DNA from: an uncultured Gammaproteobacteria bacterium
Lineage (GTDB): Bacteria > Patescibacteriota > Patescibacteriia > SG8-24
DNA: 64,000 bases
Assembly: GCA_964491475.1 (NCBI GenBank)
Contig: CAZBFO010000002.1
Location: 277,841 to 341,840 of the forward strand
Reading direction: 5' to 3'
Of this stretch, positions 1-64,000 are shown one piece after another; positions within the stretch are counted from its first letter, which is position 1, and the number at the start of each line of letters is the position of its first letter. A model generated the notes under the pieces. That model saw only the letters and a list, made by a program, of their open reading frames with translations. It searched no databases and was not told the origin of the DNA. Both the position numbers and the translations under genes were made by a program.

Positions 1-1
1 G

Positions 2-733
2 GCCCAGCCGCCGGAGCCGAAGAACTGGGGGACCGTCTTCCATCAAGTGACCGAAGAGCCCGTTCCCAAAGCGGTCGTCCGCATCTTTTCGGCGCGCTTC
101 AACAAGCTGCTCGAGACGCAGGTCACCGACATCTTCGGTCGTTACCATTTCCGCGTGATGGACAACGTCTACTACCTGACCGTCACCAAGGAGGGCTTCC
201 GCAAGACCGAAACGGAGCCGATCGACCTGGTGGGCAGCTTCACGCCCATCATCATCGCCTCCGATTTGCCCCTGTCGCCGGTCGAGGGAGCGCTTATCGT
301 CGCGACCAAGAAGAAGCCCGCCGACGACAAGCCGAAGAAGTCGATGATCGTCGGGCCGCAGGCATACGGTGCCAAGACTGGCGGACCGAACGCGCCGTCG
401 CTGCCGGCGTCCCTGATGGGGGATGCGGAGCCGGTCAAGAAACCTGCCGAGAAGCCTTATGTGCCGCTGGTGGCTCCCGCAGTACCCGACGTCCTCAAGG
501 GGACGCACGACGAAGCTGCGCCGAAGAAGAAGGTGCCGGTACCGCTCTCGACGCCCGTCGTTCCCGAGGCGCTTTCCGACGGGACAAAGGGACCGCCAGC
601 CGTCGAAACGGCGCCCCCGCCAGCCGCGGTGCCGCCGATGGAAAAGCCCGTAGACGCGCCGAAGAGCGACGAACCGGACGACGAACCGAAAGAGCAGCCG
701 CCGAAGTCCGGCGCCTGGCACCGTGATCTGTAA
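2..733 (+). CDS. 3' part of a gene that begins upstream of the window. It carries a CarboxypepD_reg-like beta-sandwich motif followed by a Pro/Lys/Ala-rich low-complexity tail.
   Basis: The reading frame is open back to nt 2 with no stop. The GTVFHQVTEEP...VRIFSARF...TDIFGRYHF motif matches carboxypeptidase regulatory-like domains. The tail is rich in P/K/A (PKKKVPVPLSTPVVPE...). Confidence 0.5.
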   Translation, partial: AQPPEPKNWGTVFHQVTEEPVPKAVVRIFSARFNKLLETQVTDIFGRYHFRVMDNVYYLTVTKEGFRKTETEPIDLVGSFTPIIIASDLPLSPVEGALIVATKKKPADDKPKKSMIVGPQAYGAKTGGPNAPSLPASLMGDAEPVKKPAEKPYVPLVAPAVPDVLKGTHDEAAPKKKVPVPLSTPVVPEALSDGTKGPPAVETAPPPAAVPPMEKPVDAPKSDEPDDEPKEQPPKSGAWHRDL

Positions 734-736
734 CCC

Positions 737-1378
737 ATGCGTACCGAGCATTTCGACCAGGTGATGCGTGCGTTGAAGCGCCGTTACCGCGCGCCGGCGG
801 AATCGGCCAAGGGAACGCCGTGGGAGTGCGTGCTGTTCACCATGCTCACTGCCAGGTCGCGCGACGATCAGGTGGAAGGGCCTTTCCGGGCGCTGATGCG
901 CGCCTACCCCACGCCGCAGGCCTTGTCGCGCGCGAAGGTCGGCGACGTGGCGCAGGTCATCAGGGCCATCGGCCTGTACCGCGGCAAGGCCAAGAACGCG
1001 GTCGCTTTGGCAAAAGCGGTCACGGACCGTCATGGCGGCAAGGTGCCGGCGGACCTCGACGAGCTGGTCGAACTTCCCGGTGTCGGCCGGAAGACGGCCA
1101 GCTGCGTGCTGGTGTACGCCTTCGGCATTCCGGCCATCGCGGTCGACACGCACGTCCTGCGCATCGTCAATCGCCTCGGCTGGATCAGGGAGGAGACGCC
1201 CGAAAAGGCCGAGCGCGCCCTTCGGCGAGTGCTGCCCCAGAAGCATTGGCTGGACGTGAACCGGGTGATGGTCCAGTTCGGCCGCGACATCTGCACGCCG
1301 GGCGCCAAGCCGAAGTGCTGCGCCTGCCCAGTGGCAAAGTGGTGCGGCTTCCCCAAGAAAACCGGGGTGCCACGTTGA
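737..1378 (+). CDS. nth: Endonuclease III (HhH-GPD DNA glycosylase with a 4Fe-4S cluster)
   Basis: HhH-GPD core (LPGVGRKTASCVL...AVDTHVLRIVNRLGW) and a C-terminal C-x6-C-x2-C-x5-C motif (CTPGAKPKCCACPVAKWC). Confidence 0.9.
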   Translation: MRTEHFDQVMRALKRRYRAPAESAKGTPWECVLFTMLTARSRDDQVEGPFRALMRAYPTPQALSRAKVGDVAQVIRAIGLYRGKAKNAVALAKAVTDRHGGKVPADLDELVELPGVGRKTASCVLVYAFGIPAIAVDTHVLRIVNRLGWIREETPEKAERALRRVLPQKHWLDVNRVMVQFGRDICTPGAKPKCCACPVAKWCGFPKKTGVPR

Positions 1379-1443
1379 TTCTTCGGCGGTTTCCGACTAC
1401 AGTGGGCCAAGGAGCCGCTGCACCGCGGAAACGGCTTAGCACT

Positions 1444-2043
1444 ATGATTCGCTTTGACGCCGAGGCCTTTCGGAACATCAACGACATGGCGGGCCGCTCG
1501 TCGGCGCTTGACGCGGTAGGCGGTTTTTGCGCACGATGGCTGATCGTCGCGATGTTCGCGGCGGTCATCGCCCGCGCGGTCATCGCGTCACGCAGGCCGG
1601 GTTCACGCAAGGCGGCAGCGCTGTTCGCGGTGGCCGAAATCCGTGCTGTCATCGCCAGTGCCCTGGCGTTCGCCGGCAACTGGGTGTTCAGCCTGCTGGT
1701 CTTCCGACCGAGGCCATACGTCGCCCTCATGGGCGTGCACCTGATCGTGCCGGAACCGCTGACCCCTTACGCTTTTCCGTCCGGTCACTCGTCGGCCGCC
1801 TTCGCCCTCGGCTTCACGATGCTGCTTGTCGACCTGCCGTTCGGCCTGCTGCTGCTGGCCTGCGCCTGCGCCGTGGCCGTCGCCCGCGTCTACGTGGGCG
1901 TGCATTACCCGATGGACGTGCTGGCCGGCGTGTTCGTCGGACTGTTCTGGGCGCTGGTCATGCATTTCGTCGGCACGCGCCTGCACGACAAGTCGGCGCT
2001 GCTCCGCTTCTTCAGGAAATTCCGCGCTTCGCGCACCCGCTGA
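1444..2043 (+). CDS. PAP2-family membrane phosphatase (undecaprenyl-diphosphate or phosphatidic acid phosphatase-like)
   Basis: PSGHS and SRVYVGVHYPMDV motifs with multiple TM helices. The start was chosen at the first in-frame ATG after the nth stop; the longer ORF 820..2043 overlaps nth out of frame. Confidence 0.75.
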   Translation: MIRFDAEAFRNINDMAGRSSALDAVGGFCARWLIVAMFAAVIARAVIASRRPGSRKAAALFAVAEIRAVIASALAFAGNWVFSLLVFRPRPYVALMGVHLIVPEPLTPYAFPSGHSSAAFALGFTMLLVDLPFGLLLLACACAVAVARVYVGVHYPMDVLAGVFVGLFWALVMHFVGTRLHDKSALLRFFRKFRASRTR

Positions 2044-2044
2044 C

Positions 2045-3136
2045 ATGAAAGCGCTCATACTCGCCGGCGGCGGAGGCACGCGCCTCTGGCCGGTCTCCCG
2101 AAAAAACATGCCCAAGCAAGTGGAAGCCATCATCGGCGACTCCACCCTTTTGCGCGCCACTTACGACCGCGTGCGCGTCGGTTTCGCGCCCGAGGACATC
2201 TACGTGGCGGCCGCCGAGGCCCATGCCGAGCTGGTGCGCGCCCAGTTGCCGGACCTGCCTGCGGAAAACCTGGTGTTGGAGCCGTGCCGCCGCGAGACCG
2301 CCGCGGCCATCGGCTTCGCCCTGCTGCATGTCGCCAAGAAGGATCCGCAAGCCGCGTTCGTGACCGTCAATTCCGACGCCTTCGTCCGCGACGTGCCGGA
2401 ATACCATCGCGTGCTGCGCGCCGCCGAGCAGGCCGTTTCGGCCGACCCGACGCATACGGTGCTGGTCGGCATCACTCCGGCGTATCCGGAGACGGGCTAC
2501 GGCTACATCAAGACGGGGGAGCGCGTGCACGTGGCCGAAGCCGGCGGCAAGGACTTTCCCGTCTACGCCGTCGAACGCTTCGTCGAAAAGCCCGATCTCG
2601 CCGTTGCGGAAACGTACCTCGCCGACGGCAGCTACCTTTGGAACCCCACGCTCATCGTCGGCCGCGTCGACCATTTCCTGTCGCTGTACCGCAAGCACCT
2701 GCCGACGCACGCGCAGTACTTCGACCGCATCTCCGCCGCGCTCGGCACCGCCGACGAGGACGAGACCGTCCGCGCGCACTTCGCCCGGATTCCGGCCATC
2801 AGCGTCGACTACGGCATCCTCGAAAAGGCCGAAGGCATGCTGACGCTGCCCGCGAACTTCGGCTGGGCCGACGTCGGCCACTGGCGCACCGTGCGCGACA
2901 TCTTGGCCGACGGCCCGGAGGAGAACGTCGTCAAAGGCCGTCACGTCGGGGTCGACTCGCACGGCAACCTCATCTACGGCTACGGCGGCAAGCTCATCGC
3001 CACCGCCGGCATCCGCGACATGATCATCATCGACACCGGCGACGCCGTGCTGGTCTGCGCCAAGGACCGCGCCCAGGAAGTGAAGAAGATCGTCGGCGCG
3101 CTCGAAGAGGATTCGGAACTGCAAAAATACCTGTAA
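2045..3136 (+). CDS. manC: Mannose-1-phosphate guanylyltransferase (GDP-mannose pyrophosphorylase, nucleotidyltransferase fold)
   Basis: N-terminal MKALILAGGGGTRLWPVSRKNMPKQ glycine-rich NTP-transferase motif; the full-length architecture resembles ManC/CpsB. The ATG lies 1 nt after the PAP2 stop. Confidence 0.85.
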   Translation: MKALILAGGGGTRLWPVSRKNMPKQVEAIIGDSTLLRATYDRVRVGFAPEDIYVAAAEAHAELVRAQLPDLPAENLVLEPCRRETAAAIGFALLHVAKKDPQAAFVTVNSDAFVRDVPEYHRVLRAAEQAVSADPTHTVLVGITPAYPETGYGYIKTGERVHVAEAGGKDFPVYAVERFVEKPDLAVAETYLADGSYLWNPTLIVGRVDHFLSLYRKHLPTHAQYFDRISAALGTADEDETVRAHFARIPAISVDYGILEKAEGMLTLPANFGWADVGHWRTVRDILADGPEENVVKGRHVGVDSHGNLIYGYGGKLIATAGIRDMIIIDTGDAVLVCAKDRAQEVKKIVGALEEDSELQKYL

Positions 3137-3148
3137 CGTTTTCGCCGC

Positions 3149-4192
3149 ATGCGCAGAATGCTTGTCCCCGTCTGCATCGTCCTTATCCTGCTCGCCGCGA
3201 TCGGGTGGACGGGCGTTTGGCTGTCCGCCCCGGTCACCAAGGACGCCGCGGCATTCACGGTGGCCGTCGGCGAGAAGACCGACGTCATCATCGCGCATCT
3301 CAAGCAACGCGGGGTCATTCGCAGCACCGCGCTGTTCAAGCTGGCGCTCTCCAAGAGCGGGCTGGCCACCAAGCTGCAGCCCGGCACCTACGACCTGCGC
3401 GGCGCGGCGGACTTTGACGCGCTCATCAAGAAGCTGGCTTCCGGCGGCGTGGCCGCCAACGAGCAGGTGCTGCTGGTCAAGGAGGGCTGGGATCTGCGCG
3501 ACATCAACGACGCGCTGGCCCGGCTCGACGTCTCCGGCCGGGACCTGTACCGCGTCACCGGCGTCCCGGCGACGGACGCGCGCGCCTTCAATTCCGACAA
3601 GGCGCCGTTGGCAAAGGATTTTTCGGCGGACTTCCCGTATCTCAAGGACAAGCCCAAGTACGTCAGCTTGGAAGGGTTCCTGTTCCCCGACACTTACCGT
3701 TTGTTCAAGGACGCCACCGCCGAGGAAGTAGTCCGCAAGATGCTCGAGAACTTCGACCGCAAGCTGACTCCCGAATTGCGCGTCAGGATCGCCTCGCAGA
3801 AACGCACCGTCTACGAGGTCGTGACCATGGCCAGCGTCGTCGAGCGCGAAGTGCAGACCGACGAAGACCGCCGCAAGGTGGCCGATATCTTCTGGCGCCG
3901 CATCGATCGCGGCATGCCGCTGCAGGCCGACTCCACCGTCAACTACGTCACCGGCAAGGGGATGGCTTCGGTCAGCTACGATGACACCAAGAACGTTTCG
4001 CCCTATAATACCTACAAGTATCGCGGTTTGCCGCTCGGTCCCATTTGCAATCCCGGCCTTTCGGCCATCGATGCGGCCGTCAACCCCGAGCCGAACGACG
4101 CCTGGTACTTCCTGACCGACAAGGACGGCAAGGTGTACTACGCCCGCACGCTCGATGAGCACAACCGCAATAAGGCACGGTACATGCGCTGA
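3149..4192 (+). CDS. mltG: Endolytic murein transglycosylase MltG (YceG family)
   Basis: Single N-terminal TM helix, then a YceG-like domain (GTYDLRG...FLFPDTYRL...LQADSTVNYV...YNTYKYRGLPLGPICNPG). Confidence 0.85.
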   Translation: MRRMLVPVCIVLILLAAIGWTGVWLSAPVTKDAAAFTVAVGEKTDVIIAHLKQRGVIRSTALFKLALSKSGLATKLQPGTYDLRGAADFDALIKKLASGGVAANEQVLLVKEGWDLRDINDALARLDVSGRDLYRVTGVPATDARAFNSDKAPLAKDFSADFPYLKDKPKYVSLEGFLFPDTYRLFKDATAEEVVRKMLENFDRKLTPELRVRIASQKRTVYEVVTMASVVEREVQTDEDRRKVADIFWRRIDRGMPLQADSTVNYVTGKGMASVSYDDTKNVSPYNTYKYRGLPLGPICNPGLSAIDAAVNPEPNDAWYFLTDKDGKVYYARTLDEHNRNKARYMR

Positions 4193-4224
4193 AGCCTCCG
4201 GCGCGGTCCCTATCAGCCAGCGTT

Positions 4225-6012
4225 ATGCGTTACATGAAGGTTCGCGCAATTTTCGCCTCGATCGCCGTAGCGGCTTCGTGTTTTGCCGCGTCTGCCGCAG
4301 ACGCCCAGCCGTTGCCCCCGCCCGCCGAGGATCCGGCGCGGCTCGGCGCGCCGGCCCCTTTCGACGCCGGCCGCGAGGAGATCGAATCTTTTTTTTCGCG
4401 CCTGTCGGTGCACCAGGACGGCACCATGACGGTGGATGAGACCATCGACTACAATTTTCCGAGCGCCAAGCACGGCATCTATCGCGACATCCCCGTACGT
4501 TACGACATTGACGGCAAGACGGTCGAGATGCCCCTCGGCGCCTTTTCCGTCCGCGCTCCCGACGGCGAGGCGATTCCGTACGTGACGAAGAGGAACAAGG
4601 ACAGCGTCCGGATAAAGATCGGCGACCCGAACGTGACCGTCACCGGGGTGCGCGCCTACGTGATCGAATACTCCGTGTCCGGCGCGCTGCGCTATTTCGG
4701 AGACCATGACGAGCTGTACTGGAACGTGACCGGCAACGGCTGGGACGTGCCCATCCGCAAGTCGGGCGCGCAGGTCGTGCTGCCAGACGCCGTCGACGCC
4801 AAGTCCATCACGACGCGCTGCTTCACCGGGGGCGCGGGCTCGACAGCACAGGATTGCCTCGGCAGGCCGCAGGGCCCCGGTGCCAGCTTCGTGGCCAACG
4901 GGCCGTTGACCGTCGTCGTCGGCTGGAACAAGGGGGTCGTGCAGACGCTGCTTCCAAAGGAGGTCGGTTTCTTCGACAGCCACGGGAACCTGCTGCCGTT
5001 CCTGCTGCCCGTCCTCGTGCTCATCGGCCTCATCGCCGTCTGGGCAAAGAAGGGCCGTGATCCGGCCGGACGGGGCACCATCATGGTGCAATACGAGCCG
5101 CCAGGAGGAATGACGCCGGTGGAAGTCGGCGGCCTCTGCAAGGAAGACGTCAGTAACTCCGACGTTTCGGCCATCATCGTCAGCCTGGCCGTGCGCGGCT
5201 ACCTGCTGATCGCCGAAACCGAGAAGAAGGGGCTGCTGACCACCGGCGCCGATTACGAGTTCCGCCGGCTGAAGGACTACGCTAACGACTCCACGCTGCA
5301 GCCGTACGAGAAGCTGGTGCTCGACACGCTCTTCGGCGGGACCGGCATGCTGGTGCGCGTCTCGGAAATCTCCGAACAGCACCTGTTCTACAAGCAGATG
5401 CAGCCGGTGAAAAACGCGGTCTTCGCCAGGCTGGTGGAACAGGGCTACTTCCCGAGCGATCCGGCGAAGATCAAGGCGGGATACTACGGCGTCGGCATCA
5501 TGGCGCTGTTCGGACTTTTCTTCTTCGGCAACGTGTCGGATGCCTTTTCGGGCACCTTCTTCGGCAACGTTTTCCTGGCCATTGCGGTCTCGGCCGTGCT
5601 GGTGATGTTCTTCGCCCACCTGATGCCCCGCCGTACGCCCAAGGGCGTCGCTGCCTACGAAGCCGCCCTCGGGTTCAAGGATTACGTTTCTACGGCCGAG
5701 AAGTACCGCCTGCAGTGGCAGGAAAAGGAACATATCTTCGAGAACTTCCTGCCGTACGCGATGGTCTTCGGCGTGGTGGCCAAATGGTCCAAGGCGTTCG
5801 AGAACATGAACTTGCCGAAGCCGGAGTGGTATCAGGGCTCGGCATTCAGCGCCGGAGCATTCAACGCGGCGGCATTTTCCAGCGCCTTCGGCTCGATGGA
5901 TCGCGCCATGTCCTCGGCGATGATTTCGCGGCCGTCCAGCTCAAGCGGCGGCAGCGGCTTCGGCGGCTCTTCGGGCGGCGGCGGAGGCGGCGGAGGGGGA
6001 GGGAGCTGGTAA
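4225..6012 (+). CDS. DUF2207-family membrane protein with a C-terminal polyglycine tail
   Basis: Signal peptide, an extracellular domain and several TM helices. The GGSGFGGSSGGGGGGGGGG C-terminus is typical of DUF2207/YciQ-like proteins. Confidence 0.75.
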   Translation: MRYMKVRAIFASIAVAASCFAASAADAQPLPPPAEDPARLGAPAPFDAGREEIESFFSRLSVHQDGTMTVDETIDYNFPSAKHGIYRDIPVRYDIDGKTVEMPLGAFSVRAPDGEAIPYVTKRNKDSVRIKIGDPNVTVTGVRAYVIEYSVSGALRYFGDHDELYWNVTGNGWDVPIRKSGAQVVLPDAVDAKSITTRCFTGGAGSTAQDCLGRPQGPGASFVANGPLTVVVGWNKGVVQTLLPKEVGFFDSHGNLLPFLLPVLVLIGLIAVWAKKGRDPAGRGTIMVQYEPPGGMTPVEVGGLCKEDVSNSDVSAIIVSLAVRGYLLIAETEKKGLLTTGADYEFRRLKDYANDSTLQPYEKLVLDTLFGGTGMLVRVSEISEQHLFYKQMQPVKNAVFARLVEQGYFPSDPAKIKAGYYGVGIMALFGLFFFGNVSDAFSGTFFGNVFLAIAVSAVLVMFFAHLMPRRTPKGVAAYEAALGFKDYVSTAEKYRLQWQEKEHIFENFLPYAMVFGVVAKWSKAFENMNLPKPEWYQGSAFSAGAFNAAAFSSAFGSMDRAMSSAMISRPSSSSGGSGFGGSSGGGGGGGGGGSW

Positions 6013-6022
6013 CGCATTGCCT

Positions 6023-6451
6023 ATGAATGACGAACAGATCAGAAATATCCTGGAAGAGAATCGCGTCATCGCCTCGGTGGGCCTGTCGTCGAATCCTGAC
6101 AGGCCGAGCTACGGCGTCTGTTCTTTTTTGCGCATCAAGGGCTATCGCATCATTCCCGTGAATCCCAACGAGACCCAGGTGCTCGGCGAGAAGTCGTACC
6201 CTGACCTTCGCTCGGTGCCGGAGAAGGTCGACATCGTGCAGGTCTTCCGCAAGCCCGAAGCAGTGCCGCAGATCGTGGAAGACGCCATCGCCATCGGCGC
6301 CAAGGTGGTCTGGATGCAGGACGGCGCCGGCAACGTCGATGCGGCCAAGCGGGCCGAAGAAGCGGGCCTGGTCGCGGTCGTCGACGATTGCATGCTGCGC
6401 CAGTACCGTCGCCTGGATGCGGAATCGCCGATTCACGTAAAATCCGCTTGA
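6023..6451 (+). CDS. CoA-binding domain protein (YccU/YneT family)
   Basis: NILEENRVIASVGLSSNPDRPSYGV...GYRIIPVNP matches the CoA-binding Rossmann family. ATG at 6023 is preferred over the TTG at 6017. Confidence 0.8.
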   Translation: MNDEQIRNILEENRVIASVGLSSNPDRPSYGVCSFLRIKGYRIIPVNPNETQVLGEKSYPDLRSVPEKVDIVQVFRKPEAVPQIVEDAIAIGAKVVWMQDGAGNVDAAKRAEEAGLVAVVDDCMLRQYRRLDAESPIHVKSA

Positions 6452-6539
6452 GAGCAGCTGCCGCCAACGACCTTGGCGGCGTTTGTTTTTCCGGAGCCGT
6501 GCCTTTGGCCTTTTCGCGTCGGTCTAGTACAGTACCGCC

Positions 6540-8642
6540 ATGTCCCGCATCGACTACGAGAAGGAGCTCAACGAAGAACAGCTGGCCGCCGTCCGCGAGG
6601 GCGACGGCCCTTGCGTCGTGCTCGCCGGCGCCGGTTCGGGCAAGACGCGCACCATCGTCTACCGCGTCGCTTGGCTGATCGAGCACGGCGTCTCGCCGGA
6701 CTCGATTTTGCTTTTGACCTTCACCAACAAGGCGGCATCAGAAATGATGGGGCGCATCGGCAGCCTGCTGGGGTCCGAACTGCCCTTCGGTTCCGGCGGC
6801 GTCTGGGGCGGCACCTTCCATTCCGTCGCCAACCGTATCCTGCGCTCCTTTGCGGAACGCATCGGCTATACTTCGTCGTTCTCCATTCTCGATGACGAGG
6901 ACTCCCGCGACCTGATGAAGGCCTGCATGCGCGAGCTCGGCTTTGCCTCCGCCGACAAGCGCTTCCCCTCGCCGGCAGTCGTCCGCGACCTCATCAGCTA
7001 CGCCACCAACGCCATGAAGTCGCTGGAAGACGCCGTGGCCAAGAAGCACCCCAAGTTCGAGCCGCTGCTGCCCGACCTGCAGCGCATCGCCGAAGCCTAC
7101 GACGCCAAGAAGCGCAATTCCAACGCCATGGACTTCGACGACCTGCTCTCGAAGCTGTTCAAGCTGCTCTCCGCCGACGTCTCCGCGCGAGAACGCATCG
7201 CCGGGCGCTGGAAGTACGTGCTGGTCGACGAATACCAGGACACCAATCCGCTGCAGGCCTCGCTGGTCCGCCTGATGGTCGGTCCCGAGCAGAACCTCCT
7301 GGTGGTCGGCGACGACGCCCAGAGCATCTACTCCTTCCGCGCCGCCGACGTGCGCAACATCTTGGATTTTCCCAAGCAGTACCCGGGCTCCAAGATGTTC
7401 AAGCTGCTCACCAACTATCGCTCCGTCCCCGAAATCCTCAACCTGGCCAACGACGTCATCTCGCGCAACGTCGACCAGTTCCACAAGGAGTTGGTCAGCG
7501 TCAAAAAGCCGTTTCACAAGCCGGCCGTGGTGCCTTGCCCGTCCTCGTTCCAGGAAGCCGACTTCGTGGTCGGCAAGATCCGCGACCTGATCGAAGAGGG
7601 CGTGAAGCCGGAGGCGATAGCCGTGCTGTTCCGCGCCACGCATCACTCGCAGACCGTCGAATTCGAACTGATGAAGCGCGGCATCGCCTACGACTACCGC
7701 GGCGGCGTGAAGTTCTTCGACCGCGCCCACGTCAAGGACGCGCTGTCGTTCCTGCGCATCAAGAACAACTTCAACGACGAAGCCGCCTGGCTGCGCATCC
7801 TCACCATTCAGCCGGGAGTGGGGGAGGTGATGGCCGCCAAGATGCTGACCATGTTCCGCGCCGCCGGCAGCTTGGCGCACGCCGTGCTTTCACCGGTCGA
7901 GGCCGCGCTCGGCGCCCGCGCCGCCAAGGGCTGGGCTGAACTGCGCCCCACCTTGGAAAAACTGGTCGAGCAGCAGAAGCCCATGGACATCATCCGCACC
8001 GTCACCAAATCCGGCTACGTCGACTATCTCGAGAACGAGTATCCCAACTGGCGCGAGCGCCTTGAGGACATCGAGCAGCTCGCCGTCTTCGCCGAAGAGT
8101 ACGAGACCGCTTCGGAACTGCTGGCCGACATCGCCCTCGACTCCGGTGCCGCCGAGAAGCAGTCCAACCGCGGCCGCCAGCGCCGCGACGTGGCCGACAA
8201 GGTGGTGCTCTCCACCATCCACCAGGCCAAGGGCTTGGAGTGGGACGCCGTCTTCGTCATCCATCTCACCAACTCCGGCTTCCCCAACCGCAAGGCCGCC
8301 ATGGAAGAGGGCGGCATCGAGGAAGAGCGTCGCCTGTTCTACGTGGCCGTGACCCGTTCCAAGAAGCATCTTTATCTTTCGTATCCCGCCACAGCCGGTC
8401 GCGACATGTTCACGCTGGAACAACCGTCGATCTTCCTGGAAGAGGCCAACCCGAAGATGCTCGACCTCTCGCTGGTCGAAGGCCGTCTCGGCTTTGGCGG
8501 CAGCGGTCACTCCTTCGATGACAGCGACAGCGGTGGCTTCTACGAAGACAACGCAGTTTCCGTCGACGACTCCGAAAACCCCTTTGCCGAGATGAAGTCC
8601 AAGGTAAAGAAGATCAAGCGGAGCTATCTCCGCGACGTGTGA
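6540..8642 (+). CDS. uvrD: ATP-dependent DNA helicase, UvrD/PcrA (superfamily 1) family
   Basis: Walker A (GAGSGKTRT), motifs II (VLVDEYQDTN) and III onward, and a C-terminal UvrD_C region (VVLSTIHQAKGLEWDAVFV...LFYVAVTRSKKHLYLS). Confidence 0.9.
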   Translation: MSRIDYEKELNEEQLAAVREGDGPCVVLAGAGSGKTRTIVYRVAWLIEHGVSPDSILLLTFTNKAASEMMGRIGSLLGSELPFGSGGVWGGTFHSVANRILRSFAERIGYTSSFSILDDEDSRDLMKACMRELGFASADKRFPSPAVVRDLISYATNAMKSLEDAVAKKHPKFEPLLPDLQRIAEAYDAKKRNSNAMDFDDLLSKLFKLLSADVSARERIAGRWKYVLVDEYQDTNPLQASLVRLMVGPEQNLLVVGDDAQSIYSFRAADVRNILDFPKQYPGSKMFKLLTNYRSVPEILNLANDVISRNVDQFHKELVSVKKPFHKPAVVPCPSSFQEADFVVGKIRDLIEEGVKPEAIAVLFRATHHSQTVEFELMKRGIAYDYRGGVKFFDRAHVKDALSFLRIKNNFNDEAAWLRILTIQPGVGEVMAAKMLTMFRAAGSLAHAVLSPVEAALGARAAKGWAELRPTLEKLVEQQKPMDIIRTVTKSGYVDYLENEYPNWRERLEDIEQLAVFAEEYETASELLADIALDSGAAEKQSNRGRQRRDVADKVVLSTIHQAKGLEWDAVFVIHLTNSGFPNRKAAMEEGGIEEERRLFYVAVTRSKKHLYLSYPATAGRDMFTLEQPSIFLEEANPKMLDLSLVEGRLGFGGSGHSFDDSDSGGFYEDNAVSVDDSENPFAEMKSKVKKIKRSYLRDV

Positions 8643-8811
8643 CCCTGACCGGGCGACCGTTGACAAAAGGCCCGTTTCGTGATACGTTTCCTCTCGTACC
8701 CAAAAAGGCGAAAAACGGATATTTTCCCTAACTGAAGGCAAAAAACGAATGAGCCGGCTCCGGCGTGAGCTGGTCTTTTTTCTTCTGAAAATGTAATTTT
8801 TGTTTCCGGCA

Positions 8812-8822
8812 GCTGTAGTAGT
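8812..8822 (+). repeat. 11-bp direct repeat GCTGTAGTAGT, copy 1, upstream of the ECF sigma gene
   Basis: An exact 11-mer is shared with 10201-10211. The two copies flank the sigma/co-transcribed-membrane-protein module. Confidence 0.4.
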
Positions 8823-8854
8823 AGAGACCAGTAACGGCTAACCTCGGAGAGGCA

Positions 8855-9418
8855 ATGCAAGAGCAAACAGACGAGGAAATCGTTGTGCAGGTCCAAAAGG
8901 GGGACGTGGAGGCCTTTGGCGCGCTGATGAAGCGCTATGAGCCGAAACTGACGCGATATGCGCGAAAATTCCTCCTGGACGGCGGCGACGCCGAGGATTT
9001 GGTGCAGGAGGCCTTCATCAAGGCCTACATGAACGTGCGGGGCTTCGACCCTGCACGTCGTTTCTCGCCATGGATCTACCGCATCGCGCATAACGTCTTC
9101 ATCAACGCCATCAAGAAGCGCGGCACGGACAGGGTATCCTTCTTCAACCTCGACCTCGTCTTTCCCCACGCGGCGGCAAAGGAGACCGCCGACGACGAGA
9201 CGCAGAAGCGGGAACTGCGCGAAACGCTCGATGCGCACTTGGGCAAGCTGGACCGGAAGTACCGCGAACCGATCGTCCTCTACTTTTACGAAGACATGGA
9301 TTACCAGGGCATAGCCGAAACGCTGCAGATACCGGTATCCACCGTTGGCGTGCGGCTGCAAAGGGGCAAGGCGCTGCTCAAGAAGATCGCGGAAAAAAAC
9401 GAAGCGACGGCACTATGA
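8855..9418 (+). CDS. RNA polymerase sigma-70 factor, ECF subfamily
   Basis: Sigma-70 region 2 (DAEDLVQEAFIKAYMNVRGFD...FSPWIYRIAHNVFINAIKKR) and region 4 (GIAETLQIPVSTVGVRLQRGKALL). A GGAGAGG RBS precedes the ATG. Confidence 0.85.
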   Translation: MQEQTDEEIVVQVQKGDVEAFGALMKRYEPKLTRYARKFLLDGGDAEDLVQEAFIKAYMNVRGFDPARRFSPWIYRIAHNVFINAIKKRGTDRVSFFNLDLVFPHAAAKETADDETQKRELRETLDAHLGKLDRKYREPIVLYFYEDMDYQGIAETLQIPVSTVGVRLQRGKALLKKIAEKNEATAL

Positions 9419-10182
9419 ACCAACCCCAAAACGACAATCAGACGCTCGAGGACAAGGTGCTCGAGGCCATTCGGTGCGGTGACGTGCGGATGAAGCCGCG
9501 CTGGTTCTTCGCGCTGCGTGCGGTGCTGCTCGGCACGGGCATCACCATCCTGCTGTTCGCGTCGCTTTTCATCGGCAGCTTCATCGTGTTTTCGCTGCGC
9601 CAGACCGGTCTGTGGTTCGCGCCATCCTACGGCCTGCGCGGGACCTATCTGTTCCTGCGGGCGGTGCCGTGGGTGCTGGTGGCCCTCTCGGCGCTGTTCG
9701 TAGTCGTGCTGGAGCTGATGGTCCGGCATTACTCCTTCGCCTATCGGGCACCGCTGGCCTATTCGTTGCTCGGCGTGATGGGACTGGTCGGCTTCGGCGC
9801 GGTCATCGTGGCCCAGACGCCGCTGCACGGCAGGATTTTCATCTATACCCGCGGTCACGACGCCATGCCCTTTGCCGCGTTTTATCGCAGCTACCTGGTG
9901 CATGGAGACCGCGTCTATCACGGCCAGGTCGTCAGCTCCGGCCAAGGGGTGTTCGTCATAAAGACTTTTCCCGAGGGCATCAGCGCCACCGTCGCTCCCG
10001 ACAGGGACGACGCCGATCAGGACTTTACCGGCACGCAGGTCATCATCTTCGGCAATGAGCGCGACGGCATCATCCGTGCCGAGGAGATTCATCGGGCGCC
10101 GGCCGTGGAGATGTTCGAGGACGAAATGACGCCCGATCCCTATGATTTCGGTCCCCTCAACGCTCCGACCTACGTGCAATGA
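9415..10182 (+). CDS. Multi-TM membrane protein translationally coupled to the ECF sigma factor (putative anti-sigma factor)
   Basis: An ATGA overlap with the sigma gene stop indicates translational coupling. Polytopic membrane protein with no recognised zinc-finger anti-sigma motif. Confidence 0.5.
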   Translation: MNQPQNDNQTLEDKVLEAIRCGDVRMKPRWFFALRAVLLGTGITILLFASLFIGSFIVFSLRQTGLWFAPSYGLRGTYLFLRAVPWVLVALSALFVVVLELMVRHYSFAYRAPLAYSLLGVMGLVGFGAVIVAQTPLHGRIFIYTRGHDAMPFAAFYRSYLVHGDRVYHGQVVSSGQGVFVIKTFPEGISATVAPDRDDADQDFTGTQVIIFGNERDGIIRAEEIHRAPAVEMFEDEMTPDPYDFGPLNAPTYVQ

Positions 10183-10200
10183 AATAATTTCCCGATGACC

Positions 10201-10211
10201 GCTGTAGTAGT
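10201..10211 (+). repeat. 11-bp direct repeat GCTGTAGTAGT, copy 2, downstream of the co-transcribed membrane protein gene
   Basis: Exact match to 8812-8822, 19 nt after the stop at 10182. Confidence 0.4.
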
Positions 10212-10592
10212 CTGTGCGGAGGGCAAAAAAGCGGATCACCCGGTTCGCAAAGCCCGCCCGCACGGTCTCCCTAACCCATGACGACACGTCGTCCGCGTTG
10301 CATGTCGCGTTCGGCGGCTCGTCATCCGAAGTCCCCGTCGCGGGCGCAGCGAATTCCTCTCCCGCGAGGCCCGCGGCCGGGATCTCGGCACCATTTTTAC
10401 GAGAGGGCTCTTTCCTTCACTCTTAACGCTTGTTCGCCGATGAAGCACTTCCGCAGCTAGGCAGACAATTCGTCAACAGACACGGTCCTCATCCGCCTCA
10501 CGTCCGGATGGGGGCTTTTCTTTTGCGCACCCCGCAGGCAAAAGAAAGGGGGGTTGGTGCGGAGGGGGACGGTCGCGGCAAAACGTCGTTTG

Positions 10593-10626
10593 TAAAAGAA
10601 AAACCCTCCGACGTACGTCGGAGGGG
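10593..10626 (-). terminator. Rho-independent terminator downstream of the metallophosphoesterase gene
   Basis: The perfect 22-nt palindrome CCCTCCGACG-TA-CGTCGGAGGG is preceded on the + strand by GAAAAA, which is a U-run on the - strand transcript. Confidence 0.6.
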
Positions 10627-10643
10627 AGGGTGCCCTCAATGCG

Positions 10644-12554
10644 TCACTTGTGACGCTTGGGGCTGCGGTTGGTCTTGCGTTTCTTGGACTGCTTCTTGCG
10701 CGACGAGGTCTTTGCCGCGCCGACGCCGGCGCTTCTGGGGCGCTTCTTGCACTGGCCGTGCCAGGCGCCGTTCACGATGTTGATCAGCTGACGCTGACCG
10801 TTCGCGAAAATGAGCGCGTGGGTGTGGGTCCACTTGGTGCGCGGACCATTTACGTAGTGCTCGGTCAGGTGCGTGCAGGTGCCGACGCGCCAGACCGGTC
10901 CGAGGATGGCTGCGGAATGGTTGTGGCCGACGATCGTCCACTGGTTCCACTCGCGGTAGGCGTTCATCGAGGACGAACGCGCGCCGCTGGGACCGACGTC
11001 CCCGTGGAAGGAGCAGTTGATCTTCTTGGCCTCCGGCCCTTCCGGCAGCAGGAGGACGTCCTGCCGGCCGTAGGTCTTGGCGAACGGCGCATTCCGGTCG
11101 ATCCAGAACTTGACCGGGTCTTCCGCGGAGATCTCGTGGCTCTCCGGAGCGCGCTTCATCAGGTCCTCCTGCAGGTCCGCGAAAAGGCGGGCGCAGAAGG
11201 TGATGTTGACGGGCTCGCTGAACCACTTCTTGCTCTCGAGGTAACGCCCCAAGAACTCGTTGTGGTTGCTGGCGATGATGCGCAGGACCGCCTTGGGCAG
11301 CTGCGCGTGCATCCACTTGAGCTCTCCGACCATGTAGTCCAGCTCCGCCTTGACCGAGTCCGTTCCCGTGGCGCCCTTGTAGGCGCGCCGCGAGGCGTTC
11401 TGGTCGTCCCAGTGCGAGATGCTGTTCCCGTCGAACAGGTCGCCGAGGATGACATTTTTCGGTCCCAGCCTCTGGAGCATCTGGCTATCGCCGAAGGTGA
11501 TGTGCCGGACGTCCGGGTGCGTCTTGCCGGCGTGGTAGTCCCCCAGGTAGGCGGTGTCCACGTCGTCGGGCCGGTGCTCGATCTTCTCGGGCGTCACGAA
11601 GATTGCGCCGCCGCGGAGAGGATCGATGTCATAGAACTCGCCGGTCGAGGTGGCCAGGAGCTGCCGGTAGTGGAACGTCTTCTTGCTGGAGAACTCCAGC
11701 ACGATGGCCGCGTAGGTGTGCTCCGCCGCCGCGATTGCGCCGGTGCGGTCCTGCTGGCCGAGGTTGTCCACGTTGTAGTTCGGGTTGGTCACCGCGCCGC
11801 AGGTCATCGCCGCCTTCGGGTAGTCGTGCATCAGCCGGGGCAGATGCATGAGTTCCAGCTTGGGCGAGGCGAAGATCTGCGAGGTGTTGTACCCCCGTTG
11901 ACCCACCGCGGCGGAAATGAAGCGCATGAGCGTGGGGCGCAGGCGCATCGTGTTCAGGTTGATCATGCCGTTGGCGAGGAGGGTGTCCTCGAACAGCATG
12001 TGTCCCTTGAGCCGCTCGTCGAAGGTCGAGAGCAGCACGCGGCGGTCGAGCTCCTTCTGGTAGACGGTCTTGATCGCGCCGTACTTGATCGGGAGCACCA
12101 CCAGCTCGTACCCCATGTGCTGGGCGTAGCGCTTGAACGCCCGCCAGACTTCCACGTTCAGCGTCGCGCCGAACTGGGCGGCCGTCACGATGAGGCCCTT
12201 GGGGTTGCAGAGCTTGTCGGTGTCGATGCGGAACTCCGCCAGCTGCTCCAGGACGCCCTGGGGCACGCCGATGATGGTGCCGTCCTTGCCCTTGCGAAGG
12301 ATCAGCTCCGGAAGGTTCAGGTCCGGATGTTCCTGCTGGAACTTCCGGTACCGCTTGACCTTGTCGTTCAGCGCGCGCCGCTTGTCCTTGATGTCGCTGT
12401 TGGGGTAGAGCACCCGCAGCAGGTCGTGCATCAGCGGACAGACCTTGTGGTTGTTGTATACCTTGGCGAAGTCGCGCAATTCGCGCACGACTTCCTGCAG
12501 GCGCTGGCCCTTGTGCTTGCCTTGCGGCTTCTCATTATCCATGACTGACTCCAA
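10644..12554 (-). CDS. Large (636 aa) multidomain protein. The C-terminal half is a complete calcineurin-like metallophosphoesterase. The N-terminal ~330 aa is unassigned, and there is a Lys/Arg-rich C-terminal tail.
   Basis: All five metallophosphoesterase motifs are present: GDYHAG, GDLFDGN, SNHNE(F), FHGD and GHNH. The N-terminus has no P-loop or other motif I recognise. The tail is CKKRPRS...SRKKQSKKRKTNRSPKRHK. GC3 is high. The gene is isolated between low-coding spacers with a terminator hairpin immediately downstream. Confidence 0.75.
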   Translation of the reverse strand: MESVMDNEKPQGKHKGQRLQEVVRELRDFAKVYNNHKVCPLMHDLLRVLYPNSDIKDKRRALNDKVKRYRKFQQEHPDLNLPELILRKGKDGTIIGVPQGVLEQLAEFRIDTDKLCNPKGLIVTAAQFGATLNVEVWRAFKRYAQHMGYELVVLPIKYGAIKTVYQKELDRRVLLSTFDERLKGHMLFEDTLLANGMINLNTMRLRPTLMRFISAAVGQRGYNTSQIFASPKLELMHLPRLMHDYPKAAMTCGAVTNPNYNVDNLGQQDRTGAIAAAEHTYAAIVLEFSSKKTFHYRQLLATSTGEFYDIDPLRGGAIFVTPEKIEHRPDDVDTAYLGDYHAGKTHPDVRHITFGDSQMLQRLGPKNVILGDLFDGNSISHWDDQNASRRAYKGATGTDSVKAELDYMVGELKWMHAQLPKAVLRIIASNHNEFLGRYLESKKWFSEPVNITFCARLFADLQEDLMKRAPESHEISAEDPVKFWIDRNAPFAKTYGRQDVLLLPEGPEAKKINCSFHGDVGPSGARSSSMNAYREWNQWTIVGHNHSAAILGPVWRVGTCTHLTEHYVNGPRTKWTHTHALIFANGQRQLINIVNGAWHGQCKKRPRSAGVGAAKTSSRKKQSKKRKTNRSPKRHK

Positions 12555-12817
12555 GTTGTGAGAGGACGACTGTTCGTCTGCTGGCTATGAAGGAGCGAAA
12601 GACGGTTTCATCCTCCGACCCGGACGGGCGCCGAAAGCGTTCGGCCGGGCCGGAGGAAGAGCGTCTTCAGGCCAATGGTAACAGTCGGGGAAGTGCCGTC
12701 AACGATTTTTTCGATGGTGTCAAGGGTGGATAACGGCCAGATTGCACTTGCCCCAAACGGGGCGATGCGTTAAGGTACGCCCGTATTTTTTGGGCCACAA
12801 AACGGCGCAAAAAGCAT

Positions 12818-13855
12818 ATGAAAACGGTCGAATCCGTCACCGAAGGCCATCCCGACAAAGTCTGCGACCAGATCGCCGACGCGATTTTGGATGCGTATTT
12901 GTCGCGCGATCCCGCCAGCAGGGTGGCCATCGAGGCGTTCGGTTCTCACGGTGCGCTGATGCTCGGAGGCGAAGTCTCTTCGACCGCCGAGGTCGATCCG
13001 GCGCAGATCGCCCTCCGCGTCTACCGCGAAATCGGCTATCAGGATGACTTGGAGGTGTTCACCAATATCGAGGAGCAGTCTCCGGACATCGCCCGCGGCG
13101 TGGACACCGGCGGTGCCGGTGACCAAGGCATCATGTACGGCTACGCCACCGGCGAGACGCCGGAATTTCTGCCGATGCCCGTGGTGCTGGCCCACCGTCT
13201 CGCTTGGGGCCTCACCAATCTCCGTCGCAACCACCCCGAGTTTTCCTGGCTGCGGCCCGACGGCAAGACCCAGGTGACTATGGACGGCGGCCGCGTCACG
13301 ACCGTGCTGGTGTCCGCGCAGCATCGCGAGGACATGGCCCAGGCGGAGATGCGCAAGCTGATCGTCCAGCATCTCATCGGCCCGACCATCGGCGAGACCG
13401 CCGACGTGAAAGTGCTGTTCAACCCCACCGGCGCTTTCGTTCGCGGCGGTTTCTCGGCCGACACTGGCCTTACCGGTCGCAAGCTGATGGTCGACACCTA
13501 CGGCGGTCTTATTCCCCATGGCGGGGGAGCCTTCTCCGGCAAGGATCCGACCAAGGTCGACCGCTCCGGCGCCTACATGGCGCGCTTCGCCGCCAAGAAC
13601 CTGGTAGCCAACGGCATCGCCAAGAACTGCCTGGTGTCGGTGGCCTACGCCATCGGCAAGGAGGAGCCGGTGATGCTCCGCGCCGTTTCCGGGGAAGGCA
13701 AGGACGTTTCCGACTACCTCAAGACGCACTTCGACTTTCGTCCTCGCGCCATCATGGAGCGCCTGTCGTTGCGACGTCCCATTTACCGGCAAAGTGCCGC
13801 CTACGGCCATTTTGGCCGCGACGAGTTCCCGTGGGAACACATCGCGTTGCAGTAA
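12818..13855 (+). CDS. metK: S-adenosylmethionine synthetase (unusually short, 345 aa)
   Basis: N-terminal GHPDKVCDQIADAILDA and the GAGDQG flexible-loop motif are present. It is shorter than the typical 380-400 aa bacterial MetK. Confidence 0.9.
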   Translation: MKTVESVTEGHPDKVCDQIADAILDAYLSRDPASRVAIEAFGSHGALMLGGEVSSTAEVDPAQIALRVYREIGYQDDLEVFTNIEEQSPDIARGVDTGGAGDQGIMYGYATGETPEFLPMPVVLAHRLAWGLTNLRRNHPEFSWLRPDGKTQVTMDGGRVTTVLVSAQHREDMAQAEMRKLIVQHLIGPTIGETADVKVLFNPTGAFVRGGFSADTGLTGRKLMVDTYGGLIPHGGGAFSGKDPTKVDRSGAYMARFAAKNLVANGIAKNCLVSVAYAIGKEEPVMLRAVSGEGKDVSDYLKTHFDFRPRAIMERLSLRRPIYRQSAAYGHFGRDEFPWEHIALQ

Positions 13856-13884
13856 AGCCGGTCATGAATGGCCGGCTTTTCGTT
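13856..13884 (+). terminator. Rho-independent terminator after metK
   Basis: AGCCGGTCAT-GA-ATGGCCGGCT hairpin followed by TTTTCGTT. Confidence 0.55.
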
Positions 13885-13970
13885 ACTCGCATTGACACCG
13901 TCCCGTCGACCATTACAATGACCGCCTGCTTGTCGCAGGTCGCTCTTTCATATGGAGACCCGGAGGGCAC

Positions 13971-15032
13971 ATGTGGTCCGAGATCATCTTGTGGATCGTG
14001 GGACTGATGGAGTTCCTCATTTGCTTCTATTTCTGCGCTTACATCGCGTTGTACGCGGTTCCCTGGGGGGAGTTGCGGGAAAAACGCGACATCAGCCGTG
14101 GCATTGCCATGCGCCTGCCCGCGTTGCGGGCGCGCACGCGGCACGCCGCCAAACGGGCGGCCGCCGCGCCGCTGATTCGAAATCCCGTTCACTTGCGCGT
14201 GCTGTGCGGTCAGATGACCGACGATATCGTCGATCTTTCCGCGCATTGCGTCAGGCTGGTGGGGACCATCGAGCGCGAACACCGCACGTGGCCGCGCGAA
14301 ATGCTGTTGCTCGAGGACGTCTTGAGCAGGACGCTCGAGGTGCTGGAACGGACCTGCGCCATGCGCAACGCGCAGCTGCCCGTTCTTGCCAAGGCCTACG
14401 CGAAGATGGCCGCAGCGCGGATTTTGCACGTGGACGCCATGCGCCAGCACCTGCTGGCGCGGATCGACGCGCTTGCCTCTTCCGGCGCCTGCTACGACCG
14501 CGAGCGGCATTGCCTGACCATGCTCGGCAACGCCTTGCAGGCCCACGGGCAGATTGCCGAAAGCGATCCGGCACGGGTCATCGAAGTGTCGTTCAGGTGG
14601 GTCGCGCGCCTGAAGCTCGTCGCCGAGTCGATCGAGTTACGGGCGGTCGCCCAGCGGCGCCTGGCAGAGGTGCGTGCCGAGTTTCCGGAACGCGCCGAAC
14701 GGGTGCGCATGCTGTTAGGTTCGGTGCAGACGCTGTTGCCGGTGTTGCGGACGACCTCGGCACACAAGAGCGTCGCCCTGCGCATGGTGGTGCTTGAGTC
14801 TGCCGAACAGGGCATCGCCCAAGCGGAGCGGGAGCTTTCGCTGGCCGAAGCGTTCTGCCGCACCTCCGGCGTCGACTTGGGAGCGTCGGGGCAAAGCGGC
14901 CGAGGTTTGGCCGAAGCCCTGCGGTCCGCCGCGCGGGCTCATGCCACCTTGTCGGGTTTCGAGGACGATCTGGCCTTCATCGCCGCGATCGCGGCGGCAA
15001 ACAAGGGGGAGGATTCCGGCGAAGTGAACTGA
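13971..15032 (+). CDS. Hypothetical protein with an N-terminal TM helix and an Ala/Arg-rich helical body
   Basis: A GGAGGG RBS lies 5 nt upstream of the ATG. GC3 is high and a terminator follows at 15037-15062. No recognisable domain. Confidence 0.5.
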   Translation: MWSEIILWIVGLMEFLICFYFCAYIALYAVPWGELREKRDISRGIAMRLPALRARTRHAAKRAAAAPLIRNPVHLRVLCGQMTDDIVDLSAHCVRLVGTIEREHRTWPREMLLLEDVLSRTLEVLERTCAMRNAQLPVLAKAYAKMAAARILHVDAMRQHLLARIDALASSGACYDRERHCLTMLGNALQAHGQIAESDPARVIEVSFRWVARLKLVAESIELRAVAQRRLAEVRAEFPERAERVRMLLGSVQTLLPVLRTTSAHKSVALRMVVLESAEQGIAQAERELSLAEAFCRTSGVDLGASGQSGRGLAEALRSAARAHATLSGFEDDLAFIAAIAAANKGEDSGEVN

Positions 15033-15036
15033 AGCG

Positions 15037-15062
15037 AAGGAGGCGATTGCCTCCTTTTTTCG
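15037..15062 (+). terminator. Rho-independent terminator
   Basis: AAGGAGGC-GATT-GCCTCCTT hairpin followed by TTTTTT. Confidence 0.6.
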
Positions 15063-15103
15063 TCAGCGCAAAACCGCACGGCTTGGCGCCGCGCGGTCTT
15101 CTT

Positions 15104-15580
15104 TCAGGCAAATATGAGTACGCGGGAAATTTCGCTGCACGGTTCGGCCCTTTCCGCCTGGGCCACGCTGACGCGCAGCGACTTCCACAGGTTCTGAATC
15201 AGGAATTGTCGGACGCGACGTCGGCGCTGCTTGCGCGCCCAGTCCTTGTCCTCGTCGCCGTCATGGTGTTCTTCGTGACTGCCCTCGCCTTCGTGGCTGA
15301 TGATGGCCAGCGGGAAGGGGATTGCGCCGACCGCGCTTATCGTTTCCGGGCCGGAGGGACGGGTCAGCGTGACCGCCCTTTTGACCAGGTCTGCGGCGGC
15401 CGCCTCAAGAAGGCTCCCGCGAGCTTGCGCTGCGGTTCCGGCCTCGCCTTCCATCGATTGCAGGGCACTTTTGTACAGGTGCACCAGCTGTTCCCGAAAG
15501 ACGATCACAAGCTGGAGCAGGTACAAAAGCACCAACGCCCATTTTGCGTACTTATGCATATTCGGGTCCTCCGTCTTCAT
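15104..15580 (-). CDS. Small hypothetical membrane protein with a His/acidic-rich segment
   Basis: TM helix WALVLLYLLQLVIVF and the segment HEGEGSHEEHHDGDEDKD. GC3 is about 80% on this strand versus about 60% for the competing + ORF 15047..15676. Confidence 0.35.
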   Translation of the reverse strand: MKTEDPNMHKYAKWALVLLYLLQLVIVFREQLVHLYKSALQSMEGEAGTAAQARGSLLEAAAADLVKRAVTLTRPSGPETISAVGAIPFPLAIISHEGEGSHEEHHDGDEDKDWARKQRRRRVRQFLIQNLWKSLRVSVAQAERAEPCSEISRVLIFA

Positions 15581-15662
15581 CGTAAACCCGGAAGGACACC
15601 CATCGCAACGGGTTGTCAAGTGCGACAAAAAGGCCCGGTGGGGGACGGGCGAGACCCGACCG

Positions 15663-15671
15663 TGGTATACT
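15663..15671 (+). promoter_or_regulatory. Extended -10 element TGGTATACT for the ABC-2 exporter operon
   Basis: The ATG at 15683 is 12 nt downstream. Confidence 0.4.
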
Positions 15672-15682
15672 TATAGCCTTGT

Positions 15683-16417
15683 ATGTCTACACCTGCTCTG
15701 GAGCTCAAATCGGTGACGAAACGGTTCGGTCAGACGATTGCGGTCGAAAACTTGTCGCTGTCGCTCAAGGCCGGAGAAATGTACGGGCTCATCGGCCCGA
15801 ACGGCTCGGGCAAAACGACGACCATGAAGATGATTGCCGGACTGTACCGGCAGACCGGCGGGGACATTCTGGTGCAGGGCATGGACGTTCTGGTCGCGCC
15901 GACCAAGGCAAAGGCGAAAATCGGCTACGTGCCCGACGAGCCGGTCGCCTATGAGCTTCTTTCGGGGCGCGAATTCCTGCATTTCGTGGGCGAGCTGTAC
16001 GGCGTTCCGCGCCAGGAACGCGAGGGACGCATTTCGGCGCTGCTTTCGGCCTATCACCTCGAAGGCGTCGCAGACGGGCTGTTCATGCATTATTCCCGCG
16101 GCACCAAGCAGAAGCTGTCGATGATAGCGGCGCTGCTGCACGAGCCGTCGCTGCTGCTGGTGGACGAGCCGATGGTGGGTCTCGATCCCGAGTCCGCGCT
16201 GATCACCAAAAAGCTGCTGACCGATTTCGTGGCGAAGGGCGGCAGCGTGCTGCTGTCGACGCACACGCTTTCCGTCGCCGACGAGATCTGCAATCGATTC
16301 GGCATCATCAAGCATGGCAGGCTCATCGCCGAAGGCACGCATGCCGAACTGTCCGCCAAATCGGACCGTTTGGGCACCCTCGAAGACGTCTTCTTGGCGC
16401 TGACCGCCGGAGTATGA
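15683..16417 (+). CDS. ABC transporter ATP-binding protein (ABC-2/DrrA-like)
   Basis: Walker A (GPNGSGKTT), Q-loop, ABC signature (YSRGTKQKLSM), Walker B (LLLVDEP) and H-loop. Confidence 0.9.
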   Translation: MSTPALELKSVTKRFGQTIAVENLSLSLKAGEMYGLIGPNGSGKTTTMKMIAGLYRQTGGDILVQGMDVLVAPTKAKAKIGYVPDEPVAYELLSGREFLHFVGELYGVPRQEREGRISALLSAYHLEGVADGLFMHYSRGTKQKLSMIAALLHEPSLLLVDEPMVGLDPESALITKKLLTDFVAKGGSVLLSTHTLSVADEICNRFGIIKHGRLIAEGTHAELSAKSDRLGTLEDVFLALTAGV

Positions 16418-18093
16418 CCGCGGTATACGCCCTCATCGCCAACCGGCTGCGCATGATCGCCACCGCCGCGCACCGTTCGAGCTGGGCGCAACGTTTGGTC
16501 GCCGCTTGCTTCTTTGCCATCGGCGCGGCGCTGATGTTCGGCGCCTATCTGCTTTTCCGCCGCGCCTTCCGTTTCATCCTGTCGGATACGGTTTCCGGCG
16601 CGCTGTTGCTGCGGTACGTCCTCGATGCCGCCTTCGCCATCACCTATTTTCTGGGCGTTTCAAGCGTAATCGTCACCTCGAACTCCCTGCTGTTCGGCGC
16701 CGACGACTTGCGGCTGCTCGTCCCCAAACCCATCGGTTCGGCGTCGCTCTTTGCCTACCGTTTTCTTGCCGCGACCGCGGCTTCGTCATGGCCGGTGCTG
16801 CTCATCGCCTTCCCGGCTATCACGGCGCTGGGAGCGACCTTCGGCGCGTCGCCGCTGTTCGTGGTCGTCGGCCTGGCGGTGATGCTTCTGTTCGTCTGTT
16901 CGGTCACGATTCTTGGCGGGCTGCTCTCGTTCTTTCTCGCTTGGGCTTGCAGGCCGTTGTCGTTGGCATTCCGAAAATTCTTGGAATTGCTGGCGTTTTT
17001 CGTCTTCGGCATGCTGCTGGTCCGCAGGATCGTTCCTCGAGGCGTCTTTGCCCTGTTCAACGTGAATACGGCGGCAGAGGTCGAAGCGGCCGCCGCGAAA
17101 ATGCATGCTCTCTTCTCGCCGCTGCCCAGCCATCCGTTTGCGGCGACCGTTTCCGCACTGGTGCCCTCGGGGGCAGAGGGGCCGTTGGGCACGCAGCTCG
17201 CCCTCACCTGCGCGACGCTGCTCCTCGGGTTCGTCGTGCTGATGGTCGTCGCTTCGGCCGCCTACGTGCGGCTATGGCAGCGATACGGCGAGACGGGACT
17301 GACCGCCGGCGTGACGGATCGGCCCGCACGCCTCGGTTTCCGACAGCCGTTCCCGCGGGTGTTCCGATGGGGACACTCGTTCCTGTTCGAAAAAGACCTC
17401 TTGCTGTTCGTTCGCGACGGTGCCGCGGTTTCTCGCGCCGGTTTCCTGCTGCTGCTTCTGGGATTGTACCTGCTGATAGTCCGCGCGGTCATGCGCGCCG
17501 TCGACGGCCAAGTGACGGGACAGTTCTTCGCCCATGCCGTGACCTTCGCGTTCGCGGCTATCGGCTACTTCGTGCTGACGCTGACCTTGCGGTTCGTGTT
17601 TCCCGCCCTGTCGTTGGAGGGGCGCGGCGCATGGCTGGAATGGGCCAGTCCCGTGCACACGCACGAGCTTTTTTCATGGAAGGTGTTTTTCTGGACGTCG
17701 CTGTTCACCGTGGCCATGGAGACGGCAGCGGCGGCGGTCATGGCGCTGTTCAGGCTGCCGGCAGGGTTGAGCCTGGGGTTCGCCTACGCCACGTTCCTGA
17801 CCGTGCTGTCGCTGGTCACCTTCGGCATGGCCGCAGGTTCCGTCGCGCCCGACTTCCGCGCCAAGGATCCCGACGAAGTGGCGACCTCGCCGATGGGGCT
17901 CGCTGCCACGGCCGGCGGCGCCTTTTACCTGCTGATCATGGCTCGTTACGTCTTCGGCATGTCCGCCGCTGCGGCCTCGGGACAGGAATACGACGTGCTG
18001 GCGTTGGTGGGAATGACCGTCGTTTCCCTCACGGTCGTCGCCTCGTCATGGGCCATGGCGCTGCTCTTCGTGGACAGGCTGGAAGTGACTTGA
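16414..18093 (+). CDS. ABC-2-type transporter permease (polytopic, about 12 TM helices)
   Basis: An ATGA overlap with the ATPase gene. The protein is highly hydrophobic with many predicted helices. Confidence 0.7.
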   Translation: MTAVYALIANRLRMIATAAHRSSWAQRLVAACFFAIGAALMFGAYLLFRRAFRFILSDTVSGALLLRYVLDAAFAITYFLGVSSVIVTSNSLLFGADDLRLLVPKPIGSASLFAYRFLAATAASSWPVLLIAFPAITALGATFGASPLFVVVGLAVMLLFVCSVTILGGLLSFFLAWACRPLSLAFRKFLELLAFFVFGMLLVRRIVPRGVFALFNVNTAAEVEAAAAKMHALFSPLPSHPFAATVSALVPSGAEGPLGTQLALTCATLLLGFVVLMVVASAAYVRLWQRYGETGLTAGVTDRPARLGFRQPFPRVFRWGHSFLFEKDLLLFVRDGAAVSRAGFLLLLLGLYLLIVRAVMRAVDGQVTGQFFAHAVTFAFAAIGYFVLTLTLRFVFPALSLEGRGAWLEWASPVHTHELFSWKVFFWTSLFTVAMETAAAAVMALFRLPAGLSLGFAYATFLTVLSLVTFGMAAGSVAPDFRAKDPDEVATSPMGLAATAGGAFYLLIMARYVFGMSAAAASGQEYDVLALVGMTVVSLTVVASSWAMALLFVDRLEVT

Positions 18094-18171
18094 CCGCAGC
18101 TCGGTCCGGCAGCCGGCGATTGACATTCGGGCCGATGTGCGATAAGGCTGGGTTACGTTTTGGAGGTGATC

Positions 18172-18720
18172 ATGAAAGCAGAAATCCGGTTCCGCCTGCT
18201 GGCCCTTTCGCAAGTTTCCTACGAATCGGCACGCTACGCCCACGACGCGATTAAGCGGCGGCTGGGCCTCGCTCCCGAGAAGTCGGTCATAGTCAACGTG
18301 CCCGACGGCACCCCCTTCCGCGAGCTGCAGGTCACGCAAGGTCTTTCCTCGTCTGACCTCCTGCTTTCCTGCAAGAAGCTGTGGAACAACAGCATCGCGC
18401 GGGGTCACGTGAATCCGTACCTGTTCTGCGGCGTCATCTGTGACAGTTATCCGGAGCTGGAGGACCGCACGGTGGTCGCCGACAACCGGCAGCTGCTGCG
18501 CATCGCCATGCGTCATGCCGCCGGCATCGTCAAAATGGGGGCGCGGCGCAGCGCCTATCTGCCCGCCTTCGTCGACGCCCAGATGGCGCACCTTTCCGGT
18601 TGTCAGGGCTGCATTGACGCCGTCCTGGCGCGCATCCGCGCCGGCCTGCGCACACGCAGCGGCATCCGCGCGATGCTCGAACACGCCGGGCTGCGCCGTC
18701 CCGCTTCGCCGCCGGTCTGA
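18172..18720 (+). CDS. Hypothetical cytoplasmic protein
   Basis: A GGAGGTG RBS lies 4 nt upstream of ATG 18172 (the TTG at 18160 is rejected). GC3 is high. No known domain. Confidence 0.5.
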   Translation: MKAEIRFRLLALSQVSYESARYAHDAIKRRLGLAPEKSVIVNVPDGTPFRELQVTQGLSSSDLLLSCKKLWNNSIARGHVNPYLFCGVICDSYPELEDRTVVADNRQLLRIAMRHAAGIVKMGARRSAYLPAFVDAQMAHLSGCQGCIDAVLARIRAGLRTRSGIRAMLEHAGLRRPASPPV

Positions 18721-18726
18721 ACCTTT

Positions 18727-18756
18727 CCCCTGCATTGCCAGGGGATTTTTGTTTTT
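18727..18756 (+). terminator. Rho-independent terminator
   Basis: CCCCTG-CATTGC-CAGGGG hairpin followed by ATTTTTGTTTTT. Confidence 0.55.
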
Positions 18757-18778
18757 GGTCGGCGCGGAAAGGCTTTTT

Positions 18779-18787
18779 TGCTATACT
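18779..18787 (+). promoter_or_regulatory. Extended -10 element TGCTATACT
   Basis: An exact 9-mer shared with the sites at 35668, 38851 and 48092. It lies about 56 nt upstream of the adhesin A start and just after the upstream terminator. Confidence 0.45.
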
Positions 18788-18842
18788 GCCAGCATTGCCT
18801 ACGGGCCTCGTCGTTTCAATCACTTCTTTCGCTTGTCACGAT

Positions 18843-21314
18843 ATGTCGTTCATCAGGCGTTTCGCGCAGAGGATGCTTGCCGTCGTCGGGGTCGCCGCGG
18901 CGGTGGCCGCGTCGGTTTTTGCGCTTTCCGGATCGGTCTCATTGGCGCAGACGGGTGCTGCCCCGAAGATACTGACCGGCCCCACGGTCAGCAGCATCAC
19001 CGAGGATTCGGCCATCATTCGGTGGACGACCGACGTAGAAAGCACCACCGTGGTCGATTTCGGCACCACCGACTCGCTCGGGCAGACCTATCGAAAGATC
19101 ATCCCGATCGAAGAGACCGAGGTGACGGAGATTTCGCACACGATGACGCTGTCTCCGTTGAAGGCGGGCACGCGCTACTTCTTCAAAGTGTCCTCCTCGA
19201 CTTCCGGCGGCACAGCGTCTTCGGCCATCGTCGACTTCACTTCTGCCAGCCCGGCTTGCGGTCCTGACGCCTGGACTTGCACCGACTGGAGCGCCTGTGA
19301 GAAGGGCACCGGCGGCAGCTACGGCCAGACTCGCTCCTGCAGCGTGTCGGCGGCCTGCGCCGACGCGGGAGTACCAAAGCCGCAGACGTCGCAATCCTGC
19401 ACGCCCGCCTGCACCGAGGACACCTGGACCTGCGGAAATTGGCAGGCATGCTCGGCCGGCGGCACCCAGACCCGCGCCTGCACCTTGACGACCGATTGCC
19501 CGACGGCAAGCACGCCCAAGCCAGCCACTTCGCAGAGCTGCAGGCGGCCTTGTACTGCGGACGATTGGAAGTGCGGCGAGTGGGGCGATTGCAGCAAGGA
19601 GACGCAGACGCGCTCTTGCGCCCTGCCGACCACCTGCTCGGGCACGCCAGCCAAACCGGCCGAGAGCCAAAAGTGCGTCATGCCGAAACCGGCGTGCACC
19701 GACAAGGATTGGATTTGCGGAGAATGGGGCGCTTGTTCGGCCGACGGGAAGGCGAAGCGCGACTGTTCCTTGCCTACGACCTGCCTGCCCGTAAAGCCTG
19801 ACGAAAAAACCCGCTCCGAAATCAAGGACTGCCCGCCAGCCGGTGCCGAAGGCGACAAAAAGCCCGAAGAGCCGGCGAGTCCGACCGGGCAAGACCTGAA
19901 CGAGCCGCTGCCGCCCGACGCGAACGTGCCCTTCTCTCCCTCCGAGCCTCCCGCACCTCCGGTCCCGCCGCTTTCGGCGAGCACCGTTCTGGGCGGCGGC
20001 GACGAAAGCGCGGCGCTGCTGAAGGAATGTGCCGACAACAACATCGGTCCCGACCGTTGCCCGGCTTGGCTCGATGCCAAATATGGCGACCGTTCTTGCG
20101 AGGAAAACGGTATCTTCTCGAAGGAAGCCTGCGTTGCGTTCCTGCGCAAGACGCATGGGGGAACGGTTCCGGGCTGCGAGGGTAAGACCGAGGCGGAATG
20201 CAGCGAGATTTTGGCCCGCATGATGGCCGGCTACATGCCGGGAGACATGCATGACGAGATCGACGCCATGATCGGTACGACGAAGGCCGGCGAGATGTTT
20301 GACGCGCTCGGCGATGCGGCCCCGTCTGTGCTTGCCGTTCGTGCCAGCCACAAGGACAAGGTGCGCTGGTGGCCGTCCAAGCGCTCCGGCGATCAGGAGA
20401 CTTCGCCGGGAATGTTCGTCATCGACACCGATAAGGACGGCCTGCCGGACGACGTCGAGAAGCGGCTGGGCACCGATCCGAACGTTCCCGATGCGGCCGT
20501 CGCTCGTGAGATACTGAAGAAGTTCTTCGAGGCCGGCGACAAGCCTGCGCCGGAGCAGTTGGCCGTCCGCGAAAGGCTGAAGTCGTTCTTCGAGACGGGC
20601 GATAAGCCGTCCCAGGACGACGCCCGCGCGGCGATGGCCGCCTTCTTCGGCCCCGGCACGCCGCCAGGCAGCGTCAACGCCATCGACGCGGCGTTCATCC
20701 TCGGCTTGGCCGTCGGCCAGCCGACGGGGTCGGGTACCACGGACGACAGTTTCACCGTCGACGCCACCAGTTCGCCTGACGCCGCCGACGGCGGAGGCAT
20801 CACGCTGCACGGCCATGCGGCACCGGGCGCCGTGATCTTCCTGTACGTCTACAGCTACGTGCCGATGGTGCTGACCACCACCGCCGATGACAGCGGCAAC
20901 TACCAGTACGACATTTCCGACAACGTCGTCGACGGTTCGCATACCGCCTACGTGGCCCTGGTCGACGGCGCCGGCGACGTCGCCGCGAAGAGCAGGCCGC
21001 AGTCGTTCTTCGTGAAGACCGCCTTGGCAGTCACCGAAAGCGATTTCCTTGCCACCGACGCCAAGTTGACGCCGACCACGCCCGCTTCGAAAGCTACCAG
21101 CGTCTACCTGTACGGGGTCGCCGCGCTGTTGCTGGTCGCGCTGATTGCCGTCGGGTTCGTAATGCGGGGGACGCGGAAGCGGAAGGGCGCGGCACCGTCG
21201 CCCACGGGTCCGACGCCTCCGAAACCTCCTGCTCCACCGCCCACCGCTCCGCCAGCGCCTCAAACGCCGCCGGCACCGCCTGCGGCATCACCGCCCGCAG
21301 CACCGCCACGATAG
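18843..21314 (+). CDS. Giant surface protein, paralog A. Domain order: signal peptide, FN3-like domain, four TSP1-like Cys/Trp repeats, a Cys-rich module, a TSP3-like Asp box, an Ig-like domain, a TM anchor and a Pro-rich tail.
   Basis: Signal peptide MSFIRRFAQRMLAVVGVAAAVAASVFA. FN3-like ILTGPTVSSITEDSAIIRWTT...TRYFFKV. Four repeats of C-x3-W-x-C-x2-W-x2-C...QTR-x-C. DTDKDGLPDDVEKRLGTDPNVPD. The Ig-like domain ITLHGHAAPGAVIFLYVYSYVPMVLTTTADDSGNYQYD is homologous to the C-terminus of the 38869..42900 protein. TM helix VYLYGVAALLLVALIAVGFV followed by a proline-rich tail. Confidence 0.75.
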   Translation: MSFIRRFAQRMLAVVGVAAAVAASVFALSGSVSLAQTGAAPKILTGPTVSSITEDSAIIRWTTDVESTTVVDFGTTDSLGQTYRKIIPIEETEVTEISHTMTLSPLKAGTRYFFKVSSSTSGGTASSAIVDFTSASPACGPDAWTCTDWSACEKGTGGSYGQTRSCSVSAACADAGVPKPQTSQSCTPACTEDTWTCGNWQACSAGGTQTRACTLTTDCPTASTPKPATSQSCRRPCTADDWKCGEWGDCSKETQTRSCALPTTCSGTPAKPAESQKCVMPKPACTDKDWICGEWGACSADGKAKRDCSLPTTCLPVKPDEKTRSEIKDCPPAGAEGDKKPEEPASPTGQDLNEPLPPDANVPFSPSEPPAPPVPPLSASTVLGGGDESAALLKECADNNIGPDRCPAWLDAKYGDRSCEENGIFSKEACVAFLRKTHGGTVPGCEGKTEAECSEILARMMAGYMPGDMHDEIDAMIGTTKAGEMFDALGDAAPSVLAVRASHKDKVRWWPSKRSGDQETSPGMFVIDTDKDGLPDDVEKRLGTDPNVPDAAVAREILKKFFEAGDKPAPEQLAVRERLKSFFETGDKPSQDDARAAMAAFFGPGTPPGSVNAIDAAFILGLAVGQPTGSGTTDDSFTVDATSSPDAADGGGITLHGHAAPGAVIFLYVYSYVPMVLTTTADDSGNYQYDISDNVVDGSHTAYVALVDGAGDVAAKSRPQSFFVKTALAVTESDFLATDAKLTPTTPASKATSVYLYGVAALLLVALIAVGFVMRGTRKRKGAAPSPTGPTPPKPPAPPPTAPPAPQTPPAPPAASPPAAPPR
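19255..19832 (+). repeat. Four tandem ~47-aa thrombospondin type-1-like repeats (protein level) within adhesin A
   Basis: CGPDAWTCTDWSACEKGTGGSYGQTRSC, CTEDTWTCGNWQACSAGGTQTRAC, CTADDWKCGEWGDCSKETQTRSC and CTDKDWICGEWGACSADGKAKRDC, each ending ...PKP..SQ.C. Confidence 0.55.
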
Positions 21315-21335
21315 CCGCGCAAAAAACCCGCGAAC

Positions 21336-21370
21336 ATCGCCGTCGCCCCTAGCGCGACGGCGATTTTTTT
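21336..21370 (+). terminator. Rho-independent terminator after adhesin A
   Basis: An 11-bp stem ATCGCCGTCGC/GCGACGGCGAT followed by TTTTTTT. Confidence 0.7.
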
Positions 21371-21378
21371 GCTATAAT
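21370..21378 (+). promoter_or_regulatory. Extended -10 element TGCTATAAT (consensus), giving a near-leaderless transcript
   Basis: Directly follows the terminator T-run. The ATG at 21390 is 12 nt downstream. Confidence 0.5.
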
Positions 21379-21389
21379 TCAAGCAGATT

Positions 21390-22436
21390 ATGAGCTATAA
21401 GAAGTTCCAGACGTATTTCTTCATCGCTCTGCTGTCCGGCAGCCTTTTGCTGACATTGGCCGTTTTCCAGTCCTACCTGGTGCTGTTGGCTTTCGGCGGC
21501 GTTTTCGCCATCCTTGCCCGTCCGCTGTTCCTGCGTTTCGAGCGCTACCTCAAGTCCGAAACGGCCGCCGCATTCCTGACCATCACGGTCGTGGCCAGCC
21601 TGATCTTCGTGCCAACGGCACTGTTCGTGGCGCAGCTCACCGACGAATTGGGTCGGCTGTTCTCGAACATCAAGGGGTATCTGGACTACCAGGCGGTCAA
21701 CGCCCTGCTGGACAAGTACGTGCCCGCACAATTTCACGCCCAGGTTCCGGCGATGATGCAGGAGGGCGCCCGGCTGGTCAGCGCCCTGGCGCAGACGCTC
21801 TCAAGCAACCTGCTGGCGTTCTTCTCCAACCTGTTCGGCATGGTCTTCGGCCTGCTGGTGGTGGTCATTTCCGCTTACTACCTGCTGAAGGACGGCACCA
21901 AGATCAAGAAGGAGCTGCTGGTGCTTTCGCCTCTGGGCGACAACCATGACGAGCAGGTGTTTCGCCGCGTCGTCACGGCCGTCCGGGCGGTGTTCCTTGG
22001 GACACTCATCGTCGGTGCCGCCAAGGGCGTGCTTTCGGGAATCGCCTTCTGGCTGACGGGCCTTCCGGCACCGCTGTTTTGGGGAACCATGACCGGTTTG
22101 GCGTCGTTCGTCCCGATGGTCGGTTCGGCCATCGTGACGGTGCCCGCCGTGCTGTATCTCGTCGCCATCGGCAAGGTTAACGCCGCGATCGTCCTGTCGG
22201 TCGTGTCCATTGCGGTCATCGGCACCATCGACAACTTCATCCAGCCGAAGTTCGTGGAAAGCAAGACCAGCATCCATCCTTTGCTTGTGCTGCTGTCCAT
22301 TTTGGGGGGCATGCAGTTCTACGGGTTCGCCGGCTTCATCCTGGGTCCGCTGACCCTGGCCGTGTCGATGGCGCTGCTGGAAATCTACAAGAAGGAGTTC
22401 CGGCGCGGGCTCGACGGGGACGAAAAAGCGGAATGA
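21390..22436 (+). CDS. AI-2E family transporter (PerM/YhhT, UPF0118)
   Basis: Eight-TM topology and the conserved C-terminal core GLPAPLFWGTMTGLASFVPMVGSAIV...IDNFIQPKF. Confidence 0.85.
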   Translation: MSYKKFQTYFFIALLSGSLLLTLAVFQSYLVLLAFGGVFAILARPLFLRFERYLKSETAAAFLTITVVASLIFVPTALFVAQLTDELGRLFSNIKGYLDYQAVNALLDKYVPAQFHAQVPAMMQEGARLVSALAQTLSSNLLAFFSNLFGMVFGLLVVVISAYYLLKDGTKIKKELLVLSPLGDNHDEQVFRRVVTAVRAVFLGTLIVGAAKGVLSGIAFWLTGLPAPLFWGTMTGLASFVPMVGSAIVTVPAVLYLVAIGKVNAAIVLSVVSIAVIGTIDNFIQPKFVESKTSIHPLLVLLSILGGMQFYGFAGFILGPLTLAVSMALLEIYKKEFRRGLDGDEKAE

Positions 22437-22437
22437 A

Positions 22438-22470
22438 AAAACGGCCGCCGAGACGGGCCGTTTTTCGTTC
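22438..22470. terminator. Bidirectional terminator between convergent genes
   Basis: An A-run, the AACGGCC...GGCCGTT hairpin, then a T-run. Confidence 0.55.
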
Positions 22471-22990
22471 AGCGGGACGCCTTCCTGCTCGGCGCCTTTT
22501 TTTTCGGCTCAAGGTGCTTTTTGACGGTCGCGTAGGTCTTGCCGGCCAAACTGGAATTCGAAGACCAGGCTTCTTGGGAAACGTCGCGCCCGAACCATCG
22601 CGGGGGGACGAAGGCGGATCGGGCCGCCTCGTCTTTGAACTCCACCTCGACCATCGCCAGCCCTTCGAGCGGACCGTGGAAAACGTCCAGCTCGGCGGTC
22701 AGGTTATCGTCGAGACGGAGGTAGTGGCGGGTCTTGGTGAGGCCGCGTTTGGCCAGCGGCAGCAGCAGGTAATACTCCTCGCGGTCGAGAGGAACGGTGA
22801 TTTCCTCACGGCGCGAAAGGTCGTCACCGGCGACATTGAGCTTCTTCGTCAGTTCGTAGGTTCCTCCGGATCGGCGGATGCGCAGGGGTTCTTCGCCCTC
22901 GGACAGGTAGTGCTGCTCGATGTCTTTGCCAGGGATGCCGGCCAGGTCCGGCATGCGCTTCACCAAGTAAGACAGTTCATTTTCGATCAT
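22469..22990 (-). CDS. CYTH-domain protein (triphosphate tunnel metalloenzyme, inorganic triphosphatase/CyaB-like)
   Basis: N-terminal IENELSYLV (EIExKF-like) and C-terminal LAMVEVEFKDEAARSAFVPPRWFGRDVSQE, a typical CYTH ending. Confidence 0.65.
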   Translation of the reverse strand: MIENELSYLVKRMPDLAGIPGKDIEQHYLSEGEEPLRIRRSGGTYELTKKLNVAGDDLSRREEITVPLDREEYYLLLPLAKRGLTKTRHYLRLDDNLTAELDVFHGPLEGLAMVEVEFKDEAARSAFVPPRWFGRDVSQEAWSSNSSLAGKTYATVKKHLEPKKKAPSRKASR

Positions 22991-22996
22991 AGCGGA

Positions 22997-23404
22997 TCAG
23001 GGTGCCGTTGATGAGGCGTTGACGTTCGCCGCCGCGTTGACATTGGCGGTGACGGGCGCGGTTACCGAGTGCCAGGCCGTGACGAACAGGCCGAAGAATC
23101 CCGAGACCATGGACTTGAGGAACGGCCAGACGGCCTCCCAGGCCGTGGCCCACACGGAGGTGACCGCCTTCTGCATCTCGGGGGATTTTGCAGTTTCCGC
23201 CGCCGCTGCGGCCGCTTGGCCGGCCGGACCGTTCACGGACAGGTTGACGTTCGCTGCGTCATTGAGGAGCTGCTTGGCGCTGGCCGAAACGCCGGCCGAA
23301 GCGTTGACGTTGGTCGTCGCGGCCGCTGCGGATGAGGCGCAAAGCAGCGAAATGCCGAATGCGACCACCAAATGTTTTGCGGATTTGCGCGTGAGCATGG
23401 GCAT
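22997..23404 (-). CDS. Small secreted hypothetical protein with NVNA repeats
   Basis: Signal peptide MPMLTRKSAKHLVVAFGISLLCASSAAA. ANVN repeats at both ends. Lies in an operon between the 23464..25128 and CYTH genes. Confidence 0.45.
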   Translation of the reverse strand: MPMLTRKSAKHLVVAFGISLLCASSAAAATTNVNASAGVSASAKQLLNDAANVNLSVNGPAGQAAAAAAETAKSPEMQKAVTSVWATAWEAVWPFLKSMVSGFFGLFVTAWHSVTAPVTANVNAAANVNASSTAP

Positions 23405-23463
23405 GGCGTTAACTCGTATCTGTCGATGGGACTGTACCACGGGCGCGGTGCAGCGCACAGTCG

Positions 23464-25128
23464 TCACCGTTTGGCGCGGAAGGTCTGCATGTTGGCGTCG
23501 AACTGCGCCTTTTGCTCGGCCGTCAACATTCCCGGACCCTTGGGATTGTAACCGCCTTCCACCTCCCGGCCGTCTCCGAAGCCGTCACCGTCGGTGTCGG
23601 CCTTGAGAGGGTCGGTGCCGTAGACGTAGATTTCTTCTCCATCGGAAAGGCCGTCGAGGTCGGTGTCGGCGACGTTGGGGTTGGTGTTATAGACCATGGT
23701 CTCCTGCTCGTCGGACACGCCGTCGCCGTCGGTGTCGGCAGAAGGAGCGGCATCCGTTTGCGGGGCTTCGGCAGGAAGGGGATTCGACGGCGACGGCTGT
23801 TGTTCGGGGACGTTCGTCGCCGATGGCGGGGCGGGCACTGTCGTGGTGACGGTCTTTTCGTCCGGCGGTACCGTCGTCGGCTGCGGAGCCACGTCGAAGC
23901 CGTTGAGGCTAAGCGTATGGGGTCCTTTTGCGAAAGCCAGTACGCCCTGCTCCAGGGTGAAGCTGATGACGAAGGTCAGGTCCCGTTTCTGGTAACCGTA
24001 CCCAGGACCGTCGGGGTCCTTCGGTACCGTCTTCAGGTACCTTGGCGAAAGCTGGTCGAGCGAATCCGGATACGCCTTGTTGTCGCTGAACCAGCTGCCT
24101 AGCGCCAGCTTGATCATGTTCACGTCACCGTAACGCTGCAAGTCGCGTTCTTCGGGGGTGCTGGCGTACTTGGGAGGGGCGGTGACGGGCGCCGCCGAAG
24201 GTTCCCTGGCCTGCCGCTCGCCGAACGGGGCGTTGACGCTGATCTTGGTGAGGTCCGCAAGGTTGAACTTGGCGCGAGTCAGGAAGAAAACCGGCAGGGC
24301 TATGATGCCGACGAGACAAAACGCGCCGAGCGCCGCCAGGATGCGGTAGAAAAGCTTGCGCGAGGGCTTGACCGTCCATTCTTTTCCCACGACGGCCACG
24401 CAGTCCTCGTAGAACGTCTGCAGGTAGATGAGGTAGAAGGGGGAGAACAGCGCCGCGAACAGCCAACTTGCGGCCGAGGCCGCCGGCGAGACGAGTGCGG
24501 GCTTCGTGACCCAAGCTGCCGCCGCAGCGATGCCGCTGAACGCCAGGCCGATGATGCCGCCCATGACGGCAAGTCCCAACTGGTCGAAGAGCAGCGTAGT
24601 CGTGCGGCCGTATATCAGGTCGCGGCTTCGGGCCAGTGCCTCGACGCCCTTGCGGCGTTCATTGATGACGACGTAAACGGTTAACGTGAACCGGACGGCC
24701 ATTATCACCGCCGGGACGATCAGAAGGGAGGGCAGGAAGATGACCAATGAAAAAACAAACGTCGTGAAGATACCGGGAAGCAAGGAACCCAGACCTCGGC
24801 TGAAAGCCCTGCCGAATCGGAGTTCTCCGGCGGCGACCGCCACCAGCACGTAGGGTGCCAGCAAAGACGCCACAAAGCCGACGATGCCCAGGCCTGCAGC
24901 GGGGGCGGCCGGCAGATGGCCGCGCATCGCGGCCAATATGATGGAGGGCAGGCCGGTGACGCCGCTGATGAGCACGAACATGCCTAGCGAGGCCCGATAC
25001 CGTATGAAGGTCCTGTGCAGCCTGTCCTTCATCGGCGGAAAGATCACGGGCTTCACGAAGCCAACCGACGGCGCGGCTGGCACCGGCTGTGCGGGTTGTG
25101 CCGGAGTCACGATGGGTTCGGCTGGCAT
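23464..25128 (-). CDS. Chimeric membrane protein, paralog B: a polytopic N-terminal TM domain, a type IV pilin-like globular domain and three C-terminal TSP3-like Asp-rich calcium-binding repeats
   Basis: Six to eight TM helices in the first ~300 aa. Pilin-like motif ERDLQRYGDVNMIKLALGSWFSDNKAYPDSL...YLKTVPKDPDGPGYGY. C-terminal DTDGDGVSDEQE...DTDLDGLSDGEE...DTDGDGFGDGRE. Confidence 0.65.
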   Translation of the reverse strand: MPAEPIVTPAQPAQPVPAAPSVGFVKPVIFPPMKDRLHRTFIRYRASLGMFVLISGVTGLPSIILAAMRGHLPAAPAAGLGIVGFVASLLAPYVLVAVAAGELRFGRAFSRGLGSLLPGIFTTFVFSLVIFLPSLLIVPAVIMAVRFTLTVYVVINERRKGVEALARSRDLIYGRTTTLLFDQLGLAVMGGIIGLAFSGIAAAAAWVTKPALVSPAASAASWLFAALFSPFYLIYLQTFYEDCVAVVGKEWTVKPSRKLFYRILAALGAFCLVGIIALPVFFLTRAKFNLADLTKISVNAPFGERQAREPSAAPVTAPPKYASTPEERDLQRYGDVNMIKLALGSWFSDNKAYPDSLDQLSPRYLKTVPKDPDGPGYGYQKRDLTFVISFTLEQGVLAFAKGPHTLSLNGFDVAPQPTTVPPDEKTVTTTVPAPPSATNVPEQQPSPSNPLPAEAPQTDAAPSADTDGDGVSDEQETMVYNTNPNVADTDLDGLSDGEEIYVYGTDPLKADTDGDGFGDGREVEGGYNPKGPGMLTAEQKAQFDANMQTFRAKR

Positions 25129-25206
25129 AACGTTTTGCCCGACGGTCAGGCGGGCTATTCGTCGTCAGTATAGCACGGGCGGGCGCTGCCGAAGAACGCC
25201 CGCGCG

Positions 25207-25244
25207 ACAAAAAGAAAGCCCCGGACGCGAAGTGCGTCCGGGGC
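25207..25244 (-). terminator. Rho-independent terminator downstream of the 25256..25933 gene on the - strand
   Basis: GCCCCGGACGC-GAAGT-GCGTCCGGGGC, a perfect 11-bp stem. The + strand AAAAAGAAA gives a U-run on the - transcript. Confidence 0.7.
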
Positions 25245-25255
25245 AAAGTGCCCGT

Positions 25256-25933
25256 TCAGAACTGTTCGGCCGCGAATTCGGCCATCATGTTGTCCGTGCG
25301 CACGCCGGTGTCGATGCCCAACTGCGACAAAGTGTCATCGTCGATGGGGACTTCGACCCGCGGAACCCAGTCGTAACTGATGCGGACAGACATGGAGTCC
25401 ATGTCCCATTCGGCGGAGATCACGTGATCGTCGCCGTAGTTGAGGTGACCGAGCCGAATCGGTCCGGCCAAGGAAACGTAGCCGCGGTCGGCGCATTCGG
25501 CGCTGGTGCTCTGGCCGGGGTTCAGCTTGGTCGAGACGTACAACGCGCTCATGCCGTCCGGTTCGCGCCGGACCATCGCGTACAGCAGGTTGCAAGGGTC
25601 CTTGGCCATGAACTTCATGCCGATCTGGTGCCGCACCTCGCCGTTGCCGAGGTGCGATACTCCCCCGGTTTCGCCGAGGAAGATGAACTGCAGATCGGCA
25701 CCGAACGTCAGCCTGCGGCTGCGGGGGAAGAGGAAGATGCCGCGCATTTCCGGACTTTCGGTCCGGAAAGGCAGGACGTCTCCGGTGCCGACGTGGCCGT
25801 CGGTCACCAGGATGCGCGTGGTCTTGTCGTCCTCGGGGCCGATGTCCGCCATGCGGACGTTGCAGCCGAGGCCGAAACAGGCAATCGCGGTGAGCGTAAG
25901 CGCGTACGCGAAACTGTCGAAATGCTTGTGCAT
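25256..25933 (-). CDS. Hypothetical lipoprotein
   Basis: Signal peptide with a lipobox-like LTAIACFGLGC. A terminator hairpin lies immediately downstream on the - strand. Confidence 0.5.
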   Translation of the reverse strand: MHKHFDSFAYALTLTAIACFGLGCNVRMADIGPEDDKTTRILVTDGHVGTGDVLPFRTESPEMRGIFLFPRSRRLTFGADLQFIFLGETGGVSHLGNGEVRHQIGMKFMAKDPCNLLYAMVRREPDGMSALYVSTKLNPGQSTSAECADRGYVSLAGPIRLGHLNYGDDHVISAEWDMDSMSVRISYDWVPRVEVPIDDDTLSQLGIDTGVRTDNMMAEFAAEQF

Positions 25934-26014
25934 TGCACACCTCTATTCGTTGGAATGGGGACGGTTTTTGACGAGTGACATGATAATGGGCAACTGCTAA
26001 AAATAGCACAAAAA

Positions 26015-26027
26015 TGACATTTTGTCA
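26015..26027. promoter_or_regulatory. Palindromic operator-like site TGACA-TTT-TGTCA in a divergent intergenic region
   Basis: A perfect 5-3-5 inverted repeat with further TGACA/TGTCA half-sites within about 90 nt (GTGACATG, CGTGTCAG, CTTGACAA), between divergent lipoprotein genes. Confidence 0.35.
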
Positions 26028-26150
26028 ATCGTGTCAGAAGGATCTGAACTATCATTTTTTGGCTTTGTTGAGCCCTTGACAAACTCCTTATTTTATCGCA
26101 TGCTGGCCGGTCGCATTCATGCGGCAACAAGAAAAAGGGGAGTCCCGTCC

Positions 26151-26774
26151 ATGAAGAAAAAACTGCTCGTTTCCTTCGCCGTGATCGGCGCCCTCGCCGG
26201 TTGCAACATGCCCTTCGACACCTCGCCCAACACGCCGTCATCCAAGAAGAAGACGGTCGTTCCGACCGACGTCGTGGCCGACCGGCCGGCGCCGTCCTCG
26301 CCGTTCATGGGCCATCGGTTCTTCTTCGACGGCGCGTTGCCGGAAGGCTGGTACGTGTCCGCACGCGGCGACGATCAGCCGCTGGCGCCGGGATACGCCG
26401 CGCTGTGCGTGCTGTCCCGCGCCAAGAGCAGGGACAAGGTCCTGATCCTGCTGGCGTCATCGGTCGATGCGGCCGCGCGCGCCGAGGTGACGGCGCGCAT
26501 GCGCGATGCCGAATGGTGGCAACCGCGCATTCCGCTGTCCTTCTTCGACGCCGACCGCGTCGGTGCCGACGTCGGCCTGCACGTCACCAAAGGCCAGTTC
26601 GCCGACATCGACTCGCTGCTGCTCTTCGCGGTCCTCCGCTGTCAGAGGGAGAGCTGCGAGGCCTCGCTGGAACAGACACGCGAAATCGCCAACCGTCTGC
26701 AGTTGCGCCCCGCACGCGCGGACGACGAGCACGTCGTCAGCCCCTCGGGCGGCGATTGCGGTTCGCGTTTCTGA
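26151..26774 (+). CDS. Hypothetical lipoprotein
   Basis: MKKKLLVSFAVIGALAGC lipobox. An AAAAAGGGGA RBS precedes the ATG and a terminator follows at 26786-26814. Confidence 0.55.
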   Translation: MKKKLLVSFAVIGALAGCNMPFDTSPNTPSSKKKTVVPTDVVADRPAPSSPFMGHRFFFDGALPEGWYVSARGDDQPLAPGYAALCVLSRAKSRDKVLILLASSVDAAARAEVTARMRDAEWWQPRIPLSFFDADRVGADVGLHVTKGQFADIDSLLLFAVLRCQRESCEASLEQTREIANRLQLRPARADDEHVVSPSGGDCGSRF

Positions 26775-26785
26775 CGTTTCGTCGC

Positions 26786-26814
26786 GACCTCCGGTTTGCT
26801 CGGAGGTTTTTTGT
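26786..26814 (+). terminator. Rho-independent terminator
   Basis: GACCTCCG-GTTTGCT-CGGAGGT followed by TTTTTTG. Confidence 0.55.
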
Positions 26815-26895
26815 CGGGAAATCTTGACAAACCGGCCGATTCGGGACAGAGTAGCGCATCCGGAATGAGCCGGATCATCATGAAAGGAGCCGCAG

Positions 26896-27501
26896 ATGAG
26901 AACAGGTCCATTGGTGGCATTCACGGCAGCGCTGGCGGTCGGCTGCGTTGCGTCACGGCCGCCGCAGACGGCGAAAAAGCCGGCACCGTCAGTGCCCGTT
27001 CTGGCAGCGACTGCGCCGGAGGCACGACCGGACGCGGTGCCGCAGGCGGCGGCGGTGGCCAGTGAGGCGTTGGAGATGTCGTACTCGCTTCCCGACGCGG
27101 AAGACTGGACGGAGGGCGACCGCCGCGCGGTCGGCTTCGACGGCTGGACGCCGGATGCGGTCATCCGCAACGAGAAGCTGGGCGCGACCATCGTCTTTGC
27201 CGGCTATCCGCGGAACCTCGGTTCGACGCTCGACGTCGCCGACTCGCTGCGCGCCAAGTTCGCGGCTTCCTCGGCCGTGATGGCCGAGGCGACCGGCCGT
27301 TTCGCTTTCTTCGCCTTCTGCAAGAAGCGCACCAAGGGCGAATCCGAAAGGACCTGCGGCAAGGTCTACGTGGTGCGGCCCGGCGGGGATGGCGGCCAGT
27401 ACGTGCTCATCGTAGGCATCTGGCCGGAATCGTCCGGCGCGGATGCCGCCAGGGACGTCGATGCGGTCGCGCGAAGCTTTTCCGCGACCCACGCGCAGTA
27501 G
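26896..27501 (+). CDS. Hypothetical lipoprotein
   Basis: MRTGPLVAFTAALAVGC lipobox. An AAAGGAG RBS precedes the ATG and a bidirectional terminator follows. Confidence 0.55.
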   Translation: MRTGPLVAFTAALAVGCVASRPPQTAKKPAPSVPVLAATAPEARPDAVPQAAAVASEALEMSYSLPDAEDWTEGDRRAVGFDGWTPDAVIRNEKLGATIVFAGYPRNLGSTLDVADSLRAKFAASSAVMAEATGRFAFFAFCKKRTKGESERTCGKVYVVRPGGDGGQYVLIVGIWPESSGADAARDVDAVARSFSATHAQ

Positions 27502-27512
27502 CGCGGACAGTC

Positions 27513-27546
27513 AAAAAACCTCCGACGATGTCGGAGGTTCTTTATT
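27513..27546. terminator. Bidirectional terminator between the lipoprotein and dus genes
   Basis: AAAAAA, CCTCCGAC-GAT-GTCGGAGG, then TTCTTTATT. Confidence 0.6.
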
Positions 27547-28561
27547 ATGTCGCGCAGCTGGCTTCGAGCGCGGGTTCGCGGACGGCAGTCGCGGACCCGT
27601 ATCCGGCCAAGTACTCGTCCATTACGGCATGCAGTTCGGGCAGCGTGGAAATTTTCATCATCTTGTCGCGGAGCGCCTTGGCGCCGGGCTGGCCCTTGAA
27701 GTACCAGGTGAGGTGCTTGCGGAAGCTGACCAGCTGGCCGCCGTACAGCTCGGCGTGCAAGATGCCGTGGTCGCGGACCGTGGCGATGCGCTCGGTCATG
27801 GTCGGCGCGACGATCGGTTTGCCGGCCAGCGCGGCTTCGATCTGCGGGAAGATCCAGGGGTTGCCCAGCGCGCCGCGGGCGATGAGCAGGCCGTCGCAGC
27901 CGGACTCGGCCAGCGCCTTGGGCGCCAGGTCGGCGGTATGCACGTCGCCATTGCACAGCACCGGAACGGACACGTTGGCGGCGGCGCGTCCGACCATCTT
28001 CCAGTCGGCGACGCCGGAGTAGCCTTGCGCCTTGGTGCGGCCGTGGATGGTGACCAGCGCTGCGCCGGCGTCCTCGATGACCTTGATGAACTCCAGGCAT
28101 TCCGTCGGATCGGACCAGCCGAGGCGGATCTTCACGGACACCGGCTTGTCGGTGGCGGCCTTCATCGCCTTGATGATGGCCGTGGCCAGCACGGGGTCTT
28201 TCATCAGCGCGGCGCCGTTGAAGTTGGAGACGATCTTGTAGACGGGGCAGCCCATGTTGATGTCGAAGCCGTCGGGGGAGTAGGCCTCGTCGATCATGCG
28301 GGTGGCTTCGGCCATCGAGGCGGGATCGGCGCCGAACAGCTGCTGCACGATCGGCCGCTCTTCCTCGACGAACCGGCCCATTTCCATCGACTTCTGGCTG
28401 CCGTGCACAAGCCCTTCGGCGGAGATCATCTCGCGGAAAACGATCGGCGCGGCGTAGCGCTTGGCGATGCGGCAAAAAGCCGAGTCGGTCATGTCGGCCA
28501 TGGGGGAGAGCGCGATGATCGGTTTTCGCATTTGAGACCAGTCAAACATAGCTCGCAGCAT
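27545..28561 (-). CDS. dus: tRNA-dihydrouridine synthase (Dus family, FMN TIM barrel)
   Basis: IIALSPMADMTDSAFCRIAKRY...DINMGCPVYKIV...VKIRLGW matches Dus. Start chosen at MLRAMFDW; an ATG 30 nt further downstream is equally possible. The ORF extends back to 28660. Confidence 0.8.
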   Translation of the reverse strand: MLRAMFDWSQMRKPIIALSPMADMTDSAFCRIAKRYAAPIVFREMISAEGLVHGSQKSMEMGRFVEEERPIVQQLFGADPASMAEATRMIDEAYSPDGFDINMGCPVYKIVSNFNGAALMKDPVLATAIIKAMKAATDKPVSVKIRLGWSDPTECLEFIKVIEDAGAALVTIHGRTKAQGYSGVADWKMVGRAAANVSVPVLCNGDVHTADLAPKALAESGCDGLLIARGALGNPWIFPQIEAALAGKPIVAPTMTERIATVRDHGILHAELYGGQLVSFRKHLTWYFKGQPGAKALRDKMMKISTLPELHAVMDEYLAGYGSATAVREPALEASCAT

Positions 28562-28665
28562 AGCGGAAAAACGGCTCCATGGCAAGAGGGGAGCGTGTCG
28601 GTTGTTTCGCCTTCCTAAATAAACTGAAGTCTGATAGGATAGCCCTGTTCTCCCTCGCAATCATT

Positions 28666-30348
28666 ATGAAAATCACCCGCAAAAAAATCATTTGGACGGC
28701 GGTCATTATCGCTGCAGTCGGCGGCATAGGTTTTTTGGCCACGCGAAAGCCGACCATCAAGTACGAGACGGAGAAGATCGTCCGCGGCGCCGTGGTCGAA
28801 GAGGTCTCCGTCACCGGCTCGCTGGCACCGACGCACAAGATCGAGCTCCAGCCCGAAGTCACCGGCAAGATCACCAAACTCAACGTCGATTCCGGGGCGG
28901 TCGTCAAGGAAGGCGACGTCCTGGCCGAGCTGGACTCGCGTGACGTGCAGTCCAAGATCGCCTCGCAGCGCGCCGCGCTCGATTCCGCCCGCGCCCGCCT
29001 GGCCGAACTTTCCGCCGGCGCGACCGCGCAGGAGCTCGCCGTGGCCCAGACGGCCGTCGACACCGCCAAGTCCAAGCTGGACTCGGCCGTTTCCGCCAAG
29101 GCCGATGCGCAGACCGCGCTCGACAACGCCAAGGCCAAGTCCGACACGCAATCGGCCGCAAAGCTGCAAGCCTTGCTGCTCGACTACGACAAGGCGGTGG
29201 TCGACGCCAAGGACGCCGTCGTCCGCCTGACCGGTCCGATGTTCACCACCGACAACCTGCTGACCTTCAGCACCACCAGCTCGATTCCCGAAACCAACGC
29301 CCGCAATTCCCGCGCTCTCGCCAAGGACAAGGCCGATCAGCTCGCGGCTACCGTCGCTTCGGTGAAAGCCGTCGGGAGCGTCGGCGCGGCGCTCGGCGCC
29401 TACGCCGGCATCACCGCTAACCTTAACGTCATCAAATCGCATCTCGAGGATTGCCGCGAAGTGCTCAACTACACCAACGGCCTGTCGTCGCAGACGCTCG
29501 CCGACTACCGCGCCAGCGTCAGCACCGGCCTGACGACGCTTTCGGCGACCATCACGCTGCTCGACGGCGACCGTTCCAGCCTCGACCTGCAGGCCCGTCA
29601 GAGCGACAGCGACATCAGCGCCGCCCAGTCGCAGCTGAATGCCGCCGCCTTTGCCGCCGACACCGCCAACAAGGGCTTGGCCCAGGCGCAGGCCGACCTG
29701 ACCCTCAAGAAGACCGGCAACCGCCCCGAAGTCATCGCCAGCCAGCGCGCCGAAGTCGAAGTGCAGGACGCCGCGCTCACCGGACTGCTGACCGACCTGT
29801 CCAAACGACGCATCGTCGCGCCCATCGACGGCATCGTCACCGACGTGCCGGTGGAGATCGGCGAGACCGTCGCGCCGGGCAAGACGGCCATCAGCATGCA
29901 GACCAAGGGCAACTTCCAGATCACCACCAACGTGTCCGAAATCGACATCGGCCGAGTGAAGGTCGGCGATCCCGTCGGCATCACCCTCGACGCGTTCCCC
30001 AAGACCGAGAAGTGGACCGGCAAGGTCATCAAGATCGATCCGGCCGAGAAGGTCGTCGAGGGGGTCATCTTCTACGAGACCACCATCGTCTTCGACAGCG
30101 AGGACGCGCGCCTGCGCTCCGGCATGACCGCCAACCTGACCATCGAGACCAACCGCAAGGAGGACGCCCTGCGCGTGCCTTTGCGCGGCTTGCATGACAC
30201 CGGCACCAAGACCACCGTCAACGTGCTGCGCGGCGGCAAGTCCGAGACCGTCGACGTGACCGTCGGTCTGCAGAACAACACCCATGCCGAGCTGCTCACC
30301 GGCCTGCAGGAAGGTGACGAGGTCATCGTCGGGCAGTCGACCAAGTAG
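28666..30348 (+). CDS. Efflux-transporter periplasmic adaptor (HlyD/MacA-like membrane fusion protein) with a long coiled-coil
   Basis: N-terminal TM helix, an alpha-helical hairpin rich in AQ/AK repeats, and a C-terminal beta-barrel/lipoyl-like region (RIVAPIDGIVTDVPVEIGETVAPGKTAI). Confidence 0.8.
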   Translation: MKITRKKIIWTAVIIAAVGGIGFLATRKPTIKYETEKIVRGAVVEEVSVTGSLAPTHKIELQPEVTGKITKLNVDSGAVVKEGDVLAELDSRDVQSKIASQRAALDSARARLAELSAGATAQELAVAQTAVDTAKSKLDSAVSAKADAQTALDNAKAKSDTQSAAKLQALLLDYDKAVVDAKDAVVRLTGPMFTTDNLLTFSTTSSIPETNARNSRALAKDKADQLAATVASVKAVGSVGAALGAYAGITANLNVIKSHLEDCREVLNYTNGLSSQTLADYRASVSTGLTTLSATITLLDGDRSSLDLQARQSDSDISAAQSQLNAAAFAADTANKGLAQAQADLTLKKTGNRPEVIASQRAEVEVQDAALTGLLTDLSKRRIVAPIDGIVTDVPVEIGETVAPGKTAISMQTKGNFQITTNVSEIDIGRVKVGDPVGITLDAFPKTEKWTGKVIKIDPAEKVVEGVIFYETTIVFDSEDARLRSGMTANLTIETNRKEDALRVPLRGLHDTGTKTTVNVLRGGKSETVDVTVGLQNNTHAELLTGLQEGDEVIVGQSTK

Positions 30349-30358
30349 CGTCACCGCC

Positions 30359-31033
<675 letters not shown>

Positions 31034-31035
31034 CC

Positions 31036-32283
31036 ATGCCGCAGATTTTCGCCGACGTGAAATACTCGCTGCACGCGCTTGCGGCCGCCAAGAGCCGCAC
31101 GATCTTGACGATGCTCGGCATCATCATCGGAGTGATGTCGGTGCTGGCGGTGTCGTCGGTAGGGCAGTCGGCGCAGCAGCTCATCTTGGGGCAGGTCACC
31201 TCGCTCGGCACCAACCTCGTGGGCGTGCTGCCGGGCGCCAGCCAGGAAAACGGCCCGCCGCCCATCGCCTTCGGCATCGTCACCAAGACGCTGACCCGCG
31301 AGGACGTCGCGGCCATCGGCCAGATTCCCGACGTCGTCGCCGCCTCGTCGTACGTGCGCGATTCCGACGCCGTTTCCAATCGCGAGAACTCCGTCACCAC
31401 CACCATCCAGGGCGTCGACGAGACGTATCCGAACGTCGAGAATTTCTCGTTGGCCGAGGGCGACAGGGGCGGCCGGTTCTTCGGCGCGCAGGACCTGGCG
31501 TCGTTCGCCCGCGTGACCGTGCTGGGCCATACCGTGGCGCAGAAGCTGTTCGGCGACGCCAATCCCGTGGGGCAGAACGTACGGGTCAAGGACATCGCCT
31601 TCGAGGTCGTGGGCGTGGCCGCCAAGCGCGGCTCGGCCGCTTTCCAGGATCAGGACGATCAGATATTCGTGCCGGCCACGACGGCACAGCGCCTGCTGCT
31701 GGGCATCGACTACGTCACCTTCGCGCGCCTCAAGGTGGACGACGCCGGCCACATCGACGCGGTCAAGCAGGACATCAAGCGCCTGCTGCTCCGCCGTCAT
31801 CACATCAACGACCCCGACAGGGCCGACTTCGGCGTGCGCAGCACGGACACGGCCATCAGCATCCTCGGCGGCGTCACCGGCGCCATCAAGGGGTTCCTGC
31901 TGGCGGTCACGGCCATCTCGCTGCTGGTCGGCGGCATCAACATCATGAACATCATGTACGTGGCCGTGCGCGAGCGCACCCGCGAGATCGGCCTGCGGAA
32001 GGCGCTCGGCGCCCGCCGCAGCCGCATCCTGTCGCAGTTCCTGATCGAAAGCGCCGTGGTCTCGGTGCTCGGCGGGATGCTCGGCGTGCTCTTGGGCGTC
32101 GGCGTCATCGGCCTGGTTGCCCTGGCGGTGCGGCATGCGGGCTATTCCTGGCAGTTCATCCTGCCCGTCTCCGGGCTGCTCGCCTCGTTGGGCATCTCGG
32201 TGGGCATCGGCCTGGTCTTCGGGATGGCTCCGGCCGTTTCCGCCTCGCGCCTCGAGGCCATCGAGGCGCTCCGCTACGAATAG
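31036..32283 (+). CDS. ABC transporter permease, FtsX/MacB-type (copy 1)
   Basis: An N-terminal TM helix, a large periplasmic domain and a C-terminal FtsX four-TM bundle (ISLLVGGINIMNIMYVAVRERTREIGLRKALGA). Confidence 0.85.
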   Translation: MPQIFADVKYSLHALAAAKSRTILTMLGIIIGVMSVLAVSSVGQSAQQLILGQVTSLGTNLVGVLPGASQENGPPPIAFGIVTKTLTREDVAAIGQIPDVVAASSYVRDSDAVSNRENSVTTTIQGVDETYPNVENFSLAEGDRGGRFFGAQDLASFARVTVLGHTVAQKLFGDANPVGQNVRVKDIAFEVVGVAAKRGSAAFQDQDDQIFVPATTAQRLLLGIDYVTFARLKVDDAGHIDAVKQDIKRLLLRRHHINDPDRADFGVRSTDTAISILGGVTGAIKGFLLAVTAISLLVGGINIMNIMYVAVRERTREIGLRKALGARRSRILSQFLIESAVVSVLGGMLGVLLGVGVIGLVALAVRHAGYSWQFILPVSGLLASLGISVGIGLVFGMAPAVSASRLEAIEALRYE

Positions 32284-32286
32284 CCT

Positions 32287-33540
32287 ATGAAACTCTGGGA
32301 CTCCTTCAAGACAGCATCTCGTAACATGCGCCGGAGCAAGCTCCGGACCGCCTTGTCGCTGCTCGGCATGGTGGTCGGCGTGTTCGCCGTGACGCTGATC
32401 GTCTCGCTGGGCCTGGGACTGAAGGGGTACGTGGTCGGGCAGATTTCGCAGTTCGGCACGGACTTCCTGGCCATCCATGCGATCGTCCCCGGCGTCGGCC
32501 AGCGCGGTTCCATCGGCACCGGCACCATCGGCGTGCCGGCCACGTCTTTGCGCAACGACGACCTGGCGCTGCTGAACGACGCCTCGACCTTCCCGTACCT
32601 GACTGCCGCCGTCGGCATGCGCACCGCCTACGAAGTGGCGTCGAACGGCAACAAGGACCTGCGTATCTTCGTGAACGGCACCAATGCCGCCTATCCGACC
32701 GTCGATCCCCAGACGGTCGCGGAGAACGGCCGGTTCTTCAACGACGACGAGGACCGATCGCTGGCTTCGGTCATCGTGCTCGGCAAGACCGTGGCCTCGC
32801 GGCTGTTCGGCGATGCCGACCCCGTCGGCGAAAAGGTCCGCGTGAAGGACGTCAGCCTCACGGTCGTCGGCGTGCTCAAGAAGCGCGGCTCGTTCGGACC
32901 GTTCGACCTGGACCAAATGGTGTTCGTGCCGCTGGGCGTGGTCGAGAAGCGCATCGCCCACGTCGACTACCTGCAGGAGATCGACCTGAAAGTGAAGGAC
33001 CAGTCGTACCTGCCGGCTGCCGTCGACGACATCACCCGCGTGCTGCGCCGCCGCCACGGCATCTCCGATCCCGGCAAGGACGACTTCCAGGTGACCACCG
33101 CCACCGACGTGCTCGAACAGGTGAACACCGTGACCACGGCCATCACCTGGCTGCTCGGTTTCCTCGCCGCCATCTCGCTGCTGGTCGGCGGCATCGGCAT
33201 CATGAACATCATGCTGGTATCGGTGACCGAGCGCATCCGCGAAGTCGGCCTGCGCAAGGCAGTCGGCGCCAGGCGCGGCGACATCATGACCCAGTTCCTG
33301 GCCGAGTCGGTGCTGCTGACCTTCGTCGGCGGCATCACCGGCGGACTTCTGGCGATGCTGGCCACCGTCGGCCTGGTTGCGGCGGCGCGTCATGTGGGCC
33401 TGTCGGTACCCTATGTCGTCTCGCTTCCGGCTTTCGTCATCGCGGCGGTCGTGTCCGCGGCCATCGGCATCGTCTTCGGCATCTACCCCGCGCGAAAGGC
33501 CGCCGGCCTCGATCCGATCGTGGCGCTGCGTTTCGAATAG
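32287..33540 (+). CDS. ABC transporter permease, FtsX/MacB-type (copy 2)
   Basis: Paralogous to the previous permease (ISLLVGGIGIMNIMLVSVTERIREVGLRKAVGA). Confidence 0.85.
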   Translation: MKLWDSFKTASRNMRRSKLRTALSLLGMVVGVFAVTLIVSLGLGLKGYVVGQISQFGTDFLAIHAIVPGVGQRGSIGTGTIGVPATSLRNDDLALLNDASTFPYLTAAVGMRTAYEVASNGNKDLRIFVNGTNAAYPTVDPQTVAENGRFFNDDEDRSLASVIVLGKTVASRLFGDADPVGEKVRVKDVSLTVVGVLKKRGSFGPFDLDQMVFVPLGVVEKRIAHVDYLQEIDLKVKDQSYLPAAVDDITRVLRRRHGISDPGKDDFQVTTATDVLEQVNTVTTAITWLLGFLAAISLLVGGIGIMNIMLVSVTERIREVGLRKAVGARRGDIMTQFLAESVLLTFVGGITGGLLAMLATVGLVAAARHVGLSVPYVVSLPAFVIAAVVSAAIGIVFGIYPARKAAGLDPIVALRFE

Positions 33541-33589
33541 CGGACATGCTACACTGCGTCAGTCAGAAACATTCCTTGCGCCTATTTCC

Positions 33590-34057
33590 ATGAAGTCATT
33601 TTCGCGTCATTTCCTTGCATCTGCGGTCGGACTGCTGGCTTCGGCACTGTTGATCGCCGCCCCTGCTTTCGCCGAAGCGCCACCCATTCAGGAACTCGAC
33701 GGTTCTTCTCCCGCGCCGGCTCTTTCCGCAGGCGGCGAGAAGCTCTTGGCCGACGCCGCGTCCAAAGTCGGCCCCGCCGCCGCGTACCCCGTCGACTACG
33801 TCAATTTCGTCCGGAACGTCCTGCTTATCGCCACCATCTTCCTGACCATGCATTACATCGGCAGCGCTGCCCCTGCCAAGAAAAAGAAACGCGGGAGCGA
33901 AACCAAAAGGGGCGGCACAGGCAAATGGCTGTTATTGGCTGCCGCCGGCCTGCTGCTTACCCAGGCGCTCTCCTTTTACCTCTACGATCAGGAAACCGGA
34001 CCCCCAGGCAGGATGCACAAGTCGGTGCCGTTCGGTCATGAATACTTCGTCTATTAG
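33590..34057 (+). CDS. Small secreted/membrane hypothetical protein
   Basis: Signal peptide MKSFSRHFLASAVGLLASALLIAAPAFA, followed by two hydrophobic segments and a KKKKRG patch. Confidence 0.45.
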   Translation: MKSFSRHFLASAVGLLASALLIAAPAFAEAPPIQELDGSSPAPALSAGGEKLLADAASKVGPAAAYPVDYVNFVRNVLLIATIFLTMHYIGSAAPAKKKKRGSETKRGGTGKWLLLAAAGLLLTQALSFYLYDQETGPPGRMHKSVPFGHEYFVY

Positions 34058-34144
34058 GCGCGGGCCGGACCCTTCCCAAAAGCCGAAAATCTGCTAGGGT
34101 GCATCCGTTAGGAGCCGCATTAGCGGCGGAGGTGGCTTAGCCAT

Positions 34145-35617
34145 ATGTTTTTCAAGAAGCCGACCGTGACGCGCTTAGCGCAAGACCGGATCAGCGCCAG
34201 CATGTTCTACAAGTACGACGCCTGTCCGCATTGGCTGTATTTTGACGCCTACGGCGATCCGTCCAAGAAGGCGTCGGTGACGCAGTTCACGGAGATGCTG
34301 CTCAAGGGCGGCGTGCTGCACGAGCAGGAGGTCATCAAGGACATGCAGTGCGTGCAGCCCAAGGGCGACACGCAGGAAGAGCGGTTCTCGGCCACGCTGC
34401 AGCTCATGCGCGACGGCGCGGCCTGCATCTACCACGGCGTGCTGATGGACGACGAGTTCGTGGGCGAGCCGGACCTGCTGGAGCGACGCGACGGCTCGGC
34501 CGGTTCGACCTTCGGCAGCTACCATTACGTGCCCGTGGAGATCAAGAGCGCCGAACGCGTTTCCGACGCGCACAAGTACCAGTTGTACTGTTATGGCGAA
34601 CTGCTGGAACGGCTGCAGGGCACGCGGCCCGAGGAAGCCTACGTGCTGAACGGCTCGGGCCTGCGCATCGGTTTCATGCTGCGCGAGTTCCGCGAGCAGT
34701 TCGCCGCCGCCGTCGAGGACATCCGCAAGACTTTGGCCGGCGATCCTCCGCCGCCGCACGTGGCCTCGAGCTGCAAGCAGTCGCCATGGTTCAAGGAGTG
34801 CCTGGCCTTCGCCGAGAAGCAGGACGACATCGCCCTGCTGTACAACGTGAAGAAGAAGGTGGTGGCGGCGCTGCGCGAACACGGCGTCAGGACCGTCCAG
34901 GACGCCGCCAAGATCGAGCCGAACCGGCTCGCCAAGGAAGACAAGCTGTTCAAGCCGGCGCTGCTGGAGCGCATCGTGCTGCAGGCCCGGGCGCTGATCG
35001 AAAAGCGCCACTTCGTCCGCAAGCCGCTCGACATTCCCGAAGCGCCCCTGGAAATCTTCTTCGACATCGAAGGCGATCCGCTGCGGCAGGTGGAATACCT
35101 GTTCGGCTTCCTGGTGCGCCGCCAAGGACAGGAGGAAAAGTACGAGTACCAGATTGCCGAACGCGCCGAGGACGAAGCCAAGATGTGGAACGAGTTCCTG
35201 ACGTGGGTGAGCGCGCTCGAAGGGGATTACGTGGTGTACCACTACGGCACCTATGAGCTGACGAGGCTCATCCAGCTGGAGGCGCGTCACGGTTGCCCGG
35301 CAGGGCAGGCCGCGGCGCTCAATCTGTTCCGCGACCGGTTGGTGGACCTGAACGAGCTGGTGAAGGACGCGGTGGTGTTTCCGCTGTACTTCTACAGCAT
35401 CAAGGACATCGGCAAGTACATCGGCTTCACCCGAGAGGGCGCCATCGTCGGGGGCGGGGAGTCGGTGGCGGTCTACGAGGACTGGCTGGCCAACGGCGAC
35501 CGCAAAAAGCTCGACGACATCATCCTCTACAACAAGGAGGACGTGATCGCCACGCGCTACCTCAAGGACTGGCTGGTACTGGAACGCGACCGCGAAAAGG
35601 CCGATCGGGCCCTGTAA
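34145..35617 (+). CDS. TM0106-family putative nuclease (RecB/Cas4-like PD-(D/E)xK domain plus a C-terminal RNase H-like domain)
   Basis: N-terminal YKYDACPHWLYFD...EPDLLERRDG...YVPVEIKS (PD-(D/E)xK) and C-terminal FFDIEGDP...YHYGTYE (RNase H-like exonuclease). Confidence 0.75.
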   Translation: MFFKKPTVTRLAQDRISASMFYKYDACPHWLYFDAYGDPSKKASVTQFTEMLLKGGVLHEQEVIKDMQCVQPKGDTQEERFSATLQLMRDGAACIYHGVLMDDEFVGEPDLLERRDGSAGSTFGSYHYVPVEIKSAERVSDAHKYQLYCYGELLERLQGTRPEEAYVLNGSGLRIGFMLREFREQFAAAVEDIRKTLAGDPPPPHVASSCKQSPWFKECLAFAEKQDDIALLYNVKKKVVAALREHGVRTVQDAAKIEPNRLAKEDKLFKPALLERIVLQARALIEKRHFVRKPLDIPEAPLEIFFDIEGDPLRQVEYLFGFLVRRQGQEEKYEYQIAERAEDEAKMWNEFLTWVSALEGDYVVYHYGTYELTRLIQLEARHGCPAGQAAALNLFRDRLVDLNELVKDAVVFPLYFYSIKDIGKYIGFTREGAIVGGGESVAVYEDWLANGDRKKLDDIILYNKEDVIATRYLKDWLVLERDREKADRAL

Positions 35618-35643
35618 ACGCTCGGATTTTCCGGGCGTTTTTC
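35617..35643 (+). terminator. Rho-independent terminator
   Basis: AACGCTCGG-ATTTT-CCGGGCGTT followed by TTTTC. Confidence 0.5.
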
Positions 35644-35667
35644 AGTCGTGGCATTGGCTTTGGCCCG

Positions 35668-35676
35668 TGCTATACT
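35668..35676 (+). promoter_or_regulatory. Extended -10 element TGCTATACT for pgi, with a short leader or leaderless
   Basis: The ATG at 35686 is 10 nt downstream. The element follows the upstream terminator. Confidence 0.45.
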
Positions 35677-35685
35677 GTCCCCGTT

Positions 35686-37017
35686 ATGCCCACACCATCA
35701 CGCATCGGTTACGACCACGCCAACATGTGGAGCTCGGCGGCAGAGAGCGGTTCCGCCGATGTCCGTCGCGAAGCGATCCTGCACCCGCTCGAAGGCGTGA
35801 AGCAGAAGCTCGAAGCCGACTGGGCTTCGGGACGCGCGGGATTTTTCACGATTCCTGACCTGAAGAAAGATCTGGCGGCGACCAAAAAGCTTGCCGTCGC
35901 CGTCGCCAAGGAGTTCCGCGACTTGGTGGTCATCGGCATCGGCGGTTCGGACCTGGGCGCGCGGGCGCTGCTGCGCGCGCTGCAAAAGGACGGGAAGGGG
36001 ATGCGGGTGCATTTCATCGGCGCCAACACCGACCCCGACGAGATCGAGGCGCTGCTCGCGCGCATCGACCTGCGCAAGACCGCGCTGAACGTCATTTCCA
36101 AGTCGGGCGACACCATCGAGCCGATGAGCGCCTTCCTGCTGCTCCGCGACCTGCTCATCAAGAAGGTGGGGCACAAGAAGCACGCGCGGCATGTCGTCGC
36201 CACCACTGACGCGAAGAACGGCACCATGCGGCAGATCGCCGACCGCGAGGGGTACCGCACGCTGCCCGTGCCGGGCAACATCGGCGGGAGGTTCTCGGCG
36301 CTGACTACGGTGGGCCTGTTTCCCGCCGCCTGCGCAGGCATCGACGTTTCCGCGTTGGTGGCCGGCGCCGCCGCGGAGCGCTCCGCCTTCGACAGGGCCA
36401 AGGCAGACGACTACGGGCCGCTGCTTTTTGCCGCGCTGCAGTACGACGCCAACGAAGATGGCGGCCGGAACATCAACGTCCTGATGCCTTACGCCGACGG
36501 CCTCAAGGAACTCGGCGCCTGGTTCCGCCAGCTGTGGGCCGAGAGCCTCGGCAAAAAGCTCGACCGGCGCGGGCAAATCGTGCACCGCGGCATGACGCCG
36601 GTAGCCGCGTTGGGCGCCACCGACCAGCACTCGCAGGTGCAGCTGTACGTCGAAGGTCCGGCCGACAAGACCGTCACCTTCATCGAAGTGAAGAAGTTCG
36701 CCTCGAAGCTGAAAGTGCCGAACCCGTATCCCGACATCGAGGGCGTGGCCTACATGGCAGGGCATTCCTTCGAGAAGATCATCCATGCCGAGCGCGCCGC
36801 GACGGCGCATGCCCTCGCTCGCAACGGGCGCCCCAACGGCACCATCTTCATTCCGTCCGTCGATGCCAAAACGGTGGGCGGCCTGATGTTTTTCTTCATG
36901 ATCGCCACCGCCGCCGCCGCCGAGCTGCTCGACGTGAACGCCTATGACCAGCCGGGCGTGGAGGGGGGCAAAAAGGCCATGTACGCCATGCTCGGCCGCA
37001 AAGGGTATTCGCTGTAA
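35686..37017 (+). CDS. pgi: Glucose-6-phosphate isomerase
   Basis: SIS-domain motifs VVIGIGGSDLGARAL and ISKSGDTIEP. An extended -10 lies 10 nt upstream of the ATG. Confidence 0.9.
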   Translation: MPTPSRIGYDHANMWSSAAESGSADVRREAILHPLEGVKQKLEADWASGRAGFFTIPDLKKDLAATKKLAVAVAKEFRDLVVIGIGGSDLGARALLRALQKDGKGMRVHFIGANTDPDEIEALLARIDLRKTALNVISKSGDTIEPMSAFLLLRDLLIKKVGHKKHARHVVATTDAKNGTMRQIADREGYRTLPVPGNIGGRFSALTTVGLFPAACAGIDVSALVAGAAAERSAFDRAKADDYGPLLFAALQYDANEDGGRNINVLMPYADGLKELGAWFRQLWAESLGKKLDRRGQIVHRGMTPVAALGATDQHSQVQLYVEGPADKTVTFIEVKKFASKLKVPNPYPDIEGVAYMAGHSFEKIIHAERAATAHALARNGRPNGTIFIPSVDAKTVGGLMFFFMIATAAAAELLDVNAYDQPGVEGGKKAMYAMLGRKGYSL

Positions 37018-37055
37018 GCCCAAAGATGGTACACTTTGAACACCACTTATCTTCT

Positions 37056-37823
37056 ATGCATAAACGTACCTCGCCGCACTTCATGACCGCCGCTGCCGCC
37101 GTCTTGCTGCTTATCGGCGCAGGCTGTTCTTCTCCCGGAAAACAGGTGGCTTTGACCGCCGGACAGGCCAACGACCAGTCCGCAATCACCGCGCCGGATG
37201 CCGACAGCATCCGCATGAACGCAGAGCAGTTTGAGGCCGACCAGAAAGCCCCGCCGAACAAGACCGACAGCGCCGGCAATGCCCAGGCGCCCGAACCCCC
37301 GCCCGCACCGGCGACACCCGCTAAGACACCCGATGAACCGAAAAAGACCATGACCCCCCGCACGTTCCCCGGACTTCTTCCTTCGGCCGAGATTCACGGC
37401 AAGCAGATTCGCCTCGAGACCACCAAGGGCACCATCGTGTTCGAGCTGTATGACGGCGACGCGCCCCTGACCGTGTCCAATTTCGTCGCGCTCACCAAGA
37501 GCGGCTTCTACGACGGGCTGACCTTTCACCGTGTCGTCCCCGGTTTCGTGATTCAGGGCGGCGACCCGCTCGGCAACGGCACCGGCGGGCCCGGCTATAA
37601 GTTCCAGGATGAGCCCGTTCACCGCGACTACGACCAGGGCATCGTGGCCATGGCCAATTCCGGACCCAACACCAACGGCAGCCAGTTCTTCATCATGCTC
37701 GAGAAAAATCCGCTTCCCAAGCAGTACACCATCTTCGGCAAGGTGACTTCCGGCATGGACGCGGTCCACAAGATCATCGTTGGCGACAAGATGACCAAAG
37801 TGACCGTCGAGGAAAAGAAGTAG
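37056..37823 (+). CDS. Peptidyl-prolyl cis-trans isomerase, cyclophilin type, as a lipoprotein
   Basis: LLLIGAGC lipobox, and a cyclophilin core (FHRVVPGFVIQGGDP...GYKFQDE...NSGPNTNGSQFFI). Confidence 0.9.
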   Translation: MHKRTSPHFMTAAAAVLLLIGAGCSSPGKQVALTAGQANDQSAITAPDADSIRMNAEQFEADQKAPPNKTDSAGNAQAPEPPPAPATPAKTPDEPKKTMTPRTFPGLLPSAEIHGKQIRLETTKGTIVFELYDGDAPLTVSNFVALTKSGFYDGLTFHRVVPGFVIQGGDPLGNGTGGPGYKFQDEPVHRDYDQGIVAMANSGPNTNGSQFFIMLEKNPLPKQYTIFGKVTSGMDAVHKIIVGDKMTKVTVEEKK

Positions 37824-37866
37824 GAAGGAAACCAGGAGGAAAGGGTACGTCCGAAATCGCGTTCGT

Positions 37867-38829
37867 ATGGAACCACCGCTCCCGCCACTTCATCCGCTGT
37901 TGCCGCAGCTGCTGGACCACCTGCAGCTGCGCGTGGTGGATGCCATCAAATGGAACGTGCTCGCCTGCGTCGAGGCCGACGATCCCGGCACTGACCCGAC
38001 GCTCATTTTGAAGTTCGGCAGCGACGATCGGAAGACCGACAGCATCAATTACGAAGTACGGATGATGCGCGACGTGCTTCCGACCATCGATCAGAGCATG
38101 TTCGAGCGGCTGGTGCTGCCGGAGTTCGTGAAGGACGGCATCCAGGGCGGAGTGCGCTGGATGCTGATTCGGCATGTGGCCGGCAAGCCGCTTGTACACC
38201 AGTGGTCCGAATTGACCCTCAAGCCCGAGACGCTCGGCGGCAAGGGCATCGAACCGGAGGGGGGCAAGCTCGCGGTCGACGTCCTTCGCGACCTGCGCCT
38301 GGTGGAAATCGCCGAGCTGCCTAAGTTCGTCCGCCGCTTCAACTTCGCTTCTTGGCTGGAGGCTTTTGAGGTGCAGGGCAAGGAACTGGTTCGCCGCGGC
38401 CTGATGGAGCAGGTGACGCTTGATGACGCCCACAAGCTGTTTTCCACCAAGGAAGCCCAGCGTTACGAGGGTTCGATGTTCACCAACGGCGATTTTTATC
38501 CCCGCAACTTCATCCTGCTGCCGCACGGGAAGGTGGCCGTGGCTGACTGGGTCGGCGGCATCGATCCGTGGGAATTCGTGGCCATGCACGCCTGGCTGCT
38601 GATGTGGGGCAATCCCGCCTGGCAGCAGACCTATTTGCGCGAAATCAACAAGCACTTTCCCGTTGACGTGGGCGAGATGCAGGTCGGCCTGCTGGTGAAA
38701 TCGTTCGACGTCATCTGGCGCTGGCGGGACATGCCCGAGGAGCAGGTCGGTTTTGCACGCACGCAGATGATCGCCTACTTCAAGCAGTGCATCGATCCCG
38801 AATACGTGGGCAAGATTTTCGAACTGTAA
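37867..38829 (+). CDS. Phosphotransferase-family protein (APH/choline-kinase-like kinase fold)
   Basis: Brenner-like catalytic loop FTNGDFYPRNFIL and a DW/DPWE-type motif VADWVGGIDPWEF. Confidence 0.6.
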   Translation: MEPPLPPLHPLLPQLLDHLQLRVVDAIKWNVLACVEADDPGTDPTLILKFGSDDRKTDSINYEVRMMRDVLPTIDQSMFERLVLPEFVKDGIQGGVRWMLIRHVAGKPLVHQWSELTLKPETLGGKGIEPEGGKLAVDVLRDLRLVEIAELPKFVRRFNFASWLEAFEVQGKELVRRGLMEQVTLDDAHKLFSTKEAQRYEGSMFTNGDFYPRNFILLPHGKVAVADWVGGIDPWEFVAMHAWLLMWGNPAWQQTYLREINKHFPVDVGEMQVGLLVKSFDVIWRWRDMPEEQVGFARTQMIAYFKQCIDPEYVGKIFEL

Positions 38830-38850
38830 CGCCCGTGCTTGGACGGGAAG

Positions 38851-38859
38851 TGCTATACT
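38851..38859 (+). promoter_or_regulatory. Extended -10 element TGCTATACT for giant surface protein C
   Basis: The ATG at 38869 is 10 nt downstream. Confidence 0.45.
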
Positions 38860-38868
38860 TTTCGCGGT

Positions 38869-41800
38869 ATGCCAGCCAAAAAGACCCGGTCGCGAAAATC
38901 GTCCAAACCGTCGGCGGAGCACGGCGACTCCGTCCTGTTGCGATTGGCCGTCGGGGCGGTCCTGCTGGGCATGGTCTGGGCCGCAGTTCCGCTGGCGAAA
39001 GCGCTGACCACCACCATCACTTCCGTCGTCGATCAGGCGTTTTCGGCGGCGGTGACCGCGCCGTCGTCAGGCTCGACCATCAGCGGAACGGTGCCGTTGG
39101 AGGCGCGGGTCGCGGCTGCGGCGAGTTCGGGGATATTCACGCTTTCCGGCGGTCCGAACGGTTTGCAACAGCCCATACAGGGCACGCAAGACGCTTCGGA
39201 CGCGCTGAAGTGGACGGCCAAGCTTGATGCTTCCGTGCTTGTTGCCGGCACCTATGCCCTGGGATTTTCCGCCGTGCGCGCCGTCGACGGGCTGACAGCC
39301 AGTTCGCCGCAGATTTCCCTGATCGTCGCCGATCAGGCGCCGGCCAAGTACGTCATCACCTTCGTGTCGCCCAGATCGGGCTCAACGGTATCCGGCACTG
39401 TCGCGCTCACGGCCGGCGTGAACCTGGCAGCTGACTCGCTGACCTACGTCGTCACGCCCGTAGCCGGCGGGGGATTGGTAGAGTTGAAGTCGTCTTTTGA
39501 CGGCACGAACGGCACTTGGGTCGGCAGCTGGAATACCGCCGAATTTCCGAATGGCACCTATACCGTGGTGCCCCACGCCTTTCACGCCGCCGTGATGGAA
39601 GTGGGCGACCCCGTTACCTTGACCGTCAGCAATGCCGCTCCGCCTCCGACCTTCACCGCGACCGTGCGGACGCCCGCCTCGGGCAGCGCGCTGAAGGGCA
39701 TCGTGACGTTCAGCTCCGTCACCAACCTGGCCGCCACCGGCCTTGCCTATGTCGTGACCGATGCCGGCGGCGCGCCTGTCGCTTCGCTGAACGCCGCTCC
39801 TTCTAACGGCAGCCTGCAATGGGACGCGACTTGGGACACGACGGCAGTATCCAACGGCACCTATTCGCTCAAGGCCACCTCGATCCGTACGGGCGCGCAG
39901 GCGGAGGCCGGCCCGGTTTCCTTCACGATCGCCAACCAGGCCGCGTCGACGTTATTGACCGTCCTGATGGCCGCGCCGGCCAAGGGCGCGGTGGTCTCTG
40001 GCAGCGTGCAGGTGTACGCGCAGACTTCCCTGGCGGCAGACAGCCTTTCCTTCACCATCACCCAGACTTTCGGCAGCAAGCACGTCACGCAGCTTGCGGC
40101 GGCAGGAGGTCCGACCTCCTGGTATGCCGCCTGGGATTCTTCGGCATTGGAGCCGGGGGCCTACCTCATTCACGCCACGGCCCTGAAGGGCACGGGAACG
40201 AACGTGAGCGACGACGTCGCTTTCAGCGTCACGGCGCCGTCCGCCGGATCGCCGACGCCGGTCTCCGCTGCCGTCAACGTCACGGTGCCGGTTTCGGGCG
40301 CGACGGTCGCCGGTCAGATGAGCCTGGCTGCGCGCACGGACTCCGCCGTGGACCTCGCCGGGTTTGAGTTGCGCAACGCCGTCGCGCCGGACGCGGCGCC
40401 TGTCGCCACGGTGGCTGCCAGCGGAGCCGACGGCGGTACCTCGTGGACGGCGACGATGAACACTACCGCCATTCCCGACGGCGAATACGTGGTGGTGGCC
40501 GTCGTGACCCGCAACGGCGTGAAAGCCTCCAGCGCGGCCGTTCCCGTGCATTTGAAGAATCTCACCAGCGGCCAGGCGGCCGTGCCCTCTTTTGAAATCC
40601 GATCGCCCGCGCCCGGCGCCTCGGTCTCCGGCATCGTGCCTTTCTACGCCTCATCCTCGGCCGCCATCGACGGGCTGGCCTTCATTCTTCAGGGGCCGAC
40701 AGTACCCGGCAGCAGGATGGCGTTGCCGGCTACCGGCAACGCCGAAAAGACCGCATGGACGGTCAATTGGAATTCCGGAACGGTGCCCGACGGCAGCGTC
40801 TCCCTGTCGGCCGTGGCTTCGAAATCGGGACATGAGTCCGAGGGGGCGCCGCGCGCGTTCACGGTCGCCAACGGCGCTTCGGCCCCGGTGCAGCCTCCTC
40901 CGACCGCCACCGCGCCTCCGGCAGCGGCCACGACCTTCAAGGTGACCGTGGTCAATCCGGTGACCGGACAGATTTACGCCGGACAAGTGCCATTGGCCGC
41001 CGCCGTCGACGGCGGCACCGCGCTGAACGTGCGGTTCACCGTCGGTGCCGCGAGCGGCGGTGCCGTGGCGGACATCGACGCGCATTTCGATTCGAAGACC
41101 AAGCGCTGGGTGGCGCTCTGGAAGCCAGACGCCGCCGCAACCGGCACTTACGTCGTGACGGCGACGGCCCAAAATACCAGAGGCCAGACGGCGCAAAGCG
41201 AAAGGGTCAAAGTGCTTTTCGGCGCTTCTAGGCCGGGGGAGCCAGCCGCGCCCGGATCGCCGCCGTCGCCGCCGGAGGTGCCGAAGCCCGTCGTTTCGGG
41301 AGAAAAAGCGGCGCTCATCGTGAAAATCTCCTCGCCTGTCGCTTCGTCGGTATTGCGCGGACCGGCGGTACTTGCCGCAGACGCAGAGGGCGCGGCTGAA
41401 GTCGGTTTCGCCATCCGCCCGATCAAAGAAGGGGAGGCGACGACTCGACGCGCGGCCAGCGACGGAACGCGCTGGGTCGCTTATCTCGACACCACGGCAA
41501 TTCCTGACGGCGATTACGAAATCGAAGCTTCGGCCGTCGACGCCGCCGGCAATCGCGCGGTCTCGCAGCGTCTGCCTTTCGGCGTGCGCAACGCGGGCGG
41601 CGGGGCGCCCGTGAGCAGGGTGGACGTCGTGCCTCCCGCGGCAGTAGTCGCTTCGGTGCTCGAACGGCCGCAAGGATCCGTCTCGCTTTCCGCCGATCCG
41701 CTGCCGCAGTCCGTTTCGGACGCGACCGACCAGCTCAATGCCGACTGCATCGCCAGGAAAGTTCCCGCCGAGAGGTGTTCCGAATGGTTGGCTCGGCAGT

Positions 41801-42900
41801 CGGAGCGGCAGGAATGCGCGGCCGCCGGCATCGTCACCAAGGAAGAGTGCCTTGCCTATCTGAAATCCAAGCGCGGCGGACAGGTGGCAGCCTGCGAAGG
41901 CCGCACCGACGAAGACTGCGCCAAAGTCGTGGCCATCGCCACCGCCGACCTGATCTTTGACGCCGACCTGCGCGCTTTGCGCGACGCTGCCTTGCAGAAC
42001 GTGGGACGGGTGCTGCAAATGCCCCCGCGCGGCAAGCAGGCAGCAGGCGGCGGGGACATTCCTCCGGCGCCGCCCGGATTGGCAGACCTTTCGCCTTTCG
42101 CGGGAGAAGCGCCGGTGAACGTCGGCTTGCACGCCTCGCCCGGTTTCGGCACGACCGACGGCAACGTCGCCCATCAGAACCTGCCGGCCTTCGTAATGGT
42201 CGACACCGACGGTGACAACTTGCCGGACGACATCGAGCTCCGCCTGGGAACCGATCCGCGCAATCCCGATTCCGACGGCGACGGCTACAACGACGGCTTG
42301 GAAGTCGAACGCGGCTACAATCCGCTCGGTCCGGGGGCGCTTCTTGGGAACGTGACCTTGGCGCCGGTCGATCAGGCGGTCATCTCCGGCATTGCCATCG
42401 AGCAACCGACTGACGCGGGAACGGTCGCGCCTGACCTGAAGGTGGAGACGGCAGTCGCCCAAAAGGAAAAGGAAGGCACCTTCACCATCGGGGGCCGCGC
42501 CAAGCCGCACGACGTCGTGACGGTGTTCGTCTACAGCTACCTGCCGGTCGTGTTCACTACCGCCGCCAAGGACGACGGCACCTGGACCTACGATCTCGGA
42601 ACGGGCCTGGCCGACGGGCAGCACGAGGCCTACGCGACCGTGACCGACGACACGGGAAAGATTTCCGCCAAGAGCGAACCGCTGTCGTTCTTCGTCTCCG
42701 GCGCGAAGGCCGTGACGCAGGATGAATTCTTCAATCCCTCCTCGTCGCCGCTTTCCGCCGCGGCGGTGGCGGCACCCAGCCAGGCGCTGCTCGGCTGGTA
42801 CATCGGCGCAGTGGCGATGCTGATGGGCATCGCGCTGGTCGTCTCGTTCCTGCTGTTCATGCGGCCAAAAAAGAATCAGCCGCCTCCTCCGTCGCAATAG
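38869..42900 (+). CDS. Giant surface protein, paralog C (1343 aa). Domain order: signal/TM, about 9-10 tandem Ig-like domains, a Cys-rich module, TSP3-like Asp boxes, an Ig-like domain, a TM anchor and a Pro-rich tail.
   Basis: A repeated ~100-aa unit (P.SGS.VSGTV.L.A...L.YVVT...W....W.T....NGTY). The Cys module DCIARKVPAERCSEWL...ECAAAGIVTKEECLAYLKSKRGGQVAACEGRTDEDC is homologous to paralog A. DTDGDNLPDDIELRLGTDPRNPDSDGDGYNDG. TM helix WYIGAVAMLMGIALVVSFLLF followed by KKNQPPPPSQ. Confidence 0.8.
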   Translation: MPAKKTRSRKSSKPSAEHGDSVLLRLAVGAVLLGMVWAAVPLAKALTTTITSVVDQAFSAAVTAPSSGSTISGTVPLEARVAAAASSGIFTLSGGPNGLQQPIQGTQDASDALKWTAKLDASVLVAGTYALGFSAVRAVDGLTASSPQISLIVADQAPAKYVITFVSPRSGSTVSGTVALTAGVNLAADSLTYVVTPVAGGGLVELKSSFDGTNGTWVGSWNTAEFPNGTYTVVPHAFHAAVMEVGDPVTLTVSNAAPPPTFTATVRTPASGSALKGIVTFSSVTNLAATGLAYVVTDAGGAPVASLNAAPSNGSLQWDATWDTTAVSNGTYSLKATSIRTGAQAEAGPVSFTIANQAASTLLTVLMAAPAKGAVVSGSVQVYAQTSLAADSLSFTITQTFGSKHVTQLAAAGGPTSWYAAWDSSALEPGAYLIHATALKGTGTNVSDDVAFSVTAPSAGSPTPVSAAVNVTVPVSGATVAGQMSLAARTDSAVDLAGFELRNAVAPDAAPVATVAASGADGGTSWTATMNTTAIPDGEYVVVAVVTRNGVKASSAAVPVHLKNLTSGQAAVPSFEIRSPAPGASVSGIVPFYASSSAAIDGLAFILQGPTVPGSRMALPATGNAEKTAWTVNWNSGTVPDGSVSLSAVASKSGHESEGAPRAFTVANGASAPVQPPPTATAPPAAATTFKVTVVNPVTGQIYAGQVPLAAAVDGGTALNVRFTVGAASGGAVADIDAHFDSKTKRWVALWKPDAAATGTYVVTATAQNTRGQTAQSERVKVLFGASRPGEPAAPGSPPSPPEVPKPVVSGEKAALIVKISSPVASSVLRGPAVLAADAEGAAEVGFAIRPIKEGEATTRRAASDGTRWVAYLDTTAIPDGDYEIEASAVDAAGNRAVSQRLPFGVRNAGGGAPVSRVDVVPPAAVVASVLERPQGSVSLSADPLPQSVSDATDQLNADCIARKVPAERCSEWLARQSERQECAAAGIVTKEECLAYLKSKRGGQVAACEGRTDEDCAKVVAIATADLIFDADLRALRDAALQNVGRVLQMPPRGKQAAGGGDIPPAPPGLADLSPFAGEAPVNVGLHASPGFGTTDGNVAHQNLPAFVMVDTDGDNLPDDIELRLGTDPRNPDSDGDGYNDGLEVERGYNPLGPGALLGNVTLAPVDQAVISGIAIEQPTDAGTVAPDLKVETAVAQKEKEGTFTIGGRAKPHDVVTVFVYSYLPVVFTTAAKDDGTWTYDLGTGLADGQHEAYATVTDDTGKISAKSEPLSFFVSGAKAVTQDEFFNPSSSPLSAAAVAAPSQALLGWYIGAVAMLMGIALVVSFLLFMRPKKNQPPPPSQ
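39050..41270 (+). repeat. About 9-10 tandem ~100-aa Ig-like (Big-like) domain repeats (protein level) in surface protein C
   Basis: Recurrent SGSTVSGTV.L.A....AADSLTYVVT...W.A.WDT.A.PNGTY... units. The nucleotide sequences have diverged. Confidence 0.55.
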
Positions 42901-42903
42901 CCG

Positions 42904-43812
42904 ATGTCCAGAGCAGCCAGATCATCAAAAACGCGCAGGTCGTCCGCCCTGTTTTTCCGGCGGACGATCTTGCGTTGGTTCGCGTCGCATGGACGTGACT
43001 TGCCTTGGCGCCGCACCCGCGATCCCTGGCGCATCCTGGTGTCCGAAATCATGCTGCAGCAGACGCAGGTGGATCGGGTGATTCCCAAGTATGAGGCCTT
43101 TCTGGCCAAGTGGCCGACGCCGGCGACCTTCGCCGATTCGAGCCTGGGCGACGCGCTTTCGACCTGGAGCGGGCTGGGCTACAACCGCCGCTGCAGGCAT
43201 CTGCACCTTGCCGCCAAGGAAATCGTCGCGCGTCACGGTGGAGCGACGCCGACGGACGTCGAGGCGCTGTTGGCGTTGCCGGGCATCGGTCCTTATACCG
43301 CGCGCGCCGTCGCCTCGTTTTCCGCCAACGCCGACGTGGTGCTGTGGGACACCAATGTCCGGCGCATCGTCCTGCGTCACTTCTTCCGCGGAGAGTTTGC
43401 CGGACGGACTCCCGATGATGCCGAGCTGCATGCGGCGCTGGAGGCCGCCTTTCCCGAGGGTCGGTCGCGCGATTGGCATAACGCCCTGATGGACTTCGGG
43501 TCGGCCGTCTGCACGGGACGTTCGCCGTCCTGCGCCGCCTGTCCGCTGCGACGCACCTGCCTTGCTGCCCCGAAGTTCCTGGGCGGGCACGCTGCCAAAG
43601 TGCGGCTGGTGAAACCGCAGGCGCGATTCGAAGGTTCGCGACGTCAGGCTCGCGGCGCGATCCTGCGTGCGCTCGCCGCTGCGGGCAAGAAGGGCGCAGC
43701 CCTCAAGGAACTGCAGGCCGGATTGCGGGATCATGACGCCGGGGTGCTGATGGAGGCGTTGGTCAAAGAGGGGATGGCGGTACGGAAAGGCGCGAAGGCG
43801 TACCTTCCGTGA
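42904..43812 (+). CDS. mutY: A/G-specific adenine DNA glycosylase MutY-like protein (HhH-GPD catalytic domain plus a 4Fe-4S loop, with no NUDIX domain)
   Basis: WFASHGRDLPWR...ILVSEIMLQQTQV...WSGLGYNRR...LPGIGPYTA and CTGRSPSCAACPLRRTC. At 302 aa it lacks the C-terminal MutT-like domain. Confidence 0.8.
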   Translation: MSRAARSSKTRRSSALFFRRTILRWFASHGRDLPWRRTRDPWRILVSEIMLQQTQVDRVIPKYEAFLAKWPTPATFADSSLGDALSTWSGLGYNRRCRHLHLAAKEIVARHGGATPTDVEALLALPGIGPYTARAVASFSANADVVLWDTNVRRIVLRHFFRGEFAGRTPDDAELHAALEAAFPEGRSRDWHNALMDFGSAVCTGRSPSCAACPLRRTCLAAPKFLGGHAAKVRLVKPQARFEGSRRQARGAILRALAAAGKKGAALKELQAGLRDHDAGVLMEALVKEGMAVRKGAKAYLP

Positions 43813-43874
43813 CCCTGCCCCTTTCGCGTACATCTGGTATTCTGTAGCTGTACCTCTTCCCGTTGATGACGCTT

Positions 43875-44750
43875 ATGAAGAAAGTCCGATTTATAGCCAT
43901 TTTGCTGGCAGTTTGCCTCGCCGGATACCTGCTCGGCCGCGCCACGTCCACCGGCGACGTGCGCGGCATCGCCGGGGGCGTACACAAAGACATCCCGCTC
44001 TTTCCGGCTCCACCCAAGGCCGACCTGGCAATCAAGCCGGACGCGCCGCCGAAGCCGGACGTGAACGTCATCATCGAAACGCCCGAGGAAGGCACTCGTC
44101 CGCCCGGTCCGGCGTTCGAAGTCTCCGGCCGCGCCAAGGTCGGAGTGGAGAACGTACGTATCACCGTCACCGACAGCAACGGGAGCCCGCTGTACGACCA
44201 GGTGGCCGTCGTGGCCCCTGCCCCGGGCGGTCCCTTCGGCAGGTTCGTAGCCATCGTCAACTTGGTCAGCGCCCCGACCGCCCCCGTGACGCTCACCGTC
44301 ACTCGTGACGCTGCGGCCAACGAGACCGTCACGCGCACGGTCCTTTACGGCCAGCCCGACCAGGTCGGCCTCAAGGTCTACTTCAAAAACGACGGCATGA
44401 ATTCCGACAAGGCCTGCGAACTGGTCTTTCCGGTGGTCCGCACCGTTTCCGGAAAGATCGCCATCTACCGCGCGGCCATCGAGGCGCTGCTCGCGGGACC
44501 GAACGCCGATGAGGTGTCTGGCGGGTACGCTACCGCCATACCGGGCAGCGTCATCCTCAAATCGGTCGCTGCCGACAGCAGCGGCACCGTGACCGCCGAT
44601 TTCAACGAACGGCTTTCCAACGGCGTGACCGGCACCTGTCGCATCGGTGCGCTGCGGGCGCAGATCGCGGCGACGCTCAAGCAGTTCCCCGAAGTCCACG
44701 ACGTCATCATCTCGGTCAACGGCAGGTCCGAAAACGTCCTGCAGCCGTAA
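43875..44750 (+). CDS. GerMN-domain secreted protein
   Basis: Signal peptide MKKVRFIAILLAVCLAGYLLG and a C-terminal GerMN domain (VKVYFKNDG...ACELVFPVVRTVS...AIEALLAGP). Two alternative ATGs lie 9-12 nt upstream. Confidence 0.7.
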   Translation: MKKVRFIAILLAVCLAGYLLGRATSTGDVRGIAGGVHKDIPLFPAPPKADLAIKPDAPPKPDVNVIIETPEEGTRPPGPAFEVSGRAKVGVENVRITVTDSNGSPLYDQVAVVAPAPGGPFGRFVAIVNLVSAPTAPVTLTVTRDAAANETVTRTVLYGQPDQVGLKVYFKNDGMNSDKACELVFPVVRTVSGKIAIYRAAIEALLAGPNADEVSGGYATAIPGSVILKSVAADSSGTVTADFNERLSNGVTGTCRIGALRAQIAATLKQFPEVHDVIISVNGRSENVLQP

Positions 44751-44777
44751 CGGCTCACCCTCCTAAACCGCATCACC

Positions 44778-45209
44778 ATGTCCAAGGTCACGCAGGCCAT
44801 TCACGAGGGTTGGGAAGCGATTCTTCGTCGCGACATCGACGAGGCCGAGCATTTGTTTGCCGAAGCGACCGAAGCCGACCCGGAAGCCGCTGACGGTTGG
44901 AACGGCGTCGGTGCGGTGCATTTCGAAAAAGGGGAGCTGGAACGGTCGCTGGAGAGCTACGAGCGCGCCCTGAAAGCCGCCAAAAAGGCCCTTGGCGGCA
45001 AACTGCCGGCTCGCCTCGCCTGGGACGATCACGGCAAGCCGGCGCTGCGGGCGCTGCACGGCGTCGGACTCAACCGCTACCGCATGGGACATCTCGACGA
45101 GGCCGTCGAATCGTTCGAACAGCTGCTCGCGCTGAATCCGGAAGACAATCAGGGCGCGCACTTTCTCCTGCAGGACGCCAAAAAGAAGAAGTCACTTTGG
45201 AAAAAATAA
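44778..45209 (+). CDS. Tetratricopeptide-repeat protein
   Basis: TPR-like helical repeats (AEHLFAEATEADPEAADGWNGVGAVHFEKGELERSLESYERALK). Confidence 0.7.
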   Translation: MSKVTQAIHEGWEAILRRDIDEAEHLFAEATEADPEAADGWNGVGAVHFEKGELERSLESYERALKAAKKALGGKLPARLAWDDHGKPALRALHGVGLNRYRMGHLDEAVESFEQLLALNPEDNQGAHFLLQDAKKKKSLWKK

Positions 45210-45221
45210 GCCCACGATCGT

Positions 45222-46403
45222 ATGAAGAAGTTCCTCTTCCTGCTGCTGGTGGCCGGCGGATCGGTGTTCGCCTACTTTTGGTACGTGAGGGGGATAAATC
45301 TTCTGCAGATGGAGGATGCCAACCCGCTGCCCTACTACGGCATCGCCATGCGTCTTCCTCCAAAGCAGGCCGACGGCAAGCGCGCCGCTACCGTCAATGT
45401 CGACGCCTATCAGTGGTATGCAGCCGCGTCGATGCTGAAGCCGAGGGTCAGCGCGGCGGTGGCGGCGATCGATTCGCATGTGTACGTCATGGGCGGCGTC
45501 GACGGTTTCGACCGCACTCTGGCTGACGTCGAAATGTACGACACCAAGAGCGACACTTGGACCAAGCTGCATCCGATGCCGCGCGCCACCGAGGACGCGG
45601 CCGTTGCTGTGGTCGACGGCAAGATCTACGTTTTCGGGGGGTTCCAGGGCTTGGCGGACAATCCCCTCGACAGCCTGCTGGTGTACGATCCGTCCACGGA
45701 CGAATGGAAGCAGGGACATGATCTGCCGGCCGCCGTCGGCGGCGCCGCGGCCGTGGCGGTCGACGGAAAGATTCACCTGTTCGGCGGCAAGTCGCTCGGC
45801 ACGGACGTGGACACCCACTCCGTCTATGACCCTGCGACCGACGGCTGGGAGAACTCCCTCGAGATGAACGTGGGGCGCGAGCGCGCCGACGCCCTGCTGG
45901 TCGGCCGTAAAATTTACCTTGTCGGCGGACGCCAGGGATCCTTGGTGTACAACCTGGATTCGGTCGAGGTGTATGACATCGACCGCAACACTTGGGACAC
46001 GGTCAGCCTGATGCCGCGCAAGCGGAGCAATCACGTCGCCCTGCTGTTCCAAGGGAAGATTTACGTCTTCGGCGGCGAGGCGCCGACATTGACCTTTGGG
46101 GACGTCGACGTCTATGACGTCGCCGCAAACCGCTGGTCGACCATGAAGACGACGCTGCCGCATCCGCGCTACGGGCTTGGCGGCGCGGTGGTGGACGGCA
46201 AGTTCTTCCTGGTGGGCGGCGGCCAGCGGCCCGGCCTGTCCGTATCCGATTTCAACGAGGTGTTCGCCCCGCCGGCCGCTGGACTCGCTGCGGAAACCGC
46301 TCCCGCGCCTGCGCCGACCAACGTGAACGCGCCCGCGTCCAAGCCGGCCACGACAAAGAAGAAGCCCGCGACCGCTCCCAAAACGACCGCCCCCGCCCCA
46401 TGA
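45222..46403 (+). CDS. Kelch-repeat beta-propeller protein, membrane anchored
   Basis: N-terminal TM helix. Six Kelch blades (YVMGG, YVFGG, HLFGGK, YLVGG, YVFGG, FLVGGG). A-P-T-rich tail. Confidence 0.8.
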   Translation: MKKFLFLLLVAGGSVFAYFWYVRGINLLQMEDANPLPYYGIAMRLPPKQADGKRAATVNVDAYQWYAAASMLKPRVSAAVAAIDSHVYVMGGVDGFDRTLADVEMYDTKSDTWTKLHPMPRATEDAAVAVVDGKIYVFGGFQGLADNPLDSLLVYDPSTDEWKQGHDLPAAVGGAAAVAVDGKIHLFGGKSLGTDVDTHSVYDPATDGWENSLEMNVGRERADALLVGRKIYLVGGRQGSLVYNLDSVEVYDIDRNTWDTVSLMPRKRSNHVALLFQGKIYVFGGEAPTLTFGDVDVYDVAANRWSTMKTTLPHPRYGLGGAVVDGKFFLVGGGQRPGLSVSDFNEVFAPPAAGLAAETAPAPAPTNVNAPASKPATTKKKPATAPKTTAPAP

Positions 46404-47644
46404 ACGCGCTGACCGTTTCCCAATTCGTCGAGTTCCTGAACACCGCCCTGGCCACGGCGGTGTTTCCTGAAGGCGCCGTGATCGAAGGCGAGGTCGTGGA
46501 ATACCGCATGTCCCAAGGCAAGTGGATCTGGTTCAAGCTGAAGGACGAGTCCGCCGTGGTGGACTGCTTCGCCACCGTCTGGCAGCTGCGGACGCCGCTG
46601 GAAGACGGCATGAAAGTGCGCGCCTACGGCATGCCCAAGGTGCACCCGAAGAGCGGCAAGTTCTCCGTGAACGTGGAACGGGTGGAGCTGGTGGGCGAGG
46701 GAGCCCTTCGCCGCGCTTTCGAGCTGCTCAAGAAGAAGCTGGAAGCCGAAGGCCTGTTCAGCGCCGCGCGCAAGCGCCTGTTGCCGCGCTTCCCGCGCAA
46801 GATCGGCCTTATCGCTTCTGCCGAATCCGCGGCGTACGGGGACTTCATGCGCATTCTCGGCAACCGCTGGGGCGGGTTGGAAATCGCCCTGGCCGACGTG
46901 TCGGTGCAGGGCCGCGATGCCGTGGCCGAAATCACCTCGGCTTTCCGCTGGTTCAACGCCCATCCTGACGCGGCCGAAGTGCTGGTGCTGACCCGCGGCG
47001 GCGGCTCGATGGAGGACCTGCAGGCGTTCAACTCCGAAGAAGTGGCCCGTGCGGTGTTCTCGTCGCTGCTTCCCGTCATCGTCGGCGTCGGTCACGAGCG
47101 CGACGAGTCCCTGGCCGACTATGCCGCCGACGTCCGCGCCTCCACGCCGTCCAACGCCGCCGAGCGGCTGGTCCCGGATCGCCGGGACATCCTGTCGTTC
47201 ATCGACGGGGGAGTGCGCCGGATGGATGCCGGCATGCGCGGCGCGCTCGTCGGAAAGCAAGACGCCATCGAGTCCCTCGCCGGCAGAATCGAAGCCCACG
47301 CCCGCCGCGGCATCGACCGGTTCCGTCACCTCCTCAAGGATTTCGCCAACCGCTTCACCGGTTTCGAGGCGTCGTTCAGAGAGCGGGCAACCGCCATCCT
47401 GACGTTGAACGCCAGATTGGCGACCGGCGCCAAATACTGGATGTCGCATCTCACGCAGGAACTCGAGTCCCGGGAGCGCCTGCTGAAGTCGATGGACCCC
47501 AACCGACCGCTGCAGTTGGGTTACGCCCTGGTGAGGGGTCCCGACGGTCTTGTCACCGACGCTTCCAAAATAGAAATCGGCACCAAGGTGGAAATCGCGT
47601 TGAGAAGGGGAACTCTCGAAACCGAAGTGGTAGGAAAGAAGTAA
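46400..47644 (+). CDS. xseA: Exodeoxyribonuclease VII large subunit
   Basis: N-terminal OB-fold (LTVSQFVEFLNTALATAVFP...VEGEVVEYR...GKWIWFKLKDE) and a catalytic core (IGLIASAESAAYGDF...LTRGGGSMEDL). An ATGA overlap with the Kelch gene stop. Confidence 0.9.
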   Translation: MNALTVSQFVEFLNTALATAVFPEGAVIEGEVVEYRMSQGKWIWFKLKDESAVVDCFATVWQLRTPLEDGMKVRAYGMPKVHPKSGKFSVNVERVELVGEGALRRAFELLKKKLEAEGLFSAARKRLLPRFPRKIGLIASAESAAYGDFMRILGNRWGGLEIALADVSVQGRDAVAEITSAFRWFNAHPDAAEVLVLTRGGGSMEDLQAFNSEEVARAVFSSLLPVIVGVGHERDESLADYAADVRASTPSNAAERLVPDRRDILSFIDGGVRRMDAGMRGALVGKQDAIESLAGRIEAHARRGIDRFRHLLKDFANRFTGFEASFRERATAILTLNARLATGAKYWMSHLTQELESRERLLKSMDPNRPLQLGYALVRGPDGLVTDASKIEIGTKVEIALRRGTLETEVVGKK

Positions 47645-47802
47645 CGTCTTGCGCATATCGAACCGGGGGTGGCAGGGGGTGGGGGACCCCGTCAGCGCGG
47701 AGGTCGCCCGCAGGCGACCGAGCACTGCCGGGGGTGACCCCCTGACAGGACCCCCGGCCCGCATGGCAGCAACATCCTTATAAGTGATTAACTTGGTATC
47801 GC
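47645..47802 (+). other. Structured GC-rich spacer between xseA and xseB (G5/C5 runs, alternative hairpins, possible G-quadruplex)
   Basis: G5 runs at about 47664-47684 (GGGGGTGGCAGGGGGTGGGGGACCCC). Hairpin GGTCGCC-CGCA-GGCGACC. The overlapping hairpins GCCGGGGG...CCCCCGGC and GGGGG-TGA-CCCCC are mutually exclusive. xseA/xseB are usually contiguous or overlapping. Confidence 0.45.
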
Positions 47803-48060
47803 ATGTCACCCAAATCCAAAGGAGAAAAATCCCCCGAAGGTTTCGACTTCGGCAAGTCCTACAAGGAGCTGGAAGAGATCGTCGACTGGTTCGAACAGGA
47901 AGAAGTCGATCTTGACGAGGGCCTCAAGAAGTTCGAGCGCGGCCTGCAGCTCGCCAAGGCCTGCAAATCGCGCCTCAAGGAGGTCGAGAACAAGGTCACG
48001 CAGATCAAGGCCAAGTTCGGCGAGCTGGAAGACGACAGGGAACAGTCCTCGCTCATCTAG
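47803..48060 (+). CDS. xseB: Exodeoxyribonuclease VII small subunit
   Basis: FDFGKSYKELEEIVDWFEQEEVDLDEGLKKFERGLQLAKACKSRLKEVENKV is a typical XseB helical hairpin. Confidence 0.85.
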   Translation: MSPKSKGEKSPEGFDFGKSYKELEEIVDWFEQEEVDLDEGLKKFERGLQLAKACKSRLKEVENKVTQIKAKFGELEDDREQSSLI

Positions 48061-48091
48061 CGGGCCGCCTCTCGTCAGGGGGTCGCTTTTG

Positions 48092-48100
48092 TGCTATACT
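48092..48100 (+). promoter_or_regulatory. Extended -10 element TGCTATACT
   Basis: The ATG at 48110 is 10 nt downstream. Confidence 0.45.
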
Positions 48101-48109
48101 GAAACGGAT

Positions 48110-48868
48110 ATGAAGACCGCCGTGGGCAAAGCTACGTTTTTGAGGCTGCTGGGCATAGTCGCCGGTTCCATGGTTTTCGCCATGGCCGTCCCCGTCGCTT
48201 ATGACCCCTCCGCATTCAACATGCTTTTGCCGGTGGCGATTTTTACCGCCGCCCTGCTGGCGATAATGATCGTCAATGCCGCCGACCGCCGCGAAAAGCT
48301 GATGGAGGCCGTCCGTCTGGAGCTCAACAAGCTTCGCCGCATCTACCATCTCTCCAAGAACATCGCCGAGAACAACGGCAAGTACCGCACCTGGTTCACC
48401 GACATGCACGGTTTCATCTACGGCTACCTGTCGGGGTTTTCGGGCAAGGACTTTTCGGCTTACGACAAGTTCAACGGCGGTTTCCGCAAGGTCAGCTATC
48501 ATATCTACACCATCCCCGACATGGACACCCGCAAGTGCGAGGTGCTCTTCCAGGACTTGCTCCACACCGCGGGTACGGTCGCCGAGGCGCGCCAGCAGAT
48601 CAAGGAGCTGTGGGATAACCGCATGTCGGCGTTCGGCTGGACGGTCGTCGGACTTTCTTCGCTGGGATACGTCGTAGCCACGATTTTCGCCATGGACGAC
48701 TGCCTGCAATGCAGGATAGTCAGCGGCATCTCCATCGCCGCGATGCTCCTGGCCCTCGATTACCTCCGTGATACCGATACCCTCTCGGGCGAAAAGAAGG
48801 CCTTGGCGGAGCGCTATGTGGCTAACGTCGGACGCCTTGAGCTGGGCCGCAGGCACGAGGAAGAATAA
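48110..48868 (+). CDS. Hypothetical membrane protein
   Basis: Two N-terminal TM helices and two C-terminal TM helices. The ATG lies 10 nt after a TGCTATACT extended -10. No recognised domain. Confidence 0.5.
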   Translation: MKTAVGKATFLRLLGIVAGSMVFAMAVPVAYDPSAFNMLLPVAIFTAALLAIMIVNAADRREKLMEAVRLELNKLRRIYHLSKNIAENNGKYRTWFTDMHGFIYGYLSGFSGKDFSAYDKFNGGFRKVSYHIYTIPDMDTRKCEVLFQDLLHTAGTVAEARQQIKELWDNRMSAFGWTVVGLSSLGYVVATIFAMDDCLQCRIVSGISIAAMLLALDYLRDTDTLSGEKKALAERYVANVGRLELGRRHEEE

Positions 48869-48871
48869 ACT

Positions 48872-49021
48872 ATGAAAAATCACGCGGGCGGAAACCGAAA
48901 GTCGGGACCGGGCTACCGCACGCCCAGCACTTTCCGTTTCGAGGTCCAGCGCCGGACCCGCAATCAGCAGGTGAAGAACAAATATTCCAACGACAATCAT
49001 CCGTTCACCAAGAAAGCCTGA
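48872..49021 (+). CDS. Small (49 aa) basic hypothetical protein
   Basis: An AGGAAG RBS lies 7 nt upstream. GC3 is about 70%. A strong rho-independent terminator follows immediately. This ORF is below the cutoff of the supplied ORF track. Confidence 0.35.
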   Translation: MKNHAGGNRKSGPGYRTPSTFRFEVQRRTRNQQVKNKYSNDNHPFTKKA

Positions 49022-49046
49022 TGAGGACATCGTCAGTCTTTTTTTA
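49015..49046 (+). terminator. Rho-independent terminator after the 49-aa ORF
   Basis: CTGATGA-GGACA-TCGTCAG (7 bp, one G-U pair) followed by TCTTTTTTT. Confidence 0.55.
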
Positions 49047-49060
49047 ACGCCCACCGCACT

Positions 49061-49753
49061 ATGCCACGCTCGCACGAAACCGTCGTCCTTTCCCTCGGCG
49101 GCTCGCTGATCGCCCCCAGGGAGGGGATAGACGTGGCGTTCCTGAAGGCCTTCGGGAACTTGGTGCGCCGCCACGTCAAGAAGGGCCGGCGCTTCGTGAT
49201 CATCTGCGGCGGCGGCACCACCGCACGCAACTACCAGGGCGCGGCAGAGAAGGTCACCAAGCTCACTCGCGACGATTTGGACTGGCTGGGCATCCATGCC
49301 ACGCGCCTCAATGCGCACCTGCTGCGCACGGTGTTCCGCAACCTGGCCCATCCGCGCATCATCACCGACCCGCACGAGGACATGGCTTCGCGCCGGCCGG
49401 TCATCATCGGCGCAGGCTGGCGTCCGGGCTGCTCGACCGACTACGATGCGGTGCTCCTGGCCAAGCGCTACGACGCCACGCGACTCATCAACCTTTCAAA
49501 CATCGCCTACGTCTACGACAAGGACCCCCGCAAGCATGCCGACGCCGTTGCCCTGCCGTCGCTCACTTGGAAGGAGTTCCGCAAGCGCTTCGGTTCGCGC
49601 TGGCACCCGGGACTCAACAGCCCCTTCGACCCCGTAGCCTCGAAGGAAGCCGAACGTATCGGCTTGACCGTGGTCATCGCAGAGGGCCGTGACATCGCCA
49701 ACCTGGATCGGATGCTGGAAGGGAAGCCGTTCAAGGGGACGATGGTCGGCTGA
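49061..49753 (+). CDS. pyrH: UMP kinase, archaeal-type (amino-acid kinase family)
   Basis: VVLSLGGSLI...VIICGGGTTARNY...IIGAGWRPGCSTDYDAVLLAKR resembles archaeal PyrH rather than the bacterial KYKRILLKLSGE type. Confidence 0.7.
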   Translation: MPRSHETVVLSLGGSLIAPREGIDVAFLKAFGNLVRRHVKKGRRFVIICGGGTTARNYQGAAEKVTKLTRDDLDWLGIHATRLNAHLLRTVFRNLAHPRIITDPHEDMASRRPVIIGAGWRPGCSTDYDAVLLAKRYDATRLINLSNIAYVYDKDPRKHADAVALPSLTWKEFRKRFGSRWHPGLNSPFDPVASKEAERIGLTVVIAEGRDIANLDRMLEGKPFKGTMVG

Positions 49754-49796
49754 ATCGCGTTGACGAAACCGCCGCCCGTTGTTAAAAAAGACGGGT

Positions 49797-50264
49797 ATGC
49801 ATGACGCCTCCAAGAAGAAACTGCTTTCCGCCGCCGTTCCGGTCGGACTCGCCCTGGTCATCATCGCCGTCATGGGCTTCATCATGTCCCGTGACGCCCA
49901 AAAGCTGATGGTTCGCGCCTCGGACAAGCCGCCGGCGATTGATTTCAGCTGGTCGCCTGCCGGCCCGGTCTCGCTGGCCGAAATGAAGGGCATGCTCAAG
50001 ATCGCCGATGACTACGGTTTGGACTTCACCACCTATCACATGAAGCTGGTGGAGCTTGATCGTGACATCGACCTTCCCATTCCGGGCCTGATCGGCAAGG
50101 AATACGAGCAACCGATCTCGTTCTCGCTGATTGCCAACGACCCCAAGCTGATCGGCCTGAACCGCCTGACGGTCGTCACGTCCATCGCCGACGACCGCGG
50201 GCAGAGGACGGAACTGACGCGCGTCATCGACCTTCGCCAGGACGTCTCCATTAATCCCAAGTAA
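49797..50264 (+). CDS. Hypothetical membrane-anchored protein
   Basis: N-terminal TM helix LLSAAVPVGLALVIIAVMGFIM and a soluble domain with no recognised motif. A bidirectional terminator follows. Confidence 0.5.
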   Translation: MHDASKKKLLSAAVPVGLALVIIAVMGFIMSRDAQKLMVRASDKPPAIDFSWSPAGPVSLAEMKGMLKIADDYGLDFTTYHMKLVELDRDIDLPIPGLIGKEYEQPISFSLIANDPKLIGLNRLTVVTSIADDRGQRTELTRVIDLRQDVSINPK

Positions 50265-50265
50265 A

Positions 50266-50300
50266 GAAAAAAGCCCTCGCAAGCGCGAGGGCTTTCCGTT
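50266..50300. terminator. Bidirectional terminator between convergent genes
   Basis: AAAAAA, GCCCTCGC-AAGC-GCGAGGGC, then TTTCCGTTTC. Confidence 0.65.
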
Positions 50301-51482
50301 TCAGGCGGGTTCGTCGTTGGCGGCATCTTCGCGCTCGGCGGCCGCGAGCCGATGCTCCAGGCCGGCCAGCTCGTTGCCGGCTGCTTTGCGTCGCAGGACG
50401 ATGTGCGGGCGCACGTGCACGGTCTTGGTGCGCGTGTCTTCGCCTTCCGCATCCTTGCGGCGCGGCGGACGACGCCAGTGGCCTGGCTTGATGTGCGCCG
50501 GGAGGTCGCTGCCGCCGCCCAGCATGCCGATGCCCAGGAACATCCTGCGATGCTCGGAGGTAAGCGGCTTGTCGGTGCTGACGACGGCGTATTCGGCACC
50601 GTGCAGTACGGGATCAGGACAAGCCTTCCAAGGTGACACCAGCGCGGTGTCTTTCGGCAGCGTGTCCAGGTACAGGCACAGGCCGATGACCAGGCGAGCC
50701 GCCTGATCCCATTCGGGGTGGGTGCCGCCGCAGCCGCACAGTTTCCCGTGCTGCTTCTGCATCAGGTCGTCGATCGAGTCGGTCACCGGGAGGTCGGCGA
50801 TGCCGTCTTCAAACAGGCCGAAGTTCGAGAGGCTGCCTGCATGGACGCGCTGCCGTGCCGCCTTGAATTCGGCGTCTAGTGTCGGCCAGCGCTTTTCTGC
50901 CAGCGCCTTTTCCATGCGCGCCCTCGTGCCTGGTTCAAGCGGAGCGCGTTCCAATCTCTTGGAGAGCAGCCGGAAGCTGATCAGCGTCCTGGGTTCGCCG
51001 CCACCGGGGTCGGCGAGACAAATGCCGTTTACCAAAATGGCATCGATAGGTGCGCCGGTCTTGTCGATGATGGGCTCCTCAAGTCCCACCACAAAGGCAC
51101 CGGACGGCCAGGGAATTCCAGACCAGGTGACGCCCTTGAGGGAAGTCGCGTTGAGCAGCGCCTGCAAGTCGCGGGACAGGCGATAGCCGCGGCGCGACTC
51201 CGTCATCCATGACGCGACGTGCACCGGAATCATGACCCGCGTGGCGCCGACCGCCTCTATCAGGGTATCTTCCGGCTGCAGATAAGGCGCTAAATGGTCG
51301 AGGCTCCCTGTGGCCTTGGCATGGACTTCGGTCCGCAGCTGTCGGTTGTTCTTAACGACCCAGTCCAGCGGACTGGGCGGAATGCCGCCGGTCCTTGCGT
51401 TCAGCGCCTTTCGCATGCCGTACAGGAAAATGCAGTCCTCCCAAATGCGAAGCATCTGGCTGACGCGGGCGAGCTGTTTCAT
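50301..51482 (-). CDS. Hypothetical protein (393 aa) with a CGCGG motif and an Arg/His-rich C-terminus
   Basis: GC3 is high and the gene is divergent from the rplJ leader region. Contains HGKLCGCGGTHPEWD and ...HIKPGHWRRPPRRKD...VHVRPHIVLRRK. No family recognised. Confidence 0.55.
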   Translation of the reverse strand: MKQLARVSQMLRIWEDCIFLYGMRKALNARTGGIPPSPLDWVVKNNRQLRTEVHAKATGSLDHLAPYLQPEDTLIEAVGATRVMIPVHVASWMTESRRGYRLSRDLQALLNATSLKGVTWSGIPWPSGAFVVGLEEPIIDKTGAPIDAILVNGICLADPGGGEPRTLISFRLLSKRLERAPLEPGTRARMEKALAEKRWPTLDAEFKAARQRVHAGSLSNFGLFEDGIADLPVTDSIDDLMQKQHGKLCGCGGTHPEWDQAARLVIGLCLYLDTLPKDTALVSPWKACPDPVLHGAEYAVVSTDKPLTSEHRRMFLGIGMLGGGSDLPAHIKPGHWRRPPRRKDAEGEDTRTKTVHVRPHIVLRRKAAGNELAGLEHRLAAAEREDAANDEPA

Positions 51483-51607
51483 CGGATTCTCCTCTGAAAT
51501 GAGCGGTTTTCTTGCACGATGCCCACCGGCATCGACGCTCTTTTGTAGCAGCGTTTGGGCTTTCGGTCAACATGCGGCGTTTATCCACCCTTGTCGGCAC
51601 CAGCACC

Positions 51608-51636
51608 TTGACGGTTATGGGCGGTTCATATACAGT
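51608..51636 (+). promoter_or_regulatory. Candidate sigma-70-type promoter for rplJL (TTGACG-17-TACAGT)
   Basis: A TTGACG -35 and a TACAGT -10 with a 17-nt spacer, about 210 nt upstream of the rplJ ATG, leaving room for a long structured leader. Confidence 0.4.
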
Positions 51637-51658
51637 ACCGGCACAACCGAATTGCCTA

Positions 51659-51770
51659 AGACAATGGGTCCCGAAAAGGGTTAAGTGCTCGCGAAAGCGG
51701 GCGGCCTATCGAGGTAACAGCCTTTGATTTTCCCCGTAAACGGGCGAAAACGCATTGGAACCCATTGTCT
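51659..51770 (+). promoter_or_regulatory. Structured 5' leader of rplJ, candidate L10(L12)4 autoregulatory leader
   Basis: An 11-bp perfect long-range inverted repeat (AGACAATGGGT...ACCCATTGTCT) encloses about 90 nt containing a CCC-GAAAA-GGG hairpin, a CUCGC-GAAA-GCGGG GNRA hairpin and a CCCG-UAAA-CGGG hairpin. Confidence 0.4.
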
Positions 51771-51844
51771 GCGGCCATACGGCGTGCAGATGTTTTGTTT
51801 TAAAGGTCGATTTGGAGGAATCAACGTAAAAGGAGAATCCCACT

Positions 51845-52369
51845 ATGGCCAAGTCTCGTGCAAAGAAGCAATCAGAAGTTCAGGAGTTCGTTGAAGGTTT
51901 CACCAAGTCGAACGCGGTCGTCTTCGCGGACTTGTCAGGACTCAAGGTGAACGACGCCTCGTCGTTCCGCCGCACCGCCAAGAAGGAGGACGTCGCCATC
52001 AACACGGCGAAGAAGACCCTTCTGAAGATCGCCCTCAAGGAAGCTGCCGTGACGGCAGTCGACACCAAGGACCTCGGCGGCTCGGTCTCGATGCTCTTCG
52101 GCTTCGGCGACGCCGTCGCTCCCGCCAAGGTGCTCGAGGAGTTCCGCAAGGATCACGCCAACGTCAAAGTGCTCGGCGGCATCCTCGAAGGAAAGTGGAT
52201 GACCACCCAGCAGGTCCAGGCGCTCGCCAAGCTTCCTTCGAAGCAGCAGCTGCTGGGACAGCTCGTCGGTACGCTCAACGCGCCGGTCTCCGGCTTCGTC
52301 AACGTGCTCGCCGGCAACCTCCGCGGTCTCGTCACCGTTCTCAATGCGGTCAAGGAAGCCAAGGCTTAA
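51845..52369 (+). CDS. rplJ: 50S ribosomal protein L10
   Basis: An AAAGGAG RBS, and N-terminal FVEGFTKSNAVVFADLSGLKVNDASSFRR typical of L10. Confidence 0.95.
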   Translation: MAKSRAKKQSEVQEFVEGFTKSNAVVFADLSGLKVNDASSFRRTAKKEDVAINTAKKTLLKIALKEAAVTAVDTKDLGGSVSMLFGFGDAVAPAKVLEEFRKDHANVKVLGGILEGKWMTTQQVQALAKLPSKQQLLGQLVGTLNAPVSGFVNVLAGNLRGLVTVLNAVKEAKA

Positions 52370-52402
52370 TACTCAACTGTTGTTAAACTACCCACCACTA
52401 CT

Positions 52403-52807
52403 ATGTCGGAAATGAAGAACGTGGAGGTCCCGGCCAAGTTCAAGGACCTCGTCGAGTCGATCGAAAAGATGACCGTCCTTGATCTCGCCGAGCTCGTGAA
52501 GCTCCTCGAGGACAAGTTCGGCGTCTCCGCCGCCGCTCCTGCCATGATGATGGCCGCCCCGGCCGTCGGCGGTGCAGCTGCCGCCGCCGAAGAGAAGACC
52601 TCTTTCGACGTTGAGCTCACCGATGCCGGCGCCAACAAGATCGGCGTCATCAAGGCGGTCCGCGAACTGACCCAGCTCGGCCTCAAGGAGGCCAAGGACA
52701 TGGTCGACGGCGCCCCCAAGATGGTCAAGGAAGGCGTCGCCAAGGCCGATGCCGACACCATGAAGAAGAAGCTCGAAGAGGCCGGCGCCAAGGTTACCCT
52801 CAAGTAA
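52403..52807 (+). CDS. rplL: 50S ribosomal protein L7/L12
   Basis: N-terminal dimerisation helix, an Ala-rich hinge ([22 protein letters not shown]) and a C-terminal domain ([67 protein letters not shown]). Confidence 0.95.
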
Positions 52808-52820
52808 CCGGCGCAACCGA

Positions 52821-52852
52821 AAAGACCGCTCGCAAGGGGCGGTCTTTTTTTG
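52821..52852 (+). terminator. Rho-independent terminator after rplL
   Basis: AGACCGC-TCGCAAGGG-GCGGTCT followed by TTTTTTT. Confidence 0.7.
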
Positions 52853-52870
52853 CGGCTATGCGATGTGAGG

Positions 52871-53035
52871 GCCAGCGGCGCAGCCGCGAGGCGGCCCCGC
52901 CCGCAGGGGTACAGAATATTTTTTAGCCTGCGGGCCAAAAAATTTCCTCTACCTCGCGCGAAATCCGGCTGCGGCCGGATTTCGCGCTGCGGTAAGCCCC
53001 CTGCGGGCGGGGCCGCCTCGCGGCTGCGCCGCTGG
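52871..53035. repeat. MITE-like nested palindromic element with perfect 39-bp terminal inverted repeats enclosing two internal hairpins
   Basis: Left arm 52871-52909 (GCCAGCGGCGCAGCCGCGAGGCGGCCCCGCCCGCAGGGG) is the exact reverse complement of right arm 52997-53035. The 87-nt core holds ATTTTTT-AGCCTGCGGGCC-AAAAAAT and a 14-bp stem GCGCGAAATCCGGC-TGCG-GCCGGATTTCGCGC. Confidence 0.6.
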
Positions 53036-53128
53036 CGTGGCAGATGCAGGGGCTCAAATTGACCGGGCTGGCGGACGTGGTACTGTTGCGGCGTTGTTCA
53101 TTTCGTTACACGAAAAAGAGGTGCGACG

Positions 53129-53980
53129 ATGTCGCGGATTGTTGGCGTGGATTGCGGCACTTCTTTGCGGAAGTATGCTTGGCGCGGCGACGACGGGAAG
53201 CTGCAGTTTCGGACCTGTTTCGGCGACGCGCGGGAAGAGCAGCTGCTCAAGGAGCTGATCGGCGGGTGCTGCGTCACGGCGCAGCTGGTCGGGATAGGTG
53301 AGCGGCCCACGGCCGACTGCGTCATTTATCGCACGGCGACCGGAGATGTCATCGACGACGAGGTGCGGTTGCAGGCCGAGGGCGTGCGGCAGCTGCTCAA
53401 GGAGCAGGGGATGCCGCACGACGAATTCTTGGTCGCGTCGGTCGGGACGGGAACGTCTTACGCCGTTTTTGCCGACGGAAAGGCGGAGAAACTGCCGTTC
53501 GGAAATCCGATCGGCGGCGGGTTCATTTCCGGACTCTCTCGGGGTGCGCCGCACTGGGTGATGGCCGATCTGGCGGCCAAGTCCATGGGCGATTCGCTCG
53601 ATCTGCTGTATAAGCACGTCTTTCCCGAGAAGGAAGGGAGCGCAGAAGGCGAATTCGTCATTTCGCATTTCGCGCGCAAAGTCGAAAAGCGCACCGCCGA
53701 ACAGTACTACGCCAGCGTGCTGAACACCGTCGCCGTGGCGGTGGCGCGCGACCTGCTGATGTATCGCGCGTCGCGTCCGCTGCCGCAGCAGGTGGCGTTC
53801 ATAGGCACGTGCGTCAGCATGATGCGGCCGCTGGCGCTGCTGCTGCAGGCGTACGCGGCGGGAATCGGGTTCACCCCGACGGTGCCCGTCAGCGGGGAAT
53901 ATTCGGCGGCGATCGGCGCCTTGCTTTCGGCGGAGGCGGAACGTGCCGCCGAGCAGGGCGGAGACATCGGCGAACGCTGA
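53129..53980 (+). CDS. ASKHA-superfamily ATPase, putative type II (fumble-like) pantothenate kinase
   Basis: Phosphate-1 motif IVGVDCGTSLRKYAW and phosphate-2/adenosine motif LVASVGTGTSYAVF resemble CoaW/fumble PanK. An AAGAGG RBS precedes the ATG. Confidence 0.55.
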   Translation: MSRIVGVDCGTSLRKYAWRGDDGKLQFRTCFGDAREEQLLKELIGGCCVTAQLVGIGERPTADCVIYRTATGDVIDDEVRLQAEGVRQLLKEQGMPHDEFLVASVGTGTSYAVFADGKAEKLPFGNPIGGGFISGLSRGAPHWVMADLAAKSMGDSLDLLYKHVFPEKEGSAEGEFVISHFARKVEKRTAEQYYASVLNTVAVAVARDLLMYRASRPLPQQVAFIGTCVSMMRPLALLLQAYAAGIGFTPTVPVSGEYSAAIGALLSAEAERAAEQGGDIGER

Positions 53981-53985
53981 CGCAG

Positions 53986-54024
53986 AACGAAAGGACCGGC
54001 TCTTGTGAGCCGGTCCGTTTTCAT
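53986..54024. terminator. Bidirectional terminator
   Basis: GGACCGGCTC-TTGT-GAGCCGGTCC, a perfect 10-bp stem, flanked by AACGAAA on one side and GTTTTCATT on the other. Confidence 0.7.
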
Positions 54025-54032
54025 TCCGCGGC

Positions 54033-56357
54033 TTACTTCACGTCCGGAAGTGCGAAGCGGAGCACTTGATTTCCCTTGGTGACGTAGGCGACGGTGCCCT
54101 TGTCGTCGATGGTGAAGTCGGTGGCGCCGTTCATGGCCTCGTTGACGTATTGGGCCACCAGCGTGCCGACGTGCTTGTCGTAACGGAGGATGCGGGCGGG
54201 ATTGGTGTCGAGCACGAACAGGTCGGCGTCAGGCGCGGTGCGGATGCGCACTGCCGACGTGACCGGCGGGTCCGCTGCCGAGACGTCGAACGGGGATTGC
54301 AGGCCCTTGACCACGTGGACGATGCTGCCGTCCTTGTTGAGCACCCAGACCGCGCCGTCGATCGCCATGGAGACGCCGCGGCTCAAGTCGGTGCCGTCCT
54401 TGAGATAGAACTGCGGTTTGCCGAAATCCTTGGATTCGGCCAGATGCCGGGTGATGCGGTTATGGCTGGCGTCGAGGACGTACAGGCGGGAGTTGTAGAT
54501 TCCGGCATCGGCAGGATCGGTCTGCGAGGAGGCGAAGTCGACGGGCACGTCGTTCTTTTTTCCGGCCAGGGTGATGCGAGCGCCCGCGCCGGCGGAAGTC
54601 GCCACGTACACGTCCTTGCCCTGCGCGATGAACACGGCGGGGGAAGCGCCTCCGGGGACGTCACCTGCCTTTTCGGCAGTGCCGCCGCTGGTCGCCAGGC
54701 GGTACACCTCGCCGGCCGATGAGGCCACCCAGAGGGTGTCGTCGGCGGAAGTCATTTTGGCCAATGATGCGGCGCCCGCCGCGGAAGTGATGCTGGCGAG
54801 GATGTCGGGCTGGCCGACTTTGACTTCGCGGCGCAGGCTGTCATGCGCGGCGGCGATTTTCTTCGTCAGCGCCTCCTTGGCGTCTTTTTCGGAAGGTTTT
54901 GCGTCGGGGAGCACGGCGACGGCGGACGTGGCGTCTGCCAGCAGGGAAGCCGCGCGGGATTCGTCATGGTAGATGGCGCTGGCTTCGGCCGAATCGATCT
55001 TCTGTTGGATGGCCGTGAGCTGCTGTTCGTACGCGGCGAACCGGTCTTCCTTGGCCTTGTTCCACGAAGACGTCATCAAGCCTGCCTTGGCAACGAATAT
55101 CATCAGCAGCGCAGCCAGCAGCAGGGCCCTGCTCGGCTTGTTCAACGAGTTGAACCTGTCGACCATTCGGTTCATGAAACCGTCGGTGTTCTGCCGCACG
55201 GCCGCGATTTTTGCCGATCGTTTTTCCCTGCTGAACATCGCCAACAGGAACGAGCCGATGCCCGACAGCAGCGCCAGCAGTCCTTTTGCCGAGGCTTTCA
55301 GCGCTTTGGCGGCCATTTCCAGCACGGAACCGACCAGCGTGCGCTCGGACGGTTGGATCGGAGCAGGGACGCGGAGCGATGCGGGCTTCTCTGGCGCACG
55401 CGAGTCGCTTGGTGCCTGCGTCGCGGGTTTTTTCTGCTGCTGGGCGGGTGCCGGTTTGCCGTCCTCGCGGCGGAGCATGCCATTCATCTTTTTGCCGATG
55501 CCATTCATCAACGACGGGGCCATGGTCTCGCCGGTTTCCGATTGCGTGCGCAGCAGTTGCGCCATTGAGGCGCTGGTCTTGGAGCCCGCGGCGCGCTGTG
55601 CGGCCGGCGAGAGCGACGGATCGTTTTCGAGGTAACGGATTTCGGCGACGTCGAGCACCAGCAGGGCCATGGTGAGCATCCGGTCGCGAGGCGAAAGCAG
55701 GCGATTCAGCCGCGAGGTCGCCTCGGCGGGCTCATGTCCGAGAATGGCGGCGGTCAGCGCGTCGTCGCCGAGGTGATGGCGCAGGTCGTCAGATGCGACA
55801 AGCAGGCGGTCGCGCTTGCCAAGGCGGCCGGCGATGATGCTGCCGAAGCAGCGGCGCGCATAGACCGTCTTGTACGACGCTTGCTCCGCAGAGCCGTCAT
55901 CGACCAAGTCGAAAATCCGGGCGGCGTCGTTAGGAAGCGGATGGAACAGGAGCATCGAGGGTCCGCCCCAGGTGGAGGCGACCATGTCGTGATCCTTGAT
56001 GGACACGATAGCGGCGCTGACCCTTTCGGGGTCGATGTCCAGGCCGTATTCGCCAAACAGCCGGTTCAGGGCGTGGTTTGTGCGGCTGATTGCCGCTTCG
56101 AAAAGCTGGTCCTGCGGAGCGTCGCCGGAAAGCCGGCGTACCGCCTCGGCCGCACCGCGGGTGAAGGCGTCTTCGAGGTGCGCGGCCAATGCTTCGGCGT
56201 GACGGCCGTTGGCGTCGGCGGCGATGATGCCGTATGCGCGGCCGAAACGCTCCGTCGTTTCGCGGTCAAAATCCAAACGGAGAGCGTGAACGAAAGTCGC
56301 TCCCTTCTTGGCGTCCCAGCGGACGAGGTGGCTCATTCGTGCTTCCGTCAGTGACAT
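54033..56357 (-). CDS. Membrane protein with an N-terminal cytoplasmic PP2C-like (PPM) phosphatase domain, a TM segment and a C-terminal extracellular beta-propeller (NHL/YVTN-like blades)
   Basis: PPM-like motifs GIIAADANGRHAE, VSIKDHDMVASTWGGPSMLLF, RLLVASDDL and MLTMALLVLDV. TM segment LLALLSGIGSFLLAMF. Repeated blades VYVATSAG, LYVLDASHNRITRH, VWVLNKDGSIVHV, LFVLDTNPARILRY and VAYVTKGNQVLRF. Confidence 0.7.
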   Translation of the reverse strand: MSLTEARMSHLVRWDAKKGATFVHALRLDFDRETTERFGRAYGIIAADANGRHAEALAAHLEDAFTRGAAEAVRRLSGDAPQDQLFEAAISRTNHALNRLFGEYGLDIDPERVSAAIVSIKDHDMVASTWGGPSMLLFHPLPNDAARIFDLVDDGSAEQASYKTVYARRCFGSIIAGRLGKRDRLLVASDDLRHHLGDDALTAAILGHEPAEATSRLNRLLSPRDRMLTMALLVLDVAEIRYLENDPSLSPAAQRAAGSKTSASMAQLLRTQSETGETMAPSLMNGIGKKMNGMLRREDGKPAPAQQQKKPATQAPSDSRAPEKPASLRVPAPIQPSERTLVGSVLEMAAKALKASAKGLLALLSGIGSFLLAMFSREKRSAKIAAVRQNTDGFMNRMVDRFNSLNKPSRALLLAALLMIFVAKAGLMTSSWNKAKEDRFAAYEQQLTAIQQKIDSAEASAIYHDESRAASLLADATSAVAVLPDAKPSEKDAKEALTKKIAAAHDSLRREVKVGQPDILASITSAAGAASLAKMTSADDTLWVASSAGEVYRLATSGGTAEKAGDVPGGASPAVFIAQGKDVYVATSAGAGARITLAGKKNDVPVDFASSQTDPADAGIYNSRLYVLDASHNRITRHLAESKDFGKPQFYLKDGTDLSRGVSMAIDGAVWVLNKDGSIVHVVKGLQSPFDVSAADPPVTSAVRIRTAPDADLFVLDTNPARILRYDKHVGTLVAQYVNEAMNGATDFTIDDKGTVAYVTKGNQVLRFALPDVK

Positions 56358-56440
56358 ACGTAGCGCTACTTTTCCACACTCTTAAGGATAGCTTATTCTT
56401 CGGCAAAAGGCATCGGTTCGGCGGTCCAAAACGGCCGTTG

Positions 56441-56469
56441 TTGACCGCCGCATACTGGGGGATTATACT
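56441..56469 (+). promoter_or_regulatory. Sigma-70-type promoter TTGACC-17-TATACT
   Basis: A near-consensus -35 and -10 with a 17-nt spacer, about 54 nt upstream of ATG 56523. Confidence 0.5.
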
Positions 56470-56522
56470 ACACGAGAACTTAAAGGGGTACTGCAGTTTG
56501 CGGCCCCGGTGTGGACACCGAC

Positions 56523-57155
56523 ATGCTTGAACAGCTTTTTGGTTCAAAGACGCGAGTCCGACTGCTTCGGCTCTTCCTGAACAACGCCAAAGGAGCGTTC
56601 TTCGTGCGCGAGCTGTCCCGCAAAATCGGCGCCCAGATCAACGCCATCCGCAATGAGCTCGAGAACCTGGTCGACATGGGCATCATTTCGGTGGTCACCG
56701 ACGTCGATGATTCCGAGGACGAGACCAAGGGCCGCGCCAAGAACCGTCGTTCCGTGCAGCAGCGCAAGTACTACCGCCTCAACCAGGACTCCCTCCTGTA
56801 TCCCGAGCTGCGCGCCCTGTTCATGAAGTCGCAGGTGATGCTTGAAAAGGACTTCGTGCGCAAGCTGGCCTCCGCCGGCACCATCAACTACCTGGCACTC
56901 ACGGGCTTCTTCGTCAGCGAGGAACCGCTGCCCACCGACATGCTCATCGTCGGCAAGCTCAACGCCGACAAGCTGGCCAGCGTCATTCGCAACTTCGAGC
57001 GCGAAATCGGCCGCGAGGTCAACTACACGCTCTTCACCCCCCAGGAATTCCGCTACCGCCGCGACGTCACCGACCGCTTCCTCTACAGCATCCTGGAATC
57101 GCGCAAGCTGGTGGTCGTCGACACCATGTCCGACCGCGTCGGCATTCCGGCGTAA
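56523..57155 (+). CDS. Winged-helix DNA-binding protein with a C-terminal alpha/beta domain (putative transcriptional regulator)
   Basis: SKTRVRLLRLFLNNAKGAFFVRELSRKIGAQINAIRNELENLVDMGII is ArsR/MarR-like wHTH. An upstream TTGACC-17-TATACT promoter supports an ATG at 56523 rather than the GTG at 56511. Confidence 0.55.
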   Translation: MLEQLFGSKTRVRLLRLFLNNAKGAFFVRELSRKIGAQINAIRNELENLVDMGIISVVTDVDDSEDETKGRAKNRRSVQQRKYYRLNQDSLLYPELRALFMKSQVMLEKDFVRKLASAGTINYLALTGFFVSEEPLPTDMLIVGKLNADKLASVIRNFEREIGREVNYTLFTPQEFRYRRDVTDRFLYSILESRKLVVVDTMSDRVGIPA

Positions 57156-57191
57156 CACGGGAAGGCGCGGCACTCTGTGCCCTCGTATTTT

Positions 57192-57608
57192 ATGTTGCTT
57201 TATCTCGATCTCCGCCGCGACGAAGTGACGCTTGCCGCCGTCGACGCCAGGGGCGCCAAGTGGCTCGTCGTGCCCGGCGACAACATGATCGGCCGCGCGC
57301 TCGACAAGGCCAAGAAACCGTTCGGTCTGCTCCGCAAGAAGCCGACCGGCGTGGTGCTGGCCATGAACGCGCCGGGCGCGGTGCGGAACGTTTCTTGGAG
57401 CGGCGTTCGCCAAGGCGTGGCCACGGCAAACTCCCTGGCCTTCGCCTGGGGCGTGCCGGTCGCCGCCGTCGGCATCTGCGGCGACGAGTCGCGCCAAGCG
57501 CTTGCCGAGATGGCGCGCAGGGCTGCCGACGGCGCCAAGCTTGGCGAATGGGTCGGTGCGGTATACAGCGGCGAGCCGACCATTACCAAGTCGAAAAACG
57601 AATTATGA
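57192..57608 (+). CDS. tsaB: tRNA threonylcarbamoyladenosine biosynthesis protein TsaB-like (YeaZ; inactive Kae1 homolog, short)
   Basis: MLLYLDLRRDEVTLAAVDARG matches the TsaB N-terminal ASKHA motif. A bidirectional terminator follows. Confidence 0.65.
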   Translation: MLLYLDLRRDEVTLAAVDARGAKWLVVPGDNMIGRALDKAKKPFGLLRKKPTGVVLAMNAPGAVRNVSWSGVRQGVATANSLAFAWGVPVAAVGICGDESRQALAEMARRAADGAKLGEWVGAVYSGEPTITKSKNEL

Positions 57609-57636
57609 AAGACCGGACGTTTGTCCGGTCTTTTTT
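57609..57636. terminator. Bidirectional terminator between tsaB and the methyltransferase gene
   Basis: AAGACCGGAC-GTTT-GTCCGGTCTT followed by TTTTTT. Confidence 0.7.
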
Positions 57637-57639
57637 GCC

Positions 57640-58212
57640 CTACGACTTCGTCGCCTTCATCAAGAAGGCCGGGAAGAGGTTAAGCAGTTCGAACTCCAGG
57701 TGCACCGGTCCGAACGCCTCTTTCATGTACGGCATCATCAGCGGCGAGTACTGGTGGAAGATGACGAAGGTGCCTCCGGGGCGGAGCATCTTCTTGGCCG
57801 ACGCCACCACCGAGCGGCGCTCGTCTTTGGAAAGATAAGTGAAAGGGATACTGGCGATGACAGCATCGGCGTTGCCGACTGCTTCCGGCAGGTGCTTTTC
57901 CAAGTCCTGCGCCACGCCCTCGATTATGGTCAGCCGAGAATCGGTAATCTTGCGCAGGTCCGCGACGAAATGCGGATTGCGCTCGATGGCGATGACCCTG
58001 GCGTTCTGGCCCATCTTGGCCAGCACGGCCATGGTAGAAACCCCGTCGCCAGGACCAAGCTCGACCACCAGCTTGGCGCCAGCCAGATCCATCTGGCGGC
58101 ACAGGCGCTTCATCAGGAAGCCGAGGCTGGGACTGACGGCCGCGACATGCGGGTCGCCCAGCCATTTTCGAACGTAAGACGTGGGTTTGGCAGCAGAAGA
58201 TGTTGAGGGCAT
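57640..58212 (-). CDS. Class I SAM-dependent methyltransferase
   Basis: Motif I VVELGPGDGVSTMAV, motif II RVIAIERNP and post-I acidic motif. Start chosen at MPSTSS; the ORF extends to 58371. Confidence 0.7.
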   Translation of the reverse strand: MPSTSSAAKPTSYVRKWLGDPHVAAVSPSLGFLMKRLCRQMDLAGAKLVVELGPGDGVSTMAVLAKMGQNARVIAIERNPHFVADLRKITDSRLTIIEGVAQDLEKHLPEAVGNADAVIASIPFTYLSKDERRSVVASAKKMLRPGGTFVIFHQYSPLMMPYMKEAFGPVHLEFELLNLFPAFLMKATKS

Positions 58213-58304
58213 AAGAGGGAGATGACCGGAGTGTAGCGGAAGCCTCGTTTGCCGTCGAGCCTTTGAGCCTGTGTTTTCCGAATGCGGCGCGGTACACTGC
58301 AGCC

Positions 58305-58931
58305 ATGTCCTGGTTCTACCAGCCCAAACGACCCGTGGCCACCAAGCGAAACGGCACCATGATGCTGTCACGCTTCCTTGGCGTCTGGACGCTGTGGGGA
58401 CATGACGGCACCCATCAGGCGTCGCAGTACATGAACGTGGTGTGGAGCAAGATCGTGCGTCATCTGCGTCGTGAATACGGCGAATTCGAACCGCGCCGAT
58501 GCCTGATTTTGGGCGTGGCCATGGGCGCCACCTTCGGCATCGTCCAAAAGGCCTGGCCCGACGCCGACGTCGTCGGCATCGATTGGGAGCCGGATCTCTT
58601 CGCGCTCGGAAAAAAGCTCGGCATCTTCCGTCCCGGCCCGCGCCTGACGTTCGTCGAGGGCGATGCCGCCGTCGAGGTGCCGAAACTCGAAGGTAAGTTC
58701 GACTTGGTCATCGTCGACCTTTTCAACGGCCATCGCGTGGCCGATGTCGTCGCGCAAAACGGCTTCCGTGCGGCACTGACGGATCATTTGGCCGAAGGGG
58801 GCGTATTGGCGCTGAACTGCTACGACCAGCGACAGTTCCTCGAAGAGTGGCCGCCGCAGCTCCGTCAGCCGACGCTCGTCCGGCACGAGGCCAACACCAT
58901 CGGCATCTTCGGTTCCTCGGAGCGAACCTAG
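58305..58931 (+). CDS. Spermidine-synthase-like / class I methyltransferase-fold protein
   Basis: ILGVAMGATFGIV...VVGIDWEPDLFALGKK...FDLVIVDLFNGH resembles spermine/spermidine synthase family proteins. Confidence 0.55.
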   Translation: MSWFYQPKRPVATKRNGTMMLSRFLGVWTLWGHDGTHQASQYMNVVWSKIVRHLRREYGEFEPRRCLILGVAMGATFGIVQKAWPDADVVGIDWEPDLFALGKKLGIFRPGPRLTFVEGDAAVEVPKLEGKFDLVIVDLFNGHRVADVVAQNGFRAALTDHLAEGGVLALNCYDQRQFLEEWPPQLRQPTLVRHEANTIGIFGSSERT

Positions 58932-59002
58932 GAGCGTCGGGACCATTGATAGTACGGGGGATTGCTGCTATGGTGACCAGCGACGCGCAGGGCGTTTTTT
59001 CT

Positions 59003-60556
59003 ATGGAAGACAGCCCTCAATCAAGCCAAAATCAGCCGATGGTCCGCAGCGACGAAGAAGGCCGTCGGCGCATCGGCAACCGTGCCTACCGCCTCTTGGA
59101 AATGATCCCGGGCACCGCCGTCTGGGCGACGTTGGTCGTGGCGGTACTTTTGTCGTTCCTGTATCCGATCGTCGCCATCTATTTCATCATCGTCTTCGAC
59201 CTGTTCTGGCTGTTCCGCGTCTGCTACTTCGTCATCTTCCTGATGACTTCGTGGCGGCGCTATCAGCGCGACATCCGTACCGACTGGACCTCGCTTGCGA
59301 CAGGTCACCCGCGCTACGGTCAGATGCACCACCTGATCTTCATGCCCACCTACAAGGAGGACGTGGAAATCATCCGCCAGGCGTTCCGCAGCATCGCCTA
59401 CTCGTCCTACCCGGGAATGAAGGAACGGTTCATCGTGGTGCTGGCGGGCGAGGAACGCGCCAAGGAGCAGTTCATGGCCACCGCTGCGGAAATCGAAAAG
59501 GAGTTCGCCGCCGGCTTTTTGAAGCTGCTCGTGACCGTGCACCCCAAGGACTTGCCGAACGAGATGCCGGGCAAGGGTTCGAACATCAACTGGGCCGGCC
59601 ATCGCGCCAAGGAGCTCGTCGATCAGCTGGGCCTTCCGTACGAGAACGTCATCGTCTCTTCTTTTGACGTGGACACGCAGGTGCATCCGCAGTACTTCTC
59701 CTGCCTCACCTTCAAGTACCTGACGCATCCCCACCCGACGCGCTCGTCGTTCCAGCCCATCGCGCTGTACAACAACAACATGTGGGACGCGCCCGCGCTG
59801 ATACGCGTGGCCGCCTTCGGCACCACCTTCTGGCTGATGACCGAGCTGACCCGTCCCGAGCGCCTGTTCACCTTCTCGTCGCACAGCATGTCGTTCAAGG
59901 CGCTGGTCGACGTCGGTTTCTGGCAGAAGGACATCGTCACCGAAGACTCGCGCATTTTCCTGCAATGCCTCCTCAAGTATGACGGCGACTATTCCGTGAC
60001 GCCGATGCACGTGCCGGTCTCGATGGACACGGTCATGGCCGACACCTGGAGCCGCAGCCTCAAGAACCTGTACCTGCAGCAGCGGCGCTGGGCCTGGGGA
60101 GTGGAGCACTTCCCGTACCTGATGAGCCGCTTCTGGAAGAACAAGACCTTCCCGCTCCGCAAGAAGATATTCCACGTGTGGACCTTGTCGGAAGGCATGT
60201 ATACTTGGGCCACCGCCCCGCTGATGATTTTCATTCTCGGCTACCTGCCCTTCTGGGTGGCGCCGGAAGCCATTCGTACCTCGGTGTTCTTCCAGAACAC
60301 GCCGCACACCCTGGAACGGCTGATGCAGTTCGCCATGATCGGCGGCTTTACCTCGGCGGCGTTGAGCTTCACGCTGCTGCCGTCGCGGCCGCAGCACAAG
60401 CGGAGCCACGACATGCTGGTGATGCTGCTGCAATGGCTGCTGGTGCCCATCACCTTCATCGGTTTCGGCTCTTTTCCGGCTATAGATGCGCAGACCAAGC
60501 TCATGCTCGGAAAATATCTCGGCTTTAACGTCACGGAAAAGAAGCGCAAGACCTGA
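59003..60556 (+). CDS. Membrane-embedded family-2 glycosyltransferase (cellulose-synthase-like processive GT2)
   Basis: N-terminal TM helices, a GT-A domain (FMPTYKEDVEIIRQAF...SFDVDTQ) and a QQRRWAWG (QxxRW) motif followed by C-terminal TM helices. Alternative starts at 58969 and 59039. Confidence 0.8.
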   Translation: MEDSPQSSQNQPMVRSDEEGRRRIGNRAYRLLEMIPGTAVWATLVVAVLLSFLYPIVAIYFIIVFDLFWLFRVCYFVIFLMTSWRRYQRDIRTDWTSLATGHPRYGQMHHLIFMPTYKEDVEIIRQAFRSIAYSSYPGMKERFIVVLAGEERAKEQFMATAAEIEKEFAAGFLKLLVTVHPKDLPNEMPGKGSNINWAGHRAKELVDQLGLPYENVIVSSFDVDTQVHPQYFSCLTFKYLTHPHPTRSSFQPIALYNNNMWDAPALIRVAAFGTTFWLMTELTRPERLFTFSSHSMSFKALVDVGFWQKDIVTEDSRIFLQCLLKYDGDYSVTPMHVPVSMDTVMADTWSRSLKNLYLQQRRWAWGVEHFPYLMSRFWKNKTFPLRKKIFHVWTLSEGMYTWATAPLMIFILGYLPFWVAPEAIRTSVFFQNTPHTLERLMQFAMIGGFTSAALSFTLLPSRPQHKRSHDMLVMLLQWLLVPITFIGFGSFPAIDAQTKLMLGKYLGFNVTEKKRKT

Positions 60557-60557
60557 T

Positions 60558-61616
60558 ATGCATGTCGTCATCTCCATCGTCGCCTGGAACAGCATGAAGT
60601 ACCTGCCGGAAGCGCTCGGTTCGCTTGATACGCAGACGTATCGCGACTTCACGCTGGTCGTGGTGGACAATGCCTCGGCAGACGGGGTCGAGGAATACGT
60701 GCGCGGCCACCATCCGCGCGCCGCCATCATCCGCAACACCAAGAACCTCGGCTTCGCCCGCGCCCACAACCAGGCCATCGCCTACGCCAGGGCGCGCATC
60801 GCGCCCGAACGCGGCGACTTGCTGATGCTGGTGATGAATCCCGACGCGGTGCTCGAACCGACCTTCCTCGAGGAGGCCGTGCGCACCATGACGCTGCATC
60901 CCGAGGCGGGAAGCGTGTCGGGCAAGCTGCTGCGCATGCGGCATTCGACGGACGAGATGGCCACCGGCGGCGAGAAAACCTCCGTCATCGACTCGGCCGG
61001 CCTGCGCATCCGCAAGACGCGCCGCATGGACGACCGCGGGGCAGGGGAGCAGGACGGCTCCGATTACGGCAAGGCCCGCGAGATTTTCGGCCCGTCCGGC
61101 GCCTTGGGCCTTTACCGCCTGTCCGCATTGGAGTCGGTAGCCTTTCCCGTCGGCAAGAACGGCGGCAACCGCGAGGAATACTTCGATGAGGATTTTTTCG
61201 CCTACAAGGAAGACCTCGATTTGGCTTGGCGCCTGCGCCTGGCCGGTTGGAGCTCTTTGTTTGAGCCGCGCGCCCTGGCCTACCACTACCGCACGGCCCG
61301 CGGCAAGGACAAGGCGTCGTACTTTTCGCTCGGCAAGAACCGCCGCGGACGTTCGCCTTTCGTGAAGTTCCTGTCGTACCGCAACCACTGGCTGGTGCTC
61401 ACCAAAAACGACCACTTCGTGAACCGCCTGATTGACTTGCCGCGCATCGCGTGGTATGAGACGGGAAAGTTCCTGTATGCCCTGCTGCTCGAACCGAGCA
61501 CGTTGAAGTCCATTCCTTCGGCGCTGGCCCTGTGGCCGAAGATGCGCCGCAAGCGCGCCTTCATCATGAAGTCGGCCCGAGTCTCGGCCAAGGACATTCG
61601 AAAATGGTTTGCCTGA
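60558..61616 (+). CDS. Family-2 glycosyltransferase (GT-A fold)
   Basis: VVISIVAWNSMKYLPEALGSL...FTLVVVDNASADG...NLGFARAHNQA has a DxD-type architecture. The ATG lies 2 nt after the upstream stop. Confidence 0.85.
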   Translation: MHVVISIVAWNSMKYLPEALGSLDTQTYRDFTLVVVDNASADGVEEYVRGHHPRAAIIRNTKNLGFARAHNQAIAYARARIAPERGDLLMLVMNPDAVLEPTFLEEAVRTMTLHPEAGSVSGKLLRMRHSTDEMATGGEKTSVIDSAGLRIRKTRRMDDRGAGEQDGSDYGKAREIFGPSGALGLYRLSALESVAFPVGKNGGNREEYFDEDFFAYKEDLDLAWRLRLAGWSSLFEPRALAYHYRTARGKDKASYFSLGKNRRGRSPFVKFLSYRNHWLVLTKNDHFVNRLIDLPRIAWYETGKFLYALLLEPSTLKSIPSALALWPKMRRKRAFIMKSARVSAKDIRKWFA

Positions 61617-61618
61617 AC

Positions 61619-62467
61619 ATGGACCTGTCGATCATCATCCTCAACTACAAGAGCCGCGGACTGGTGCGCCAGTGCGTAAAGACCATCGAGCTGTACGCTC
61701 CCAAGCGTTCATACGAAGTCATCGTCGTGGACAACGACTCCAAGGACGGCACGGCAGAAATGCTCGCCGCGTATTTTCCTGCCGAAAAGTTTCCGCACGT
61801 GCGCTTCATCCAGACCGGCGCCAACCTCGGTTTCGCCGCCGGCAACAACGTCGGCATCCGGGCCTCGAGCGGCAAGTACGTCATGATCATGAATCCGGAC
61901 ATCACCGTGCGCCCGGGCTCGATTGACGAGATGCTGCGCTTCATGGACGCGCACCAGGACGTCGGCGTGGCCGGTCCCAAGCTGGTCCATCCGGACGGCT
62001 CGATCGACCATTCCTGCTACCGCTTTCCCACGCCGGCCATTCCGGTGTATCGCCGCACGCCGCTCGGCAAGCTGCCGATGGGCAGGCGCGCCGTGGCCGA
62101 CTACCTGATGGAGGACTACGACCATGAGACCACCTGCGACGTCGATTGGCTGCTGGGCGCCGTGCTGACCGTGCGCCGCGCGGCGCTCGACGCCGTCGGC
62201 CTGCTCGACGAGCAGTACTTCCTCTACTTCGAGGACACCGACTGGTGCCGCCGTTTCTGGAACGCCGGTTGGCGCGTGGTGTATCACACCGGCGCGAACA
62301 TGGTACACTTCCACGAGAGGCTCTCCGCGCAGGGGAGCTGGATCACCTCGCCGTTCCGCAAGTCCACGCGCATCCACATCGAGAGCTGCCTGAAGTACTT
62401 CAGGAAGTGGAACGCCGCAAACGACAAGGCGGCGCTGCGGCTGGCGAAGGAAAAACAAACGGCATGA
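61619..62467 (+). CDS. Family-2 glycosyltransferase (GT-A fold)
   Basis: LSIIILNYKSRGLVRQCV...VIVVDNDSKDGT...NLGFAAGNNVG. The ATG lies 3 nt after the upstream stop. Confidence 0.85.
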   Translation: MDLSIIILNYKSRGLVRQCVKTIELYAPKRSYEVIVVDNDSKDGTAEMLAAYFPAEKFPHVRFIQTGANLGFAAGNNVGIRASSGKYVMIMNPDITVRPGSIDEMLRFMDAHQDVGVAGPKLVHPDGSIDHSCYRFPTPAIPVYRRTPLGKLPMGRRAVADYLMEDYDHETTCDVDWLLGAVLTVRRAALDAVGLLDEQYFLYFEDTDWCRRFWNAGWRVVYHTGANMVHFHERLSAQGSWITSPFRKSTRIHIESCLKYFRKWNAANDKAALRLAKEKQTA

Positions 62468-62509
62468 GGCGGCGGGGTACCCGTGCCTCGTGCGCGACGC
62501 GCCCGTCCC

Positions 62510-64000
62510 ATGCCCCACCATCATCACAATTTTCTCACGGCCGGATCGACGAAGCCCCGCCGCATGCACCCCGCCGTGCGCGGTACGGTCATCGCCTTCG
62601 TGATTCTGGCTGCCGTCGTCGGCGTCACGGTGCTGCTCGTGGCGCCGTTTTGGTACGTGAGCGAGCGCGTGTATTCGCGCGCCGAACAAGGCAAGCGCGA
62701 GCTGGACGCGGCGCAGAGGCTGGCCGGCGGCTTGCGTTTCGCCGAGGCCGCCAAGCAAGTCGCGGCGGCCGAGCAGGACTTCGCCGCCGCGCAAGCGGAA
62801 CTGTCGCGCCTGCAGCCGCTGACGGGCCTGCCGTTCATCGGGCCGCACGTCGTCGCCGGCGACCGGCTGCTGGCTTCGGGCATCGCCGCATCGCATGCGG
62901 TGGGCGACGTGCTCGGCGTCGCGGACGCCATGACCGCCACCTTGGCCGAGACTGAAGGCTTGAGCGGCGCGCTCACGGGATCGCTGCCCGATGCCGCCAA
63001 GCTGTTCAAGGACTTGGCCCCCGAGCAGAAACGCAAGGTGCTGGCCGCCTTTGCCGGCGGCGTGCCGGCGATGCGCGACGCATTGGAAAAAATCGACGCG
63101 TCCATCTCGTCCTTTGACGACATCCCGCAGGACGACATCGCCGCTTCGGTTTCCGCCGCGCTGCAGCCCATGCGTCCCAAGCTGGTCGCCATCCGTGACG
63201 CGCTGTCGCTGCTGTTGCCCGTCGCCGAGAAGGCGCCGGCGGTGCTCGGCTATCCCGAAGCGCGCCATTACCTGTTCTTCTTCCAGAACGACACCGAGCT
63301 GCGTCCGACGGGAGGATTCCTCGGCGTGTACGGCCTGGCGACCGTGAAGGATGCCGATCTGGCCGACATCGCCACCGATGACGTCTACTCCCTCGACGGC
63401 CCGGCGGATGCCGGACCGCGGCCGGCGCCGCCCGCGCCCGTCCAGAAGTACCTCGGCGTGTCCAAGTGGTTCCTGCGCGACGCCAACTGGTCGCCGGACT
63501 TCGTGACGTCCTCCAGGCAGATGGCGCAGTTCTTCGCCCAGGAGTATGCCGCGGCCAGGAAGGCCGACGCGCCGCCCATCGACGGCATGTTCACCGTCGA
63601 CACCGAAGTCGCGCGCGACCTGCTGCGCATCACCGGCCCGATCGTCGTGCAGGGCAAGACCTTCAACGCCGATAACGTGGTCGACGAGCTGGAGTTCGCC
63701 GTCGAGAAGGGCTTCGTGAAGGAAGGCGTGGCCTACGAGGCGCGCAAGGGCATCGTCGGCGAGCTGGTGAAAGAGGTGATCGGCCGGCTGGAGTCGATGC
63801 CGCTGGAAAAACTGCTCGGCGCGCTCGACGTCGTCAAGCGCAACCTCCAGGAAAAGCACATCCTGCTGGCGATGCGCGATTCCGATCTCGAAGGCTCCAT
63901 TCTCGACAGGCGCTGGGGCGGCAAGCTTCTGCCCGTGCAGGCCGATTACCTGTCGGTCATCGACGCCAACCTGGCGAGCCTCAAGACCGACCCTTCGGTG
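62510..64000 (+). CDS. DUF4012-domain protein (a family associated with polysaccharide biosynthesis loci); 5' part, continuing past the window end
   Basis: N-terminal TM helix, a coiled region and the DUF4012 hallmark YLFFFQNDTELRPTGGFLGVYGL. The frame stays open to nt 64000 and GC3 is high. Confidence 0.75.
   Translation, partial: MPHHHHNFLTAGSTKPRRMHPAVRGTVIAFVILAAVVGVTVLLVAPFWYVSERVYSRAEQGKRELDAAQRLAGGLRFAEAAKQVAAAEQDFAAAQAELSRLQPLTGLPFIGPHVVAGDRLLASGIAASHAVGDVLGVADAMTATLAETEGLSGALTGSLPDAAKLFKDLAPEQKRKVLAAFAGGVPAMRDALEKIDASISSFDDIPQDDIAASVSAALQPMRPKLVAIRDALSLLLPVAEKAPAVLGYPEARHYLFFFQNDTELRPTGGFLGVYGLATVKDADLADIATDDVYSLDGPADAGPRPAPPAPVQKYLGVSKWFLRDANWSPDFVTSSRQMAQFFAQEYAAARKADAPPIDGMFTVDTEVARDLLRITGPIVVQGKTFNADNVVDELEFAVEKGFVKEGVAYEARKGIVGELVKEVIGRLESMPLEKLLGALDVVKRNLQEKHILLAMRDSDLEGSILDRRWGGKLLPVQADYLSVIDANLASLKTDPSV

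What the first reader, a model, noticed from the sequence alone, without database searches (positions are those of the whole stretch)
10644..12554. Isolated 636-aa metallophosphoesterase with an uncharacterised 330-aa N-terminal region and a polybasic tail
The C-terminal half contains a complete calcineurin-like phosphoesterase motif set (GDYH, GDLFDGN, SNHNE, FHGD, GHNH). The N-terminal 330 aa matches no family I can recognise; it has no P-loop and no ligase or OB signature. The protein ends in a strongly basic KKRPRS...KRKTNRSPKRHK tail suggestive of nucleic-acid binding. The gene sits alone on the - strand between two spacers of 260-460 nt, divergent from metK. A strong terminator palindrome follows it, and next to it is the ECF sigma module that is itself bracketed by 11-bp direct repeats. 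The architecture is reminiscent of nucleic-acid end-processing enzymes such as Pnkp phosphatase modules, Mre11/SbcD-like nucleases or the PolD DP1-like PDE domain, but matches none of them. It is a candidate novel nucleic-acid phosphoesterase or a defence/repair factor.
Basis: partly seen in the sequence, partly recalled or inferred. Interest (0 to 1): 0.6.

Follow-up and report, generated by a model that had tools for sequence, protein, structure and literature searches.

The report
Phage T5 A1-like nuclease in Patescibacteria
The "orphan" phosphoesterase is a chromosomal relative of phage T5's A1 protein, the factor that destroys the host chromosome during infection; it is kept as a stand-alone accessory gene in a lineage of tiny Patescibacteria and carries an extra DNA-binding-type basic tail.

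Summary
The ORF is real. Its likely start is the ATG at 12542, giving 632 aa. The five metallophosphoesterase (MPE) motifs, polybasic tail, flanking spacers, terminator and divergent metK are all confirmed.

It is not an unrecognisable family. PHROGs assigns residues 118-598 to phrog_1745, the T5 A1 "DNA transfer protein" (E=1e-86). About 1,100 phage genomes encode homologues, and a profile finds about 2,300 clusters.

The window is a Uhrbacteria/Parcubacteria-like chromosome. The gene occupies the same uvrD-metK slot in six genomes, shows purifying selection, the best codon adaptation in the window and a conserved promoter. It is absent from three sister genomes, so it is an accessory gene in a variable hotspot. 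The nearest outside relatives include jumbo-phage proteins.

The polybasic tail, which follows a KxRP(K/R)SAG motif, is specific to this clade.

Most likely it is a phage-derived, metal-dependent DNase acting on foreign or imported DNA. Its biological role is inferred, not shown.

Classification: a new variant of a known kind. Interest: moderate.

The parts
10644..12542 (-). A1-like gene: 632 aa plus stop, starting at the ATG at 12542.
   Evidence: identical 632-aa public gene call. phrog_1745 E=1.2e-86. BLASTP to T5 A1 2e-24 over residues 115-594.
12207..12542 (-). N-terminal accessory domain, residues 1-112: helices plus a beta-hairpin. Carries the motif FAK(V/I)(Y/W)N(N/D)..YP..DLxR. Possibly a winged-helix DNA-binding domain (inference).
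   Evidence: AF2 pLDDT 80-94. The motif is shared with jumbo-phage and other homologues. It is absent from most family representatives, which match only profile positions ~100-586.
11562..12206 (-). Middle domain, residues 113-327: a second metallophosphoesterase fold with degenerate metal-ligand motifs (VTAAQFG and LPIKYG in place of xDxHxG and GDxxD). It has its own invariant residues: Q123, R202, P203, P227, P254, Y256, H275, D305.
10752..11561 (-). Catalytic metallophosphoesterase domain, residues 328-597, with complete motifs I-V (D335, H337, D368, N426, H427, H513, H540, H542).
10647..10751 (-). Clade-specific disordered C-terminal tail, residues 598-632: the conserved motif K-x-R-P-K/R-S-A-G followed by a variable K/R cluster.
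   Evidence: pLDDT <50. Present in all P0001-P0020 and absent from more distant homologues. K599, R601 and A605 are invariant in the clade.
10594..10625 (-). Intrinsic terminator: 9-bp stem with 7 G-C pairs, followed by a T-run.
   Evidence: I5.
12675..12704 (-). Conserved sigma-70-type promoter block CGTTGACGGCACTTCCCCGACTGTTACCAT (-35 TTGACG, 16-17 nt spacer, extended -10 TG-n-TACCAT). A second TTGACA lies about 20 nt upstream.
   Evidence: Nearly identical in L001 and L003 and recognisable in L011 and L014 despite 58-75% protein identity.
12543..12668 (-). Leader of about 125 nt with a stable 5' hairpin and the conserved CTCTCACAAC..GGAG just before the start codon. Its regulatory role is unproven.
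   Evidence: Fold z=-3.6 in the window, weaker in the orthologous leaders. Alignment. No Rfam family.

Best explanation
The gene encodes a cellular, chromosomally resident member of the phage T5 A1 ('DNA transfer protein', phrog_1745) family.

Architecture (shown):
- an accessory helical N-domain (residues 1-112);
- a degenerate MPE-fold domain (113-327);
- a catalytically complete MPE domain (328-597);
- a disordered polybasic tail (598-632) found only in this Patescibacteria clade.

Molecular mechanism (inferred from the family and the fold). The C-terminal domain uses a two-metal centre (D335/H337/D368/N426/H427/H513/H540/H542) to hydrolyse DNA phosphodiester bonds, as in Mre11/SbcD and PolD-DP1. 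The pseudo-MPE domain acts as a built-in 'second protomer' or DNA-positioning scaffold. The N-domain and the AT-hook-like basic tail hold the enzyme on DNA.

Origin (shown or strongly supported). The gene is phage-derived. Its nearest relatives outside the clade, at ~43-51% identity, include a jumbo-phage protein. It has been inherited vertically in the uvrD-metK slot of a Uhrbacteria/Parcubacteria-like lineage. It is under purifying selection, fully ameliorated, and has its own conserved promoter and terminator. It is lost or replaced in sister genomes, so it is an accessory gene in a variable hotspot.

Biological role (inference, about 40%). It is a DNase directed at non-self or linear DNA, meaning phage or imported DNA. 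It would serve defence, nucleotide salvage, or both, in an organism of a group that generally cannot make nucleotides de novo.
For: Family and fold:
- phrog_1745 E=1.2e-86 over residues 118-598.
- 1,092 phage records with A1 / DNA-transfer-protein hits.
- T5 A1 BLASTP 2e-24 over 480 residues.
- Full-length Foldseek matches to phage proteins, TM 0.67-0.80.
- AF2 models at pLDDT 90 and 87.
- All catalytic motif residues invariant.

Genomic setting:
- Cellular context.
- Same slot in L001, L002, L003, L011 and L014.
- dN 0.17 and dN/dS 0.32, comparable with YceG and DUF2207; best codon fit in the window.
- Conserved promoter.
- Absent from L028, L029 and L030.
- Jumbo-phage context of the 46% homologue.
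- Tail is clade-specific and a genome outlier.
- Other family members carry a Fis-type HTH or Zn-ribbon-like N-terminal add-ons.

Literature:
- T5 A1 is necessary and sufficient for host DNA degradation in vivo (bioRxiv 10.64898/2026.04.02.716235).
- Patescibacteria generally lack de novo nucleotide synthesis (PMC10633639).
Against: - No A1-family protein has yet been shown to be a nuclease in vitro. The T5 preprint says A1 might instead activate a host nuclease.
- Identity to T5 A1 is only 23%.
- There is no A2 partner.
- There is no PADLOC defence model.
- There is no signal peptide or TM segment.
- How a constitutively promoted DNase would spare the cell's own chromosome is unexplained.
- In Saccharibacteria, comEC is not needed for fitness, which weakens the salvage idea.
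- Only nine genomes were sampled for presence or absence.
Confidence: 0.7

Rival explanations
1. It is a decaying prophage remnant or selfish leftover with no function for the cell.
For: The family is overwhelmingly phage-borne. The gene sits in a variable slot and is missing from three sister genomes. It has no partner genes.
Against: The reading frame is intact and all catalytic residues are invariant across genomes with 58-78% identity. It keeps the same position while MetK diverges from 94% to 76%. dN/dS is 0.3, with dN similar to cellular genes, and its codon adaptation is the highest in the window. It has a conserved promoter and a strong terminator. No other phage genes lie nearby.
Confidence: 0.08
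2. It is a DNA-repair end-processing nuclease, an Mre11/SbcD analogue, working with the neighbouring UvrD/PcrA helicase.
Against: No Rad50/SbcC-like partner and no capping domain. Unrelated, variable genes separate it from uvrD, and its orientation differs between genomes. Sister genomes keep the same uvrD (91% identical between the window and L001) but lack the gene. The upstream alignment shows only promoter-like elements and no evident operator.
Confidence: 0.1
3. It is a phosphoesterase acting on a substrate other than DNA, for example a nucleotide or cyclic-nucleotide phosphodiesterase, an Ap4A hydrolase or a lipid pyrophosphatase. The DNA loss caused by T5 A1 would then be indirect.
Against: The family repeatedly acquires nucleic-acid-binding add-ons: the polybasic AT-hook-like tail, a Fis-type HTH and Zn-ribbon-like motifs. 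A1 alone is sufficient for chromosome degradation in E. coli. The longest structural alignment is to the DP1 proofreading exonuclease.
Confidence: 0.1

Closest known systems
Bacteriophage T5 A1 protein (YP_006832, 'DNA transfer protein', phrog_1745)
   Same: Homologous over the middle and C-terminal domains (residues 115-594 against T5 96-554, E 2e-24). Same complete MPE motif set and same tandem-domain core. No Pfam model recognises either protein.
   Different: Only 23% identity. It is chromosomal in a bacterium rather than a pre-early gene in a phage terminal repeat. It has no A2 partner and a different N-terminal ~110 aa. It adds a 35-aa polybasic tail that T5 A1 and most homologues lack.
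Jumbo-phage A1-like proteins (e.g. Xanthomonas phage Xoo-sp13 'putative A1 protein'; metagenomic 270-kb phage contig Ga0540663_0000015)
   Same: Closest relatives found outside the clade: Xoo-sp13 aligns over residues 50-601, and P0042 is 46% identical. They share the N-terminal FAKIWN...DLER domain as well as the core.
   Different: They are phage-encoded. They end at G-x-W-H-G, with no KxRPKSAG motif or basic tail.
Mre11/SbcD and PolD DP1 nuclease domains
   Different: No capping domain, OB fold, or Rad50/SbcC/DP2 partner. Similarity is at the fold level only (10-16% identity). This protein instead has an intramolecular second MPE-like domain.
Vps29 and other catalytically inactive MPE-fold proteins
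   Different: It is fused in cis to an active MPE domain. It is highly conserved, with its own invariant polar residues (Q123, R202, H275, D305), which suggests a functional surface.

Membership tests
Phage T5 A1 / phrog_1745 'DNA transfer protein' | Significant profile and sequence similarity spanning both the middle and the C-terminal domain | tested here: met
   phrog_1745 E=1.2e-86, query 118-598 against profile 86-540/542. T5 A1 BLASTP 2e-24. 1,092 phage records.
Phage T5 A1 / phrog_1745 'DNA transfer protein' | Complete metallophosphoesterase motif set in the C-terminal domain | tested here: met
   D335, H337, D368, N426, H427, H513, H540 and H542 are invariant in 52 sequences. Positions.
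Phage T5 A1 / phrog_1745 'DNA transfer protein' | Full-length structural correspondence to phage members | tested here: met
   Foldseek/BFVD: A0A6G6XXJ9 E 2e-41 with 606 aligned columns; phage pf16 protein TMt 0.80.
Phage T5 A1 / phrog_1745 'DNA transfer protein' | Encoded by a phage as a pre-early or early gene | tested here: not met
   Cellular chromosome with housekeeping neighbours and conserved synteny.
Phage T5 A1 / phrog_1745 'DNA transfer protein' | Works with an A2 DNA-binding partner encoded nearby | tested here: not met
   No T5 A2 homologue in the window or the syntenic loci (tblastn). No conserved neighbour at all.
Phage T5 A1 / phrog_1745 'DNA transfer protein' | Causes degradation of cellular DNA; toxic when expressed alone | not testable with these tools
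   Known for T5 A1 only. Needs an expression or biochemical assay.
Mre11/SbcD nucleases | MPE nuclease domain followed by a capping domain, with an adjacent Rad50/SbcC ATPase partner | tested here: not met
   Fold match is to the MPE core only, ~190 residues. The protein ends in a disordered tail right after the MPE domain. No SMC-like neighbour. No Pfam Metallophos or SbcD hit.
PolD DP1 / eukaryotic polymerase B-subunits | OB-fold N-terminal to the PDE domain, plus a catalytic DP2/polymerase partner | tested here: not met
Pnkp-type RNA repair enzymes | P-loop kinase plus MPE phosphatase plus ligase/adenylyltransferase domains | tested here: not met
Catalogued anti-phage defence systems (PADLOC 2.0) | Match to a defence-protein model, alone or with system partners | tested here: not met
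   No PADLOC hit for the protein or its unannotated neighbours. The UvrD hits reflect generic superfamily similarity.

The most novel reading that the evidence does not exclude
An epibiotic Patescibacterium has captured a phage 'host-chromosome shredder' and repurposed it as a weapon or feeding tool. The clade-specific, positively charged C-terminal tail would act as a translocation signal, resembling type-IV-secretion substrate tails (my own recollection, not tested). Alternatively it would tether the enzyme to incoming DNA. Either way, the A1-like DNase would degrade the DNA of the bacterial host, or imported DNA, to supply nucleotides the symbiont cannot make. This would parallel T5's strategy of A1-dependent host-DNA degradation followed by nucleotide catabolism involving Dmp.
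Probability: 0.07. Interest if true: 0.85.

Novelty: new variant of a known kind. Interest (0 to 1): 0.45.

Why it matters
**For phage biology.** T5 A1 is a 60-year-old puzzle: it is essential, drives host DNA destruction and second-step DNA transfer, and its biochemistry is still unproven. Two results here bear on it:
- The conserved A1 core is a tandem of a degenerate and an active metallophosphoesterase fold.
- Invariant residues can be listed for both halves, which gives concrete targets for mutagenesis.

**For Patescibacteria.** This turns a widespread "hypothetical protein" into a testable candidate DNase. It is phage-derived, stably inherited but dispensable, apparently well expressed, and carries a lineage-specific DNA-binding-type tail. 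That is relevant to defence, DNA uptake and nucleotide scavenging in organisms with minimal metabolism.

**In general.** It is an example of a toxic phage takeover gene being tamed by a cell. It raises the question of how self-DNA is spared.

Tried and rejected
- **Sequence libraries:** Pfam, NCBIfam and PDB sequence searches of the full protein gave nothing significant. The N-terminal 116 aa alone also gave only noise in Pfam.
- **RNA families:** Rfam on 8000-14500 found no riboswitch or known RNA in either spacer, and no SAM riboswitch upstream of metK.
- **Defence models:** PADLOC had no defence model for the protein or its neighbours.
- **Internal duplication:** hhalign of the middle domain against the C-terminal domain found no sequence similarity, probability 0.15%. 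The tandem-MPE statement rests on fold only.
- **Conserved partner or operon:** rejected. The neighbours differ in every genome and there is no A2 homologue.
- **Core housekeeping gene:** rejected. The gene is absent from three sister genomes.
- **L030 704-aa ORF as a divergent A1:** rejected. tblastn found nothing and hhalign gave probability 0.4%.
- **Leader RNA as a conserved regulatory structure:** not supported with five sequences. Only the window's hairpin is clearly better than shuffles.
- **Metagenome scans:** the first found nothing and the second added only one close relative.
- **Failed or rejected calls:** the first homologue search timed out. One literature query was rejected for a term that was too short.
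- **11-bp repeats around the ECF module:** they are present but compatible with chance.

Full report
**1. The observation**

The ORF 10644..12554(-) exists.
- The TTG start lies inside the ribosome-binding region. An ATG at 12542 has GGAG 8 nt upstream and gives 632 aa, identical to the public gene call P0001.
- The last 35 residues hold 16 K/R and no D/E. This is an outlier: the maximum among the 46 other ORFs scanned in the window is 10.
- The 461-nt and ~270-nt spacers, the divergent metK and a strong intrinsic terminator 19 nt after the stop codon are all as described.
- The protein has no TM segment or signal peptide.

**2. Family identity**

- PHROGs assigns residues 118-598 to phrog_1745, "DNA transfer protein", at E=1.2e-86.
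- tblastn finds homologues annotated A1 or DNA transfer protein in 1,092 phage records. These are T5-like Demerecviridae and many others, and the best is Xanthomonas jumbo phage Xoo-sp13.
- Direct BLASTP to T5 A1 gives 23% identity, E 2e-24, aligning residues 115-594 with T5 96-554.
- A profile of 52 homologues finds 2,288 representative clusters (50% identity level) among 1.84 billion proteins, 1,464 of them at E≤1e-30. Most match only profile positions ~100-586. So the conserved core is the middle plus C-terminal region, and the first ~100 residues are an accessory.

According to a 2026 preprint, T5 A1 is a predicted metallophosphatase that is essential, toxic, and necessary and sufficient for host-chromosome degradation in vivo. 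In-vitro nuclease activity has not yet been demonstrated, and A1 also affects second-step DNA transfer and transcription (10.64898/2026.04.02.716235).

**3. Architecture**

An AlphaFold2 model built on the 52-sequence alignment is confident (pLDDT 90.4, pTM 0.84). Only residues ~600-632 are disordered.
- **Relationship between the two halves.** Profile-profile comparison finds no sequence similarity, so the relationship is at the fold level only.
- **Residues 1-112.** These form helices plus a β-hairpin. The FAK(V/I)(Y/W)N(N/D)…YP…DLxR motif is shared with jumbo-phage and other homologues. A winged-helix DNA-binding role is my inference, not a tested result.
- **Other family members.** Some carry a Fis-type HTH (P0043) or Zn-ribbon-like CxxC motifs (P0036, P0038) at the N-terminus.
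- **Phage counterparts.** Foldseek against viral models gives full-length matches (606 aligned columns; TM up to 0.80), so the whole architecture is phage-type.

I found no description of the tandem pseudo-MPE plus MPE core in the accessible literature.

**4. Genomic context**

The window is a cellular chromosome, not a phage.
- Its genes include GDP-mannose-type nucleotidyltransferase, MltG/YceG, DUF2207, PcrA/UvrD, an ECF sigma factor, MetK, ABC and MacB transporters, Dus, XseA, HhH-GPD glycosylases, PGI and large Ig-domain surface proteins.
- MetK relatives and named homologues place it among Patescibacteria, near "Ca. Uhrbacteria"/Parcubacteria.
- The A1-like gene lies between uvrD and metK in five further genomes whose A1-like proteins are 58-75% identical: L001, L002 (a complete 1.17-Mb genome), L003, L011 and L014. 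L011 shares a block of more than 20 kb with the window.
- A1-like identity falls in step with MetK identity (75% at MetK 94%; 58% at MetK 76%), which indicates vertical descent.

Between the window and L001:

| Gene | dN | dN/dS |
|---|---|---|
| A1-like | 0.17 | 0.32 |
| YceG | 0.15 | 0.18 |
| DUF2207 | 0.26 | 0.21 |

- dS is compressed by the extreme GC3 (0.92).
- The gene fits the window's codon usage better than any other gene tested.
- A promoter-like block, CGTTGACGGCACTTCCCCGACTGTTACCAT, is almost identical in L001 and L003 and recognisable in L011 and L014.

The gene is not universal.
- Three sister genomes, chosen only by MetK identity (79-85%), lack it. L029 has uvrD directly followed by metK. 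L028 has unrelated genes. L030 has a different 704-aa protein with a weak hit to a phage exonuclease family.
- The genes between uvrD and the A1-like gene differ in every genome, and there is no A2 homologue.
- The slot is therefore a variable hotspot, and the gene is a long-lived accessory gene.

**5. Origin**

- The homologue P0042 (46% identity) is on a 270-kb contig with a phiKZ-type multisubunit RNA polymerase and an endolysin, so it is a jumbo phage.
- P0066 (32%) is in a siphovirus or prophage.
- Other homologues are lone genes in cellular contexts: P0057 and P0028 in Patescibacteria-like contigs, and P0065 between fliQR and uvrC.
- The most economical reading is a phage-to-cell transfer followed by retention. 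A full phylogeny was not done.

**6. The tail**

- All 20 members of the close clade carry [Q/R]-x-K-x-R-[P/S]-[K/R]-S-A-G, a short linker and a K/R cluster, 12-51 aa in total.
- Homologues below about 52% identity, including the phage-borne ones, end at G-x-W-H-G or carry only short, non-homologous C-terminal extensions without this motif.
- The tail is therefore an innovation of the chromosomal Patescibacteria clade.
- The K-x-R-P-K/R core resembles an AT-hook, which would mean minor-groove DNA binding. This is my inference.

**7. Mechanism and role**

- **Shown:** family membership, tandem MPE-fold architecture, an intact catalytic motif set, cellular accessory-gene status, purifying selection and the clade-specific tail.
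- **Inferred:** two-metal hydrolysis of DNA phosphodiesters in the C-terminal domain. The pseudo-MPE domain would act as an intramolecular counterpart of the Mre11/SbcD dimer partner or as a DNA guide. The N-domain and tail would act as DNA tethers.
- **Role (inference, about 40%):** degradation of foreign or linear DNA, for defence and/or nucleotide salvage.
  - For: Patescibacteria generally lack de novo nucleotide synthesis (PMC10633639). The hotspot location and patchiness fit a conflict gene. The high codon adaptation and conserved promoter fit a well-expressed enzyme.
  - Open problems: how self-DNA is spared, and that A1 biochemistry is unproven.

**8. Rivals**

- **Inert prophage remnant:** disfavoured by conservation, amelioration and the conserved promoter.
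- **Repair nuclease coupled to UvrD:** disfavoured by the variable intervening genes, the changing orientation, the lack of a Rad50/SbcC partner, and its absence from sister genomes that keep uvrD.
- **Non-DNA phosphoesterase:** cannot be excluded without an assay.

**9. Verdict**

The interpretation as a new family with an unknown N-terminus is not. It is a new cellular variant of the known, though biochemically unresolved, phage A1 family. Two results may be useful to specialists: the tandem pseudo-MPE plus MPE core, and a Patescibacteria-specific tailed clade resident in a uvrD-metK hotspot. Interest is moderate (0.45).

Noticed in passing
L030:4655-6769 (-) (contig JAQTNC010000001): In a related genome, the same slot and orientation (divergent from metK) holds a different 704-aa ORF with no Pfam match. 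It is not A1-like by tblastn or hhalign, but it has a weak hit to phage exonuclease family phrog_284 (E 6e-6). This suggests the uvrD-metK hotspot repeatedly hosts phage-type nucleases.
   Followed up: partly
window 8812-8822 and 10201-10211; ECF pair at 8855-10182: An exact 11-nt direct repeat, GCTGTAGTAGT, brackets the ECF sigma/anti-sigma pair. That pair is absent from this slot in L001, L002, L003 and L011, so an insertion is plausible. The repeat alone is not significant, with about 0.6 expected by chance.
   Followed up: partly
window 12543-12730 (-): Upstream of the A1-like gene there are tandem TTGAC elements, a near-invariant promoter block and a ~125-nt leader. The leader has a stable hairpin (z = -3.6) and the conserved CTCTCACAAC..GGAG, which could pair with the Shine-Dalgarno sequence. 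No Rfam family matches. There were too few sequences to test covariation.
   Followed up: partly
P0007, P0008, P0011, P0013-P0016, P0018 (e.g. L002:10001-12265): A subset of the Patescibacteria clade (745-763 aa) carries an extra ~120-aa N-terminal extension, starting '..KTPREVVAAAA.AVCG..', with no Pfam match.
   Followed up: no
L006:10001-11674: A 35%-identical homologue is a lone chromosomal gene between flagellar export genes (fliQ/fliR) and uvrC on a 411-kb contig. This is another apparently domesticated copy outside Patescibacteria.
   Followed up: no
window 11520-11543 (residues 334-341, GDYHAGKT): MPE motif I and the following residues happen to match the Walker-A pattern [AG]x4GK[ST]. 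The family consensus is GDWHTGKT, but T5 A1 has GDIHAEKL. This is most likely coincidental rather than a P-loop.
   Followed up: partly
window 12818-13855: MetK here is a short (345-aa) form typical of this lineage. No SAM riboswitch or other Rfam element lies in its 5' region.
   Followed up: yes
window 38839-42900 and 23464-25128: There are large Ig-domain/TSP3-repeat surface proteins, one of them 1,353 aa. They are typical of Patescibacteria cell-surface or adhesion proteins. They are unrelated to the finding.
   Followed up: no

What the first reader, a model, noticed from the sequence alone, without database searches (positions are those of the whole stretch)
15663..58974. Conserved extended -10 element TG(C/G)TAYAMT placed 6-25 nt upstream of start codons, implying widespread leaderless or short-leader mRNAs
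Exact TGCTATACT occurs at 18779, 35668, 38851 and 48092, and TGCTATAAT at 21370. Variants are TGGTATACT at 15663, TGCTACACT at 33547, TGGTACACT at 37027, CGGTACACT at 58290, TGGTATTCT at 43836, TGCTATGGT at 58966 and GATTATACT (with TTGACC-17) at 56464. Every occurrence is intergenic, on the same strand as the downstream gene, and usually 10-20 nt from the ATG. Most of these genes lack a Shine-Dalgarno sequence. By contrast, genes with good SDs (sigma factor, 13971, lipoproteins, rplJ) lack the motif. This points to two classes of translation initiation in this organism and a strongly conserved TGn-extended -10 that may replace the need for a -35.
Basis: partly seen in the sequence, partly recalled or inferred. 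Interest (0 to 1): 0.5.

Follow-up and report, generated by a model that had tools for sequence, protein, structure and literature searches.

The report
Promoter boxes right next to start codons
The repeated TGCTATACT-like motif is this uncultivated (Patescibacteria/CPR) bacterium's ordinary promoter "-10 box", often so close to the ATG that the mRNA has little or no leader; this layout is well known in other bacteria, so the finding is real but not surprising.

Summary
The motif is real and far above chance. TGSTAYAMT occurs 10 times against 0.44 expected. Nine copies lie in the 7.3% of the window that is intergenic (0.06 expected there), and all nine point at an unobstructed downstream gene. 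With relatives included, the conserved core is TGnTAnnnT, the signature of an extended -10 promoter element. No -35 hexamer is conserved. TGCTATACT is kept upstream of the orthologous glucose-6-phosphate isomerase gene in five related metagenome genomes while the surrounding spacer diverges.

Distances from the -10 to the start codon are bimodal. One peak is at 6-11 nt (leaderless or a leader of at most 5 nt; 7 genes here). The other is broad, at 20-66 nt, and mostly lacks a Shine-Dalgarno (SD) sequence. SD is real but rare (about 10-20% of genes). It is absent from all 15 genes whose TGnTAnnnT box lies 7-11 nt from the start codon.

"Two classes" is too simple, and several listed sites are leadered. 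This is the "group C" architecture of GeneMarkS-2 (Actinobacteria, Deinococcus-Thermus), here in a high-GC Patescibacteria lineage. It also shows up in more distant Patescibacteria loci. It is a new member of a known kind, of modest interest. No transcription start site (TSS) data were available.

The parts
35668..35676 (+). TGCTATACT extended -10 box, 9 nt before ATG 35686 of pgi (glucose-6-phosphate isomerase). Predicted leader 0-3 nt.
   Evidence: Exact hit. The 9-mer is conserved upstream of orthologous pgi in L001, L007, L008, L009/L010 and L014 while the flanks diverge. M1 and the N-terminus are invariant or conserved in 11 homologues. No SD: duplex energy +0.6.
38851..38859 (+). TGCTATACT, 9 nt before ATG 38869 of a 1343-aa Big/TSP3 surface protein.
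   Evidence: The orthologues in L007 and L008 carry TGCTAAGAT / TGCTAAAAT 8 nt before their ATG.
48092..48100 (+). TGCTATACT, 9 nt before ATG 48110 (Bestrophin-like membrane protein). It follows directly on a hairpin plus T-run.
   Evidence: The L009 orthologue keeps TGCTATACT but at 29 nt.
21370..21378 (+). TGCTATAAT, 11 nt before ATG 21390 (AI-2E family transporter). The terminator hairpin 21336-21364 and its T-run lead straight into the TG.
   Evidence: An in-frame stop at 21375 makes 21390 the first possible start, and the Pfam domain begins at residue 11.
15663..15671 (+). TGGTATACT, 11 nt before ATG 15683 (ABC transporter ATPase).
   Evidence: In-frame stop at 15674. The N-terminus MSTPALELKSVTKRFG looks, from my own knowledge and untested here, like the first beta-strand of ABC ATPases.
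58290..58298 (+). CGGTACACT (no TG), 6 nt before ATG 58305 (methyltransferase). The geometry fits a truly leaderless mRNA.
6525..6533 (+). TAGTACAGT, 6 nt before ATG 6540 (UvrD/PcrA-type helicase). Truly leaderless geometry.
   Evidence: In-frame stop at 6525; the UvrD domain starts at residue 10.
37027..37035 (+). TGGTACACT, 20 nt before ATG 37056 (cyclophilin). Short leader of about 13 nt, no SD.
43835..43843 (+). TGGTATTCT, 31 nt before ATG 43875 (Germane-domain lipoprotein). Leadered, no clear SD.
   Evidence: The orthologues in L007, L008, L009 and L011-L013 all have TGnTAnnnT at 26-32 nt.
33547..33555 (+). TGCTACACT, 34 nt before ATG 33590 (155-aa hypothetical protein). Leadered, no SD.
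25167..25175 (-). TGCTATACT on the minus strand, 38 nt before ATG 25128 (TSP3-repeat protein 23464-25128).
   Evidence: The L009 orthologue has TGCTATACT at 36 nt.
18779..18787 (+). TGCTATACT, 55 nt before ATG 18843 (secreted fn3/Big protein). Leadered, no SD.
   Evidence: Coding potential and the signal peptide MSFIRRFAQRMLAVVG place the start at 18843.
23431..23439 (-). TGGTACAGT, 26 nt before ATG 23404.
34092..34100 (+). TGCTAGGGT, 44 nt before ATG 34145 (RNase_H_2-family protein), with GGAGG in the leader. This is the leadered, SD-bearing version of a gene whose orthologues have the -10 box 9-10 nt from the ATG.
56461..56470 (.). Overlapping divergent -10 boxes. GATTATACT on the plus strand has TTGACC 17 bp upstream and about 53 nt to ATG 56523. 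TAGTATAAT on the minus strand lies 104 nt before ATG 56357.
51608..51636 (+). Canonical TTGACG-17-TACAGT promoter, followed by an L10-leader-like RNA (51637-51807), an AAGGAG SD and rplJ at ATG 51845. It serves as the comparison case for the leadered, SD-using class.
   Evidence: RF00557, 32.9 bits, E=0.0012, below the gathering score of 44..
62301..62309 (+). TGGTACACT inside the GT2 glycosyltransferase gene 61619-62467. It is the one exact copy in coding DNA, probably chance or a weak internal promoter.
   Evidence: 0.24 expected in coding DNA.
58966..58974 (+). It overlaps a candidate start (ATG 58970) or lies 28 nt before ATG 59003. Ambiguous.

Best explanation
The motif is the -10 region of promoters read by the organism's housekeeping sigma-70-family factor, in the 'extended -10' form TGnTAnnnT (local optimum TGCTATACT). 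It works without a recognisable -35 hexamer.

The genome is very compact. A unit of terminator, promoter and start codon often fits in 40-75 bp. In about a quarter to a third of transcription units the -10 lies 6-11 nt from the ATG. Transcription starting about 7 nt past the -10 would then give mRNAs with a 0-5 nt 5' UTR. These must be translated by a leaderless-type, SD-independent route, which is inferred rather than shown here.

Other units use the same -10 at 20-66 nt and mostly also lack SD. A minority (about 10-20% of genes) have a classical GGAGG 5-10 nt before the ATG.

What is shown: the motif's enrichment, its strand and position bias, its conservation, the absence of a -35, the start codon positions, and the absence of SD. 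What is inferred: that RNA polymerase starts there, the exact TSS, and the mode of translation.
For: - Enrichment and orientation.
- TG dependence: TGNTANNNT occurs 19 times in intergenic DNA against 3.15 expected, whereas plain TANNNT occurs 71 times against 64.
- The positions that vary are those that vary in known -10 elements (positions 3 and 6-8). No -35 is conserved (scans).
- Phylogenetic footprint: TGCTATACT is kept before pgi in L001, L007, L008, L009 and L014 with divergent flanks.
- Pooled over 7 loci there are 44 sense against 9 antisense TGnTAnnnT sites in upstream spacers. Fifteen sit at 7-11 nt against 3.08 expected (p about 1e-6).
- The per-position density of TAnnnT peaks at 6-11 nt in the window (11 sites across 41 upstream regions, p=0.002) and in distant Patescibacteria loci L014-L016 (15 sites across 49, p=0.004).
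- Starts are pinned by in-frame stops inside or beside the -10, by Pfam domain boundaries and by conserved N-termini.
- All 15 proximal genes start with ATG, and none has an SD.
- The same gene switches between a -10 at 9-10 nt without SD and a -10 at 44 nt with GGAGG.
- The architecture matches the published GeneMarkS-2 group C description (PMC6028130; TANNNT models for high-GC genomes).
Against: - There are no TSS or expression data, so promoter activity and 5' ends are inferred from sequence alone.
- The modal gap is 9 nt, against the 6-8 nt reported for M. tuberculosis. With a canonical start 7 nt after the -10 this gives a 3-nt leader, which in E. coli impairs leaderless-type translation (my own knowledge, not tested).
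- Gene starts in the relatives come from automatic gene calls.
- L007 and L008, and L009 and L010, are close to each other, so the pooled counts are not fully independent.
- Only one 64-kb window plus roughly 20-kb pieces of relatives were examined, not whole genomes.
Confidence: 0.8

Rival explanations
1. The motif is the binding site of a specific transcription factor or other DNA-binding regulator (a regulon operator), not the core promoter.
For: The exact 9-mer TGCTATACT recurs 5 times in the window and again in relatives. That is tighter than many bacterial -10 elements. C is preferred at positions 3 and 8.
Against: - The downstream genes are functionally unrelated: pgi, ABC ATPase, AI-2E transporter, cyclophilin, surface proteins, helicase, methyltransferase.
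- The 9-mer is not a palindrome.
- The variable positions are those that vary in known -10 elements.
- Strand bias towards the gene is strict (11 of 11) and the position peak sits at the -10-to-TSS distance.
- Bare TAnnnT shows the same peak in distant lineages of 44-57% GC.
Confidence: 0.05
2. The motif lies in the mRNA and acts as a non-SD ribosome-binding or translation-enhancer element, as in GeneMarkS-2 'group B' genomes. On this reading the genes are leadered, not leaderless.
For: The motif is A/T-rich, lies at a short and fairly fixed distance (modal 9 nt) from the ATG, and SD is rare in this clade.
Against: - It is absent before internal operon genes. None of the 41 genes with an upstream gap of 15 nt or less has it, although they also lack SD. 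Group B motifs precede internal genes too (PMC6028130).
- The same motif occurs at 20-66 nt.
- The TG-n-TAnnnT pattern is the RNA polymerase contact pattern, not a known rRNA complement.
- Terminator T-runs abut it, leaving no room for an upstream promoter within the spacer.
Confidence: 0.07
3. The pattern is a compositional or annotation artefact: A/T-rich intergenic DNA in a 64% GC genome plus mis-chosen start codons.
For: Intergenic GC is 57% against 64% for coding DNA. Some starts are ambiguous (58970/59003, 56511/56523, 18795/18843).
Against: - Shuffles restricted to intergenic DNA still expect only 0.06 copies against 9 observed.
- The strand bias cannot be explained by composition.
- The motif is conserved at orthologous sites.
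- Three starts are fixed by an in-frame stop immediately upstream, and the pgi start by 11 aligned homologues.
Confidence: 0.02

Closest known systems
GeneMarkS-2 'group C' genome architecture (Lomsadze et al. 2018, PMC6028130), with experimentally mapped leaderless transcriptomes in Mycobacterium tuberculosis (Cortes 2013) and Deinococcus deserti (de Groot 2014)
   Same: A TAnnnT Pribnow box sits about 6-11 nt before the start codon of first genes in operons, with no SD on those genes. An SD is used by a separate set of genes. About 25-35% of transcription units are affected, close to the 25-50% reported for group C. The genome is high-GC.
   Different: - The lineage is Patescibacteria/CPR, not Actinobacteria or Deinococcus-Thermus. 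No paper in the held library links CPR with leaderless mRNAs.
- The TG extension is near-obligatory.
- The modal gap is 9 nt, against 6-8 nt in M. tuberculosis.
- SD use among the remaining genes is very low (about 10-20%), rather than SD being the default for non-leaderless genes.
Extended -10 (TGn) promoters of E. coli and Gram-positive bacteria, which can function without a -35 hexamer
   Same: TG lies one base upstream of a TAnnnT hexamer, and there is no conserved -35.
   Different: Here it appears to be the dominant promoter form rather than a minority class. Independence from the -35 is inferred from lack of conservation, not measured. No upstream TRTG-type extension was seen.
SD-poor translation initiation in Bacteroidota and Cyanobacteria (GeneMarkS-2 group B/X)
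   Same: Most genes, including internal operon genes and genes with 20-40 nt leaders, lack an SD.
   Different: A genuine SD peak at -12 to -9 exists for a minority of genes, so the anti-SD is presumably functional. No alternative conserved RBS motif was seen before internal genes.

Membership tests
Extended -10 sigma-70-type promoter | A -10 hexamer fitting TAnnnT (consensus TATAAT) | tested here: met
   All 10 exact sites carry TAYAMT. Among 44 TGnTAnnnT sites in 7 loci the internal hexamer positions favour T, A and C/A, giving TATACT/TATAAT.
Extended -10 sigma-70-type promoter | A TG dinucleotide one base upstream of the hexamer | tested here: met
   TGNTANNNT occurs 19 times in intergenic DNA against 3.15 expected, whereas TANNNT occurs 71 times against 64. 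A few functional-looking sites lack TG (58290 CGG, 6525 TAG).
Extended -10 sigma-70-type promoter | A weak or absent -35 hexamer, with activity independent of it | tested here: inconclusive
   No conserved column lies 15-40 nt upstream, and the two-hexamer scan is not enriched. Functional independence from the -35 cannot be tested in silico.
Extended -10 sigma-70-type promoter | Transcription initiates about 5-9 nt downstream of the hexamer | not testable with these tools
   No TSS or RNA data are available. In all 6 nine-nt-gap sites checked by eye, position 7 after the -10 is a purine, usually preceded by a pyrimidine. This is consistent but not proof.
Leaderless mRNA (5' UTR 0-5 nt) | The TSS coincides with, or lies within 5 nt of, the start codon | not testable with these tools
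   Geometry only. Gaps from the -10 to the ATG are 6, 6, 9, 9, 9, 11 and 11 nt in the window and 7-11 nt in relatives.
Leaderless mRNA (5' UTR 0-5 nt) | No Shine-Dalgarno sequence | tested here: met
   None of the 15 proximal genes has an anti-SD duplex of -6 kcal/mol or stronger; the mean is -0.8.
Leaderless mRNA (5' UTR 0-5 nt) | An AUG (rarely GUG) start codon on the first gene of a transcription unit | tested here: met
   15 of 15 start with ATG, and all have an upstream spacer of at least 38 nt. Starts are supported by in-frame stops, domain boundaries and homologue N-termini.
GeneMarkS-2 group C genome | A dual start model: a promoter box about 10 nt before leaderless first genes, and an SD RBS before the other genes | tested here: inconclusive
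   The first half is met. The SD peak at -12 to -9 exists but covers only about 10% of 146 genes. GeneMarkS-2 itself could not be run, and only partial genomes were available.

The most novel reading that the evidence does not exclude
Patescibacteria (CPR) as a whole may be a leaderless-rich, SD-poor radiation. TAnnnT boxes at 6-11 nt from the ATG recur in loci of 44-68% GC.

The preferred -10-to-AUG gap of about 9 nt is longer than the 6-8 nt of Actinobacteria. This would mean one of two things. Either their RNA polymerase starts farther from the -10, or their reduced ribosomes efficiently initiate on 2-3-nt leaders. That would link the stripped-down CPR translation apparatus to an ancestral, SD-independent mode of initiation.
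Probability: 0.3. Interest if true: 0.55.

Novelty: new member of a known kind. Interest (0 to 1): 0.3.

Why it matters
- Gene annotation: start codons in CPR/Patescibacteria MAGs are called by tools tuned to SD. The identical pgi here is on record 13 codons short (P0001, 430 aa against 443 aa). Knowing that the lineage uses start-proximal extended -10 boxes and few SDs would improve start-codon and operon annotation, and would supply promoter parts for an uncultivated group.
- Biology: it adds a deep-branching lineage with reduced ribosomes to the list of bacteria that rely heavily on leaderless or SD-independent initiation. That bears on arguments that this mode is ancestral. The mechanism itself is textbook.

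Tried and rejected
- No tRNA genes and no Rfam families at gathering threshold anywhere in the window, so the motif is not part of a known RNA element.
- An exact-sequence look-up of the window's pgi product found no contig on record. The closest record starts 13 codons later.
- The canonical -35/-10 scan showed no enrichment, so a standard two-hexamer promoter model was rejected for most sites.
- TTG 18795, 7 nt after the motif at 18779, was considered as a leaderless start. It was rejected on coding potential and the signal peptide beginning at ATG 18843.
- GTG 15713, preceded by GGAG, was considered as an SD-led alternative start for the ABC ATPase. It was rejected because it would remove the N-terminal LELKSVTKRFG segment. 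That this segment is the conserved first strand of ABC ATPases is my own knowledge, not tested here.
- Literature searches for leaderless plus CPR, Patescibacteria, Saccharibacteria or TM7x found nothing relevant. The TM7x TSS paper (PMID 35975994) is not held, and the GeneMarkS-2 supplementary species lists are not held. I therefore cannot say whether any CPR genome was already classed as group C.
- T at position -1 looked like a TSS (Y-1/R+1) signal, but it appears general to nearly all genes in the clade, so it is uninformative.

Full report
**What the window is.** The window has 61-66% GC and is densely coding. My curated map has 58 genes, and intergenic DNA makes up 7.3% of the window at 57% GC. 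The gene content includes DUF4012, YceG, very large Big/TSP3 surface proteins, Kelch and Germane domains, and a stand-alone rplJ-rplL pair. The nearest homologues of the pgi product are labelled Patescibacteria group, Candidatus Uhrbacteria or Parcubacteria. Together these place the window in a high-GC Patescibacteria (CPR) lineage. Syntenic relatives were fetched: L001, L007-L013, and the more distant L014-L016, L002 and L003.

- TGSTAYAMT occurs 10 times against 0.44 expected.
- Nine of these are intergenic, against 0.064 expected when only intergenic DNA is shuffled. The density ratio of intergenic to coding DNA is about 114-fold.
- With one mismatch allowed, all 16 intergenic hits face an unobstructed downstream gene. 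In spacers flanked by genes on one strand, 11 of 11 are on the gene strand.
- 58966 overlaps a possible start codon, so it is ambiguous.

**What is it?** It behaves as an extended -10 promoter element.
- Pooling the window with six related loci gives 44 TGnTAnnnT sites in upstream spacers. The pattern fixes positions 1, 2, 4, 5 and 9; at positions 3 and 6-8 the sites vary, with TGCTATACT as the optimum.
- The TG matters. TGNTANNNT is six-fold enriched in intergenic DNA, while bare TANNNT is not enriched.
- Nothing is conserved at -35, and a two-hexamer promoter scan is no better than shuffles.
- The element is a phylogenetic footprint. TGCTATACT is retained before orthologous pgi in L001, L007, L008, L009/L010 and L014, although the rest of each spacer differs.
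- Several copies sit immediately after a terminator hairpin whose T-run leads directly into the TG (21336-21378, 18726-18787, 48067-48100). This leaves no room for another promoter in that spacer.

**Distance to the start codon.** Starts were set without reference to the motif, using coding potential, in-frame stops, Pfam domain boundaries, a signal peptide and an 11-sequence pgi alignment with invariant M1.
- Gaps from the last T of the -10 to the start codon fall into two groups. The proximal group is 6 nt (58290, 6525), 9 nt (35668, 38851, 48092) and 11 nt (15663, 21370). The distal group is 20 nt (37027), 26, 31, 34, 38, 44 and 55 nt.
- Across seven loci the distribution is bimodal. Fifteen sites lie at 7-11 nt against 3.1 expected if placement were uniform (p about 1e-6). 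A broad second mode spans 20-66 nt.
- The density of any TAnnnT peaks at 6-11 nt in the window (11 sites across 41 upstream regions, p=0.002). It does the same in the distant Patescibacteria loci L014-L016 (15 sites across 49 upstream regions, p=0.004).
- In L002 and L003 (44-46% GC), pgi has TATACT at 7 nt and TATAAT at 8 nt.

**Shine-Dalgarno use.**
- A genuine GGAG/GAGG peak exists at -12 to -9 (14 occurrences against about 4 per bin). It covers only 11 of 57 genes in the window and about 10% of 146 genes overall.
- None of the 15 -10-proximal genes has an SD.
- These genes do not lack promoters. Several have weaker TGnTAnnnT boxes 42-66 nt upstream. rplJ has TTGACG-17-TACAGT followed directly by a sub-threshold L10_leader match (32.9 bits, E=0.0012).
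- Tightly packed internal operon genes also lack SD (1 of 41 has one), and so do most genes with 20-40-nt leaders. 'Two classes' is therefore too simple.
- The RNase_H_2-family gene is leadered with GGAGG here (box at 34092). In L007, L008 and L009 its -10 lies 9-10 nt from the ATG with no SD. This shows the two arrangements interconvert.

**Mechanism.** The shown steps are the sequence features above. The inference is that the housekeeping sigma factor recognises TGnTAnnnT. I did not find a primary sigma gene in the window, only an ECF-type one at 8855. On this reading RNA polymerase starts about 7 nt downstream. For the proximal class the transcript then begins at the A of the ATG (6-nt gaps) or 3-5 nt before it (9- and 11-nt gaps), and it is translated without an SD. 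In the six 9-nt-gap sites I checked by eye, position 7 is a purine, usually after a pyrimidine. This favours a 3-nt leader if the start-site rule known from E. coli holds (my own knowledge). It cannot be decided without 5'-end data.

**Comparison with what is known.** This is the architecture that GeneMarkS-2 calls group C. In that group a Pribnow box lies about 10 nt (6-8 nt in M. tuberculosis) before first genes in operons, SD is used elsewhere, and 25-50% of transcripts are leaderless. It is typical of Actinobacteria, Deinococcus-Thermus and high-GC genomes in general (PMC6028130; MetaGeneMark-2 preprint). The differences here are the lineage, the strong TG requirement, the 9-nt mode, and the very low SD use among the remaining genes. 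I found no paper in the held library that links CPR or Patescibacteria with leaderless mRNAs. Key sources could not be read: the TM7x TSS paper and the GeneMarkS-2 supplementary tables. Prior classification of CPR genomes as group C therefore cannot be excluded.

**Rivals.**
- A regulon operator is unlikely. The downstream genes are unrelated, the motif is not a palindrome, and its variable positions are those that vary in known -10 elements.
- An mRNA-borne non-SD ribosome-binding site is unlikely. The motif is absent before internal genes, it occurs at 20-66 nt as well, and it abuts terminators.
- A compositional or annotation artefact is excluded by the intergenic-only shuffles, the strand bias, the orthologous conservation and the pinned starts.

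**Verdict.** The motif is real and is best read as an extended -10 promoter without a -35. The leaderless or very-short-leader reading is well supported by geometry for about half the listed sites, and it is untested experimentally. It is a new member of a known kind, of modest interest (0.3). The more novel possibility is that this is a CPR-wide trait with an unusual 9-nt spacing tied to their reduced translation machinery. That reading is not excluded (about 0.3) and would be moderately interesting.

Noticed in passing
window 51483-52807: rplJ-rplL stand alone, with no rplK/rplA upstream and no rpoB downstream. The 362-nt upstream spacer holds TTGACG-17-TACAGT (51608-51636). It is followed immediately by a full-length but sub-threshold L10_leader match (51637-51807, 32.9 bits against a gathering score of 44, E=0.0012).
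   Followed up: partly
window 34092-34147 compared with L007:640-712, L008:6440-6516, L009:3100-3174: The orthologous RNase_H_2-family gene is leadered here, with GGAGG and a -10 box 44 nt from the ATG. In three relatives it has a -10 box 9-10 nt from the ATG and no SD. This is evolutionary switching between the SD-led and the leaderless-type arrangement.
   Followed up: partly
window-wide and L007-L016: SD use is very low for a bacterium, about 10% of 146 genes. Internal operon genes separated by 15 nt or less almost never have one (1 of 41). A T at position -1 before the ATG appears common throughout the clade (seen by eye, not counted).
   Followed up: partly
window 12543-12817: There is a 275-nt spacer upstream of metK with no SAM riboswitch or other Rfam match, even at E up to 1.
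   Followed up: yes
window 10183-10643: A 461-nt stretch (60% GC) between convergent genes has no gene called in my map and no RNA family hit at gathering threshold. Unexplained.
   Followed up: no
window 21336-21378, 18726-18787, 48067-48100: Intrinsic-terminator-like hairpins whose T-run leads directly into the TG of the next gene's extended -10 box. Terminator, promoter and start codon are packed into 49-122 bp spacers.
   Followed up: partly
window 56461-56470: Two -10 boxes overlap on opposite strands (GATTATACT / TAGTATAAT) in a divergent spacer. The plus-strand box is one of the few with a good -35 (TTGACC, 17 bp upstream).
   Followed up: no
window 52381-52389: TGTTAAACT lies 13 nt before the rplL ATG, inside the 33-nt rplJ-rplL spacer. 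It may be an internal promoter or a chance match.
   Followed up: no
L007 (GCA_035495855.1), L008 (GCA_035494885.1): NCBI names the pgi products of these MAGs as Candidatus Binatia and Candidatus Eisenbacteria. Yet the contigs are syntenic over more than 15 kb with Patescibacteria/Uhrbacteria-like loci, which suggests mis-binning or mislabelling.
   Followed up: no
window 35686-37017; protein P0001: The public record of the identical pgi product is 430 aa, starting at Met14. Eleven homologues support the 443-aa form, which starts 9 nt after the -10 box. Automatic callers mis-start these SD-less genes.
   Followed up: yes

What the first reader, a model, noticed from the sequence alone, without database searches (positions are those of the whole stretch)
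18843..42900. Family of three paralogous thrombospondin-like surface proteins built from shared modules
Three genes (18843-21314 +, 23464-25128 -, 38869-42900 +) share recognisable modules. All have Asp-rich DxDxDG..D..E calcium-binding boxes of the thrombospondin type-3 / OmpA-TSP3 type. Two share a homologous Cys-rich module (ECADNNIGPDRCPAWL...CEGKTEAEC versus DCIARKVPAERCSEWL...CEGRTDEDC). Two share a homologous C-terminal Ig-like domain followed by a single TM helix and a proline-rich basic tail. Paralog A also has four TSP1-like W/C repeats, so one bacterial protein combines TSP1-like and TSP3-like modules. That combination is characteristic of eukaryotic thrombospondins and is unusual in bacteria. 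The TM-anchor-plus-cytoplasmic-tail topology suggests adhesins of a monoderm envelope. Reshuffling of modules among paralogs suggests an adaptive surface or host-attachment repertoire.
Basis: partly seen in the sequence, partly recalled or inferred. Interest (0 to 1): 0.65.

Follow-up and report, generated by a model that had tools for sequence, protein, structure and literature searches.

The report
Bacterial surface proteins with thrombospondin-like repeats
Two genes in this window encode membrane-anchored surface proteins that put different outer "heads" on one shared calcium-binding stalk. One head carries four copies of a widespread, uncatalogued bacterial repeat whose predicted shape matches the thrombospondin type-1 repeat of animals and malaria parasites.

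Summary
The sequence features are real, but "three paralogs" overstates them.

**A and C are paralogs.** A (18843-21314) and C (38869-42900) share a 430-aa C-terminal cassette (BLASTP E=3e-44). The cassette runs: six-Cys helical module, bacterial TSP3 calcium boxes, Big_13 Ig domain, one TM helix, basic Pro-rich tail.

**B is a different protein.** B (23464-25128) shares only TSP3 repeats with the others. It is polytopic and has its own orthologues.

**The W/C repeats in A:**
- They match no Pfam, NCBIfam or PDB sequence model.
- A profile of the repeat finds 1069 protein clusters in metagenomes, often fused to HtrA-like proteases.
- AlphaFold models one unit at pLDDT 95.5.
- hhalign aligns the W..CS..G.QTR.C core with TSRs and beats all 200 shuffles.
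- The cysteine framework differs from canonical TSRs.

**Family context.** The cassette recurs with variable heads in relatives, mostly from Patescibacteria-labelled MAGs.

**Best reading.** A and C are Ca2+-stabilised, membrane-anchored surface or adhesion proteins. They are not thrombospondins. Function, envelope type and phylum remain inferred.

The parts
18843..21314 (+). Gene A, 823 aa: predicted signal peptide, FN3, 4 TSR-like repeats, Pro-rich linker, Cys-rich helical module, 1 TSP3 box, FFExGDKP insert, Big_13 Ig domain, TM helix, Pro-rich basic tail
   Evidence: Translation. Pfam. Exact product called in Logan SRR12313479 and on a 385,998-bp NCBI contig.
18873..18929 (+). A: N-terminal hydrophobic segment (aa 11-29), a predicted Sec signal peptide. 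Relatives share an 'AQT' motif just after it.
   Evidence: Hydropathy scan. Alignment A2. Cleavage is inferred, not tested.
18987..19241 (+). A: FN3-type domain (Pur_ac_phosph_N, aa 49-133)
   Evidence: Pfam PF16656, 31.7 bits against a cut-off of 30; fn3 23.2 bits. Conserved in P0005-P0007.
19251..19835 (+). A: four tandem TSR-like W/C repeats (aa 137-188, 188-234, 236-279, 283-331). Consensus: C-x4-W-x-C-x2-W-x2-C-S-x2-G-x-Q-T-R-x-C-x5-C-x7-P-x5-C.
20010..20252 (+). A: six-Cys helical module (aa ~390-470), shared with C
20424..20492 (+). A: single bacterial TSP3 calcium-binding box, DTDKDGLPDDVEKRLGTDPNVPD (aa 528-550)
   Evidence: Pfam TSP3_bac 24.5 bits against a cut-off of 25. D528, D530, D532, D536, E539 and D550 are invariant in 7 family members.
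20493..20657 (+). A: insert of three '..FFExGDKP/..FFGPG' units where relatives have the second TSP3 box
   Evidence: Alignment A2 columns 701-780. The start of the insert is also seen in P0030.
20784..21017 (+). A: Big_13-type Ig-like domain (aa ~648-725) with the family motif YVYSYVPMV
   Evidence: Pfam Big_13 23.3 bits, below the cut-off of 27. It aligns to C's Big_13, which scores 52.1 bits.
21102..21314 (+). A: C-terminal TM helix (aa 754-774), then RGTRKRKG and a 45-aa Pro-rich tail
   Evidence: Hydropathy score 2.64. Translation. Similar tails in P0023, P0028, P0030, P0038.
23464..25128 (-). Gene B, 554 aa: polytopic membrane protein, not a paralog of A or C beyond the TSP3 repeats
   Evidence: Own orthologues P0161-P0165. 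Syntenic orthologue in L023.
24274..24996 (-). B: N-terminal region with five predicted TM helices (aa ~45-285)
   Evidence: Hydropathy scan. Only a weak GPDPase_memb hit, E 0.014.
23899..24144 (-). B: possible type II secretion pseudopilin G-like globular domain (aa 329-410)
   Evidence: The three best PDB sequence hits are all GspG/EpsG, but E is 0.2-0.4, not significant. No Pfam hit.
23530..23736 (-). B: three TSP3 boxes ending in GYNPKGPG (aa 465-533)
   Evidence: Pfam TSP3_bac 53.9 bits, 3 stretches. 60% identical to C's TSP3 pair.
38869..42900 (+). Gene C, 1343 aa: signal-anchor, 8 Ig-like modules, Cys-rich helical module, 2 TSP3 boxes, Big_13, TM helix, short basic Pro-rich tail
   Evidence: Exact product called in Logan SRR12313479.
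39037..41613 (+). C: eight tandem ~100-aa Ig-like modules (Big_7 type, aa 57-915)
   Evidence: Pfam Big_7 62.9 bits. Self-profile search finds 8 units with E from 4e-22 to 6e-48.
41743..41940 (+). C: six-Cys helical module (aa 959-1024), homologous to A's
42202..42336 (+). C: two TSP3 boxes ending in GYNPLGPG (aa 1112-1156)
   Evidence: Pfam TSP3_bac 25.9 bits. Regex.
42475..42693 (+). C: Big_13 Ig-like domain (aa 1203-1275)
   Evidence: Pfam Big_13 52.1 bits.
42787..42900 (+). C: C-terminal TM helix and tail RPKKNQPPPPSQ
   Evidence: Hydropathy score 2.63. Translation.

Best explanation
**What A and C are.** They are type-I, single-pass cell-surface proteins of an uncultivated bacterium, built on one conserved membrane-proximal cassette. 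Each protein leaves the cell through an N-terminal signal sequence. It stays tethered by a C-terminal TM helix whose basic, Pro-rich tail lies in the cytoplasm.

**The cassette.** It has three extracellular parts:
- a disulfide-bonded helical module;
- one or two TSP3-type Ca2+ boxes;
- a Big_13 Ig domain.
It most likely forms a Ca2+-stiffened stalk that holds a variable outer head away from the membrane.

**The heads.**
- In A: an FN3 domain plus four small six-Cys repeats with a thrombospondin type-1-repeat-like three-stranded fold, followed by a Pro-rich spacer.
- In C: eight tandem Ig modules.
The heads most likely bind ligands on other cells or surfaces, so the proteins act in adhesion.

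**The TSR-like repeat.** It is a member of a large prokaryotic repeat family that Pfam and NCBIfam do not catalogue. The family also decorates secreted HtrA-like proteases and lectin-type domains.

**B.** It is a separate polytopic membrane protein that carries TSP3 boxes.

**Shown versus inferred.** Shown: domain content, homology, predicted fold and family distribution. Inferred: topology, Ca2+ binding and adhesion.
For: - **A-C cassette homology:** E=3e-44.
- **Pfam domains:** TSP3_bac, Big_13, Big_7 and FN3.
- **Anchor:** a C-terminal TM helix followed by basic residues.
- **Cassette with variable heads:** found in about 20 relatives, with 0-4 TSR-like repeats or other heads without them.
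- **Repeat family size:** 1069 cluster representatives at E<=1e-3 and 356 at E<=1e-10.
- **Partners of the repeat are extracellular domains:** Trypsin_2 31/83, Laminin_G_3 7, CARDB, TIG, PG_binding_1 and S-layer; HtrA/DegP models 32/83.
- **Model of the repeat:** pLDDT 95.5.
- **Foldseek against the PDB:** all 8 hits are TSR proteins, TMq up to 0.62.
- **hhalign to TSRs:** probability 63.5% on W..CS..G.QTR.C. The score of 23.0 compares with a maximum of 19.6 in 200 column shuffles.
- **Covariation:** it supports B-C strand pairing (21/43, 22/44, 23/43) and a C10-C26 link. C2 and C4 are lost together in 23 of the 24 units that lack either.
Against: - **No sequence-level membership in TSP_1:** none at E<=10 on single repeats or E<=0.1 on whole A. 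PDB profile searches find no TSR.
- **Possible model bias:** AlphaFold may lean towards TSR for a W/C/R-rich repeat, and the coordinates could not be inspected.
- **No functional data:** nothing bears on Ca2+ binding, surface exposure or adhesion.
- **Neighbouring genes:** they are housekeeping genes and give no functional hint.
Confidence: 0.6

Rival explanations
1. The W/C repeat is an independent bacterial disulfide-rich mini-domain. Its TSR likeness would then be convergence, or a bias of the structure predictor, rather than homology or even a truly shared fold.
For: - No Pfam TSP_1 or PDB TSR hit by HMMER.
- Only two Trp and one conserved Arg, instead of the WxxWxxW / RxRxR ladders.
- A different cysteine framework, with a C2-C4 pair linking strands A and B.
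- Weak fold scores.
- Marginal LDLa-like sequence hits.
Against: - Two different structure-comparison methods return almost only TSR proteins out of the whole PDB.
- hhalign aligns the equivalent core motif and beats 200 of 200 shuffles.
- Covariation agrees with the modelled strand pairing.
Confidence: 0.35
2. A and C are structural envelope components rather than adhesins. They would act as spacers or struts that tie the membrane to the wall or S-layer, or organise it.
For: - The membrane-proximal cassette is conserved while the heads vary.
- Long Pro-rich and Ig spacers.
- The repeat co-occurs with PG_binding_1 and S-layer domains in a few proteins.
Against: - No wall-binding domain (SLH, LysM, PG_binding, OmpA) in A or C.
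- Head variability and presence/absence between relatives fit an accessory, ligand-facing role better. For example, A is missing next to the AI-2E gene in syntenic L023.
Confidence: 0.25
3. A and C are transmembrane receptors. Ligand binding outside would be relayed through the conserved Pro-rich cytoplasmic tail.
For: A basic, PxxP-rich tail recurs in the high-GC relatives P0009, P0023, P0028, P0030 and P0038.
Against: - The tails are short (12 aa in C), of low complexity and not conserved in sequence.
- There is no cytoplasmic domain and no adjacent signalling genes.
Confidence: 0.08
4. The TSR-like and TSP3 modules were acquired recently from a eukaryote, so these would be true thrombospondin relatives.
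For: The module order (TSR-like before TSP3) is the same as in thrombospondins.
Against: - No significant sequence similarity to eukaryotic TSRs.
- The repeat family is large and diverse in prokaryotic metagenomes and is fused to bacterial-type domains.
- No EGF or TSP_C domain.
- The composition of the genes matches that of the rest of the window.
Confidence: 0.03

Closest known systems
Thrombospondin type-1 repeat (TSR; Pfam TSP_1, e.g. TSP-1 TSR2-3 1LSL, Toxoplasma MIC2 TSR6 8J64_B, semaphorin-5A TSR3-4)
   Same: - About 48 aa, six Cys, extracellular, in tandem arrays.
- Predicted elongated three-stranded fold.
- A W..C-S..G.Q.R.C core that aligns with WS.CS.TCG.G.Q.R.R.C.
   Different: - Two Trp and one Arg instead of three of each.
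- An extra Cys between the two Trp, paired with the Cys after the Arg. The 'TC' Cys of CSxTCG is missing.
- No Pfam TSP_1 match.
- Prokaryotic, and fused to HtrA-like proteases, FN3 and TSP3_bac.
Eukaryotic thrombospondins (TSP-1/2)
   Same: One polypeptide contains TSR-like repeats followed by Asp-rich type-3 Ca2+ boxes.
   Different: - No N-terminal oligomerisation domain, no EGF repeats, no TSP_C lectin-like domain.
- Only 1-2 type-3 boxes.
- Membrane-anchored rather than secreted.
Apicomplexan TRAP/MIC2 adhesins
   Same: Type-I membrane proteins with TSR-type repeats outside, one TM helix and a short cytoplasmic tail. MIC2 TSR6 is among the best structural matches.
   Different: - No vWA/I-domain.
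- The tail is basic and Pro-rich, not acidic with a terminal Trp.
- No homology outside the repeat.
Bacterial TSP3-repeat surface proteins (Pfam PF18884: Myxococcus CglD, MtsC/MtsD; OmpA-TSP3 proteins)
   Same: The same DxDxDGxxDxxE boxes. NCBIfam CglD and MtsD models hit the TSP3 part of B and C. The many TSP3 hits of B include OmpA-family proteins.
   Different: - No OmpA, vWA or MYXO-CTERM parts.
- NCBIfam scores are far below the family cut-offs (33 against 400 for CglD; 28 against 800 for MtsD).
- The anchor is a C-terminal TM helix.
Tandem bacterial Ig-like (Big) adhesins
   Same: C has eight Big_7-type modules plus Big_13, on a cell anchor.
   Different: The anchor is a TM helix with a Cys-helical/TSP3 cassette, not LPXTG, an autotransporter or a T1SS/RTX anchor.

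Membership tests
Thrombospondin type-1 repeat (Pfam TSP_1 PF00090 and relatives) | Significant match to the family HMM | tested here: not met
   No TSP_1-type hit for A at E<=0.1, nor for 13 single repeats at E<=10. Repeat profiles find no TSR in PDB sequences.
Thrombospondin type-1 repeat (Pfam TSP_1 PF00090 and relatives) | Elongated three-stranded fold (strand A against a B-C hairpin) | tested here: met
   - The AF2 model has pLDDT 95.5, with strands at 7-10, 21-30 and 43-45.
- Covariation supports B-C strand pairing.
- This rests on a predicted structure only, and the scores are weak.
Thrombospondin type-1 repeat (Pfam TSP_1 PF00090 and relatives) | WxxWxxW tryptophan ladder intercalated with an RxRxR arginine ladder | tested here: not met
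   Only W8 (92%), W13 (96%) and R24 (98%) are conserved in 481 units. This is a reduced ladder.
Thrombospondin type-1 repeat (Pfam TSP_1 PF00090 and relatives) | Six Cys in the canonical TSR framework (C1-C5, C2-C6, C3-C4, or the group-2 variant; framework quoted from memory) | tested here: inconclusive
   Six Cys are present in 453 of 481 units, but at different positions. C2 and C4 are lost together (23 of 24 cases) and covary, so a C2-C4 bond is inferred.
Bacterial TSP3 repeat (Pfam PF18884) | Match at or above the gathering score of 25 bits; DxDxDGxxDxxE box | tested here: met
   B scores 53.9 bits and C scores 25.9 bits. A scores 24.5 bits, just below the cut-off, but its box residues are invariant in the family alignment.
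Bacterial TSP3 repeat (Pfam PF18884) | Ca2+ binding | not testable with these tools
   Inferred from the conserved Asp/Glu ligands only.
Big_13 bacterial Ig-like domain (PF19077) | Match at or above 27 bits | tested here: met
   C scores 52.1 bits. A scores 23.3 bits, below the cut-off, but aligns to C's domain across the motif YVYSY.P.V...DG.H.
Thrombospondin protein family (TSP-1..5) | EGF repeats, a long type-3 'wire' and a C-terminal TSP_C domain | tested here: not met
   No EGF or TSP_C hit in A, B or C.
OmpA-TSP3 outer-membrane proteins | C-terminal OmpA peptidoglycan-binding domain (PF00691) | tested here: not met
   Absent from A, B and C. Present only in distant TSP3 hits of B.
Myxococcus CglD / MtsC / MtsD | NCBIfam equivalog score (400 / 350 / 800 bits) | tested here: not met
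   Best scores are 33, 17 and 28 bits, restricted to the TSP3 boxes.
One paralogous family comprising A, B and C | Alignment outside the short repeat boxes | tested here: not met
   A and C meet this (E=3e-44). B aligns only over TSP3 boxes.

The most novel reading that the evidence does not exclude
The W/C repeat defines a large, uncatalogued prokaryotic branch of the thrombospondin type-1 repeat superfamily. It has its own cysteine framework and is used as a general extracellular module on adhesin-like proteins and HtrA-type proteases. It appears largely in Patescibacteria-type uncultivated bacteria. If so, the TSR would not be a eukaryotic invention, and its origin and ancestral ligand (perhaps cell-wall or surface glycans) become testable.
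Probability: 0.35. Interest if true: 0.7.

Novelty: new variant of a known kind. Interest (0 to 1): 0.55.

Why it matters
**Domain evolution.** TSRs are treated as a hallmark of eukaryotic extracellular matrix, complement and parasite adhesins. A family of more than 1000 bacterial protein clusters with a TSR-like fold, absent from Pfam and NCBIfam, would give domain databases a new family. It would also give evolutionary biologists a candidate prokaryotic relative of the TSR.

**Biology of the organism.** The conserved cassette (Cys-helical module, TSP3, Big_13, TM helix) under interchangeable heads is a concrete and easily recognised surface-display scaffold. Such proteins are obvious candidates for how small, uncultivated, possibly episymbiotic bacteria attach to partners.

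**What it is not.** None of this makes the proteins thrombospondins.

Tried and rejected
- **Pfam and NCBIfam on A, B and C, and on single repeats.** No TSP_1, EGF, TSP_C or OmpA domain was found.
- **PDB sequence searches with two repeat profiles.** Only chance-level hits came back (antibody CH1, LDLa).
- **Word-indexed homologue searches.** They returned only 4-5 hits, because low-complexity words filled the candidate list. The exhaustive HMM search was needed.
- **First genome scan with the full-length alignment.** It failed because no stretch was conserved enough.
- **B's middle domain.** The GspG-like similarity is not significant and there is no Pfam hit.
- **Literature searches on thrombospondin with CPR, Patescibacteria, Parcubacteria or metagenomes, and on TSP3_bac.** Nothing relevant was found.
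- **Taxonomy.** There are no tRNAs in the window and no organism names in the cluster look-up. The labels of relatives conflict: Patescibacteria against Eisenbacteria.
- **Recent HGT from a eukaryote.** Rejected.
- **'Three paralogs'.** Rejected for B.
Full report
**Observation**

The window is about 63% G+C with high GC3 in real frames. Exactly these products (823, 554 and 1343 aa) are called in public assemblies, including one 385,998-bp NCBI contig.

Pfam gives the following:
- **A:** an FN3-type Pur_ac_phosph_N domain (31.7 bits), one TSP3_bac box (24.5 bits against a cut-off of 25) and Big_13 (23.3 bits).
- **B:** three TSP3_bac boxes (53.9 bits).
- **C:** Big_7 (62.9 bits), Big_13 (52.1 bits) and TSP3_bac (25.9 bits).

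A motif scan of all six frames finds DxDxDGxxDxxE boxes only in these three genes (1, 3 and 2 copies). It finds W.C..W..C only in A, four times.

**Are they paralogs?**

A and C align continuously over A 387-788 and C 951-1342. The alignment covers the Cys-rich module, the TSP3 boxes, the Ig domain, the TM helix and the tail (BLASTP E=3e-44, 30% identity).

B is different:
- It aligns to A only over one TSP3 box (E=0.018).
- It aligns to C only over a 48-aa TSP3 pair, at 60% identity (E=1e-12).
- It has five predicted TM helices at the N-terminus and no C-terminal anchor.
- It has a middle domain whose three best PDB sequence hits are all T2SS pseudopilin G, but at E 0.2-0.4, which is not significant.
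- It has its own full-length orthologues at 34-53% identity.

So there are two paralogs, plus one unrelated protein that shares a mobile repeat.

**The family**

Searches with A's C-terminal block, followed by local profile searches, recover about 20 proteins with the same cassette. The cassette is: six-Cys helical module, 1-2 TSP3 boxes, a 'QP' linker, Big_13 with YVYSY.P.V…DG.H, a TM helix and a basic (often Pro-rich) tail.

The heads differ:
- FN3 alone (P0005).
- FN3 plus 1-4 W/C repeats (P0006, P0023, P0028, P0030, P0038, P0047, P0078 and others). P0030 (821 aa) mirrors A, with four W/C repeats and the same cassette.
- Heads without W/C repeats. C has eight tandem Ig modules, and the long ORFs in L001 and L005 also lack the repeat.

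In L004 a 48-aa four-Cys sub-unit of the helical module is itself repeated five times.

In A the second TSP3 box is replaced by three FFExGDKP-like units.

**The W/C repeat**

*Sequence.* The consensus is PxC-T-x-D-x-W-x-C-G-x-W-x-x-C-S-x-x-G-x-Q-T-R-x-C-x-x-x-x-D-C-P…P-x-x-x-Q-x-C.

*Database coverage.*
- It matches no Pfam model, even at E<=10.
- It matches no NCBIfam model.
- It matches no PDB sequence meaningfully. The best hits, at E about 0.5, are LDLa modules.

*Distribution.* An exhaustive hmmsearch of 1.84 billion cluster representatives with a 13-unit profile finds:
- 1069 proteins at E<=1e-3;
- 356 at E<=1e-10;
- 80 at E<=1e-30;
- up to 15 matched stretches per protein among the 150 best hits.

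*Fusion partners.* In 83 of these proteins the repeat itself is never covered by Pfam. Its partners are extracellular:
- Trypsin_2 in 31 of 83;
- Laminin_G_3 in 7;
- CARDB, TIG, PG_binding_1 and S-layer in a few;
- NCBIfam HtrA/DegP models hit 32 of 83.

At least 15 of the 150 best representatives also carry TSP3 boxes.

*Predicted fold.* AlphaFold2 was run on A's repeat 2 with 150 diverse units as the alignment. It gives pLDDT 95.5, with strands at 7-10, 21-23, 26-30 and 43-45.

*Foldseek against the PDB.* There is no significant hit. All eight hits at E<=10 are TSR proteins: Unc5A, MIC2 TSR6, pleiotrophin, proMIC2, properdin and semaphorin-5A. TMq reaches 0.62.

- C8 beta, C6, C7 and C9;
- pleiotrophin and midkine;
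- TSP-1 (three entries);
- semaphorin-5A and THSD7A.

The complement chains also contain LDLa modules, so those hits are ambiguous. The single-domain TSR chains are not.

It aligns W-x-x-C-S…G-x-Q-T-R-x-C with W-S-x-C-S-V-T-C-G-x-G-x-x-x-R-x-R-x-C. The score of 23.0 exceeds all 200 column-shuffled controls (mean 9.9, maximum 19.6) and the reversed control.

*Covariation in 481 units.* It supports B-C strand pairing (positions 21/43, 22/44, 23/43) and a link between C10 and C26.

*Cysteine pattern.* Of the 481 units, 453 have six Cys. In 23 of the 24 units that lack C2 or C4, both are missing, so a C2-C4 disulfide is inferred.

*Conclusion on the repeat.* It is TSR-like in predicted fold and core motif. 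It has a reduced Trp/Arg ladder and a different cysteine framework. It is not a member of Pfam TSP_1 as defined. Whether the likeness reflects homology or convergence is open.

**The other modules**

The proteins have no EGF, TSP_C, OmpA, vWA, LPXTG or wall-binding domains. They are therefore neither thrombospondins nor OmpA-TSP3 proteins.

**Context and organism**

The neighbours are housekeeping genes:
- ABC transporter, AI-2E permease, CYTH;
- Dus, an MFP-ABC-MacB-MacB operon, RNase_H_2, PGI, cyclophilin;
- HhH-GPD glycosylase, MetK, UvrD and an ECF sigma factor.

Nothing marks an island. There are no tRNAs.

The evidence on taxonomy points two ways:
- **Patescibacteria.** Six of the ten full-length (or, for L006, partial) cassette matches in GTDB species genomes are in MAGs labelled Patescibacteria, Parcubacteria, Uhrbacteria or Minisyncoccales. 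The rest carry doubtful 'Gammaproteobacteria' or 'Acutalibacteraceae' labels.
- **Eisenbacteria label.** The closest relative found is contig DATJGO010000105.1 of GCA_035494885.1. It is syntenic with window 21.4-35.6 kb at 54-78% amino-acid identity for the AI-2E, CYTH, Dus, MFP, ABC and MacB genes. Its B orthologue P0163 is named 'Candidatus Eisenbacteria bacterium'. That contig (65.5% G+C) might be mis-binned.

The phylum, and hence the monoderm inference, cannot be settled here.

That relative lacks an A homologue beside its AI-2E gene. This is consistent with A being accessory.

**Mechanism (inferred)**

1. Sec export through the N-terminal signal sequence or signal-anchor.
2. Oxidative folding of the 24 repeat Cys and 6 module Cys.
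3. A C-terminal stop-transfer helix, with positive residues inside.
4. Ca2+ loading of the TSP3 boxes, which rigidifies the stalk.
5. Heads displayed for binding.

The domain architecture is secure. Topology is a standard inference from hydropathy and charge. Ca2+ binding and adhesion are inferred from knowledge of the families involved (TSP3 repeats, Ig/FN3/TSR modules in adhesins).

**Verdict**

The finding is real and mostly well described. It needs three corrections:
- There are two paralogs, not three.
- The proteins are not thrombospondin-like as a whole.
- The TSR-like + TSP3 combination is common within this lineage.

The most interesting element is the large uncatalogued repeat family with a TSR-like predicted fold. 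I rate it a new variant of a known kind, with interest 0.55.

Noticed in passing
window 19251-19835; proteins P0010-P0159: The TSR-like repeat is most often fused to HtrA/DegP-type trypsin-like proteases (31-32 of 83 proteins scanned). It also occurs with Laminin_G_3, CARDB, TIG, PG_binding_1 and S-layer domains. It is a general extracellular module, not specific to the A-type proteins.
   Followed up: partly
P0008 aa ~75-150; repeat units: A four-Cys variant of the repeat (C..W.YS.WS.C…QTR.V….P..C.GG.P…Q.C) lacks C2 and C4 together. Both variants can sit in one protein (P0008). This gives the inferred C2-C4 disulfide.
   Followed up: partly
L023 (GCA_035494885.1, DATJGO010000105.1) vs window 21390-35617: Gene order is conserved (AI-2E, CYTH, 156-aa ORF, B, …, Dus, MFP, ABC, MacB, MacB, RNase_H_2) at 54-78% identity for the AI-2E, CYTH, Dus, MFP, ABC and MacB genes. 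The match is to a contig labelled 'Candidatus Eisenbacteria', whereas A/C family members are in Patescibacteria-labelled MAGs. The labels conflict, and the contig may be mis-binned. A is absent beside AI-2E in that relative.
   Followed up: partly
window 28579-33540; L020 17364-21857; L007 217-2924: An MFP-ABC-MacB-MacB export operon lies within about 0.6-5.5 kb of a cassette-family gene in the window, in JGI contig L020 and in Minisyncoccales MAG L007. In L007 it is immediately upstream. This may be conserved core synteny or a functional link.
   Followed up: no
window 20493-20657: In A the second TSP3 box is replaced by three tandem ~17-aa units ending in FFEAGDKP / FFETGDKP / FFGPG. The start of the same insert is seen in the close relative P0030. 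Its function is unknown.
   Followed up: no
L004 ORF aa 486-775: The first ~48 aa (four Cys) of the Cys-rich helical module is tandemly repeated five times in a Parcubacteria MAG protein. The module is therefore built from a smaller helical disulfide unit.
   Followed up: no
window 23899-24144 (-): B's extracellular middle domain resembles the globular domain of T2SS pseudopilin GspG/EpsG (motif Y(L/I)K..PKDP.G..Y.Y). It is attached to a 5-TM membrane domain instead of a pilin helix. The similarity is not significant (E 0.2-0.4).
   Followed up: partly
window 45222-46403 (+): A bacterial Kelch-repeat beta-propeller protein (Kelch_1, 181.9 bits) lies just downstream of the region.
   Followed up: no
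window 43863-44750 (+): A protein with Gmad2 (Ig-like, spore germination) and Germane/GerMN domains lies two genes after C.
   Followed up: no
window 8855-10182 (+): An ECF-type sigma factor is followed by an overlapping 255-aa ORF with no Pfam hit, possibly an anti-sigma factor. A similar sigma + ORF pair lies 3-4 kb upstream of P0008 in L020.
   Followed up: no
window 30284-32283 (+): The mechanical ORF 30490-32283 (597 aa) overlaps the ABC-ATPase-like ORF 30284-31033. Its MacB_PCD domain starts at residue 204, so the real start of the first MacB permease is probably near 31026.
   Followed up: no
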